64,000 nt of DNA, from the NCBI GenBank assembly GCA_022605425.2, contig JAKIMF020000001.1, positions 1,860,001 to 1,924,000 of the forward strand, given 5' to 3'. Below the pieces are notes generated by a model, which saw only the letters and a list, made by a program, of their open reading frames with translations, ran no database searches and was not told where the DNA came from. The DNA is from Hamiltosporidium tvaerminnensis FI-OER-3-3. Taxonomy: Eukaryota > Fungi > Microsporidia. Of the stretch, positions 1 through 64,000 are shown piece after piece. How positions within the stretch are numbered: the stretch's first letter is position 1; each line of letters opens with the position of its first letter. The translations under genes were made by a program, and so were the position numbers.

Positions 1-3000
1 ATGCCATAATTATTATTTCCAAAGAAAAAAATAATGAAATTGTGACAAAAATATTTTCTTTTTTGGATTCGATTCTTCCCACACTTATAAAACTCACGGG
101 AAAGAGTAATAAGGTAATATGTACACGCGCAGAATGTACTTTAATAGAAATGGGTAAGGCCTTGTCACTTACAAGACATATATCCTTGCTTAAAGATTCT
201 TTATCTTCAATTTCTAAAAATATTCGGTTGGGTGTTTATAAATTGTTAGAAAGCAATTATAATAATTTTTATTTGAAAAATAAAAGCATAAACGAAAATT
301 ATTTTAAAGATTTTATTCCATTAATAATGAAAGGAAAATCAGATGTCAATTTTGAAATAAGAGATTTGTGCAAGCGAATGTGTCATTTGATTAAAGAGAG
401 GGAAGATATCATAGTGGAAGATAATGAAGAAACCAAAGCTCCATTTTCTATTGGAAGCAAGCCACGTGTGTATAGGCCACCGCAATTTATTCAAAGAGAA
501 ATCAAATCTGGAATTGAAGAAAAAAATACAAAAAAAGAAATTAAATTACCGAGCAATTATATTAACAGTTATTCGTTTCCACAAAGAAATGCAGGATTTA
601 AAGTGTCTAATGATGTAAACATAATGGATTTTAAAGGATTCAATAACAGAGGGAACAGTACAGTTATTAATAATATTTTTAATTCAAATTCAATGTTTGT
701 CAGTCAGAATTCATGTAAAATAAGAAAAGATGAAAGTTTAAAAAAAACGAATGAAGAAAAAAATTTTAGAGGTGAAAACATAAATAAAAATATTTCTTTG
801 AATGAAAAATGTAAATATGATACAAGAAAACAGTTGTTTGAAGGCAATTTTGCTGTTATGAATAAAAATGTAAAACATGTTATGCCCTATTCCCCGTTCA
901 AAAAGCAGCCTAAAATAGTCACAAAAAGAGAAAATAATTTCCAGAATTTTGAATTTAAGAAAAAAGAAACAGTTGAACACGCTGAGATAGATTCAAAACC
1001 ATTTAACAACTTTTCAAATCATCTTTCTTTGATTAAATCAGAAAAAAATGTTTCAAATGAAAATAAACAAGTTGCTGTATCAGAATTAAGTTTTAAAAAC
1101 TATGAATCGGGTGTTGATCGTCAACAAAGTATTCATAGTTTTAGTAATACAAATGATTCTCAAAAAGAAGAGAAACTTTCGAAAGTCGAAAAAAAATCAG
1201 ATAAAAATATTTTTAATAAATTTATTTCTGATAATGCGCTGAATAAAGAAACGGAAGGCAATGATTCATTTACAGAAATGAAATCATTTAAACTTAAAAA
1301 TTATTTAGAAGATTTTGAAAATGATACTGATGACAAAAAATTAAATGATTCTATTTATGAAAAATTTGGAATAAAAGTGGATTTTCAAAAGAATCCGGAA
1401 GCTTCTGATTCTTTTATTAACGAAGAAGAAATAAAAATTAAACCGCCTGTTGAAAAACGTGATGAATCATATAAAAGTAAAACGGCTACAGCCTTACCTT
1501 TAGAAGGTTTGAAATTTGATAAAGAACTTGCTTTTGTTGAAACAGATTCTAATAATTCAAAACCAGATTTGAATGTTCCTAAAGCTAATGCCATTATTGA
1601 AGTTTTTAACTATGATAATGAAAAAAATAGTTCTTCTGTTAGCATTGGAATTTCTCATACAAACAGAAACATTTCATCAATCTCGTTTCCTCGCAGTGCT
1701 TTTGTAGAATCTAATAATTATTTTGAGGATGAGTTAAAAATTGAGCGGATTAAAGATCATGAGAATATCTTAGAGTCTAGTAAGAGTTTAGGTACGAATA
1801 ATTTCTATGAAGACAATCAACAGACGGATCCCAATAAAGAATATGAAGCGAATAAAAATCAGGATTCAAATTTAAAAAATAATAATGATTTCCATCTTGA
1901 AGATGCGCAATTTAATGCAGAGCCATTTGAAGCAAAGCATTTAATATATAAAAAAAATTCGGTTGAAAAGTCGGAAAATACAAACATGAATTCTATTGTT
2001 GCAGATCAGGAAGATAAAAATTTTGAATCGATTTGTTCGCCAAAAAATAAGCACGAAGAAATTAATCATGATAAAGATATAAATGAAGAAGTTTTAAAAG
2101 TCGAGCAATTTAATGAGGAAAAGCAAAAAAGTTTTTTAGAAAACGAAATTGTTTTGTCATCAAAAATGGGGCGAATGTCTTTGGATAAAAATGAGAGAAT
2201 TCTTATTGAAGACGAAACAGATTTGATAGATAATTTTAATGAAAATGACACGGGATTTGAAAATGATAAATCCGGAAGGCCTAGTATTGCTTCGCGCCTT
2301 TCAAATGAGAAAAGACCTGAAGAAGAACAATATTTCGAAAGAAATGATTCGACCGATCGTGATTTAGATTCAGATCAAAAAAATAGTGTTGATCACGAAA
2401 ACTTGGATTCTATGAAAATTGTAGAAAAAACGGAAGAAATTGATGTAGAAAATATCATTTTGGTTCCAGAAAACAATATTATAGTAAATAATAAAAATAC
2501 TGATGTTTCCTTGGATTTTTCGTTTAAAGAAAGTTCACTCGGTAGTATAAATTTAGGAGACAATGACTTACCGAGTCAGAATTGTTTTTTAGCATATTCT
2601 AATAAAAACGAGGAAATGAACGATTCTACTTCGAAAGAAGATTCTGATGGATGGGAATGCACAGAATATTGCTTAGAAGATAAAAAAGAGGACAGTGAAA
2701 ACAACGAAATATCAAATACAGGAAAATTAGATAGAAATTTTAATACCGAGAATTCAGTGTTAGAAGCCAAAAGTAATATTTCAGAAGAAAAACAAATCAA
2801 AGATTGTACATCAAAAAGTAAGAATAAATATTCGGCTTTTGCGTTTATCGACAATATTTTTTCAGTGGATTCCAAAGAAACAATCATTAAAGAGAATAAA
2901 GAAACTACAAAAGATTCTATTTTATTAGAAGATTGTTTATTTGAAAATAATAATTTTGTAAATGAAAAACCTTCTTTACAAAATATAAGTATTATATCTG

Positions 3001-3272
3001 AAGGTATGAAGCAAAACGAGAAAACAGTTATTTCAAGAGATAATACTTCCCTATCGGATGAACCAATAAATGTGGGTTTGGAAAAGACACAGGATGCTGA
3101 AATTAGTGATGATGATTGTCTAACTGATGATCCTAAACAAATTTCTTCTTCTAATCGAACAAGCAATGAGTCGTTTAATTCAAACGATTTTACAAAATTG
3201 GATTCACAAATATATGCAAATAAAAATGCATTTACAAAGAAAAAAGAAGAAGATGAAATTAATGAAGAGTAA
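1..3272 (+). CDS. CLASP/Stu1-like protein (N-terminal HEAT/TOG CLASP_N region, long N/E/K/S-rich tail), copy 1, 5' end outside window
   Basis: Base 1 aligns to 26697 of copy 2, so the frame is open before the listed GTG at 42. LPTLIKLTGKSNKVICTRAECTL resembles CLASP_N HEAT repeats. AATAAA shortly after the stop. Confidence 0.7.
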   Translation, partial: AIIIISKEKNNEIVTKIFSFLDSILPTLIKLTGKSNKVICTRAECTLIEMGKALSLTRHISLLKDSLSSISKNIRLGVYKLLESNYNNFYLKNKSINENYFKDFIPLIMKGKSDVNFEIRDLCKRMCHLIKEREDIIVEDNEETKAPFSIGSKPRVYRPPQFIQREIKSGIEEKNTKKEIKLPSNYINSYSFPQRNAGFKVSNDVNIMDFKGFNNRGNSTVINNIFNSNSMFVSQNSCKIRKDESLKKTNEEKNFRGENINKNISLNEKCKYDTRKQLFEGNFAVMNKNVKHVMPYSPFKKQPKIVTKRENNFQNFEFKKKETVEHAEIDSKPFNNFSNHLSLIKSEKNVSNENKQVAVSELSFKNYESGVDRQQSIHSFSNTNDSQKEEKLSKVEKKSDKNIFNKFISDNALNKETEGNDSFTEMKSFKLKNYLEDFENDTDDKKLNDSIYEKFGIKVDFQKNPEASDSFINEEEIKIKPPVEKRDESYKSKTATALPLEGLKFDKELAFVETDSNNSKPDLNVPKANAIIEVFNYDNEKNSSSVSIGISHTNRNISSISFPRSAFVESNNYFEDELKIERIKDHENILESSKSLGTNNFYEDNQQTDPNKEYEANKNQDSNLKNNNDFHLEDAQFNAEPFEAKHLIYKKNSVEKSENTNMNSIVADQEDKNFESICSPKNKHEEINHDKDINEEVLKVEQFNEEKQKSFLENEIVLSSKMGRMSLDKNERILIEDETDLIDNFNENDTGFENDKSGRPSIASRLSNEKRPEEEQYFERNDSTDRDLDSDQKNSVDHENLDSMKIVEKTEEIDVENIILVPENNIIVNNKNTDVSLDFSFKESSLGSINLGDNDLPSQNCFLAYSNKNEEMNDSTSKEDSDGWECTEYCLEDKKEDSENNEISNTGKLDRNFNTENSVLEAKSNISEEKQIKDCTSKSKNKYSAFAFIDNIFSVDSKETIIKENKETTKDSILLEDCLFENNNFVNEKPSLQNISIISEGMKQNEKTVISRDNTSLSDEPINVGLEKTQDAEISDDDCLTDDPKQISSSNRTSNESFNSNDFTKLDSQIYANKNAFTKKKEEDEINEE

Positions 3273-4633
3273 CTCTTTATAGTGGTTTTAATAAATATTT
3301 TATAGTTATTTTGTTTATTGTTAGTACTTCATTTTCAGATAAAATTGATTTGTTTAAGTAAAAAATTTAATGACTATTTTTGAAGGAATATGTTTAAAGA
3401 ATTTCTATCTTAAAAAAATTAATTAATTTTTTTTATTTCTTAATATTTTTAATTTATCACAGAAACTAATTTATTAATTAAGTAAAAACTGTTTCGTGCA
3501 ATCAAAGCACAATCTTATCTCGATTATATTATTTTTTTAATATTTTATTAGTTAATTGATAATAAAATATATTACAATAGGCAAAAAAGTGAAATATAAA
3601 TCCGAGCAATAAACTTGGATTTCTTTGTTTCTTCTATAAATATATTTTGATTTATAAAGTCAAATTACACTATTTGAAGCAATAAAAACGATTATTAAAC
3701 AATGCGCAACATTTCAAAAAAAAATGTCGCGATATGATTTGAATAGACGTGAAAAAAATTATTTTGTCTTCAAACTCTTTTTTAAATATTTGAAATCTAT
3801 CAATTGATCAACATCAGTACTTTACACTTGATCCAGAAGTTCTTCTAATATTAATTTCTTTATAAAATTATTCAGATATGTTTTTTATTAGTTTAGACTA
3901 AAACCCCGGGTGATATTTCATTTTATATTAAATCTAGTTTGGGCCTATTTCAGAAAATCAATCTCCTGGTTTCTACAGATACTATTTTTTTTGCCTATTT
4001 CTAACATTTGTTAGATGTAGGGAAACTATCGCAGTATAAAGGTGTGTTTTGGAGTCAGTCAATAATTTCAGAAAACTAAAAATCATTCATCTTTGTATAA
4101 CTTTGCTTTTTTTAATATAAAACATATAAAAGTTGGAAATAATTTTATCTAATTTACAACCAATTAAACCGAAAAGTGTGGTATGCATTGTATTTTTACT
4201 GACATGTTATGCAATAAAACTCGAAGTTCCTTCGCTATTTCTTTTCAATTATCTTGATTTAGGTTTTCGGTTTCTATTCAATTACACCGAGATCGCTGAA
4301 ATTATATTAAATTACATACCGTTTTTTTCTAAAAGATTCGAATCATATATAAAAAAATATTTAGTGAGCTATTTATATAGATGTTATTATGCTAAGCATC
4401 GATTTGAGGAGCAATAACTAAGCATAACTTTCTTTAATCCAAAGAGTTTGCAAAAAAAACAATATATTAAAAAATATAACTAAACGATTTAACGATAATA
4501 AAATATAAACGATTTTTTTGAACTTTTTATTTATTCTATGTATTTCTCATAAATTTAACAATCCAATCGTCTCTTCGATAGAACTTTATTTGCTAACAGG
4601 GACATTTTTTGCGGGGTTGTCCAGCCCCAACAC

Positions 4634-4990
4634 TTATATATTAAGCTCAGATTCTTCATTATGTTCTAAAATAATTTTATAATAAGAACATTTTTCTGGA
4701 TATTTAAACATTTCAATATATACATCGATGTTTAAAAGCCAATACCACTCAAATGCATTCATTGGCATTTTCTTTGTATCTATAAAGATGTATTGTAATA
4801 TTGAAACCAAAGCATTTATAACCAAAAATACTTCTACAATATATAAGTTAATATGGAAGGAACTATGGAAGTAATATATCACCTGATTACAAGATGATCT
4901 CATTGTTATAAAGTGAAGATGTGAGTCATAATATATTTCTAGGATGGCTTGAACGAGTATGAAGAAGAGGATGACAGATAATGTTTTCAT
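4634..4990 (-). CDS. 118-aa putative secreted/membrane small protein, copy B1
   Basis: First ATG at 4990 (track starts at upstream TTG). MKTLSVILFFILVQA is signal-peptide-like, with a second hydrophobic stretch. ORF open in 7 of 8 copies. Confidence 0.45.
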   Translation of the reverse strand: MKTLSVILFFILVQAILEIYYDSHLHFITMRSSCNQVIYYFHSSFHINLYIVEVFLVINALVSILQYIFIDTKKMPMNAFEWYWLLNIDVYIEMFKYPEKCSYYKIILEHNEESELNI

Positions 4991-7582
4991 AAACAAACAA
5001 TTGAATTCATTCTTTTATAATAAAAATTGTAAACAAGTTTCATATTTCCTTATCAAATAAACAAATGAAAAAATCAGATTTTAGAAAAATTAAACTAAGA
5101 AAATTTTGATTAGTTATTTGAAATAATATCTGAATTAATAGTAAATTAGTGTACAAAAAAAGTAAAAAAATATATTCTGATACGTAGGTTATACACAGAA
5201 TATTATTTAGAATGGTAAAAATATTAAAAATAAGAATTAGAATTTAAATAAAATATGTTAATAAAACAAGTTTGAAAACTTCATATAAATATTTAGTTCG
5301 TCTTTTGGATTGGAACAAATTGAATTATATTTTTATTAAGGATATCTATTCAAAATTAAAACAAGTAGTAAAAAATTCCACTTAATATTTTTTTATTGCA
5401 TAGAGGTATCTAAAGAAAATTCGTTCAAATTGCAATATTTTGGCTATTCATAATCTTGTTTCATTCTTTCTTTATATATAATTCATTCGGTAAATTTAAA
5501 TGTCATTGTTTCAATTTCGATCAGCTTCTTTACATGTTTAAGTCTAATGATTTTTGCTTTTATTTCTTTAACCTCTTTTCTTAGAGGTGGGTATGTGCGA
5601 TTGTATTTGTAAAGAATAATGGACTGGTTTGCTGACACTTGTTTCTGTGATCGTGTAAGAAACTAATTTTAAATATGATAAAATTAGCATAATAGATTAA
5701 AATTTTTTTTAATACTTTTTATTAATTTATTTGGACGCTCTTTCAGATAAACACTATTTTTCGTTCTTTCTTCTGGCGTGTATGCGGAATGATCGGAAGA
5801 TTGACTCACTCTTGAAATGACCTACAAAGTTTTTCATATGCGAATGCAGGGTTATAGCGATCTATTCTACGCAATTGCAGCGTTCGACATCATTATTTGC
5901 CTACTACTTTATTAAGATGAGTCGCAGATAAGGTTTTAAAAGGTTTAATTCTAATGAAATATATGTTGAAAAATGTAAATGCGGCTACTTTACATCTTAT
6001 CTTTTTATTTCTTATATCATACTGTAACTTTCATGCTATTCTTGATAAGTTTTTTTTACCGAAAGTCTTGTATCGGTATAAAGAACAGATAAATTAAATT
6101 ATGGAAGAAGAATGATAGGCGCTTCGCTTTTGTATTGTAAAACATGTGAATAATACCCAAAAAATCAGTGAATTAAGAATATGTAGAATCTAAACAAAGT
6201 CTTCTTTATTTATAATTTTATCGATAAACTTATATGTTGTAATTTCGCCTGGTCTTCTAATTTGCAGTTTTAAATTTAATTCATTTAAATGTTCGTTGTT
6301 AGTGGTTAATATAGCACGTGTACGGATCCACTGATGATTTAAACTTTATCGTGATATCTCGAAGAATGTTTTGATTCATTGATCTTGAGTTGATGTCATC
6401 TTATAATAGTTTTCTGGAAATGTAATTTATTGTGTAAATCCGTAAAATATTACTTCGAATTCTCTATATCTATTATTTTTTTTTAAAAAAGTGCAGCAAA
6501 TGTATGCATTTTGTTTTCTAACACGTAAGTTAGTTTTTTTAATTAATTTCTTTGCATTTCTCTTTAATATTGATGATTTTAGACATGCGTTTGGTTCATC
6601 GTTCAGTGTGAAACAAAGACTAACTGATAGAGTTTGATGAAAATCACTAGACGGTAAAATTAGCACTCTCAAGAAAGCCTGTAAATTCGCTCTCAAATTT
6701 TTTAGTGTACGATAAAGGGCTTCCAGTCCCTTTTTGTGTGTCTCTTTGTAGTATTCTACTATCTAATTATAGGTTATTGAATTCCCTTATAAATATAAAA
6801 TTATATTTTATTAAAACCTCAATGATGGAAGAAAGGAAAACCTGAAGTGGAATAATAATTCAAATAAATCTTTTGTTGATCAAAAAAAATCTTTAGTTAC
6901 ACGGGTTAACAAACCCTTCTATTCAAATGATAGAGCCTGCCTCTATCAAAGATACCTTTTACTGGGTGCCTCGAGAGAGGTTACGACATCCTCATACATT
7001 CATTTCATTAATCAGTTCGTATTTAGTGACTTTTCCCATTCCGGAATATAAGTGATATTCCACATTGTTCTCTCATTGGTTTGCAAATACAATTGTAACG
7101 TTAAAAATGAATGTTTCGCATGACCATCCTAAAAATGTTGCCCGATTTTATAAAAAATTCGATAAAAAGAGCAAGAATGAATATAAAAAACAAATAGGAC
7201 ACTTTTAACCCTATTATATTTAACAAAACCCATTTAAGATATGACACGTTCTAATAACAATTTTTAACTTACTATACCATCTTTAACAACCTGCTAACCT
7301 AAATATTCATTTAATACCATACTTTAACTGTAGTACTCTCTGAATTTTAACTCCTTAAATTCACCACACTGTTTTAACATCGTTTAATAAAAATCTCATA
7401 ATAAAATCTTTTAGTTATAGGGTTTTTTGATCAATATAATAATCCTTGCAATTCATATAATAATTTTTCGATCAATATCATAATTGTTGAAGTCAATATC
7501 ATAATCCTTGCAATCAATATAATAATTATTTTTAAAAAATAAAAATTTAAAAAATAAAATTATAAATAGTACTTGAGAATTA

Positions 7583-8762
7583 TTATTTAAGAATCACTTG
7601 CCCTACTTCAGCCTTTTGCAAATACTCTAACATTTTACGGTAAAAAGAACTACAATGTTCTCCCGTGATTTCATTAAATTTTTCATAAATTAATATTCTT
7701 AACTGAGGCTCAGTACGAGCACCACCTCGAATTACTTTATTTTTCCAGACTAAGAATACATTCTCAATTGGATTAAGAAATGGAGAGTAAGGTGGAAGAT
7801 ATTTTATTCGATACGAAGCAATTTCCTCATCATCATTCAATCCACGATAGTGATGAATTCTCGCATTGTCCATTACAAATATTGGAGTCAAAATTCCTTG
7901 CCTTTGACAACTTTCATTAATCTCCTTAATAAATAATTTGAAATCCTCACCATTTACGGCCCTCTCATGAATCTTATGGTATATCATACCATATTTGTTC
8001 ATTGCTGCGACTCTGAAATATTTTTACTTCAGGCTGCAGCCACAAAAAAATGTGTAGATTCATCTCTCATATTAGGGTCTCTACTGGGGCGTATTACTAC
8101 CGCAACCCCAACTTCGTCTAAAAAGACAAGGTTTTTGTCATCGTTATTAACCTCAAATTCTCGAAAACTAGTTGCGCAATTTGTTCTGAGCTCGTTTTCA
8201 ATGGTAACTTTCTACGCTCAGGCACTAATGTTATACGCTTTAGAGTGTAATGATACTCTCTTGGTGCGCGATCAATATATTAGTTGACACATCAACATTA
8301 AAAGTGCATTTGATCTATTCTGCCGGCTCATACAGGGTTTCTGTGCACTCCAAGCTAACATAGGTTTGTAAGCTCTCTTTTATTTCCAGAGTTAACTTTG
8401 AACGCCTATCACCACCATCTCTTTTCTCGACAAATACCAGGCCGGTTTTTAAATATCGTTTAACGATACTATTAACCGTCTGTTAATTTATTTGATACAT
8501 CGAGGCAATTGCAGACATAGAATGGCCTTCCATTGTCTTTTCAATTATGCATTCCCGATCATTATTAGAAACTTTTTGTTTCCTCAGAGCTGGAATGGTG
8601 GTTGTTGAGGGATTTTCATCATGTGATCTCGATGTTTCTACAAGACACTTCAAAACACTTCAAAACATTGTCATTTTCGCAATCTATACATTCCGGTGTT
8701 TCACCGACATGAAAATCATATTTGTTCTCGTTGGTATTTTTACCTGAAAAAGCATTTGACAT
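7583..8762 (-). pseudogene. DD34E transposase pseudogene
   Basis: ATG 8762 directly preceded by CCC. HTH-like N-terminal part broken by a 10-bp duplication (acacttcaaa x2) and stops. Only 7583-8002 remains open. Confidence 0.85.
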
Positions 8763-8825
8763 GGGAGTTAATTTTATAATGAATAAATTATTTTTTAAAT
8801 TTTTATTTTTTAAAAAAAATTATTC

Positions 8826-9035
8826 TATGGATTGCAAGGATTATGATATTGATTGCAACAATTATGATATTGATCGAAAATTTATTATATTGATTGCAAC
8901 AATTATGATATTGATCGAAAATTTATTATATTGATTGCAACAATTATGATATTGATCGAAAATTTATTATATTGATTGCAATGATTATGATATTGATCGA
9001 AAAATTATGATATTGATTGCAGGATTATTATATTC
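8826..9035. repeat. Subterminal ~21-bp tandem repeats of the Tc1-like element (inverted, shorter array at ~7430-7525)
   Basis: Alternating ATTATGATATTGATCGAAAAT and TTATTATATTGATTGCAACA-type units. Confidence 0.85.
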
Positions 9036-9931
9036 ATTGAAAAGCCTTATAATATACCTTGATATAAAAGAGGTATAAAAGAACAAGCGAAAATGTGTAG
9101 TAAATATGCGATATCATTTCGTTGTTATCATATAAAATTACAGGAATAACGAGTTGCTTTTTTTATCTCATAAGTCACAAACAAGTTACCTTCGCAAGAG
9201 ATTTGAAGAACCTCAATCAATTTCTTATGAATATAACATCCAAAAATTCTCTTATATTCTTTCATTATAATTAATTTCCAAACAATAAATTCTAGCGTTG
9301 TCTCGGTGTTTATATTTTTTCTAAGTACTTAAAAATATTCTTAACTTCACGCACTTGATTTTTTTTTAAAAATTTTTTTTGTAGTTTTAGTTGTTTGTAT
9401 TTGTTCTATACAAAAAGTGATTTTTTTTATACAACTAACCTTCTGGATTTATATTTGTTCTCTAAATACCAATAAAAACGTTAAAATATTAAGAGAAATT
9501 AAATCTAATTTTTTATTTGTTAATCATTAATATTTAACACAGGCTTCGCCATTTCGTTTCAAGAAACCAAATATTTATAAATTATGTTTTTACTAAAAAA
9601 AATTAGAAAACGTCTATATAGCATACAATCTCAGATCTTAGTATTTATATTTAAGATTTATATAGGAACCTATGCACCGTATAATCCTAATGCACAAATC
9701 ACATAGATAAACTCAAAAACAATACCCAAATAAAAAGCTCTTATTATCAAAACTTATAAGCGTAAATTTTAAAAGTATTTTAGAAAAAAAATATAAAATA
9801 TAAACGATTCTTTTGAACTTTTTATTTATTCTATGAATTACTCATTAATGAAACAATAATCAACGTGTTTCTTTCATAGAACTTTATTTGCTAACAGGGA
9901 CAGTTTTTACGGGGTTATCCAGCCCCAACAC

Positions 9932-10288
9932 TTATATATTAAGCTCAGATTCTTCATTATGTTCTAAAATAGTTTTATAATAAAGATATTTTTCTGGATA
10001 TTTAAACATTTCAATATATACTTCGATGATTAAAACCCAATATTGCTCAAATGCATTGATTGGTATTTTCTTTGTATCTATAAATAAGTATTGTAATATT
10101 GAAACCAAAGCATTTATAATCAAAAATACTTCTACAATATATAATGTAATATGGAAGGAACTATGGAAGTAATATATCACCTGATTACAAGATGATCTCA
10201 TTGTTATAAAGTGAAGATGTGAGTCATAATATATTTCTAAGATGGCTTGAGCGAGTATGAAGAAGAGGATGACAGATAATGTTTTCAT
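9932..10288 (-). CDS. 118-aa small protein family, copy B2 (left arm of cassette 1)
   Basis: Same length and stop position as the other copies. Confidence 0.45.
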   Translation of the reverse strand: MKTLSVILFFILAQAILEIYYDSHLHFITMRSSCNQVIYYFHSSFHITLYIVEVFLIINALVSILQYLFIDTKKIPINAFEQYWVLIIEVYIEMFKYPEKYLYYKTILEHNEESELNI

Positions 10289-13200
10289 AAACAAACAATG
10301 GAATTCATTCTTTTATAATAAAAATTGTAAACAAGTTTCATGTTTTCTTATCAAATAAACAAATACAAAAATCGGATTTTAGAAAAATTAAACAAAGAAT
10401 ATTTGATTTTTTTAAATAAATAATATCTGAATTGATTATTTAAGAATTTAATATTACTTTTGAGTAATTCTAATTAAAATAATTAATTCAAGAAATGGCT
10501 TTTCTTAACCAATAATTTAATAGCAGAATTATGCTAGCTTATATTTTTAGATAAATATTTTAGTTTGAACAACTAATTTCAGCGCTAAAAATGTTTACTT
10601 TAATGGTAAAAAGCGGAGAGTATAAAAGGCTTGAAATAAAAAAATTTGTGCTGTAAAAAGGGATAATATTTCATTTAATTTTTTGGAATTCGAAGCATAT
10701 TTTATTTTTTTAAGAAATTAAAAAGGACTGATAATCAAATTTTACTAAATGCTTAAGGGAATTCAAAATATACTAAGAAGCCGAATGAAAATGAATTGCT
10801 TTAAGAAATAGAAAATGCGATATATTAAGCTGCTTGAATTATTTGCTTAAAGGATAATTTATCGATTTAATCCTTAATTTATTAGATAAATCATATTAGA
10901 TTAGGAATTAATATTTCCATTGAAATTTAGAACGTTATTTAAAAAAGAATGGATAGTGAATTTTTAAGGCTGTTAGCTTTTTTTGTAAGTGTTTCTTATG
11001 TAGCTCTCGAGGTAAAAACTAGACAGAATATATGAAAATGATATTCCATGCCTATATGAATATCTCATTACAAAGCCTCGCCTTTAATTTGATGAACTTG
11101 AATTCATTTAGAAATAGATTTTCAATAACTGCATATTTAATTATTTTTTTCAAAACGAAAATTTAAATACTAATAAAAAATAATACATTTTGTGTAAAAC
11201 CAATATCTTTTAGAAAATGTATAAATTTAAATATACCCATAAATAATTGACAACGTGTGCCCGATACTAGACTATAGCTTATTGGAAGAAGTTAAAGCGA
11301 AGATTAATTAAAAGTTTAGATATAAAATAAGCGTAAATTAAATGCAAAAAATATTTTAACCTTTTTAGATTATTAAGTTCTTCGATTTATCTATATAATA
11401 AAAGAGAATCATTCAAACTAGTATTTAACTTGGTTTGTTCTGTATCGAAATGAAATATGATACACATTCACCGGAATGGTGGTTTCATCCTTCTGCCTGA
11501 TATGAATTGCAAGAAACTGGCTATGCTGTCTTACAAACGAACATCGCCTTAAAAATTATTAGTATCAGGATCAATAAAAAAATATAAAGCGAATAGGAGG
11601 AATTCGGAATGTAAAATAATCATAATATTTTTTTTTGATAAATGAGAAGCAAATCCAAATACATTTCGGATAAAAACATAAGTTTAAATGAAAAGTTAAA
11701 AATATAAATTACAAAACGTATCTGACGAAATAAAAAAATTATTAATAACAGCCAAGCTCAAAAGATTCAAATTATGAACCTTTTTTTAGTGATTTCTAAT
11801 GATTTAAGAAATGAAATATATGGCCACTCCAACAAACCTTTGTGAATTATATCAAGATATAAAACTATTAGCGATTGATGAAGGAAATTTCAAATTAGCG
11901 AGCTCTAAAATTAGTAGGATTTTAGACTACACGCAAAAAGAACTAAATGATACAATAATATTAGGCTTTACAACGTAGGATTCGATCAACGCCTCTGGTT
12001 TCGCTAAAACAATATATTTTATTCTTTTAAACAAATTAGGAATTTTAAATTTAAATAAAGTGAAAAAACAAGAGTAACACCAGGATTAAAAAATTTCCAA
12101 AAATTAGAACGATAGAGCCGATATATTTATTTCAGATTAGCATGTAAACATGAGAACAATGTCAGCTACAATCAGTTTCAAAGACTTATTTTAAAAGTTT
12201 GAATAGTAAACCTAAGATGCAGCTTTTTAAATCAATTTGGATTATTTATAGGTATGATTTTAGCATAATTAATTGTTTTATAACGTAATACTATGTTGTT
12301 TAAAAATAGCAAAGCTTTATTCTAAATATTTAAGTAATAATATAATCATATATATTTGGTAAGTAAAAGTTGAGAGAAAATAACCACATAAAAAACCATC
12401 TGCCTGGTAATGAGTATGTGAAATAGGTGTGAAGATTATTGTTTGGATTTTGTGGAAATAAAACTACACTACATTTTCGGTTGTTCCATTAGAGTTTGGA
12501 TGAGGAGGGAAAGGTCTACGAAATGGCGAAACTTTTTCTTAAAATTTATTTGCATTTTTTTACTTAACTAAATCCAAGGCTGTGGCTGAACGTGTGGGTA
12601 ATTTCCATGTAAAATCTTGTAAACCTAGCCTTGCTCATTCGGGTTAGAAGAATTTGCGCCTGGAAGATATAAAAACAAAACCCTTTAAAGCCGAAAAAGC
12701 TTAGTTGTCAGTTATACCTGTTGTTATGACATTGCACTACCTAAGTGGACCTCATGCAAATCGGCAAGATATATCTTAGCTAGAAGTCAATTGGATCCGG
12801 GAAATGTACAGTAAATTGGAATGCTGCATGGTCTCAGAGGTGTGAATGGGTTTCGACGTACGATAAAACACCATGCAACGAACATTAAAGAACTTTGGGC
12901 AACAGCCATCTTATTTTTTGGGTTTTACGCACCTTTTAGATTAAATGCTTTGAAATTTAGGTATCTTAGGGGGTACTGATAGATTTATGAGGGATCAGTT
13001 ATATATTTTAAATTTAGAACTGCGTTAATGTCATGAAAACAATATAAATCTTGCCTTCTTTTTTTTTTAAAAGCATGATATTTTTAAAGAAAATTGGTAG
13101 GTTATCTGAAATAAAAAATCAAAATATTTTTAAAAATATTACAATAGAGAGATTTAAAACCAAAATTTGTTATAGGATAGGAAAAAAACATACACCAATT

Positions 13201-14857
13201 CTATGAGAAGAGCCAAGTCCCATGAAGACTATATGTTAAAAGACAGCACGGTAAATAAAACTCGAAATTTAAAGTATGTAATCATGTAAGCATAATTTAA
13301 AGGAAAAATCAAGTTGCAAACATTTTTTTTAAAATATTTTTTTTTTCATTTCGTTTTAATTTAATTAAAGATATTAAAAAATATATTAAAAATGTTTTAA
13401 GGTATAAAATAATTATAGACACCTAAAATTCACCAAATAATCTCTACCAAAGAAAAATTAATTCTGGGTTTCATCATTTGATCTAAAGCCGTGAATATAT
13501 TGCTTTAAGATCGATAAATTTAGGCCTTTACTATTTAATACATATTGAAAAAATTTCTACATATAAATCTAATGTTTTTCATCTACATCTGAATTCTTTT
13601 GAATAATTTGCAAAGAAATTAAACACTAGTTTAATTTTGAACACAATAGCAGGTTGTATAATGCAATCCAACACAGTTCTCATGGCTATTTGCGTTGAGG
13701 AACAGTGATTGGATTGCAAATAATAGTCTTGTATTTCAAATATATTAAAATTAAATTATTTATTTGATTATCGTGGTTTCATTGATTATTATTTTGATAT
13801 TTTATTTAATCATCAAAAATATATTTTAATCGATTAGAATTATAGAAAAAATATAGTCATAAATTATAAATGATAGTTTAGAATAAGTCGTATATTCTTT
13901 TAATTCTGAAATACTCTTCTACATTAATTAATTCACCCTTCTATACTAATATTCGCGTAACATTGTATTTGGTTTTATGTCTTAGATTCAAAACCCAAAG
14001 ATATTGTAGTCTAGGAAATTTTCTATTATATAGAAATGGATTGAATGATTCCTGTTTTATGTATGTATCATTTAGCTTATATCAAGATTCTCCTGGGTCT
14101 TCCCAGGCTAAGGACTTAATTTGTATTTGTTTATATTTTCTATTCTTTTCGTGAATTAAAATAGATTGTTTAAAGGTCTTTTTCATTATTTTCTATTAGT
14201 AAAAGTTTCTTTCTTTACAAATACGTGAATATTTCCAGGGCAAATCTTGAGAGATTTGGTATTCTCTTACTCATTTTTTATAAAAAAAGATCATATGTAA
14301 ACTATATTCTAAACTAAGATTCAACAAGGCGCACAAGTACGCGATTCTTTGGTTTCTGGCTTCTTCTATTTTTTGAAGCGACCCCTGAAATCTTTTTTGG
14401 GGTAAATAAACTATATTGGCTTTCATAAAAAATCAAAATTCCATTATTCTAAATTTAGAACTTTTATAATCATGTAGAATTTTCTCGCTTTCACATACTC
14501 CCTTTGAACAATATTTTTAAATATATGGTTTTAAATTCGTTTTTTCGACTTAAAATCGCATTTTTTATAAAAAAAAATGAATTTATTCTATAATTTATAT
14601 AGTATTTCGAATGTTTTGGTCCCATATATGTGTTTTAATATCGATAACTTAGAATTCTCTTATATTAAACAATTAAAAATGGTCGAAACCTTATAACTGC
14701 TGTTCAAAGTACATTTTGATCTTAAATACAATATAATTTCGCTTTGAAAGTGCCCGATTGTTTCAGATATATATCATTTTGCAGAATAATAACTTTGAAA
14801 GGTTGTTCGCAAGCAAATAATTTTCTATAAAATTACTTGATTAGAATATTAATATAC

Positions 14858-14910
14858 TTCGTCGCTTCCGAATGGCGGGGTTCGATCCCCCCCGGTTGGT
14901 TCACTCTTTA
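14858..14910 (+). other. tRNA T-arm / RNA polymerase III B-box-like GC-rich island (inverted copy ~42212-42273)
   Basis: GGGG-TTCGATC-CCCC hairpin matching GGTTCGANNCC, followed by TTTT. No convincing D-arm or acceptor stem. Confidence 0.35.
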
Positions 14911-16517
14911 CTTTTCGTTCAAAAGTTTGTGGGAGGCTGACAACCCAACCTATCAAAAGAAAAAATTGTCTTTGGCACGCCTATAACATGTTGAATCTAT
15001 GGTTAATTGTTGGATTTTGTTCCATTCGTAGAGAAAAAGCGAGCTATTAAATGAATAAACATACTTCTTCGAGTCATATTTCGTTTCTATTTCATAATTA
15101 ATGTTGAAAAATTTTTTTTTGCGTGCATATCTATTTCGATTTTTATATTCAGGTTTTATAATTGCCGCTTTTTTGAGCAATATTACTTTTTAAAATTTTA
15201 AAATAAATTAAGGCTTAAAATGTATATTTTAACTTATATACTTAATACAGGGCAAGATTTTTTAAAAATTCCGTTCTAGGCATATACACATGCGCTTAAA
15301 ATCCGCACCCAATTTATTTTATTTGTCGACTAAGTCTATATTGAATATCTTCATAAAGATAAAATAACTGATAACCTTCGAATTATACAAAATTTCAAGC
15401 AAAATCAACGTATTTTGATTTATTTTATGAACTAAAGACTGGCGTGAAATTTATGTAAACTTTTCACAATTTTTAATTGAAACCCGCTATTTAATAAAAC
15501 AAATCCAATTTAGATTTTCTTTGGTGGGTTTATATTCTTCAAAATATTTTTTATCGTAACTTTTTCAAACGAAGCATTGTATGTTACAAAAAATATCATT
15601 TGAAGACATATTTCTCTTTTTTACTCTTTACCTTAGTTTAAAAAGAATGATGTTTTCTTTCCGCCACTGTAGCAATCAAATTTATTTTCGTATATTAACG
15701 TCCTAATATCTTGTTTAGCGTGAATCGCATGTTATAGAGTCTATTTAATCAAGAGATATATCTTTGTATATTTAAAATCAGGTTTTCGCCTCATCATGTT
15801 CTTCGACAAAATTCACAAGTGAACTTTAGAAAAAAACCCACTCGAATATTTATCATTTCTTTTTTAAATAGTGTTCTAAATTTCAAGTGAAATATCAATT
15901 CCTAATCTAATATGATTTATCTAATAAATTAAGGATTAAATCGATAAATTATCCTTTAAACAATTAATTCAAGCAACTTAATATATCGCATTTTCTATTT
16001 CTTAAAGCAATTCATTTTCATTCGGCTTCTTACTATATTTTACATACCCTTAAGCATTTAGTAAAATTTGATTATCAGTCTTTTTTAATTTCTTAAAAAA
16101 ATAAAATATGCTTCGAATTCTAAAAAATTAAATGAAATATTATCCCTTTTTACAGCACAAATTTTTTTATTTCAAGCCTTCTATACTCTCCGCTTTTTAC
16201 CATTTAAGTAAACATTGTTAGCGCTGAAATTAGTTGTTCAAACTAAAATATTTATCTAAAAATATAAGCTAGCATAATTCTGCTATTAAATTATTGGTTA
16301 AGAAAAGCCATTTCTTGAATTTTACATTATTATTGGGATTGATGAAAAGTAATATTAAACTCTTAAATAATCAATTCAGATATTATTTATTTAAAAAAAT
16401 CAAATATTCTTTGTTTAATTTTTCTAAAATCTGATTTTTTCATTTGTTTATTTGATAAGGAAATATGAAACTTGTTTACAATTTTTATTATAAAAGAATG
16501 AATTCAATTGTTTGTTT

Positions 16518-16874
16518 ATGAAAACATTATCTGTCATCCTCTTCTTCATACTCGTTCAAGCCATCTTAGAAATATATTATGACTCACATCTTCACTTTAT
16601 AACAATGAGATCATCTTGTAATCAGGTGATATATTACTTCCATAGTTCCTTCCATATTACATTATATATTGTAGAAGTATTTTTGATTATAAATGCTTTG
16701 GTTTCAATATTACAATACTTCTTTATAGATACAAAGAAAATGCCAATGAATGCATTTGAGCAGTATTGGGTTTTAAACATCGATGTATATATTGAAATGT
16801 TTAAATATCCAGAAAAATTTACTTGCTTAAAAATCATATTAGAACATAATGAAGAATTTGAGTTCAATATATAA
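16518..16874 (+). CDS. 118-aa small protein family, copy B3 (right arm of cassette 1)
   Basis: Inverted paralogue of B2. Confidence 0.45.
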   Translation: MKTLSVILFFILVQAILEIYYDSHLHFITMRSSCNQVIYYFHSSFHITLYIVEVFLIINALVSILQYFFIDTKKMPMNAFEQYWVLNIDVYIEMFKYPEKFTCLKIILEHNEEFEFNI

Positions 16875-18767
16875 GTGTTGGGGCTGGACAACCCCGCAAA
16901 AACTGTCCCTGTTAGCAAATTATGTTCTATTAAGAGACGATTGGATTGTTGGATTGATGAGAAATTTATAGAATAAATAAAAAGTTCAAAAGAATCGTAT
17001 ATATTTAATATTTTTTCTTGTTTTCTTTCAAATTTATCTTTTTCATTTGTTAAAACATATAATGCCATATAGTCTCATCTATTCTCAACACCGAGGGGCA
17101 CACTAGACCAGTGTATTTAATAAACTATGATTAAATATTTCAATACAAATATTTTTGTTGATTTATTACGCAAAAATAATTATTATAAATATAGTTATGA
17201 GATTATACAATATAAAATAGTATTTAATAGAGTTTGTATGCATATTTCTTTTATTGACAATAAGATAGAAAAAATATCAATTTCAAATAAAAGAGATGAA
17301 TCATAAAAAAAAACTATAATTAAACATAATTCTAAGAGATATAATATTATTTAATATATTATTTTTACTTTTGCATGTTTTATTTATCTTTCTTTGTTTT
17401 ATCCTGCTATATTTTCCTTTTTTTACTATATTTGAATTAAAACATCAATTTCAATCTTTTAATCTGCGAATATATTATCATTAAAATAATTTTTGGTCTG
17501 CTGTTTTCACATTATTACGATGACTTTCCCTATAATTAAACCACGAGCTGTTTGTTCTGAAGAAATACTCGATTGTATAATAAACAAGTTATTTGTTGCA
17601 TGTGAATTTTTAGTATTTGTGATATTACTGGTTTATACATCTTATGGACTTTATTTCCCTCGATTTCTATAATTGAATCGGTAAAAAGCAGCATGTTATC
17701 ACATCGATACTCAGCAGTCTATAACATTCAAATCCATGATCTTTCAATTCTAAAAAATGTATTTAGTATTTTATTTTCTTGATTAAATGAATAAATAGAA
17801 TTCCATATAAAAGATCGTGATCATCTAAAAAATATGCCAAAATCTCATTCACATTATTTATTTAAAATTACTACTTTATCTTAATCAATACCAATCTCAT
17901 GAATCATAAATTTCTTTATTCCAAAGTATAATTTAAATGCCTTAAATTCTTTTTTTTCGTTTGGATTAATTAATTAATTAGCTTATAAAACCAATACGTC
18001 AGAAAAATCTGTGAATTTAAGAACATCTTTATTGGTTTTAGAAAATGTTGGATTATAAAAATGCAACTTTATAAATTAATATTATAGACATATGCCTTTC
18101 CTATTATTATATTTTGTTTTTTCACAATTATAATTTCTAGGTTATTTTAATATAAGTTATTACAAGTTTTATTTTAAAATATAAAAATATATTCCAAGAT
18201 CTCGAAGAAAGAAACTAAGAGAAACAAATATTATCTAATAATAAATATAAATATACATTCAAATGTATGTTAATTAGCATTTAAACTACAGGGTACATTT
18301 CCAGATCTCACGCTTTAATAAGAACCGATATTTTCTCGGATTAAATATAATATATATTATATTCTTTATAGAGTAAGAACATTGCAAGGTTTGGTTTTCT
18401 ACTGTACAATATATTGTTCTCGTCAACTTATACATAAAAAGCGAATATTTATCTCTTATATACTTAAAAAAATAGGTTCTGCATTTTAATAAAATAGAAT
18501 TTCCATCGTAAGTTATCCAAAAGAGATTCTTAGTTACAGTTTTAACAGAATTCTAAAAAAAATTACTTAATTTATTTAATTATAAAATAGCAAACCGTGA
18601 GAATATATTTTAGGAATAAGTATCGAAAATTATTTAAATAATTTATCTTCATTTTAATTGAAAAGCGTTGAAATATTTTTTTCGAAACATGTTTATCTAT
18701 GATAAAACAGTTGAGAATCGTATGGTTCATACAACCAAATCTTGATTGTCCTTAATTTGGATTTTTC

Positions 18768-21128
18768 ATGAAAAATAGCGTCGGTCTTGAAAAATGTACA
18801 AGAAATCCGAAAAAAATAAATATTTGGTGTTTGTTGTTATATACGTCAATATTATCATATGGTGTCTCAGCAAACAAGTTTGTTTATTTGTTTGAAAAAT
18901 TCGAAACTACCAAAATTAAAATTTACAGTGAATTGCTAAAAGGTATTCCGAGTATAGAAAAAAAAGAAGAATTTGATTTTTTTAATGTTTATTATACCAT
19001 AGATTTAAAGTCATTTGACAGCAAAGATCATGTTTATACATATGAAAATAAGGGTTTTATTGGTTTTGAGGTATTAAATAACTTTCTGAATGCAAACATA
19101 TCAGAATATATAAATGGAAAAATTGAATGCAGTTTTGAGTTGGTGTATTTTTTAAAACTTACCTCTGATATTTCATATTTACTATATAATGTAAACAAAA
19201 ACCAATTTAAATGTCTATTTTTAGGCTTGAAATATCTTAGAGCAATTGATAATAAAAATATTGTTAAACTTCTAGGATGCTTATTTCTAAAAATATGTAT
19301 TAGCCAAAACACCACAGATCTAAAGAAAGAAGAGGTGAAATATGAAGGTTTATTGTCTTTTATTAATTTAACAGAACTTGATTTTTATCTCAGGAAAAAT
19401 CTAATTTCTGGTTTTATAAATATTTTAATGATAAAACATAGTTTTTACGAAGATAATTTGATTTTATTAGGAAATAACAACTTAAATTTTGATGCGATTC
19501 TCTTTAATGAGCATATTCCTTACAAAAATCTATTAATAAATGATTATGAAGTATTTTGTACTCTTGAAAATTTCTTAAGAAATAATTACTATTTGAACAC
19601 ATTCAAATTTTTATTGGTGGAAATAGGTATAAAGTCATTAATAATTAATAATTGTCTAAATTCCGAAACTATATCTAAAAAATTTTACTTTTTCAGTCAG
19701 ATGGCGCATATATTTAAATCAATAATAATTTCAAACTTTCAGGAATCTTCAGAAATTATCATATATGAATTAAGTAAAGGTAATGATATTAATATAGAAT
19801 ATTTTACATTAATAAATTCAATCATAGAAAGTAATTATCTTTTTTCTTTTCTAAAAAAGCAAAGTCTGAAAGGATTAATATTTAATAATGTGATCATGAA
19901 TGTATATCTAAGTTGTTTCGAAAATTATATGAATTCCAATGATACTTTAGAATATATCGATTTTAAAAACATGGAGATGGGTGTTTCTTGGTGGATTAAT
20001 TTTAGTGCAATATCAAATATACTGTGTGTTATACTTGACTTTGATTCCTTTTATTTAGCAAATAATTTTATTAAAGAATGCAGTAATATTGGCTTAAAAC
20101 TTGATCTTTGCTATTTAGAACTATGGTTTGCTGGTTTAAAAATACCACTTGAGTTCTGTGATTTTTTAAGCCAGTGTAAATCTCTGAAAACATTAAAATT
20201 TTTTAATTGTTTTCTTGATAAAAAAATCGAACCTAATTTATACCATGTACTTGAAAGTATGAAAGGATTAGAAACCTTATTCTTGCAAAATATACATTTT
20301 AGCGACAAATTTTATGAGTTTTTGTTTCAAAAGAAAGGAATAAAAATGTTACAGTTAAAAAATTCATGTTTCCCTAGAGAAATCTTGAGATTTGAAATAT
20401 TAAACTTTTATAAATCAATAACCCATTTGATTTTGATAAATATCAAAATTTCTGAACATATATTGATTGAAATATTTAAATTAAAAGACTTGAAAGTTTT
20501 ATCTTTGAAATTCTGTGGAATAATTTCCATCAAGAATTCAATATCAAGGAATTTTATTTCAAAAAATATTCAAAGATTAAATTTATCGGGTTCTGATATA
20601 AATATTTTCGAATCGAATCATATTTTAGCAAAACTCGATAATTTAGAAAGCCTGCATTTATCTTATTTTCAATTTCATTCATGTTGTCTAACAAAATTAA
20701 GCCCCATGTGCAATATGAGATTAAAAACGCTTTCTTATAAAGGTAATAGCTTATATGTAAATGATTTGAACAGAATTAAACATCTTGCGACTATAGAGAA
20801 ATTAAATTTTTATAAATGCAAATTCATCGAAACTAGTTTTTATAAATTGGGTAGTGAATGCAGGTTTTTTAATTCCCTAAAAAAATTGAATCTGGGGTGT
20901 GTAGTTCTAGGTGCAGAAGATTTTCATTATTTAAGAAATTTTAAAAAGCTAAAATATCTTCAAATATCGTTTCATGCCATTCATTTAGTTGAAATGAAAT
21001 TTAACTTAATATCTTTAGCGAAAAGTCGGTTTCCCGCTAAATTATTTTTTAAAGAGATTGATTCTGAAGAGCTATCGGAATATTTTAAGGAAGAGGGTGT
21101 TGAAGAGGTATGCAAATGGTCAATCTAA
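18768..21128 (+). CDS. 786-aa leucine-rich-repeat protein with hydrophobic N-terminal leader
   Basis: Repeated LxxLxL motifs (LKTLKF, LETLFL, LKVLSL, IQRLNL, LESLHL, LKKLNL). Hydrophobic IWCLLLYTSILSYGVSA. Long uninterrupted ORF. Confidence 0.85.
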   Translation: MKNSVGLEKCTRNPKKINIWCLLLYTSILSYGVSANKFVYLFEKFETTKIKIYSELLKGIPSIEKKEEFDFFNVYYTIDLKSFDSKDHVYTYENKGFIGFEVLNNFLNANISEYINGKIECSFELVYFLKLTSDISYLLYNVNKNQFKCLFLGLKYLRAIDNKNIVKLLGCLFLKICISQNTTDLKKEEVKYEGLLSFINLTELDFYLRKNLISGFINILMIKHSFYEDNLILLGNNNLNFDAILFNEHIPYKNLLINDYEVFCTLENFLRNNYYLNTFKFLLVEIGIKSLIINNCLNSETISKKFYFFSQMAHIFKSIIISNFQESSEIIIYELSKGNDINIEYFTLINSIIESNYLFSFLKKQSLKGLIFNNVIMNVYLSCFENYMNSNDTLEYIDFKNMEMGVSWWINFSAISNILCVILDFDSFYLANNFIKECSNIGLKLDLCYLELWFAGLKIPLEFCDFLSQCKSLKTLKFFNCFLDKKIEPNLYHVLESMKGLETLFLQNIHFSDKFYEFLFQKKGIKMLQLKNSCFPREILRFEILNFYKSITHLILINIKISEHILIEIFKLKDLKVLSLKFCGIISIKNSISRNFISKNIQRLNLSGSDINIFESNHILAKLDNLESLHLSYFQFHSCCLTKLSPMCNMRLKTLSYKGNSLYVNDLNRIKHLATIEKLNFYKCKFIETSFYKLGSECRFFNSLKKLNLGCVVLGAEDFHYLRNFKKLKYLQISFHAIHLVEMKFNLISLAKSRFPAKLFFKEIDSEELSEYFKEEGVEEVCKWSI

Positions 21129-22524
21129 AATCTCTATTTTTAAAATAATTTTATGCGCTGATTTTTTCTTTTGATTTACAGATCACTGATATAAGTAACT
21201 TTGTGATTTCTTTTTCGAAAAATAAATAAATTTCATAATATTAGTTTCATCTTTAGAAATTTTGCTCCTGGATATTTATAAATCTTTTTATATTAAATTT
21301 CCTGTTATCATTCTAGATTAATGTTTTAACTTGTTTCTTCTTTTAAGTGATAAATGTTACATTTTTGGGCTATATGATATTTAGAATAAAATTCATCTTT
21401 AATTAGATTAGTATAAGTGCTTTTTTGAGTATATCCTTTTTTATTGTATTAGGTTTCAAATTTCACCCTTATCACCATTCAATCGGAGTATAAACATTTT
21501 TGATTCAAAAATGTTCAAAACGTCTTTTTGGTGTTTATTAGAGACGAGAATATATTATTTTCTAGTTATTATAAGAGAAAATTCCTAAAATACAATAATA
21601 TATATGACCTAAATCATATGCTTATTAGAAATGGCCTTAAATTATTTAATTGAGGAAATATAACACAAATCTAAAAGAATTTATATTAATTTAAAATTTT
21701 ATTGCTTATTTCTATTTTTAAAAAAATGAAAATAAAATACATTTAATTGACACTAATCAGTAAAATTCTTTTGATTTGACTTAATATCTGGAAATCATTT
21801 AAATATTTCATATCTCAAGAAAATTTTATTTCTCTGCTATAGACTTCTTAGTTATAGTGTATGAGATATTTTTGTGCCCATTAATATTGCTTCTAATTAT
21901 AAAGCAGTGGATTTTTATAGGACACAAAAATATACAAACTTTTTTACACTACATAATCAGTTTAATATTTTTATTCAATAATCAAAAGGTTTTTAGACAA
22001 AATTGAATAAATAGATATTTTGGTTAAAATATGCAGATAAGGTAGTGTATTAAACACATTTAAATGTCCATTAATATCAAATGGAATCTAAAAATTTAAA
22101 TTATAAAAGGTAGGTTTTTGAACAAAGAGTTCAGTTTATCTATAAAATTGCGCCTGATATATGTTAAATCCATATCAGCTATTTTTCGAAAATTTAAATA
22201 TCCGAAGTTATAATTGGTTGAAAAATACATTTAGAATGAAAGTCATTTTCTCATATTCATGTTTTTGATTTTAAATTAGTCCAAACCGAAAGTTCTTTGA
22301 AATTTGACATAAAAAAGGATTTTTATATATACTTCAAAAAAAACAAAATTCAATGAGAAATATAACTCAAAGAGTGAATGCTTTTAATATGTCTTCTTAT
22401 TTTTAATGCTTTGTATCGGTTTTTAATTGGAAAACCTCGATAGCTTTCCATGAAGACGGGAGAAAAAAAATTTAGGGAATTTTTTTATTTATGCCTTTAA
22501 ATAACAAATTAAATTAACTCAATA

Positions 22525-25500
22525 AATTTTAATAAAAATTTCCGAATTAAGATTATTTTCTTCCTCCTCTTGTACCACCATCTTTTCTTTTTATAAATCC
22601 GATTTTTATTTATGCTAATTGTCGGTTCCTCTAGTATGTTTTTCTATTGTGTACTAAAGAATGTGGTATTTTTTGCTCTAACGTTTTGAGCAACATATTC
22701 TTCATTAGGTTTTAAAATGGAGTGTTAGTTGCTTATGCCTCTCGGCTCCTGAAATGCACCTAATGACGCTGTCGCCCAGCTCCCTTCGGCATTTTGTCCT
22801 GATTCAAGTTCTCTTTGCCAGTCAAAGAAAATTGTTTATTCTGTCTTCTTAAGTACTATGGGAAGTATATATACCTCTACATCCTTGGTTATTAGGAATA
22901 TATCAATATATATCGTATCATTTTATCACAATACTGGCCCAGGCCACCACATAAGAGATTATTTCAACACTATACTTATAAATAAAACTTAAATTATTGG
23001 GTAGCAGATCAATTTCCCTGAAATTTTCAGTATCAACTAGTTGATGTGAATTTTGAAGTAATTCCTACTTAAATAGGTGTTATTTTCTTTTTGCTAGTAT
23101 ATAAAATATATATTTCGGGTCATTTTTTCCGGATTTTGAGATAAGTTTTTATTCTGGTATTTACTTAATATGTGCCTGCTCGTTTTCGATAATTTCTTAA
23201 AGTTAGTGACTACTGATTTGTTTTAAAGACTGAAATTTATTTAGTTAAAAAAAAATCTGCGGGTATATGGCAACTTCATTGAGCTGTATAGTATAGTCTT
23301 TCCGAACATTTTCTCACATCCAGTTCTAAATGTATACTGTTTTCTAGACTAGTTGCAGTGTTGACGCACACCATCTGCTACCCATAATATATTTCTATCC
23401 TGAGTATAGCAGAACATTGCTTAATCAAACGGCCTAATATTTCCTTTTTTACCCATCTTTAAGAGCCACTAAGACTTACAAGCGCATTTTTTTTCTTGCA
23501 TTAATACCTTTGATTGAAGTTTTCTTTTTCTTTTTCCATATATAATTTAAGTATCTTCTAAAATTTTCCTACTGACTTCTACTTCCAACCTTTACTTTAC
23601 TCTAAGAAGCTTTTTATTAGTACAAGGTGAGTTACATTAGCAAGTCTTTTTTTTAAGATCGCGTCTCGTCTAGTTTATATTATTTTGCTTTTTGCCAGGC
23701 AATCCAAGATTTACAAAAAGAATGATCGCTCTGACTCTTAACACTATGTAAGCCTCTCCCAAGTTCTGTTCTAGCAAGGTACAAATACTCTTTACATCCT
23801 AGGCGAGAATGTATCTAATTTTGCACAAAAAAGAATTCACTGCATCATCCAACATAGAAAGTGAATTGGTTTAAGTCCAAGTACTCTTATGTAATATTCA
23901 TTAACGATATTACCCTTTTATAAATTGAATAAGTTTTTTTTTGTCGTTTTATCTAGACAACACAGTCTTCCATTCTAGAATCAGTTTTCTTCGCTTTTCA
24001 TTAAATGAGCTTCGTATTAAATTTTTTCTGTTATCTGCATTATTCCTAAATATTTGGGAACACCAAAACCACTAGAAGAGTAGCAGTATCTTCGCCGAAA
24101 GTATCTTTCAGGGCCGACTTATCTCTATTTTTATGAGCTATTTTCGTTAAAAATTCTTTTACTGCGCCTGTCATAGCTCCTAATGTGAAGCTTTCTACTA
24201 CAAGGAGCCTTATATCATTAATAAACAAGAGATTTTTAGTATTATGAGAATCTGCAGCATTATGTATTGTCACTTTCGTGTGTTTTTCATTGAGCTTTCG
24301 GCTTAAAGCATTCCTACACAAACAAACAAAAATGATGAAAAGCTTTTTCTTTGCAAATTCCTGTATCAATCTTCTTGCTCATGATTTTTTCAGGCTCTAC
24401 TGATATATCACTTGTCTATTTTGATATAATTATCTTTATAACTTTCAAGAATCCAACAGGTAAATAACGTTTCCAGTGCATTGAGTCAAATAAACATGAT
24501 TAATTGAGTCATAAGCTTTTTTTACAACAATAATCGTCGCATTCAGATTGTTTACATACACTTTATTCACAGCTAAATTAATTAAGGCTTACTCATTTGC
24601 TTTTTGACCATTTTTTCTGGTTCTAATTGGTTTTCCGCAAGAAAATTTCGTCTCCTCATTGCAAGCTGAATAATCTTTAGGGTACATTTTTTCGTTTACT
24701 GATAGAGATTAAACATAAAGTTTATCGGTTTGTAGTCAGAGACTATATGCGTTGTTATTTTCTGTATCAAATACGTAAAACTACGATAAAGCCAACCATT
24801 TTGGGATTTACCTTCTAAAAATATGACTTTTGCAATATAAAAATGATTTTGTGAAGAATTGTAAGTGCCTTGATGAAAAAATTGTAAATACCATCAATTC
24901 CAGCGGCTTTTATTACAAAAAAAAGTTATTATAATTACAAATTCATCAAGTAAAGGAAACATTATCTGATGATTATCTGATACAAATAGAATCAAATAAT
25001 CATCGTACGGGACAGTTGCGTTATTTTTGTTCCACATTATAGAATAAAAGCTCATAATTTCATAACGGCTAAATATATCCTTAACGTTGAGACGCACAGA
25101 TAATGACAATAAAATCAATATATGAGCAGCTCAAACATACGATTCTCTTTCGGAATACTTACTTCATTTATCTATCCTAAGTTTCTTACCACAAAATCTT
25201 CATTACTTATTCATTTTAACTATGGCCTCAGACAAATCATGGATACAGCTCAAGTTTACATTGCCCTCTCACATGATTTCGGTGGCTCTTCGTTTTGAAG
25301 CGGAACCTCTTTTAGGTCTACGGAATTTTGCGAAAAGATCTTTGTTAAATACTGACGCAAAATTTTTACCTTCTATATTTTCCTTCCAAGCGAGTTTAAA
25401 CTTCTATTTAAGTGTTGCCTCGTCATAGCATAACGGTGCAGCTTGTAAAGTATGCGCCGCATCCGTAATTGACTCGGGTATATGAGCCTCATCATATCCA

Positions 25501-26230
25501 CGAACCGCTCGATTATTGAGATCAAGAACTTGAGATCAAAATTCATTTGGATTTTTTCGAGTCGAGCCACAACTTTTTCCAATTTCCATCTTCAAGATTT
25601 CTTTGATTGACTCAAAAATTTATTCTGTACTTTTTGTTGCTTAGTGTTGTCAGCCTAAAACTATGCATCAGTGAAACAAGTGGCAATTTTGCGTCGATTT
25701 TTATTCTCTTCTAATTTTACTTCTTTTTCCAGCTCATTTTTCTCTAATATTTTTAGCACGTCGAGAGTCACAGCGGGTGGATTTTTCATTATAGTACATG
25801 TGAAGCTCTGTCCAGATGATTTTGGCATTCTTTCAAAGCTTGTCTGTAGTGCAAAAAAAAACAATTTGAAGACATTCCTTCGGGTCGACTGTTACAGAAT
25901 CGAATATCTTCTGCAATGCCATTAGCCTCTTACCTTCATGAATGGCTAGAGTACGGGGATTTGCCGGTTATAAAATGGCTCACACGATGCGACTTCAGCC
26001 GAACAGGCAAGAGGTGTGTTAGCCGAATTTAAGGTTGTAAGTCCACTATTTTACATGTAACTGCATGTTTGGCCTGGTGGTGAATGTGTGATTTTGTATA
26101 GAGGAATAAAGGTAGGAAAATGTCGGTAGGTGTTGCTCATAGTTTTGCAACACTATTTCACTTTTATTCACCTCATCGACATCGTTTGAACTTTTATTCT
26201 ATTATTTTTTTGTTTTTCGCCCCAACATTT
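22525..26230 (-). mobile_element. Heavily degenerate relative of the R4/Dong-like element
   Basis: Colinear fragments LSRKLNEKHTKVT, EDTATLL and RRKIATC; nucleotide similarity to 50.3-53.6 kb; many stops. Confidence 0.85.
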
Positions 26231-26464
26231 TTCCTTATACTCATTATTTTATTTTTACAAATGTTTATAAATAAATTAATTTAGTTTACTATATGTCTTA
26301 TAAAACTATCAAAAACATTATAGCTTTAAATAAATTTTTCATTTACAATTTATCACCTATCTGTCATATTTATGCAAACAAAGTTTGTCTGTAATTTTAC
26401 CACCTTTTTTTGAAATTGATCCTAATATTTTCTTAAATTCTTTTTATTGAGCATTTATTTTTTA

Positions 26465-26467
26465 CCC
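26465..26467 (+). promoter_or_regulatory. Microsporidian CCC motif upstream of the CLASP-like start codon
   Basis: T-rich run then CCC, 5 nt before ATG 26473 (ttttacccataaaATG). Confidence 0.5.
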
Positions 26468-26472
26468 ATAAA

Positions 26473-29400
26473 ATGACGCATTTACTAAATTCTTTAATTT
26501 CACAAACCAATGTTCTATTCTCAAAAAAAAGAAGATGAAGTAACCTGGCAAAAGATTAACATATCTTTTGAACGGTCTAAGACGCTAACCGAGTCTGATT
26601 TTTTACAATTTTTGATTCAAACAAAAGATATAATTATTCGATCTATGGCAAGTGAAAGATCTAAATTAAGTGGTACAACGCTATCTCTATTAAACAATGC
26701 CATAATTATTATTTCCAAAGAAAAAAATAATGAAATTGTGACAAAAATATTTTCTTTTTTAGATTCGATTCTTCCCACACTTATAAAACTCACAGGAAAG
26801 AGTAATAAGGTAATATGTACACGCGCAGAATGTACTTTAATAGAAATGGGTAAGGCCTTGTCACTTACAAGACATATATCCTTGCTTAAAGATTCTTTAT
26901 CTTCAATTTCTAAAAATATTCGGTTGGGTGTTTATAAATTGTTAGAAAGCAATTATAATTATTTTTATTTGAAAAATAAAAGCATAAACGAAAATTATTT
27001 TAAAGATTTTATTCCATTAATAATGAAAGGAAAATCAGATGTCAATTTTGAAATAAGAGATTTGTCCAAGCGAATGTGTCATTTGATTAAAGAGAGGGAA
27101 GATATCATAGTGGAAGATAATGAAGAAAGCAAAGCTCCATTTTCTATTGGAAGCAAGCCACGTGTGTATAGGCCACCGCAATTTATTCAAAGAGAAATCA
27201 AATCTGGAATTGAAGAAAAAAATACAAAAAAAGAAATTAAGTTACCGAGCAATTATATTAACAGTTATTCGTTTCCACAAAGAAATGCAGGATTTAAAGT
27301 GTCTAATGATGTAAACATAATGGATTTTAAAGGATTCAATAACAGAGGGAACAGTACAGTTATTAATAATATTTTTAATTCAAATTCAATGTTTGTCAGT
27401 CAGAATTCATGTAAAATAAGAAAAGACGAAAGTTTAAAAAAAACGAATGAAGAAAAAAATTTTAGAGGTGAAAACATAAATAAAAATATTTCTTTGAATG
27501 AAAAATGTAAATATGATACAAGAAAACAGTTGTTTGAAGGCAAGTTTGCTGTTATGAATAAAAATGTAAAACATGTTATGCCCTATTCCCCGTTCAAAAA
27601 GCAGCCTAAAATAGTCACAAAAAGAGAAAATAATTTCCAGAATTTTGAATTCAAGAAAAAAGAAACAGGTGAACCCGCTGAGATAGATTTAAAACCATTT
27701 AACAACTTTTCAAATCATCTTTCTTTGATTAAATCAGAAAAAAATGTTTCAAATGAAAATAAACAAGTTGCTGTATCAGAATTAAGTTTTAAAAACTATG
27801 AATCGGGTGTTGATCGTCAACAAAGTATTCATAGTTTTAGTAATACAAATGATTCTCAAAAAGAAGAGAAACTTTCGAAAGTCGAAAAAAAATCAGATAA
27901 AAATATTTTTAATAAATTTATTTCTGATAATGCGCTGAATAAAGAAACGGAAGGCAATGATTCATTTACAGAAATGAAATCATTTAAACTTAAAAATTAT
28001 TTAGAAGATTTTGAAAATGATACCTATGACAAAAAATTAAATGATTCTATTTATGAAAAATTTGGAATAAAAGTAGATTTTCAAAGGAATCCGGAAGCTT
28101 CTGATTCTTTTATTAACGAAGAAGAAATAAAAATTGAACCGTCCGTTGAAAAACATGATGAATCATATAAAAGTAAAACGGCTACAGCCTTACCTTTAGA
28201 AGAGTTGAAATTTGACAAAGAACTTGCTTTTGTTGAAACAGATTCTAATAATTCAAAACCAGATTTGAATGTTCCTAAAGCTAATGCCATTATTGAAGTT
28301 TTTAACTATGATAATGAAAAAAATAGTTCTTCTGTTAGCCTTGGAATTTCTCATACAGACAGAAACATTTCATCAATCTCCTTTCCTCGCAGTGCTTTGG
28401 TAGAATCTAATAATTATTTTTATGATGAGTTAAAAATTGAGCGGATTAAAGATCATAAGAATATCTTAGAGTCTAGTAAGAGTTTAGGTACGAATAATTT
28501 CTATGAAGACAATCAACAAACGTATCCCAATAAAGAATATGAAGCGAATAAAAATCATGATTCAAATTTAAAAAATAATAATGATTTCCATCTTGAAGGA
28601 GCGCAATTTGATGCAGAGCCATTTGAAGCAAAGCATTTAATATATGAAGAAAATTCTGTTGAAAAGCCAGAAAATACAAACATGAATTCTATTGTTGCAG
28701 ATCAGGAAGATAAAAATTTTGAATCGATTTGTTCGCCAAAAAATAAGCACGAAGAAATTAATCATGATAAAGATATAAATAAAGAAGTTTTAAAAATCGA
28801 GCAATTTAATGAGGAAAAGCAAAAAAGTTTTTTAGAAAACGAAATTGTTTTGTCATCAAAAATGGGGCGAATGTCTTTGGATAAAAATGAGAGAATTCTT
28901 ATTGAAGACGAAACAGATTTGATAGATAATTTTAATGACAATGACACGAGGTTAGAAAATGATAAAGCCGGAAGGCCTAGTATTGCTTCGCGCCTTTCAA
29001 ATGAGAAAAGACCTGAAGAAGAACAATATTTCGAAAGAAATGATTCGACCGATCGTGATTTAGATTCAGATCAAAAAAATAGTGTTGATCACGAAAACTT
29101 GGATTCTATGAAAATTGTAGAAAAAACGGAAGAAATTGATGTAGAAAATATCATTTTAGTTCCAGAAAACAATAAAATAGTAAATAATAAAAATACTGAT
29201 GTTTCTTTGGATTTTTCGTTTAAAGAAAGTTCACTCGGTAGTATAAATTTAGGAGACAATGACTTACCGAGTCAGAATTGTTTTTTAGCATATTCTAATA
29301 AAAACGAGGAAATGAACGATTCTACTTCGAAAGAAGATTCGGATGGATGGGAATGCACAGAATATTGCTTAGAAGATAAAAAAGAGGACAGTGAAAACAA

Positions 29401-29968
29401 CGAAATATCAAATCCAGGAAAATTAGATAGAAATTTTAATACCGAGAATTCAGTGTTAGAAGCCAAAAGCAATATTTCAGAAGAAAAACAAATCAAAGAT
29501 TGTACATCAAAAAGTAAGAATAAATATTCGGCTTTTGCGTTTATCGACAATATTTTTTCAGTGGATTCCAAAGAAACAATCATTAAAGAGAATAAAGAAA
29601 CTACAAAAGATTCTATTTTATTAGAAGATTGTTTATTTGAAAATAATAATTTTGTAAATGAACAACAATCTTTACAAAATATAAGTATTATATCTGAAGG
29701 TATGGAGCAAAAAGATAAAACAGTTATTTCAAGAGATAATACTTCCCTATCGAATGAACTAATAAATGTGGGTTTGGAAAAGACACAGGATGCTGAAATT
29801 AGTGATGATGATTGTCTAACTGATGATCCTAAACAAATTTCTTCTTCTAATCGAACAAGCAATGAGTCGTTTAATTCGAACGATTTTACAAAATTGGATT
29901 CACAAATATATGCAAATAAAAATGCATTTACAAAGAAAAAAGAAGAAGATGAAATTAATGAAGAGTAA
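26473..29968 (+). CDS. CLASP/Stu1-like protein, copy 2; probable true start 26473 with one extra A in the A8 run at 26523-26530 (ORF track starts at 26510)
   Basis: KEDEVTWQK, SMASERSKLSGTTLSLL and LPTLIKLTGKSNK resemble CLASP_N motifs. CCC at 26465-26467 precedes ATG 26473. About 96% identical to copy 1 (manual estimate). Confidence 0.7.
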
Positions 29969-31329
29969 CTCTTTATAGTGGTTTTAATAAATATTTTATA
30001 GTTATTTTGTTTATTGTTAGTACTTCATTTTCAGATAAAATTGATTTGTTTAAGTAAAAAATTTAATGACTATTTTTGAAGGAATATGTTTAAAGAATTT
30101 CTATCTTAAAAAAATTAATTAATTTTTTTTATTTCTTAATATTTTTAATTTATCACTGAAACTAATTTATTAATTAAGTAAAAACTGTTTCGTGCAATCA
30201 AAGCACAATCTTATCTCGATTATATTATTTTTTTAATATTTTATTAGTTAATTGATAATAAAATATATTACAATAGGCAAAAAAGTGAAATATAAATCCG
30301 AGCAATAAACTTGGATTTCTTTGTTTCTTCTATAAATATATTTTGATTTATAAAGTCAAATTACACTATTTGAAGCAATAAAAACGATTTTTAAACATTG
30401 CGCAACATTTCAAAAAAAATGTCGCGATATGATTTGAATAGACGTGAAAAAAATTATTTTGTCTTCAAACTCTTTTTTAAATATTTTAAATCTATCAATT
30501 GATCAACATCAGTACTTTACACTTGATCCAGAAGTTCTTCTAATATTAATTTCTTTATAAAATTATTCAGATATGTTTTTTATTAGTTTAGACTAAAACC
30601 CCGGGTGATATTTCATTTTATATTAAATCTAGTTTGGGCCTATTTCAGAAAATCAATCTCCTGGTTTCTGCAGATACTATTTTTTTTGTCTATTTCTAAC
30701 ATTTGTTAGGTGTAGGGAAACTATCGCAGTATAAAGGTGTGTTTTGGAGTCAGTCAATCATTTCGGAAAACTACAATCATTCACCTTTGTATAACTTTGC
30801 TTTCTTTAATATAAAACATATAAAAGTTGGAAATAATTTTATTTAATTTACAACCAATTAAACTGAAAAGTGGGACATTCATTGTATTTTTAATAACATG
30901 TAATGACATAAAACCCAGAGGATTTCGCTATTTCGTTTCAATTATCTTGATTTAGGGTTTTCGGTTTCTATTCAATTACACCGAGATCGCTGAAATTATA
31001 TTAAATTATATACCGTTTTTTTCTAAAAGATTCGAATCATATATAAAAAAATATTTAGTGAGCTATTTATATAGATGTTATTATGCTAAGCATCGATTTG
31101 AGGAGCAATAACTAAGCATAACTTTCTTTAATCCAAAGAGTTTGCAAAAAAAACAATATATTAAAAAATATAACTAAACGATTTAACGATAATAAAATAT
31201 AAACGATTTTTTTGAACTTTTTATTGATTCTATTTATTTCTCATTAATGAAACGATAATCAACGTGTTTCTTTCATAGAACTTTATTTGCTAACAGGGAC
31301 AGTTTTTGCGGGGTTGTCCAGCCCCAAAC

Positions 31330-31685
31330 TTATATATTAAGCTCAGATTCTTCATTATGTTCTAAAATAGTTTTATAATAAGAACATTTTTCTGGATATT
31401 TAAACATTTCAATATATACTTCGATGATTAAAACCCAATACTGCTCAAAGGCATTCATTGGTATTTTCTTTGTATCTATAATGAAGTATTGTAATATTGA
31501 AACCAAAGCATTTATAACCAAAAATACTTCTACAATATATAAGGTAATATAGAAGGAACTATGGAAGTAATATATCACCTGATTACAAGATGATCTCATT
31601 GTTATAAAGTGAAGATGTGAGTCATAATATATTTCTAAGATGGCTTGGGCGAGTATGAAGAAGAGGATGACAGAAATGTTTTCAT
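31330..31685 (-). pseudogene. Small protein family copy B4, frameshifted just after the ATG
   Basis: cagaaatgttttcat versus cagataatgttttcat in the other copies: a 1-bp loss giving MKTFLSSSSSYSPKPS* from the ATG. Confidence 0.5.
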
Positions 31686-34600
31686 AAACAAACAATTGAA
31701 TTCATTCTTTTATAATAAAAATTGTAAACAAGTTTCATATTTCCTTATCAAATAAACAAATGAAAAAATCAGATTTTAGAAAAATTAAACTAAGAAAATT
31801 TTGATTAGTTATTTGAAATAATATCTGAATTAATAGTAAATTAGTGTACAAAAAAAGTAAAAAAATATATTCTGATACGTAGGTTATACACAGAATATTA
31901 TTTAGAATGGTAAAAATATTAAAAATAAGAATTAGAATTTAAATAAAATATGTTAATAAAACAAGTTTGAAAACTTCATATAAATATTTAGTTCGTCTTT
32001 TGGATTGGAACAAATTGAATTATATTTTTATTAAGGATATCTATTCAAAATTAAAAAAGGTAGTAAAAAATTCCACCTAATATTTTTTTATTGCATAGAG
32101 GTATCTAAAGAAAATTGGTTTAAATTGCAATATTTTGGCTATATAAATCTTGTTTCATTCTTTATATATGACTCATTCGGTAAATTTTAATGTCATTGTT
32201 TCAATTTCGATCAGCTTCTTTACATGTTTAAGTCTAATGATTTTTTCTTTTAATTTTTTAACCTCTTTTCTTAGAGGCGTGTATGTGCAATTGTATTTGT
32301 AAAGAATAATGAACTGATTTGCTGACCGCTTGTTTCTGTGATCTTTGAGAAGGTATTTTATAATATAATAAAATTACAAAAGAAATTCACATTTTTTGCA
32401 ATACTTTTTATTAATTTATTTTGACGCGTTTTCAGATAAACACTATTTTTCGTTCTTTCTTCTTGCGTGTATGCGGATAGATCGGAAGATTGACCCACTC
32501 TTGAAATGACCTACAAAGTTTTTCCTATGCGAATTCCGCGTTATATGGATCTATTCTACGCAATTGCAGCGTTCGACATCATTATTTGCTTACTATCTTT
32601 GCAAAGATGAGTCACACATAAGGTTTTAAAAGGTTTAATTCTAATGACATATATGTTTAAAAATGTAAATGCGGCTACTTTACATCTTATCTTTTTATTT
32701 CTCATATCATATTGTAACTTTCATGCTATTCTTGATAAGTTTTTTTTTTACCGAAAGTCTTGTATCGGTATAAAGAACAGATAAATTAAATTATCGGAGA
32801 AGAATGATAGGCGCTTCGCTTTTGTATTGTAAAACATGTAAATAATACCCAAAAAATCAGTGAATTAAGAGTTATGTAGAATGTAAACAAAGTCTTCTTT
32901 ATTTATAATTTTATCGATAAACTTATATGTTGTAATTTTGCCCGGTCTTCTAATTTGCATTTTTAAATTTAATTCATTTAAATGTTTGTTGTTAGTGGTT
33001 AATATAGCACGTGTACTGATCCACTGATGATTTTAAACTTTATCGCTATATCTCGAAGAATGTTTTGATTCATTGATCTTTAGTTGATGTCATCTTACAA
33101 AAGTTTTCTGAAAATGTAATTTATTGTATAAATCCGTAAAATATTACTTCAAATTCTCTATATCTATTATTTTTTTTCCGAAAAGTGCAGTGAATGTATC
33201 ATTTTGTTTTTTTAACACGTAAGTTTTTTTTTAATTAATTTCTTTGCATTTCTCTTTAATATTGATGATTTTAGACATATGTTTGGTTCATCGTTCGGTG
33301 TGAGACAAGGAATAATTAATAGAGTTTGATGAAAATCACTAGACGGTAAAATTAACGCTCTTAAGAAAGCCTGTAAATTCGCTCTCCAAATTTTTTAGTG
33401 TACGATAAAGGGCTTCCAGTCCCTTTTTGTGTGTCTCTATATAGTATTCTACTATCTAATTATAGGTTATTGAATTCCCTTATAAATATAAAATTATATT
33501 TTATTAAAACCTCAATGGTGGAAGAAAGGAAAACGAAGAAGTGGAATAATAATTTAAATAAATCTTTCGTTAATCAAAAAAAATCTTTATATACACGGGT
33601 TAACAAACCCTTTTATTCAAATGATAGAGCCTGCCTCTATCAAAGATACCTTTTACTGGATGCCTTGAGAAAGGTTACGACATCCTCATACATTCGTTTT
33701 ATTAATCAGTTCGTATTTAGTGACTTTGCCCATTCCATAATTTTAAGTGATATTATATATTGTTCTCTCATTGGTTTGCAAATACAATGATAACGTTAAA
33801 AATGAATGTTTCGGATGATCATCATCTAAAAATGTTGCCCGATTTTAGAAAAAATTCGAGAAAAAGAGCAAAAATGAATATAAAAAACAAACAGGACACC
33901 TTTAACCCTATTATATTTAACAAAACCCATTTAAGATATGACACGCTCTAATAACAATTTTTAACTTACTATACCATCTTTAACACCTGTTAACCTAAAT
34001 ATTCATTTAATACCATACTTTTACTGTAGTACTCTCTATAGCAACCCCCGTTAGAATCACCCCTCTATTTTAACATCGTTTAATAAAAATCTCATAACAA
34101 AATCTTTTAGTTAATATACCTTGATATAAAAGAGGTATAAAAGAACATGCAAAAATGTGTAGTAAATAAGCAATATCATTTCGTTGTTATCATATAAAAT
34201 TACAAGAACACCGATTTTTTTTCTCTTATCCGAGTTAGTCACAAAATAGTTATTTTCGCAAGAGATTATAAGAATCTCAATTGATTTCTTATAAATATAA
34301 CATTTAAAAATTCTCTTATATTCTTCGATCATCCTTCAATTTCTAAACAATAAATTCTAGTGTTGTCACGGTGTTTATATTGTTTCTAAGTATTTAAAAA
34401 TATTCTTTACTTGAGGCACTTGATTTTGTTTTATAAATTTTTTTTGTAGTTTTCGTTGTTTGTATTTGTTCTATAGAAAAAGTGATTTTTTTGAACCAAT
34501 TAACTATCCGAATTTTTATTCATTCTCTAAATACCAATAAAACGTTAAAATATCAAGAGAAATTAAATCTAATTTTTTATTTGTTAATCATTAATATTTA

Positions 34601-34996
34601 ACACAGGCTTCGCCATTTCGTTTCAAGAAACCAAATATTTATAAATTATGTTTTTACTAAAAAAAAATTAGAAAACGTCTATATAGCATACAATCTTAGA
34701 TTTTAGTATTTGAATTTAAGATTTATATAGGAACCTATGCACAGTATAATCCTAATGCACAAATCAGATAGATAAACTCAAAAACAATACCCAAATAAAA
34801 AGCTCTTATTATCAAAACTTATAAGCGTAAATTTTAAAAGTATTTTAGAAAAAAAATATGAAATATATACGATTCTTTTGAACTTTTTATTTATTCAATG
34901 AATTACTCATTAATGAAACAATAATTAACGTCTCTCTTTCATAGAACTTTATTTGTTAACAGGGACATTTTTTGAGGGGCTGTCCAGCCCCAACAC

Positions 34997-35353
34997 TTAT
35001 ATATTGAACGCAGATTCGTCATTATGTTCTAAAATAATTTTATAATAAGCACATTTTTCTGGATATTTAAACATTTCAATATATACTTCGATGATTAAAA
35101 CCCAATACTGCTCAAATGCATTCATTGGTATTTTCTTTGAATCTATAAAGAAGTATTGTAATATTGAAACCAAAGCATTTATAATCAAAAATACTTCTAC
35201 AATATATAAGGTAATATAGAAGGAACTATGGAAGTAATATATCACCTGATTACAAGATGATCTCATTGTTATAAAGTAAAGATGTGAGTCATAATATATT
35301 TCTAAGATGGCTTGAACGAGTATGAAGAAGAGGATGACAGATAATGTTTTCAT
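34997..35353 (-). CDS. 118-aa small protein family, copy B5
   Basis: Intact paralogue with C-terminal variant CAYYKII...DESAFNI. Confidence 0.45.
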   Translation of the reverse strand: MKTLSVILFFILVQAILEIYYDSHLYFITMRSSCNQVIYYFHSSFYITLYIVEVFLIINALVSILQYFFIDSKKIPMNAFEQYWVLIIEVYIEMFKYPEKCAYYKIILEHNDESAFNI

Positions 35354-37778
35354 AAACAAACAATTGAATTCATTCTTTTATAATAAAAATTGTAAACAAG
35401 TTTCATATTTCCTTATCAAATAAACAAATGAAAAAATCAGATTTTAGAAAAATTAAACTAAGAAAATTTTGATTAGTTATTTGAAATAATATCTGAATTA
35501 ATAGTAAATTAGTGTACAAAAAAAGTAAAAAAATATATTCTGATACGTAGGTTATACACAGAATATTATTTAGAATGGTAAAAATATTAAAAATAAGAAT
35601 TAAAATTTAAATAAAATATGTTTATAAAACAGGTTTGAAAATATTATAAAAATATTTATTTCGTCTTTTGGATTGAAAAATGACTTATATTTTTATTAAG
35701 GATATCTATTCAAAATTAAAACAAGTAGTAAAAAATTCCACTTAATATTTTTTTATTGCATAGAGGTATCTAAAGAAAATTGGTTTAAATTGCAATATTT
35801 TGGCTATATAAATCTTGTTTCATTCTTTCTTTATATATAACTCATTCGGTAAATTCTAATGTCATTGTTTCAATTTCGACAGCTCATTTACAGGTTTAAG
35901 TCTAATGATTTTTGCTTTTAATTTTTTAACCTCTTTTCTTAGAGGTGTGTATGTGCAATTGTATTTGTAAAGAATAATGAACTGGTTTGCTGACCGCTTG
36001 TTTCTGTGATCATATGAGAAGGTATTTTATAATATAATAAAATTACAAAATAAATCAAATTTTTTTAATACTTTTTATTAAATTATTTGGACGCTCTTTT
36101 GGGTAAACACTGTTTTTAGTTATTTCTTCTGGGGTGTATGCAGATAGATCGGAAGATTGACTCACTCTTGAAATGACCTACAAAGTTTTTCATATGCGAA
36201 TTCCGGGTTATATGGATCTATTCTACGCAATTGCAGCGTCTGATATTATTATTTGCTTACTATCATGGTAAGGATGAGTCGCACAGGAGGTTTTAAAAGG
36301 ATTAATTCTAATCACATATATGTTGAAAATGTAAATGCGGCTACTTTACATCTTATCTTTTTATTTCTCATATCATATTGTAACTTTCATGCTATTCTTG
36401 ATAAGTTTTTTTTTTACCGAAAGTCTTGTATCGGTATAAAGAACAGATAAATTAAATTATCGGAGAAGAATGATAGGCGCTTCGCTTTTGTATTGTAAAA
36501 CATGTAAATAATACCCAAAAAATCAGTGAATTAAGAGTTATGTAGAATGTAAACAAAGTCTTCTTTATTTATAATTTTATCGATAAACTTATATGTTGTA
36601 ATTTCGCCTGGTCTTCTAATTTGCATTTTTAAATTTAATTCATTTAAATGTTTGTTGTTAGTGGTTAATATAGCACGTGTACGGATCCACTGATGATTTT
36701 AAACTTTATCGTGATATCTCGAAGAATGTTTTGATTCATTGATCTTGAGTCGATGTCATCTTATAATAGTTTTCTGGAAATGTAATTTATTGTGTAAATC
36801 CGTAAACTTATTACTTCGAATTCTCTATATCTATTATTTTTTTTCCGAAAAGTGCATCGAATGTATCATTTTGTTTTCTAACACGTAAGTTAGTTTTTTT
36901 AATTAATTTCTTTGCATTTCTCTTTAACATGAATGATTTTAGACATGCGTTTGGTGCATTGTTCAGTGTGAAACAAGGAATAACTGATAGAGTTTGACGA
37001 AAGTCACTAGACGGTAAAATTAAAGCTCTTAAGAATGCCTGTTAATTCGCTCTCAAATTTTTTAGTGTACGATAAAGGGCTTCCAGTCCCTTTTTGTGTG
37101 TCTCTATATAGTATTCTACTATTAATTATAGGTTATTGAATTCATAATAAATATAAAATTATATTTTATTAAAACCTCAATGGTGAAAGAAAGGTAAACC
37201 TGAAGTGGAATAATAATTCAAATAAATCTTTTGTTGATCAAAAAAAATCTTTAGTTACACGGGTTAATAAACCCTTTTATTCAAATGATAGAACCTGCCT
37301 CTATCAAAGATACCTTTTATCTGGGTGACTCGAGAGATATTTTGACATCCTCATACATTCGTTTTATTAATCAGTTCGTATTTAGTGACTTTGCCCATTC
37401 CATAATTTTAAGTGATATTATATATTGTTCTCTCATTGGTTTGCAAATACAATGATAACGTTAAAAATGAATGTTTCGGATGATCATTATCTAAAAATGT
37501 TGCCCGATTTTGGAAAAAATTCGAGAAAAAGAGCAAGAATGAATATAAAAAACAAATAGGACACTTTTAACCCTATTATATTTAACAAAACCCATTTAAG
37601 ATATGACACGCTTTACTAGCACGTTTTAGATTACTATACCATCTTTAACTACCTGCTAACCTAAATATTCATTTAATACCATACTTTAACTGTAGTACTC
37701 TCTATAGCAACCCCCGTTAGAATCACCCCTCTATTTTAACATCGTTTAATAAAAATCTCATAATAAAATCTTTAGTTA

Positions 37779-39360
37779 TAGGGTTTTTTGATCAATATAA
37801 TAATCCTTGCAATCCATATAATAATTTTTCGATCAATATCATAATTGTTGAAGTCAATATCATAATCCTTGCAATCAATATAATAATTATTTTTAAAAAA
37901 TAAAAATTTAAAAAATAAAATTATAAATAGTACTTGAGAATTATTATTTAAGAATCACTTGCCCTACTTCAGCCTTTTGCAAATATTCTAAAATTTTGTG
38001 GTAAAAAGAACTACAATGTTCTCCCGTGATCTCATTAAATTTTTAACAAATTAATATTCTCAACTGAGGCCCAGTACGAACGCCACCTCGAATTACTTTA
38101 TTTTTTCAGATCGAGATTAAATTCTCAATTGGATTAAGAAATGGAGAGTAAGGTGGAAGAAATTTTATTCGATCCGCAGCAATTCACTCAATCATCATCC
38201 CATCCACGATAGTGATGAATTCTCGCATTGTCCATTACAAATATAGGAGTCAAAATTCCTTGCTCTTGACAACTTTCATTTATCTCATTAATAGATAATT
38301 TGAAGTCCTCACCATTTACAGCCCTTTCATGAATCTTATGGTATATCATACCATATTTGTTCATTGCTGCGACTCTGAAATATTTTTACTTCAGGCTGCA
38401 GCCACAAAAAAATGTGTAGATTCATCTCTCATATTAGGGTCTCTACTGGGGCGTATTACTACCGCAACCCCAACTTCGTCTAAAAAGACAAAGTTTTTGT
38501 CATCGTTATGAACCTCAAATTCTCGAAAACTAGTTGCGTAATTTGTTCTGAGCTCGTTTTCAATGGTAAATTTCTACGCTCAGACACTAATATTATACGC
38601 TTTAGAGTGTAATGATACTCTCTTGGTGCGCGATCAATATACTAGTTGACACATCAACAATAAAAGTGCATTTGATCTTTTCTGCCAGCTCATACAGGGT
38701 TTCTGTGCACTCCAAGCTAACATAGGTTTGTAAGCTCTCTTTTATTTCCAGAGTTAACTTTGAACGCCTATCACCACCATCTCTTTTCTCGACAAATACC
38801 AGGCCGGTTTTTAAATATCGTTTAACGATACTATTTACCGTCTGTTAATTTATTTGATACATCGAGGCAATTGCAGAAATAGAATGGCCTTCCAATGTCT
38901 TTTAAATTATGCATTCCCGATCATTATTAGAAACTTTTTGTTTCCTCAGAGCTGGAATGGTGGTTGTTAAGGGATTTTCATCATGTGATCTCGATGTTTC
39001 TACAAGACACTTCAAAACATTGTCATTTTCGCACTCTATACATTCCGGTGTTTCACCGACATGAAAATCATATTTGTTCTCGTTGGTATTTTTACATGAA
39101 AAGGAATTTGACATGAGAGTTAATTTTATAATGAATAAATTATTTTTTAAATTTTTATTTTTTAAAAATAATTATTATATGGATTGCAAGGATTATGATA
39201 TTGATTGCAACAATTATGATATTGATCGAGAATTTAATAAATTGATTGCAACAATTATGATATCGATCGAAAATTTATCTTATTGATTGCAAGGATTATG
39301 ATATTGATCGAAAAATTATGATATTGATTGCAGGATTATTATATTCATTGAAAAGCCTTA
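37779..39360 (-). mobile_element. IS630-Tc1-mariner DNA transposon, decayed, copy 2 at the homologous site
   Basis: Same termini and TA duplication (37777-37778 and 39361-39362). Lacks the 10-bp duplication, has fewer subterminal repeats and carries its own stops. Confidence 0.92.
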
Positions 39361-40245
39361 TAATATACCTTGATATAAAAGAGGTATAAAAGAACATGCA
39401 AAAATGTGTAGTAAATAAGCAATATCATTTCGTTATACTGATATAAAATTACAGGAACACCGATTTTTTTTCTCTTATCTGAGTTAGTCACAAACAAGTT
39501 ACCTTCGCAAGAGTTTTGAAGAACCTCAATTAATTTCTTAGGAATATAACATCCAAAAATTCTCTTATATTCTTTCATTATAATTAATTTTCAAACAATA
39601 AATCTAGCGTGGTCTCGGTGCTTATATTTTTGGCTAAATAATTTAAAAATATTCTTAACTTCAGAATTTGATTTTGTTTTATACAATTTCATTTGCTTTT
39701 TCGCTACTTGTATTTGTTTCATACGTAAAGTGATTTTTTTGATACAATTAACTTTCTGGATTTATATTTGTTCTCTAAATACCAATAAAAACGTTAAAAT
39801 ATTTAGAGAAATTAAATCTAATTTTTTATTTGTTAATCATTAATATTTAACACAGGCTTCGCCATTTCGTTTCAAGAAACCAAATATTTATAAATTATGT
39901 TTTTACTAAAAAAAAATTTGAAAACGTCTATATAGCATACAATCTCAGATTTTAGTATTTATATTTAAGATTTATATAGGAACCTATGCACAGTATAATC
40001 CTAATGCACAAATCACATAGATAAACTCAAAAACAATACCCAAATAAAAAGCTCTTATTATCAAAACTTATAAGCGTAAATTTTAAAAGTATTTTAGAAA
40101 AAAAATATAAAATATAAACGATTCTTTTGAACTTTTTATTTATTCTATGAATTACTCATTAATGAAACAATAATCAACGTGTCTCTTTCATAGAACTTTA
40201 TTTGCTAACAGGGACAGTTTTTGCGGGGTTGTCCAGCCCCAACAC

Positions 40246-40602
40246 TTATATATTAAGCTCAGATTCTTCATTATGTTCTATTATGATTTTTAAGCAAGTA
40301 AATTTTTCTGGATATTTAAACATTTCAAGATATACATCGATGTTTAAAACCCAATACTGCTCAAATGCATTCATTGGCATTTTCTTTGTATCTATAAAGA
40401 AGTGTTGTAATATTGAAACCAAAGCATTTATAATAAAAAATACTTCTAAAATATATAAGGTAATATGGAAAGAACTATGGAAGTAATCTATCACCTGATT
40501 ACAAGATGATCTCATTGTTATAAAGTGAAGATGTGAGTCATAATATATTTCTAAGATGGCTTGAACGAGTATGAAGAAGAGGATAACAAATAATGTTTTC
40601 AT
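40246..40602 (-). CDS. 118-aa small protein family, copy B6 (left arm of cassette 2)
   Basis: Intact; B3-like body with B2-like C-terminus and 3' flank. Confidence 0.45.
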   Translation of the reverse strand: MKTLFVILFFILVQAILEIYYDSHLHFITMRSSCNQVIDYFHSSFHITLYILEVFFIINALVSILQHFFIDTKKMPMNAFEQYWVLNIDVYLEMFKYPEKFTCLKIIIEHNEESELNI

Positions 40603-43600
40603 AAACAAACAATGTTATTCATTCTTTTATAATAAAAATTGTAAACAAGTTTCATGTTTTCTTATCAAATAAACAAATAAAAAAATCAGATTTTAGAAAA
40701 ATTAAACAAAGAATATTTTGATTTTTTTAATGAACTAATATCTAAATTGATTATTTAAGAATTTAATATTACTTTTCATCAATCCCAATAAAAATGTAAA
40801 ATTCAAGAAATAGCTTTTCTTAACCAATAATTTAATAGCAGAATCATGCTAGCTTATATTTTTAGATAAATATTTTAGTTTGAACAACTAATTTCAACGC
40901 TAAAAATGTTTACTTAAATGGTAAAAAGCGGGGAGTATAAAAGGCTTGAAATAAAAAATTTTGTGGTGTAAAAAAATATAAATTTTCATTTAATCTTTTT
41001 GAATTCGAAGCATATTTTATTTTTTTAAGAAATTAAAAAAGACTGATAATCAAATTTTACTAAATGCTTAAGGGAATTCAAAATATACTAAGAAGCCGAA
41101 TTAAAATGAATTGCTTTTCGAAATAGAAAATGCGATATATTAAGCTTCTTGAATTAATTGCTTAAAAGATAATTTATCGATTTAATCCTTAATTTATTAG
41201 ATAAATCATATTAGATTAGGAATTGATATTTCAATTGAAATTTAGTACACTATTTAAAAAAAATGGATGAAGGATTCGAGTGGGTTTTTTCGATCGTTCT
41301 TTTGTGAATTTTGTCGATGAACCTGCAGAGGCGAAAACCTGATTTTAAATATAAATAGATGTATCTCTTGATTAAATAGACTCTATAACATGCGATTCAC
41401 GTATAAACAAGATTTTAGGACGTTAATATACGAAAATAAATTTGATTGCTACAGTGGCGGAAAGAAAACATCATTCTTTTAAAACTAAGGTAAAGAGTAA
41501 AAAAGAGAAATATATCCGCAAATGATATTTTTTGTAACATACAATGCTTTGTTTGAAAAAGTTACGATAAAAAATATTTTGAAGAATATAAACCCACCAA
41601 AGAAAATCTAAATTGGATTTTTTGTATTTAATAGCGGGTTTCCATTAAAAATTGTGGAATGTTTACATAAATTTAACGCCAGTGTCTTTAGTTCATAAAA
41701 TAAATCAAAATACTTTGATTATGCTTGAAATTTTGTATAATTCGAAGGTTATCAATTATTTTATCTTTATGAAGATATTCAATATAGACTTAGTCAACAA
41801 ATAAAATAAATTTGGTGCGGATTTAAAGCGCATGTGTATATGCCTAGAACGGAATTTTTCAAAAATCTTGCCCTGTATTAAGTTTATAAGTTAAAATATA
41901 CATTTTAAGCCCTTAATTTATTTTTAAATTTTGAAATGAATATTGCTCAAAAAAGCGGCAATTATAAATCCTAAATATAAAAATCGAAATAGATATGCAC
42001 GCAAAAAATATTTTTCATCACTAATCATGAAATAGAAACGAAATATGACCCGACGAAGTATGTTTATACATTTAATAGCTCGCTTTTTCTCTACGGATGG
42101 AACAAATTCCAACAATTAACCATAGATTCAACAAGTTAAAGGCGTCCCAGAGACAATTTTTTCTTTTGATAGGTTAGGTTGTCAGCCTCCCAAAAACTTT
42201 TGAACGAAAAGTAAAGAGTGTACCAACCGGGGGGGGGGGGGTGGATCGAACCCGGCCATTCGGAAACGACGAGGTATATAAATATTCTAATCAAGTAATT
42301 TTATAGAAAATTATTTGCTTGAGATACAACCTTTCAAAGTTATTATTCTGCAAAATGATATATATCTGAAACAATCGGGCACTTACAAAGCGAAATTATA
42401 TTGTATTTAAAATCATAATGTACTTTGAACAGCAGGTATAAGGTTTCGACCATTTTTAATTGTTTAATATAAGAGAATTCTAAGTTATCGATATTAAAAC
42501 ACATATATGGGACCAAAACATTCGAAATACTATATAAATTATAGAATAAATTCATTTTTTTTTATAAAAAATACGATTTTAAGTCGAAAAAACGAATTCA
42601 AAACCATATATTTCAAAATATTGTTCAAAGGGAGTATGTGAAAGTGAGAAAATTCTACATGATTAAAAAAGTTCTAAATTTAAAATAATGGAATTTTGAT
42701 TTTTTATGAAAGCCAATATAGTTTATTTACCCCAAAAAAGATTTCAGGGGTCGCTTCGAAAAATAGAAGGAGCCAGAAACCAAAGAATCGCGTACTTGTG
42801 TGCCTTTTTGGATCTTATTTTTGAATATAGTTTACATATGATCTTTTTTTATAAAAAATGAGTAAGAGAATACCAAATCTCTCAAGATTTACCCTGGAAA
42901 TATTCACTGATTTGTAAAGAAAGAAACTTTTACTAATAGACAAAAATGAAAAAGACCTTTAAACAATCTATTTTAATTCACGAAAGAATAGAAAATAAAA
43001 ACAAATACAAATTAAGTCATTAGCCTGGGAAGACCCAGGAGAATCTTGATATAAGCTAAATGATACATACATAAAACATGAATCATTCAATCCATTTCTA
43101 TATAATAGAATATTTCCTAGACTACAATATCTTTCTGGTTTTAAATTTAAGACATAAAACCAAATACAATGTTACGCGAACATTAGTATAGAAGGGTGAA
43201 TTAATTAATGTAGAAGAGTATTTCAGAATTAAAAGAATATACGACTTATTCTAAACTATCATTTATAATTTATGACAATATTTTTTCTATAATTCTAATC
43301 GATTAAAATATATTTTTGATGATTAAATAAAATATCAAAATAATAATCAATGAAACCACGGTAATTAAATAAATAGATTAATTTTAATATATTTGAATAC
43401 AAGAATATTATTTGCAATCCAATCACTGTTCCTCAACGCAAATAGCCATGAGAACTGTGTTGGATTGCATTATAAACCTGCTATTGTGTTCAAAATTAAA
43501 CTCGTGTTTAATTTCTTTGCAAATTATTCAAAAGAATTCAGATGTAGATGAAAAACATTAGATTTATATGTAGAAATTTTTTCAATATGTATTAAATAGT

Positions 43601-46600
43601 AAAGGCCTAAATTTATCGATCTTAAAGCAATATATTCACGGCTTTAGATCAAATGATAAAACCCAGAATTAATTTTTCTTTGGTAGAGATTATTTGGTGA
43701 ATTTTGGGTGTCTATAATTATTTTATAACTTAAAACATTTTTAATATATTTTTTAATATCTTCAATTGAATTAAAACGAAATAAAAAAAAATATTTTAAA
43801 AAAAATGTTTGCAGCTTGATTTTTCCTTTAAATTATGCTTACATGATTACATACTTTAAATTTCTAGTTTTATTTACTGTGTTGTCTTTTAACATATAGT
43901 CTTCATGGGACTTGGCTCTTCTCATAGAATTGGTGTATGTTTTTTTTCCTATCCTATAACAAATTTTCGTTTTAAATCTCTCTATTGTTTTATTGAAAAA
44001 AATATTTTGATTTTTTATTTCAGATAACCTACCAAATCTCTATTTAAAAATATCATGCTTTTAAAAAAAACGAAGGCAAGATTTATATTGTTTTCATGAC
44101 ATTAACGCAGTTCTAAGTTTAAAATATATAACTGATCCCTCATAGATCTATCAGTACCTTCTAAGATACGTAAATTTCAAAGCATTTAATCTAAAAGGTG
44201 CGTAGAACCCAAAAAATGAGATGGCTGTTGCCCGAAGTTCTTTAATGTTCGTTGCATGGTGTGTTATCGTACGTCAAAACCCATTCACATCTCTGAGACT
44301 ATGCAGCATTCCAATTTACTGTACATTTCCCGGATCCAATTAACTTCTATCTAAGATATATCTTGCAGATTTGCATAAGGTTCACTTAGGTAGTGCAATG
44401 TCATAGCAACAGGTATAACTGACAATTAAGCTTTTTCGGCTTTAAAGGGTTTTGTTTTTATATCTTCCAGGCGCAAATTCTTCTAACCCGAATGAGCAAG
44501 GCTAGGTTTCCAAGATTTTACATGGTAATCACCCACAAGTTCAGCCACAGCCTTAGATTTAGTTAAGTAAAAAAATGCAAATAAATTTTAAGGAAAAGTT
44601 TCGCCATTTCGTAGACCTCTCCTTCCTCATCCAAACTCTAATGGAACAACCGAAAATGTAGTGTAGTTTTATTTCCAAAAAAATCCAAACAATAATCTTC
44701 ACACCTATTTCACATATTCATTACCGGGCAGATGGTTTTTTATGGGGTTATCTTCTCTCAACTTTTACTTACCAAATATGTATTATTATATTATTACTTA
44801 AATATTTAGAATAAAGCTTTGCTATTTTTAAACAACATAGTATTACGTTATAAAACAATTAATTATGCTAAAATCATACCTATAAATAATCCAAATTGAT
44901 TTAAAAAGCTGCATCTTAGGTTTACTATTCAAACTTTTAAAATAAGTCTTTGAAACTGATTGTAGCTTAAATTGTTCTCATGTTTACATGCTAATCTGAA
45001 ATAAATATATCGGGTCTATCGTTCTAACCTTTGGAAATTTTTTAATCCTGGTGTTACTCTTGTTTTTTCACTTTATTTAAATTTAAAATTCCTAATTTGT
45101 TTAAAAGAATAAAATATATTGTTTTAGCGAAACCAGAGGCGTTGATAGAATCATACGTTGTAAAGCCTAATATTATTGTATCAATGTAGTTCTTTTTGCG
45201 TGTAGTCTAAAATCCTACTAATTTTAGAGCTCGCTAATTTGAAATTTCCTTCATCAATCGCTAATAGATTTATATCTCGATATAATTAACAAAGGTGTTG
45301 GAGTGGCCATATATTTCATTTCTTAAATCATTAGAAATCACTAAAAAAAGGTTCATAATTTGAATCTTTTGAGCTTGGCTGTTATTAATAATTTTTTTAT
45401 TTCGTCAGATACGTTTTGTAATTTATATTTTTAACTTTTCATTTAAACTTATGTTTTTATCCGAAATTTATTTGGATTTGCTTCTCATTTATCAAAAAAA
45501 AATATTATGATTATTTTACATTCCTAATTCCTCTTATTTGCTTTATATTTTTTTATTGATCCTGATACTAATAATTTTTAAGGCGATGTTCGTTTGTAAG
45601 ACAGCATAGCCAGTTTCTTGCAATTCATATCAGCCAGAAGGATGAAACCACCGTTCCGGTGAATATGTATCATATTTCATTTCGATATAAAACAAACCAA
45701 GTTAAATACTAGTTTGAATGATTTTTTTCTATTATATAGATAAATCAAAGAACTTAATATTCTAAAAAGGATAAAATATTTTTTGCATTTAATTTACACT
45801 TATTTTATATCTAAACTTTTAATTAATCTTCGCTTTAACTTCTTACAATAAGTTATAGTCTAATATCGGGCACACGTTGTCAATTATTTATCGGTATTTT
45901 TAATTATATACATTTTCTAGAAGATATTGGTTTTAGACAAAAGTAATATTTGTTATTAGTATTTAAATTTTCATTTTGAAAAAAATCATCAAATATGCAG
46001 TTATTGAAAATCTATTTCTAAATGAATTCAAGTTCATCAAATTAAAGGCGAGGCTTTGTAATGAGATATTCATATAGGCATGGAATATCATTTTCATATA
46101 TTCTGTCTAGTTTTTACCTCGAGAGCTACATAGGGAACACTTACAAAAAAAGCTAACAGCCTTAAAAATTCACTATCCATTCTTTTTTAAATAACGTTCT
46201 AAATTTCAATGGAAATATCAATTCCTAATCTAATATGATTTATCTAATATATTAAGGATTAAATCGATAAATTATCCTTTAAACAATTAATTCAAGCAGC
46301 TTAATATATCGCATTTTCTATTTCTTAAAGCAATTCATTTTCATTCGGCTTCTTAGTACATTTTGAATTCCCTTAAGCATTTAATAAAATTTGATTATCA
46401 GTCTCTTTTAATTTCTTAAAAAAAAATAAATTATGCTTCGAATTCAAAAAGATTAAATGAAAATTTATATTTTTTTACAGCACAAATTTTTTTATTTCAA
46501 GTCTGTTATACTCTAGATTTTTTACCATTTAAGTAAACATTTTTAGCGCTGAAATTAGTTGTTCAAACTAAAATATTTATCGAAAAATATAAGCTACCAT

Positions 46601-46841
46601 AATTCTAGTTTAAACTGTTAGTTAAGAAAAGCTATTTCTTGATTTAATTATTTTAATTAGAATTACTCAAAAGTAATATTAAACTCTTAAATAATCAATT
46701 CAGATATTATTTAAATAAACTAATCAAAATATTCTTTGTTTAATTTTTCTAAAATCTGATTTTTGATTTGTTTATTTGATAAGGAAACATGAAACTTGTT
46801 TACAATTTTTATTATAAAAGAATGAATAACATTGTTTGTTT

Positions 46842-47198
46842 ATGAAAACATTATCTGTCATCTTTTTCTTCATACTCGCTCAAGTCATCTTAGAAATATA
46901 TTATGACTCACATCTTCACTTTATAACAATGAGATCATCTTGTAATCAGGTGATATATTACTTCCATAGTTCCTTCTATCTTACCTTATATATTGTAGAA
47001 GTATTTTTGGTTATAAATGCTTTGGTTTCAACATTACAATACTTCTTTATAGATACAAAGAAAATGCCAATGAATGCATTTGAGCAATATTGGGTTTTAA
47101 TCATCGAAGTATATATTGAAATGTTTAAATATCCAGAAAAATTTACTTGCTTAAAAATCATATTAGAACATAATGAAGAATCTGAGCTTAAAATATAA
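46842..47198 (+). CDS. 118-aa small protein family, copy B7 (right arm of cassette 2)
   Basis: Intact; B2-like LAQ and IIEV with B3-like FTCLKII. Confidence 0.45.
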   Translation: MKTLSVIFFFILAQVILEIYYDSHLHFITMRSSCNQVIYYFHSSFYLTLYIVEVFLVINALVSTLQYFFIDTKKMPMNAFEQYWVLIIEVYIEMFKYPEKFTCLKIILEHNEESELKI

Positions 47199-48479
47199 GT
47201 TTTGGGGCTGGACAACCCCGCAAAAACTGTCCCTGTTAGCAAATTATATTTTATGAAAGAGACGGGTTAATTGTTGAATTTATGAGAAATACATAGAATA
47301 AATAAAAAGTTCAAAAAAATCGTTTATATTTTATATTTTTTTTCTAAAATACTTTACAAATTTACGCCTTTAAGTTTTGATAATAAAAGCTTTTTATTTG
47401 GGTATTGTTTTTGAGTTTTTCTATGTGATTTGTAAAATAGGATTACGATGTGCATATGTTTCTATTTAAAACTTAAATTCAAATAATAAAATCTAGATTG
47501 TATGATATATAAACGTTTTCTAATTTTTTTAGTAAAAACATAATTTATCAATATTTGGTTCCTTGAAACGAAATTACGAAGCCCTTGGTGAAATGACCAT
47601 ATCCAAAGTAAAATTGGATTTAATTTCTCTTAATATTTTAACGATTTTATTGGTATTTAGAGAATGATAAAAATTCGGATAGTTAATTGGATCAAAAAAA
47701 TCACTTTACGTATGAAACAAATACAAGTAGCGAAAAAGCAAATGAAATTGTATAAAACAAAATCAAATTCTGAAGTTAAGAATATTTTTAAATTATTTAG
47801 CCAAAAATATAAGCACCGAGACCACGCTAGAATTTATTGTTTAGAAATTGAAGGATGATCGAAGAATATAAGAGAATTTTTAAATGTTATATTTATAAGA
47901 AATCAATTGAGATTCTTATAATCTCTTGCGAAAATAACTATTTTGTGACTAACTCGGATAAGAGAAAAAAAATCGGTGTTCTTGTAATTTTATATGATAA
48001 CAACGAAATGATATTGCTTATTTACTACATATTTTTGCATGTTCTTTTATACCTCTTTTATATCAAGGTATATTAACTAAAAGATTTTGTTATGAGATTT
48101 TTATTAAACGATGTTAAAATAGAGGGGTGATTCTAACGGGGGTTGCTATAGAGAGTACTACAGTAAAAGTATGGTATTAAATGAATATTTAGGTTAGCAG
48201 GTTGTTAAAGATGGTATAGTAAGTTAAAAATTGTTATTAGAGCGTATCATATCTTAAATGGGTTTTGTTAAATATAATAGGATTAAAGGTGTCCTGTTTG
48301 TTTTTTATATTCATTCTTGCTCTTTTTATCGAATTTTTTATAAAATCGGGCAACATTTTTAGGATGGTCATGCGAAACATTCATTTTTAACGTTATCATT
48401 GTATTTGCAAACCAATGAGAGAACAATATGTAATATCACTAAAAATTATGGAATATGCAAATTTGCCTAAATACGAACT

Positions 48480-50030
48480 GATTAATAAAACGAATGTATG
48501 AGGATGTCGTAACCTTTCTCAAGGCATCCAGTAAAAGGTATCTTTGATAGAGGCAGGCTCTATCATTTGAATAAAAGGGTTTGTTAACCCGTGTATATAA
48601 AGATTTTTTTTGATTAACGAAAGATTTATTTAAATTATTATTCCACTTCTTCGTTTTCCTTTCTTCCACCATTGAGGTTTTAAAAAAATATAATTTTATA
48701 TTTATAAGGTATTCAATAACCCATAATTAGATAGTAGAATACTACAAAGAGACACACAAAAAAGGACCGGAAGCACTTTATCGTACACTAAAAAATGCGA
48801 GAGGGGATTTACAGGCCTTCTTAAGAGCTCTAATTTTACCGTCTAGTGATTTTCATCAAACTCTATTAATTATTCCTTGTCTCACACCGATCGATGAACC
48901 AAACATATGTCTAAAATCATCAATATTAAAGAGAAATGCAAAGAAATTAATTAAAAAAAAACTTACGTGTTAAAAAAACAAAATGATACATTCACTGCAC
49001 TTTTCGGAAAAAAAATAATAGATATAGAGAATTCGAAGTAATACGTTTACGTATTTACACAATAAATTGCATTTCCAGAAAACTATTATAAGATGACATC
49101 AACTAAAGATCAATGAATCAAAACATTCTTCGAGATATCACGATAAAGTTTAAAATCATCCGTGGATCAGTACACGTGCTATATTAACCACTAGCAACAA
49201 ACATTTAAATGAATTAAATTTAAAAATGCAAATTAGAAGACCGGGCGAAATTACAACATATAAGTTCATCGATAAAATTATAAATAAAGAAGACTTTGTT
49301 TAGATTCTACATAACTCTTAATTCACTGATTTTTTGGGTATTATTCACATGTTTTACAATACAAAAGCGAAGCGCCTATCATTCTTCTCCGATAATTTAA
49401 TTTATTTGTTCTTTATACCGATAAAAGACTTTCGGTAAAAAAACTTATCAAGAATAGCATAAAAGTTACAATATGATATGAGAAATAAAAAGATAAGATG
49501 TAAAGTAGCCGCATTTACATTTTTCAACATATATGTCATTAGAATTAAACCTTTTAAAACCTTATGTGTGACTCATCTTTGCAAAGATAGTAAGCAAATA
49601 ATGATGTCGAACGCTGCAATTGCGTAGAATAGATCCATATAACGCGGAATTCGCATATGAAAAACTTTGTAGGTCATTTCAAGAGTGGGTCAATCTTCCG
49701 ATCTATCCGCATACACGCCAGAAGAAAGAACGAAAAATAGTGTTTATCTGAAAGAGCGTCAAAATAAATTAATAAAAAGTATTGCAAAAAATTTGAATTT
49801 ATTTTGTAATTTTATTATATTATAAAATACCTTCTCATATGATCACAGAAACGCGCGGTCAGCAAACCAGTTCATTATTCTTTACAAATACAATTGCACA
49901 TACACACCTCTAAGAAAAGAGGTTAAAAAATTAAAAGCAAAAATCATTAGACTTAAACCTGTAAATGAGCTGTCGAAATTGAAACAATGACATTAGAATT
50001 TACCGAATGAGTTATATATAAAGAAAGAAT
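48480..50030 (+). pseudogene. Decayed unidentified gene in the 3.67-kb unit (minus-strand copies ~5470-7020, ~32170-33715, ~35830-37380)
   Basis: Protein-like fragments between stops, e.g. RRIDPYNAEFAYEKLCRSFQEWVNLP and SAYTPEERTKNSVYLKERQNKLIKSI; same orientation as the small ORF. Confidence 0.3.
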
Positions 50031-50228
50031 GAAACAAGATTTATATAGCCAAAATATTGCAATTTAAACCAATTTTCTTTAGATACCTCTATGCAATAAA
50101 AAAATATTAAGTGGAATTTTTTACTACTTGTTTTAATTTTGAATAGATATCCTTAATAAAAATATAAGACATTTTTTAATCCAAAAGACGAAATAAATAT
50201 TTTTATAATATTTTCAAACCTGTTTTAT

Positions 50229-53200
50229 TTATTTAATAAAATTCTGGGTTAAAATATTTTTAGCATTTTTTACATGTTTTCTTCTACCTCTTTAACCACT
50301 ATTGTCTCTTCTTCCAAATCCGACTCTTTATTTATGTTATTGGTCGGTTCCTCTAAAGTGGTTCCTCCTTGTGAAATAAAGGGTGCTTTATTTTTTAGTT
50401 TAAAATTTTTTGCACCATCTTCCTCTCTCTTCTCTTCTTTTAAAGGGGGTGTTGGTTCCTCATGCATCTCTGCTCTCATAATAACACCAATTGACACTTT
50501 CTCCCAGCTCTCTTCGGCATTTAGTCCTGACTCAAGTCCTCTTCGTGGATCAAAGGAAATTGTTTCGACTGTCTTCTTAAGTACTATAGACTGAATGTAT
50601 GCCTCTACATTCATGGGTATTTCTAGTCTTTTAAGGTGTGATTTATGGTATTTTGTCACAATACCGTTCCAGGTCATCACATAGGGGAATATCTCAACAT
50701 TACACTTATAAATAAGACCCAACTCATTGGCCAGCAGGTCATACTTCCTAAGTTTTTCAGTTTCAACTATTTGAAGTGAATCTTGGGAAATGATTCCTAC
50801 TTCAATGAGTGTTATCTTATTCTTCTTCTTATCTAAAATAAATATGTCCGGTCTGTTATTCTGAATTTTAACATCAGTTTTAATTCTGGTGTCCACTCTT
50901 ATCTCTGCATACTCATTATCAAGAATTTCTTGAACTGAGTGACTCCTCATTCGTTTTGAAGACTTTAACTTATATCTATTTAGAAGGAGAAGGTGTAGGC
51001 ATCTAACCACTTCATTATGTCATCTAGTGTAATCATGGCCTAGCATTTTTTCACATCGAGTTTCTAGATGATCTACAGTCTTACCAGATTTATTGCAGTT
51101 TTGGCACATACCATCTGCTCCCCAGAATACATTTCTATCCTGGATATAACAGAACACTGCTTCATTTCGTGGCCTAATATTCCCTTTCTTTAGCCATCTT
51201 GAAGAGTCACTAACACTCACAAGCTCATTTTTTCTTGCATTATATAACTTTGAATGGAGTTTTCGTTTTTCTATTTCGTTATATAGTTTTGCAAGTTGAG
51301 CTTCTTCTAAACTTTTGTTAGTGACTTCTTCTACCAACCTGTACTTTACTTTTAAGAAGCCTTTTATTAGTGCAAGAAGGGTTTTATTATTATTCTCCAC
51401 CTTGAGGATTGCTGCTCGTCTAGTTGATATTTCTTTACTTTTTTCTAGACGATCCAAGAACTTCAGAAGCATATGTTCGCTTCGCAACTCAACACTGTTT
51501 AGGCCTCTTCCAAGTTCTGTTCTAGGAAGATACAAACGCTCTTTACACCCTGGGCGGAGATGTATCTTATTCTTCACCAACACCGCACGCACTGCATCAT
51601 CCAACTTTGAGAAATCAACCGGTTCAAGTCGAAGTACTTCTATGTGATAGTTGATTAACGATATCGCATGTTGATTGATTGCAGAAAATAAATTTTTTGC
51701 ATTTAATCTAGTGTGACAAAGTCTTTGAACTCTTGCTATCAGTTTGCTCTGTACTTCTTCAAATGAGCAACGTGTTGGGATTCCTCTGCTATCTTCTATT
51801 ATTCCTAAATATTTGTAAACATTAACACCTTCTAGAAGGGTAGCAGTATCTTCACAACACGTATCATTTGTGGCTGACTTCTCTTTGTTAATCTCTAAGC
51901 CAATCACCTCTAAAAATTCCTTTGCCTCGCCTGTCATAGCACTCAATGTGGAGCTGTCTTTTGCAAGGAGCTTAAGATCATCAATAAAAAAGAGATGATT
52001 AGTAGAATGAGATTCTGCGTCTGTTTGTACTGTCACTTTTGTGTATTTTTCATTAAGCTTTCGGCTTAATGGATCCATACACAACACAAATAACAAAGGT
52101 GACAGACTATCTCCTTGTAGAATCCCTCTATCAATCTTCTTGCTCATGATTTTTTCATCCCTACTGAAATTTCAATTTTCCATTTTGATATAATTACCTT
52201 AATAAATTTCAGGATCAAATCAGGTAAATTAAGGTTTTCAATGCATTGAGTTAAATAAGCATGATCTATTGAGTCATAAGCTTTTTTAACATCAATCCAT
52301 GTTGCCTTAAGATTGTTTCCGTACTCTTTATTTAAGGCAATATTCATTAGAGCCTGCTCTTTCGCTCCCTGCACACCTCTAACTACTCCCAACTGGTTCT
52401 CTGCAAGCAACCCTCGTTTTTCCACTTCAAGTTGAACGACTTTCGTTACACACTTACTCGTTAACTTGTAGAGGTTGGACATAACAGTGATTGGCCTGTA
52501 GTCAGAGCCTCTTCGTGGAGTTTCTTTCGGTATCAAATAGGTAAGCCCGCAGTAAAACCAATCAGCTTGAGTTGTTCCTTCTAAACATATAACTTTCACA
52601 ATATAATAAAGATATTTGTGTAGAGTTGTAAGTTTCTGAATGAAAAAATTGTAAATACAATTAATTCCAGCAGCTTTCCAATTAGGGAGCCAATTAATGA
52701 TATTTACAAATTCATCAAGTGAAGGAAACGTGGTCGGATGATTATCTGACACAAATAGAATCAAATAATCATCATACGTGACTGTGTCATCATTTTTGTT
52801 CAACATTGTAGACCAAAAACTCACAATTTCATCACGACTAACCACATGCTCGGATTCCACACGCTCAGATAACCCACGATAAAATCGACCTCTGAAAAGC
52901 TCAAACATACGATTCTCTTTTCGGAATTGCTTCCTACTTTTATACATCGTAATTTTTTTCTCGTAAACATTCAAAGACTCATTCTTCTTAACTAAAGCCT
53001 CAGAAAGATCAGTTACACTGCTCAAGTTTAAATTAAATTCTCGCATGATTTTCTTAAGGCTCTTCGTTTCCGAAGTGGAGAGCTTTCCTGCTTACGAGCC
53101 TTATATAGAAGATCTTTGGAAAGTACTAACTTAGAAATTTTACTTTCTATATTTTACTTCCAAGCGGATCTAGGCTTTTCTTTGCGTGTTGCCTCGTCAT

Positions 53201-54010
53201 AGCATACCTTGGCTGCATGGACTATCCGTGCCACTGCAGTTATCGTCATCGGCACACAAGAATCAGCATACTTACCGATAATTCGATTAATAAGGTCCAG
53301 AAATTTATTGTCAACCAATTCACTTGGAAGCTTTCGAGTTCGGACCACCACTTTTCCAATTTCCTTCTCCGAGATTTCTTTGATTTTACTCAAAAATTTA
53401 TCTTTCAGGTTTATGTACTCCGTGGTGTCAGTCAGGGTGCATGGCTCAGTGAGACAAGTGGCAATTCTACGTCGCTCTCCATTCTCTTCTTGCCTTATTT
53501 CCATTTCTGCCTCATTTTGCGCGAGTTTTTTAAACGCATCGATATCTAGTGTGCAGCTAAATTTCTCATTATAGTACCTCAGAGTAGCGGGCCAGCCATT
53601 TCTGCGAATTCTCTCAAACCTCTTTTGCACTGCTAGAATAGCAGATCTAGGCCATTCCTGCTCTACGACTGTGACAGAGTCAAGTATTGAGTGCAATACC
53701 ATCAGTCGATTCCCTTCTAGAATAGCATCTGTATTGAGGTTTGTCATGCTGTTGGCTGGTCCAAACGCAGTGGCATCGGTACCAGAAGACGAGGGTATGG
53801 TGTCAACCAAGCAGACTGGACTAGTCTGGCAACTACTGCTTTGTGGTTGGTGGGTGGTGTCATGGAAGGTCGGTGGAGGTGGAAGTCTCTCGGATAACAT
53901 TGCTACATCTACATCAAAATCTCTCCTGCGCTGTTCTCCAAGTTGTTTACAGCCTTTATTTTTTCATTTTTTATATTTTCGCTGTCTACTTTTTTCTTTC
54001 TACCCATTAC
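50229..54010 (-). mobile_element. Non-LTR retrotransposon, single-ORF RT + restriction-like endonuclease, R4/Dong-like; near full length but disrupted
   Basis: RT motifs YRPIT, WIDVKKAYDS, GILQGDSLSPLLF, HLFFIDDLKL, YKYLG and RLYLPR..GRGL. Zinc knuckle CQNC..DHLETRC. RLE motif RPD..IEVG..EKLRKY. Probable start MGRKKK at 54007. Nonsense codons at 53154 and 51020, frameshifts near 53915, 53088 and 52158. 3' end reads ATTAAATAAAT. Confidence 0.92.
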
Positions 54011-54082
54011 AAGACCATATAGTAAACTAAATTAATTTATTTATAAACATTTGTAAAAATAAAATAATGAGTATAAGGAAAA

Positions 54083-57000
54083 ATGTTGGGCGAAAAACAA
54101 AAAAATAATAGAATAAAAGCTTCAAATGACGTTGATGAGGTGAATAAAAGTGGGAAAGTGTTGCAAAACTATGAGCCACACAGACCGAATTTGCCTAAAT
54201 TTATTCCTCTATACAAAATCACACATCCACCACCAGGCCAAACATGTAGTAACATGTAAAATAGTGGACTTACAGCCTTAAATTCGCCTAATACACCACT
54301 TGACTCTGCGGCTGAAGTCGCATCGTGTGGGCCATTTTAGAACGGGCAAACCCCAGTACTCTAGCTATTCATGAAGGGTAGAGGCTAATGGCATTGCAGA
54401 CGATATTCGATTCTGTAACAGTCGACCCGAAGGAATGTCTTCAAATTGTTTTTTTTGCACTACAGATAAGATTTGAAAGAATGCTAATAATCATCTGGAC
54501 AGAGCTTCACATGTTCTATATGAAAAATTCAGCCGCTGTAACTCTCGATGTGTTAAAAAGATTAGCACAAAATGAGCTGTAAAAGGAATTAAAATTGGAA
54601 GACAATAGAAAAGACGTAAAATTGTCACTTATTTCATCAGTACATGCTTCTCGGTTGACAATACTAAGTAACAAAAAGTCCAGAATAAATTTTTGAATAA
54701 ATCAAAGAAATCTTGATGGAAATCGGAAAAGGTTTTGGCTAGAACTCCAAAACATCCAAATTAATTGGTTGATGCAAGTTCTGGATCTCAAGAATCGAGC
54801 GGTCCGTGAATATGCATAGGCTCATATACCTGAGTCAATTACGGATACAGCGCATACCATACAAGTTGCACAGGTATGCTATGACGGGGCAACACTTAAA
54901 TATAAGTTTAAACCCGCTTGGAAGGAAAATATAGAAGGTAAAAATTTTGCGTCAGTATTTAACAATGATCTTCTCGCAAAATTCCGTAGACCTAAAAGAG
55001 GTTCCGCTTCAAAACGAAGAGCCACAGAAAATCATGTGAGTGGGCAATGTAAACTTGAGCCGTATCCATGATTTGTCCGAGGCTATAGTTAAAATGAATA
55101 AGTAATGAAGATTTTGTGGTAAGAAACTTAGGATAGATAAATGAAGTAAGCATTCCGAAAGAGAATCGTATGTTTGAGCTGCTCATATATTGATTTTATT
55201 GTCATTATCTGTGTGTCTCAACGTTAAGGATATATTTAGCCGTTATGAAATTATGAGCTTTTATTCTGTAATGTAGAACAAAAATAATGCAACTGTCCCG
55301 TACGATGATTATTTGATTTTATTTGTATCAGATAATCATCAGATAATGTTTCCTTTACTTGATGAATTTGTAATTATCATAACTTTTTTTTGTAATAAAA
55401 GCTGCTGGATTTAATGGTATTTACAATTTTTTCATCAAACCACTTACAATTCTTCACAAATATCATTTTGATATTGCAAAAGTCATATTTTTAGAAGGTA
55501 AACCCTAAGCTGATTGGTTTTACTGCAGTTTTACGTATTTGATATAGAAAATAACAACGCATATAGTCTCTAACTACAAACCGATAAACTTTATGTTTAA
55601 TCTCTATAAGTAAACGAAAAAAATGTGCACCTAAGATTATTCAACTTGCAATGAGGAGACGAAATTTTCTTGAAGAAAACCAATTAGAACCAGAAAAAAT
55701 GGTCAAAAAGCAAATGAGTAAGCCTTATTTAATTTAGCTGTTAATAAAGTATATTTAAACAATCTGAATGCGACGATTATTGTTGTAAAAAAAGCTTATG
55801 ACTCAATTAATCATGCTTATTTGACTCAATGCACTGAAAACCTTATTTACCTGTTTGATTATTGAAAGTATTAGATAATTATATCAAAATAGAAAAGTGA
55901 TCTATCAGTAGAGCCTGAAAAAATCATGAGCAAGAAGATTGAGACAGGAATTTGCAAAGCAAAACCTTTTCACCATTGTTGTTTGTTTATGTATGAATGC
56001 TTTAAACCGAAAGCTCAATTAAAAACACACAAAAGTGACAATACATAATACTTCAGATTCTCATAATACTAAAAATCTCTTTTTTATTGATGCACTGAGG
56101 CTCCTTGTAGTAAACAGCTCTACATTAGGAGCTATTACAGGCGCGGTAAAAGAATTTTTAACGAAAAATTCTTAGAAAAATAGAGGTAAGTCGGCACCGA
56201 ATGATGCCTTCGGCGAAGATACTGCTACTCTACTAGTGATTTTGGCGTTCCTAAATATTTAGGAATAATGCAGATAACAGAAAAAATTTAAACCGAAGCT
56301 CATTTGATGAAGAACGAAGAAAACTGATTCAAGAGTGGAAGACCATGTCTACTGATAAAACGACAAAAAAATACTTATTCAATTTGTAAAAAGGTGACGT
56401 CGTTAATAAATATATCATAAGAGTACTTGGACTTAAACCGACTCACTTTCTAAGTTGGATGATGCAGTGGATGCTTTTTTGTGCAAAATTAGATACATCC
56501 TCGCCCAGGATTTAAAAAGTACTTGTACCTTGCTAGAACAGAACCTGGAAGAGACTTACATAGTGTTTAGAGTCAGAGCGATCATTGTTTCAGAAAATCT
56601 TGGATTATCTGGAAAAAGGCAAAAGAATATAAACTAGACGAGACGCGATCTTAAAAAAAAAAACTTGCTAATGTAACTCACCTTGTACTAATAAAAAGCT
56701 TCTTAGAGTAAAGTAAAGGTTGGAAGTAGAAGTCAGTAGGAAAATTTTAGAAGATACTTAAATTATATATGGAAAAAGAAAAAGAAAACTTCAATCAAAG
56801 GTATTAATGCAAGAAAAAAAAAACGCGCTTGTAAGTCTTAGTGGCTCTTAAAGATGGGTAAAAAAGGAAATATTAGGCCGTTTGATTAAGCAATGTTCTG
56901 CTATACTCAGGATAGAAATATATTATGGGTAGCAGATGGTGTGCGTCAAGACTGCAACTAGTCTAGAAAACAGTATACATTTAGAACTGGATGTGAGAAA

Positions 57001-57785
57001 ATGTTCGGAAAGACTAAACTATACAGCTCAATGAAGTTGCCATATACCTGCAGATTTTTTTTTTAACTAAATAAATTTCAGTCTTTAAAACAAATCAGTA
57101 GTCACTAACTTTAAGAAATTATCGAAAACGAGCAGGCACATATTAAGTAAATACCAGAATAAAAACTTATCTCAAAATCCGGAAAAAATGACCCGAAATA
57201 TATATTTTATATACTAGCAAAAAGAAAATAACACATATTTAAGTAGGAATTACTTCAAAATTCACTTCAACTAGTTGATACTGAAAATTTCAGGGAAATT
57301 GATCTGCTACCCAATAATTTAAGTTTTATTTATAAGTATAGTGTTGAAATAATCTCTTATGTGGTGGCCTGGGCCAGTATTGTGATAAAATGATACGATT
57401 TATATTAAATATTCCTAATAACCAAGGATGTGGAGGTATATATACTTCCCATAGTACTTAAGAAGACAGAATAAACAATTTTCTTTGACTGGCAAAGAGA
57501 ACTTGAATCAGGACAAAATGCCGAAGGGAGCTGGGCGACAGCGTCATTAGGTGCATTTCAGGAGCCGAGAGGCATAAGCAACTAACACTCCATTTTAAAA
57601 CCTAATGAAGAATATGTTGCTCAAAACGTTAGAGCAAAAAATACCACATTCTTTAGTACACAATAGAAAAACATACTAGAGGAACCGACAATTAGCATAA
57701 ATAAAAATCGGATTTATAAAAAGAAAAGATGGTGGTACAAGAGGAGGAAGAAAATAATCTTAATTCGGAAATTTTTATTAAAATT
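54083..57785 (+). mobile_element. Inverted duplicate of the degenerate R4/Dong-like element
   Basis: Reverse complement of 22.5-26.2 kb. Confidence 0.85.
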
Positions 57786-59180
57786 TATTGAGTTAATTTA
57801 ATTTGTTATTTAAAGGCATAAATAAAAAAATTCCCTAAATTTTTTTTCTCCCGTCTTCATGGAAAGCTATCGAGGTTTTCCAATTAAAAACCGATACAAA
57901 GCATTAAAAATAAGAAGACATATTAAAAGCATTCACTCTTTGAGTTATATTTCTCATTGAATTTTGTTTTTTTAGAATTATATATAAAAATCTATTTTTA
58001 TGTCAAATTTCAAAGAACCTCCGGTTTGGACTAATTTAAAATCAAAAACATGAATATGAGAAAATGACTTTCATTCTAAATGTATTTTTCAACCAATTAT
58101 AACTTCGGATATTTAAATTTTCGAAAAATAGCTGATATGGATTTAACATATTCAGGCGCAATTTTATAGATAAACTGAACTCTTTGTTCAAAAACCTACC
58201 TTTTATAATTTAAATTTTTAGATTCCATTTGATATTAATGGACATTTAAATGTGTTTAATACACTACCTTATCTGCATATTTTAACCAAAATATCTATTT
58301 ATTCAATTTTGTCTTAAAACCTTTTGATTATTGAATAAAAATATTAAACTGATTATGTAGTGTAAAAAAGTTTGTATATTTTTGTGTCCTATAAAAATCC
58401 ACTGCTTTATAATTAGAAGCAATATTAATGGGCACAAAAATATCTCATACACTATAACTAAGAAGTCTATAGCAGAGAAATAAAATTTTCTTGAGATATG
58501 AAATATTTAAATGATTTCCAGATATTAAGTCAAATCAAAAGAATTTTACTGATTAGTGTCAATTAAATGTATTTTATTTTCATTTTTTTAAAAATAGAAA
58601 TAAGCAATAAAATTTTAAATTAATATAAATTCTTTTAGATTTTTGTTATACTTTTTCAAGTAAATAATTTAAGGCCATTTCTTATAAGCAAATGATTTGG
58701 GTCATATATATTATTTTATTTTAGGAATTTTCTCTTGTAATAACTAGAAAATAATATATTCTCGTCTCTAATAAACACCAAAAAGACGTTTTGAACATTT
58801 TTGAATCAAAAATGTTTATACTCCGATTGAATGGTGATAAGGGTGAAATTTGAAACCTAATACAATAAAAAAAGATATACCCAAAAAAGCATCTTATACT
58901 AATCTAATTAAACATGAATTTTATTCTAAATATCATATAGCCCAAAAATGTAACATTTATCAGCTAAAAGAAAAAACAAGTTTAAAATAAATCTAGAAGG
59001 ATAACAAGAAATTTAAGATAAAAAGATTTATAAATACCCAGGAGCAAAATTTCTAAAGATGAAACTAATATTATGAAATTTATTTATTTTTCGAAAAAGA
59101 AATCACAAAGTTACTTATATCAGTGATCTGTAAATCAAAAGAAAAAATCAGCGCATAAAATTATTTTTAAAATAGAGATT

Positions 59181-61539
59181 TTAGATTGACCATTTGCATA
59201 CCTCTTCAACACCCTCCTCCTTAAAATATTCCGATAGCTCTTCAGAATCAATCTCTTTAAAAAATAATTTAGCGGTAAACCGACTTTTCGCTAAAGATAT
59301 TAAATTAAATTTTATTTCAACTAAATGAATGGCATGAAACGATATTTGAAGATATTTTAGTTTTTTAAAATTTCTTACATAATGAAAATCTTCTACACCT
59401 AGAACTACACACCCCAAATTCAATTTTTTTAGGGAATTAAAAAACCTGCATTCACTACCCAATTTATAAAAACTAGTTTCGATGAATTTGCATTTATAAA
59501 AATTTAATTTCTCTATAGTCGCAAGATGTTTAATTCTGTTCAAATCATTTACATATAAGCTATTACCTTTATAAGAAAGCGTTTTTAATCTCATATTGCA
59601 CATGGGGCTTAATTTTGTTAGACAACATGAATGAAATTGAAAATAAGATAAATGCAGGCTTTCTAAATTATCGAGTTTTGCTAAAATATGATTCGATTCG
59701 AAAATATTTATATCAGAACCCGATAAATTTAATCTTTGAATATTTTTTGAAATAAAATTCCTTGATATTGAATTCTTGATGGAAATTATTCCACAGAATT
59801 TCAAAGATAAAACTTTCAAGTCTTTTAATTTAAATATTTCAATCAATATATGTTCAGAAATTTTGATATTTATCAAAATCAAATGGGTTATTGATTTATA
59901 AAAGTTTAATATTTCAAATCTCAAGATTTCTCTAGGGAAACATGAATTTTTTAACTGTAACATTTTTATTCCTTTTTTTTGAAACAAAAACTCATAAAAT
60001 TTGTCGCTAAAATGTATATTTTGCAAGAATAAGGTTTCTAATCCTTTCATACTTTCAAGTACATGGTATAAATTAGGTTCGATTTTTTTATCAAGAAAAC
60101 AATTAAAAAATTTTAATGTTTTCAGAGATTTACACTGGCTTAAAAAATCACAGAACTCAGGTGGTATTTTTAAACCAGCAAACCATAGTTCTAAATAGCA
60201 AAGATCAAGTTTTAAGCCAATATTACTGCATTCTTTAATAAAATTATTTGCTAAATAAAAGGAATCAAAGTCAAGTATAACACACAGTATATTTGATATT
60301 GCACTAAAATTAATCCACCAAGAAACACCCATCTCCATGTTTTTAAAATCGATATATTCTAAAGTATCATTGGAATTCATATAATTTTCGAAACAACTTA
60401 GATATACATTCATGATCACATTATTAAATATTAATCCTTTCAGACTTTGCTTTTTTAGAAAAGAAAAAAGATAATTACTTTCTATGATTGAATTTATTAA
60501 TGTAAAATATTCTATATTAATATCATCACCTTTATTTAATTCATATAAGATAATTTCTGAAGATCCCTGAAAGTTTGAAATTATTATTGATTTAAATATA
60601 TGCGCCATTTGACTGAAAAAATAAAATTTTTTAGATATAGTTTTGGAATTTAAACAATTATTAATTATTAATGACTTTATACCTATTTCCACCAATAAAA
60701 ATTTGAATGTGTTCAAATAGTAATTATTGCTTAAGAAATTTTCAAGAGTACAAAATACTTCATAATCATTTATTAATAGATTTTTGTAAGGAATATGCTC
60801 ATTAAAGAGAATCGCATCAAAATTTAAGTTGTTATTTCCTAATAAAATCAAATTATCTTCGTAAAAACTATGTTTTATCATTAAAATATTTATAAAACCA
60901 GAAATTAGATTATTCTGAGATAAAAATCAAGTTCTGTTAAATTAATAAAAGACAATAAACCTTCATATTTCACCTCTTCTTTCTTTAGATCTGTGGTGTT
61001 TTGGCTAATACATATTTTTAGAAATAAGCATCCTAGAAGTTTAACAATATTTTTATTATCAATTGCTCTAAGATATTTCAAGCCTAAAAATAGACATTTA
61101 AATTGGTTTTTGTTTACATTATATGGTAAATATGAAATATCAGAGGTAAGTTTTAAAAAATACACCAACTCAAAACTGCATTCAATTTTTCCATTTATAT
61201 ATTCTGATATGTTTGCATTCAGAAAGTCATTTAATACCTCAAAACCAATGAAACCCCTATTTTCATATGTATAAACATGATCTTTGCTGTCAAATGACCT
61301 TAAATCTATGTTATAATAAACATTAAAAAAATCGAATTCTTCTTTTTTTCTATACTCGGAATACCTTTTAGCAATTCACTGTAAATTTTAATTTTGGTAT
61401 TTTCGAATTTTTCAAACAAATAAACAAACTTGTTTGCTGAGACACCATATGATAATATTGACTTATATAACAACAAACACCAAATATTTATTTTTTTCAG
61501 ATTTCTTGTACATTTTTCAGGACTGACGCTATTTTTCAT
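59181..61539 (-). pseudogene. Inverted LRR paralogue with two 1-bp deletions
   Basis: 2359 bp versus 2361 bp. A8 reduced to A7 near 61345 and a further 1-bp loss near 60913 split it into the 77-, 87- and 566-aa ORFs. Confidence 0.8.
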
Positions 61540-63430
61540 GAAAAATCGAAATTAAGGACAATCAAGATTTGGTTGTATGAACCATACGATTTTAAACTGT
61601 TTTATCATAGATAAATATGTTTCGAAAACAATATTTCAACGCTTTTCAATTAAAATGAAGATAAATTATTTAAATAATTTTCGATACTTATTCCTAAAAT
61701 ATATTCTCACGGTTTGCTATTTTATAATTAAATAAATTAAGTAATTTTTTTTAGAATTCTGTTAAAACCGTAACTAAGAATCTCTTTTGGATAACTTACG
61801 ATGGAAATTCTATTTTATTAAAATGCAGAACCTATTTTTTTAAGTATATAAGAGATAAATATTCGCTTTTTATGTATAAGTTGACGAGAACAATATATTG
61901 TACAGTAGAAAACCAAACCTTGCAAGTTCTTACTCTATAAAGAATATAATATATATTATATTTAATCCGAGAAAATATCGGTTCTTATTAAAGCGTGAGA
62001 TCTAGAAATGTACCATGTAGTTTAAATGCTAATCAACATACATTTGAATGTATATTTATATTTATTATTAGATAATATTTGTTTCTCTTAGTTTCTTTCT
62101 TCGAGATCTTGGAATATATTTTTATATTTTAAAATAAAACTTGTAATAACTTATATTAAAATAACCTAGAAATTATAATTGTGAAAAAACAAAATGTAAT
62201 AATAGGAAAGGCATATGTCTATAATATTAATTTATAAAGTTGCATTTTTATAATCCAACATTTTCTAAAACCAATAAAGATGTTCTTAAATTCACAGATT
62301 TTTCTGACGTATTGGTTTTATAAGCTAATTAATTAATTAATCCAAACGAAAAAAAAGAATTTAATGCATTTAAATTATACTTTGGAATAAAGAAATTTAT
62401 GATTCATGAGATTAGTATTGATTAAGATAAAGTAGTAATTTTAAATAAATAATGTGAATGAGATTTTGGCATATTTTTTAGATGATCACGATCTTTAAAA
62501 TGGAATTCTATTTATTCATTTAATCAAGAAAATAAAATACTAAATACATTTTTTAGAATTGAAAGATCATGGATTTGAATGTTATAGACTGCTGAGTATC
62601 GATGTGATAACATGCTGCTTTTTACCGATTCAATTATAGAAATCGAGGGAAATAAAGTCCATAAGATGTATAAACCAGTAATATAACAAATACTAAAAAT
62701 TCACATGAAGCAAATAACTTGTTTATTATACAATCGAGTATTTCTTCAGAACAAACAGCTCATGGTTTAATTATAGGGAAAGTCATCGTAATAATGTGAA
62801 AACAGCAGACCAAAAATTATTTTAATGATAATATTCGCAGATTAAAAGATTGAAATTGATGTTTTAATTCAAATATAGTAAAAAAAGGAAAATATAGCAG
62901 GATAAAACAAAGAAAGATAAATAAAACATGCAAAAGTAAAAATAATATATTAAATAATATTATATCTCTTAGAATTATGTTTAATTATAGTTTTTTTTTA
63001 TGATTCATCTCTTTTATTTGAAATTGATATTTTTTCAATCTTATTGTCAATAAAAGAAATATGCATACAAACCCTATTAAATACTCCTTTTTGTCGTTTA
63101 ATCTCATAACTATATTTATAATAATTATTTTTGCGTAATAAATCAACAAAAATATTTGTATTGAAATATTTAATCATAGTTTATTAAATACACTGGTCTT
63201 AGTGTGCCCCTCGGTGTTGAGAATAGATGAGACTATATGGCATTATATGTTTTAACAAATGAAAAAGATAAATTTGAAAGAAAACAAGAAAAAATATTAA
63301 ATATATACGATTCTTTTGAACTTTTTATTTATTCTATAAATTTCTCATCAATCCAACAATCCAATCGTCTCTTAATAGAACATAATTTGCTAACAGGGAC
63401 AGTTTTTGCGGGGTTGTCCAGCCCCAACAC

Positions 63431-63787
63431 TTATATATTGAACTCAAATTCTTCATTATGTTCTAATATGATTTTTAAGCAAGTAAATTTTTCTGGATAT
63501 TTAAACATTTCAATATATACATCGATGTTTAAAACCCAATACTGCTCAAATGCATTCATTGGCATTTTCTTTGTATCTATAAAGAAGTATTGTAATATTG
63601 AAACCAAAGCATTTTTAACCAAAAATACTTCTACAATATATAATGTAATATGGAAGGAACTATGGAAGTAATATATCACCTGATTACAAGATGATCTCAT
63701 TGTTATAAAGTAAAGATGTGAGTCATAATATATTTCTAAGATGGCTTGAACGAGTAGGAAGAAGAGGATGACAGATAATGTTTTCAT
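63431..63787 (-). CDS. 118-aa small protein family, copy B8
   Basis: Intact; part of the inverted duplicate of the 16.4-26.3 kb block. Confidence 0.45.
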   Translation of the reverse strand: MKTLSVILFFLLVQAILEIYYDSHLYFITMRSSCNQVIYYFHSSFHITLYIVEVFLVKNALVSILQYFFIDTKKMPMNAFEQYWVLNIDVYIEMFKYPEKFTCLKIILEHNEEFEFNI

Positions 63788-64000
63788 AAACAAACAATTG
63801 AATTCATTCTTTTATAATAAAAATTGTAAACAAGTTTCATATTTCCTTATCAAATAAACAAATGAAAAAATCAGATTTTAGAAAAATTAAACAAAGAATA
63901 TTTTGATTAGTTTATTAAGATAATATCTGATTTAATAGTAAATTGGGGCACAAAAAAAGTTAAAAATATGGTCTGATACGGTAAGTTAAACACAGAATAT

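Follow-up and report, generated by a model that had tools for sequence, protein, structure and literature searches.

An array of inverted small-protein genes in Hamiltosporidium tvaerminnensis, probably reshaped by gene conversion and ectopic recombination

In the genome assembly of the microsporidian Hamiltosporidium tvaerminnensis FI-OER-3-3, a 4.9-kb spacer between inverted copies of a gene for a 118-aa protein occurs twice within a window of 64,000 nucleotides (positions 1,860,001 to 1,924,000 of contig JAKIMF020000001.1), once in each orientation. Does this locus contain a recurrently inverting cassette, as a sequence-only reading had proposed, or did the two orientations arise in another way? 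The underlying observation is partly confirmed and the flip-flop interpretation partly supported: recombination between gene-bearing inverted repeats is real, but a dedicated flipping cassette is not needed. We propose, with a probability of roughly 0.65, that a five-unit array has been reshaped by conversion and ectopic recombination, including one long inversion, and that it has no dedicated on/off switch. By analogy with the flip/flop (FF) region of Saccharomyces chromosome XIV, passive gene conversion and ectopic recombination appear to be the best reading. All statements on orientation and order are based on a single genome assembly; the short-read contigs fail to span the arms.

Architecture of the array

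The whole window lies inside a tandem array of five units (C12:1,797,622-1,944,837, 147 kb), which is >700 kb from either contig end. The units are 25-30 kb in size and 93-98% identical, and the array contains five spacers, in the orientations (-,+,+,-,-), and 18 copies of the 118-aa gene, which is carried by a 640-bp module found in both orientations. The two cassettes described earlier were correctly placed, but they are only two of these five units.

The left arm of unit 3 contains its outer gene module B1 (4498..5139, minus strand; ORF 4634-4990), followed by a tandem module F (5211..9790, plus strand) that consists of Lflank (5211-7417), a Tc1 element with a TA target duplication and a DDE_3 remnant (7418-9049) and L2 (9050-9790). 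Gene module B2 (9793..10436, minus strand; 118-aa ORF 9932-10288) and the inner arm on the spacer-start side (10437..10955, plus strand) lead to the spacer (10960..15845, plus strand), within which a decayed 730-bp dispersed repeat is found at about 12340-13130. The opposite arm, which is without an F module, comprises an inner arm and gene module B3 (15851..17009, plus strand; ORF 16518-16874), the 3' half of which is identical to that of the outer copy B8. The inter-unit linker K (17020..31191, plus strand) carries an LRR gene (18768-21128), an old LINE (22556-25946) and a CLASP-like gene (26510-29968).

To the left of the unit-4 spacer are gene module B4 (31192..31834, minus strand), which has a frameshift in its first six codons and is the sole broken copy of the 18, a Tc1-less F module (31906..34855, plus strand) with an empty TA site near 34113, gene module B5 (34858..35502, minus strand; ORF 34997-35353), an F module with Tc1 (35574..40104, plus strand; Tc1 at 37779-39366) and gene module B6 with the inner arm of the spacer-end side (40107..41268, minus strand; ORF 40246-40602). 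The reversed spacer (41276..46169, minus strand) is followed by the inner arm and gene module B7 of the spacer-start side (46174..47334, plus strand; ORF 46842-47198), and the right arm continues with inverted L2 and Lflank without Tc1 (47337..50227, minus strand), a sister of the Tc1-less module at 31906..34855. A high-copy non-LTR retrotransposon (RVT_1; 50228..53900, minus strand, 5' limit approximate) sits at a deletion junction where this arm is joined to an inverted, truncated copy of linker K (54347..63285, minus strand), in which the old LINE and the LRR gene are present and CLASP is missing. Gene module B8 (63296..63936, minus strand; ORF 63431-63787) is the outer copy of unit 5.

The spacer at 10960-15845 indeed recurs reversed at 41276-46169 with 95% identity, and the outward-pointing 118-aa ORFs are present. 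Inverted repeats of ~1.15 kb bound cassette 1 as claimed (9786-10955/15851-17016, 93.5% identical over 1173 bp), but the arms of cassette 2 are longer, given that L2 and Lflank are also inverted on its right side. Read backwards, cassette 2 can be aligned with cassette 1 along 8.0 kb at an identity of 93.6%, which is better than its forward match. The left flank with Tc1, said to be the same in both cassettes, does match forward (4498-10954 and 34858-41268, 92.8%, Tc1 included), but the match is not especially close and the flank is not unique: Lflank/F sequence belongs to the arms, which in full are ~6.4 kb long and contain 0, 1 or 2 F modules each. The left flank of cassette 2 differs from that of cassette 1 by 7.2% in Lflank and 8.4% in L2 and is more similar to arms of units 2 and 5 (3.6-5.4%).

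The spacer contains no ORF >75 aa, and ARAGORN and Rfam searches for a tRNA or ncRNA in it yielded no matches. An inverted-repeat-type centromere is not favoured, as the spacer occurs five times in tandem on a single contig and nowhere else in full; microsporidian centromeres are not known (PMC12449221).

Exchange among the gene copies

All 18 gene copies are mosaic, and exchange is distributed along the entire gene. At least 10 recombination events (Rm = 10) are found in 354 bp, ~60% of the site pairs >=30 nt apart fail the four-gamete test, and linkage is broken evenly along the 640-bp module (r2 0.05-0.2), where the linkage scan revealed no crossover hotspot. The exchange, earlier placed in or next to the ORFs, is not confined to one site. 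A 16-bp motif considered as a loxP-like crossover site was rejected, as linkage around it is not reduced relative to other positions and its arms are just 4 bp. Searches of the genome with PF00589 and PF00239 returned no tyrosine or serine recombinase while the controls were detected, although a divergent enzyme could be missed.

B6 is a chimera as described, B3-like in the 3' half of its ORF and B2-like in its 3' UTR. B7 had been described as B2-like and as its reciprocal partner; it differs by 22 nt from B2, 16 from B3 and 13-14 from the unit-1 copies and is not B2-like, so that the two chimeras are not reciprocal. The inner-arm marker has the two claimed alleles (10462/16330 and 40777/46650), but it follows the spacer end in only two of the five units; in units 1, 2 and 5 one allele is common to both arms. 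The two arms of a unit differ less than random pairs do in Tc1 (0.44% vs 3.4%, p=0.01) and in the inner arm (p=0.04), and not significantly less in the gene, L2 or Lflank. Doubleton columns are shared within a unit in 13/35 cases versus 11% expected, with 10 of the 13 in unit 5. Arms are homogenised by arm-to-arm gene conversion, significantly for Tc1 and the inner arm only. In unit 5, end-specific bases lying 25-26 nt from the spacer have also been swapped reciprocally, which points to a pair of crossovers near the spacer.

Origin of the opposite orientations

We propose that the ancestral locus consisted of two small divergent genes, arranged head-to-head on either side of the 4.9-kb non-coding spacer with arms of up to 6.4 kb, which together with the linker and its LRR and CLASP-like genes would have been amplified into the five-unit array. 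The 18 gene modules in both orientations serve as the substrate for ordinary homologous recombination: the copies show that short conversion tracts reshuffle variants between them, and the differing number of F modules per arm shows that unequal exchange between direct copies adds or removes this module. A crossover between oppositely oriented arms, one in unit 1 and one in unit 4, would have inverted a 72-88-kb block with units 2 and 3, and the two spacers of the window would stand in opposite orientations because this block was inverted; an equivalent inverted duplication is possible in place of the single crossover. Starting from a uniform head-to-tail array, the minimum is one inversion versus three single-block flips, and undoing the 72-88-kb inversion in silico brings all spacers and linkers into the same orientation. 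The allowed range of the right breakpoint is 31192-41268, with B5 as one candidate. The breakpoints are not pinned by arm type, the arms being blurred by conversion, and arms cluster only weakly according to spacer end (best p=0.057). Parsimony for one inversion would not be proof where arms convert often, and a spacer tree did not serve to establish a single inversion, as the spacers themselves are mosaic and form no clean clades.

That recurrent, passive flips between each spacer's own arms, polymorphic among isolates as in the Saccharomyces FF region, caused the orientation differences is unlikely. The homogenised arms, with the marker common to both arms in three of five units and doubletons shared within units, the reciprocal swap in unit 5 and the mixed spacer orientations of a second array on C3 all speak for such flips, but they would require three events instead of one, a flipped unit-3-like cassette would put R1a rather than L2/Lflank to the right of cassette 2, and B6 and B7 are not reciprocal. 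An assembly artefact, in the form of a haplotype switch or mis-join among the 93-98% identical units in a diploid, is quite improbable as the source of the orientation difference or of the long inversion. Units of this size come close to the N50 of the ONT reads (32.7 kb), the genome authors had difficulty with tandem multicopy repeats (PMC10542269), and the C3 array carries a near-100% duplicate of 35.4 kb; against this, the array copies differ from one another by 1.5-8% and have private insertions with target-site duplications. By a rough estimate, short-read spacer contigs are at ~4x the apparent single-locus depth in three runs, which speaks for at least ~4 copies of the spacer instead of doubled haplotypes and supports copy number, not order, and 24 of the 25 differences listed in these contigs match other assembled copies. 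Long segmental duplications were previously known in Hamiltosporidium (PMC6944219).

A programmed or selected system, in which inversion or conversion switches or diversifies a host-facing protein, is very unlikely. It would suit a lineage-restricted family of 39 copies in two inverted arrays, an ORF intact in 17/18 copies, amino-acid variant blocks clustered at residues 101-107 and 114-117, a hydrophobic N-terminus and an invariant motif past the stop codon, but neither a recombinase of the two families searched nor a crossover hotspot was found, there is no distinct expression site, the spacer is without a gene, and pN/pS among the gene copies is 0.76, not above 1.

The flip had also been expected to swap the upstream context. 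When the crossover lies within or past an outward-pointing ORF, the gene's 5' end stays joined to the 520-bp inner arm and to the spacer end, so that the upstream context is unswapped. Under the favoured reading of conversion and ectopic recombination, occasional local flips are nevertheless plausible; they may at times arise alongside within-unit arm conversion, as a side effect that is not regulated, and would leave the promoter-proximal DNA of the genes unaltered.

Known systems and the gene family

Bacterial phase-variation invertons and shufflons depend on a tyrosine or serine recombinase that acts at short, specific sites. As in these, alternating inverted repeats within coding sequence could yield chimeric ORFs, whereas exchange in the array is spread over 640 bp. 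In the FF region of Saccharomyces chromosome XIV, inverted repeats are formed by Centroid genes (PMC9731477). Both loci have inverted repeats of paralogous genes from a lineage-restricted family, homogenised by gene conversion. No recombinase is involved in the FF region and none was found here, and a crossover that inverts the DNA in between, as it does there, is likely here too; the differences are five tandem units with 18 copies at ~94% here versus one near-identical pair there, the non-coding spacer, and an array known from one assembly. In FF1/FF2 switching of Ogataea polymorpha and Komagataella phaffii, MATa and MATalpha in an invertible region are carried from a site of expression to one of repression or back (PMC6692504). 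A region between inverted repeats is likewise found here, but the spacer is without a gene and the same gene, not different genes, lies in both arms. Ampliconic palindromes of the primate X and Y chromosomes similarly have gene-bearing arms around a spacer and arm-to-arm conversion, while the arms of the present array measure 1-6 kb and share only 92-99% identity.

As it most likely stands, the locus would illustrate clearly how ectopic recombination reshapes arrayed genes in a microsporidian that is asexual and has low recombination. If spacers flipped within a clone, or the Daphnia host selected mosaics, it would represent a variation system in a well-used host-parasite model; to our knowledge, no such system was known earlier in microsporidia. 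In its fullest form, that the C12 and C3 arrays diversify host-facing small proteins in inverted pairs, through conversion and within-clone spacer flip-flop and with expression or translation under a post-stop pseudoknot, this idea is quite doubtful.

The analysis also brings to notice an uncharacterised family with a conserved 3' RNA-like element. Its 39 copies are divided between the C12 array and the paralogous C3 array, of which 30 kb was read as sequence and the remainder from coordinates. Pfam and Atlas contain no match for the 118-aa protein, and single and profile searches, limited to 0.55-1.75x the query length, returned only two hypothetical proteins of H. magnivora; judged by these searches, the family is probably restricted to Hamiltosporidium. 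The AlphaFold model has a pLDDT of 61 and a pTM of 0.34, and the hydrophobic N-terminus is accompanied by a second segment at about 46-69. The ORF has 1 indel in 357 bp and no stops, versus 10 indels in 289 bp of flank, and the second codon position is the most conserved in comparison with the C3 paralogs. Stop-codon read-through was rejected, as the extension is unconserved between subfamilies, and the post-stop motif was not found in metagenome contigs. This pseudoknot-shaped motif, at 16880..16910 (plus strand) in B3, is invariant and starts 5 nt past the stop codon at every copy of the family.

An inverted-repeat gene array on contig C12

The region read from sequence alone as a flip-flop inversion cassette is, we conclude, a genuine array of genes in inverted repeats, and passive recombination has shaped it. 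In the genome examined (17 contigs, 21,638,905 bp; Hamiltosporidium tvaerminnensis FI-OER-3-3, PMC10542269), where the window spans C12:1,860,001-1,924,000, self-alignment bears out the two cassettes, the second with its spacer reversed, the inverted repeats around the spacer (1.17 kb) and the open reading frames (ORFs) pointing outward at the repeat ends. The two cassettes align over 8.0 kb (93.6%) when cassette 2 is reversed, and over 6.5 kb (92.8%) when both are read forward. The left flank said to be common to both cassettes does match forward, Tc1 element included, but is itself arm sequence, so that left and right sides are ambiguous; to the right of cassette 2 (47337-50227), inverted L2 and Lflank sequences without Tc1 had been overlooked.

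The two cassettes are units 3 and 4 of an array of 147 kb (214 kb mapped). All five full spacer copies found in the genome search are on C12, as are 20 copies of the 640-bp gene module, 18 of them in the array. Along the array the spacers are oriented -,+,+,-,- and the linkers between units +,+,+,-. A full arm (~6.4 kb) consists of gene, Lflank, Tc1, L2, gene and inner arm. An arm has zero, one or two of the tandem modules, the outcome expected from unequal exchange between gene copies in direct orientation; where a module lacks Tc1, its empty site shows a single TA. Read evidence consists of short-read contigs only. In three runs from two studies, one of which may be the source, spacer contigs have ~4x the depth of apparent single-locus contigs, though depth should not be equated with copy number; of 25 listed differences in short-read contigs, 24 are found in other assembled copies. 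Together these argue for a real multicopy array, and bear on the copies, not on their order or on live flipping. The closest known system is the Saccharomyces FF region. By the defining features tested, the C12 array is neither a MAT flip/flop switch (PMC6692504) nor a recombinase inverton.

A LINE at 50228-54030 connects an arm to a truncated linker, where the CLASP-like gene and one gene module are missing; this fits recombination between two LINE insertions. One LINE family is inserted separately, ~35 bp apart, in the Tc1 of two paralogous arms (C12:1,802,020 and 1,927,585), each time with its own target-site duplication, and a third time just upstream of a CLASP-like copy (C12:1,855,950). 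The CLASP-like gene (26510-29968 and C12 copies) keeps frames of 1152-1164 aa in three copies, and the LRR gene (18768-21128 and C12 copies) its full 786-aa frame in only one of four. A GC-rich, tRNA T-arm-like stretch of the spacer (14860-14950) has no match by ARAGORN or Rfam.

Exchange among copies and the spacer orientations

Gene-module variants are shuffled across all copies (Rm = 10 in 354 bp; the four-gamete test fails in ~60% of distant site pairs) and linkage is low over the entire module. The exchange pattern is therefore homologous conversion, not site-specific exchange, and the genome search found no tyrosine or serine recombinase. The inner-arm marker reported to stay with its spacer end does so in only two units, 3 and 4; within each of units 1, 2 and 5, the two arms share an allele. 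B6, one of the gene copies flanking the unit-4 spacer and a proposed chimera, changes from B3-like to B2-like near the stop, but two other copies have exactly the same 3' UTR; its partner B7, described as partly B2-like, is closer to B3 and the unit-1 copies than to B2.

Counting the array's two outer ends, which resemble linker ends, as such, eight of the ten spacer-to-linker junctions obey one rule, the exceptions being the unit-1 right arm and the unit-4 left arm. A uniform head-to-tail array is reachable by one inversion vs three single-block flips, and in silico reversal of a 72- or 77-kb block brings every spacer and linker into one orientation. Because conversion has blurred these two arms, the breakpoints may lie anywhere within them (block of 72-88 kb). 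Parsimony, which is not proof, thus favors a single inversion as the source of the spacer orientations.

Some observations favor local flips. Within-unit arms are closer than chance in Tc1 (0.44% vs 3.4%, p=0.01) and inner arm (p=0.04), and not significantly so in gene, L2 and Lflank. Unit 5, which lies outside the window, shows a reciprocal swap between its arms (C12:1,933,500 and 1,938,420) of the end-specific bases located 25-26 nt from the spacer; a pair of crossovers, or of conversions in opposite directions, would account for the swap. In addition, 10 variants private to the two arms of this unit are present in both, and the unit offers the clearest hint that true local flips occur. In yeast, ~4% of such conversions resolve as a crossover, inverting the interval (PMC9731477). 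From the arm likeness, the unit-5 swap and the yeast rate, rare local flips would be expected. Their effect would be small, because the ORFs point outward and a crossover in or beyond an ORF does not separate it from the 520-bp arm upstream or from the spacer end. Upstream DNA common with other copies extends only ~150 bp in 8 of 18 copies.

A sister array on contig C3 (C3:796,188-867,353), read in part, contains 17 paralogs on strictly alternating strands, and its spacers are also present in both orientations: +,-,+,- for head-to-head and +,+,-,+ for tail-to-tail spacers. It holds a 35.4-kb duplicate, near 100% identical in one spacer, that is either a very recent or an assembly duplication.

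The 118-aa gene family and its 3' motif

The gene family and its 3' motif are the parts worth following. The 118-aa gene is under coding constraint. The ORF is intact in 17 of 18 copies (B4 is frameshifted near the start), with one indel in its 357 bp vs 10 in 289 bp of flank and no stops among ~60 variable columns (P about 0.02); pN/pS is 0.76. The C3 paralogs (~30% identity) keep frame and length, and their second codon positions are most conserved. As protein relatives, searches gave only hypothetical proteins of H. magnivora; there was no match to a known family or in Atlas, and no confident one to a structure. The protein's N-terminus is hydrophobic, as is a second segment, so it may be either secreted or membrane-bound.

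The motif, 16 nt plus a downstream 7-mer, begins 5 nt past the stop in all intact copies read of both subfamilies (e.g., 16880-16910), and is invariant although the subfamilies are only ~30% identical in protein. All 39 genome matches are at family genes (control, 0), and sites beyond the array include those on C3, C9:562849 and C16:596278. It could form an H-type pseudoknot, with all nine pairs kept and one C-G to U-G change; the motif being invariant, covariation gives it no support. Our guess is that the motif is a 3'-end or translation signal.

In a dispersed copy at C12:1,595 kb, the gene module is 91% like the array's and the flanks only 70%, which points to conversion or selection across 200 kb; the 3' UTR of this copy matches that of an H. 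magnivora copy.
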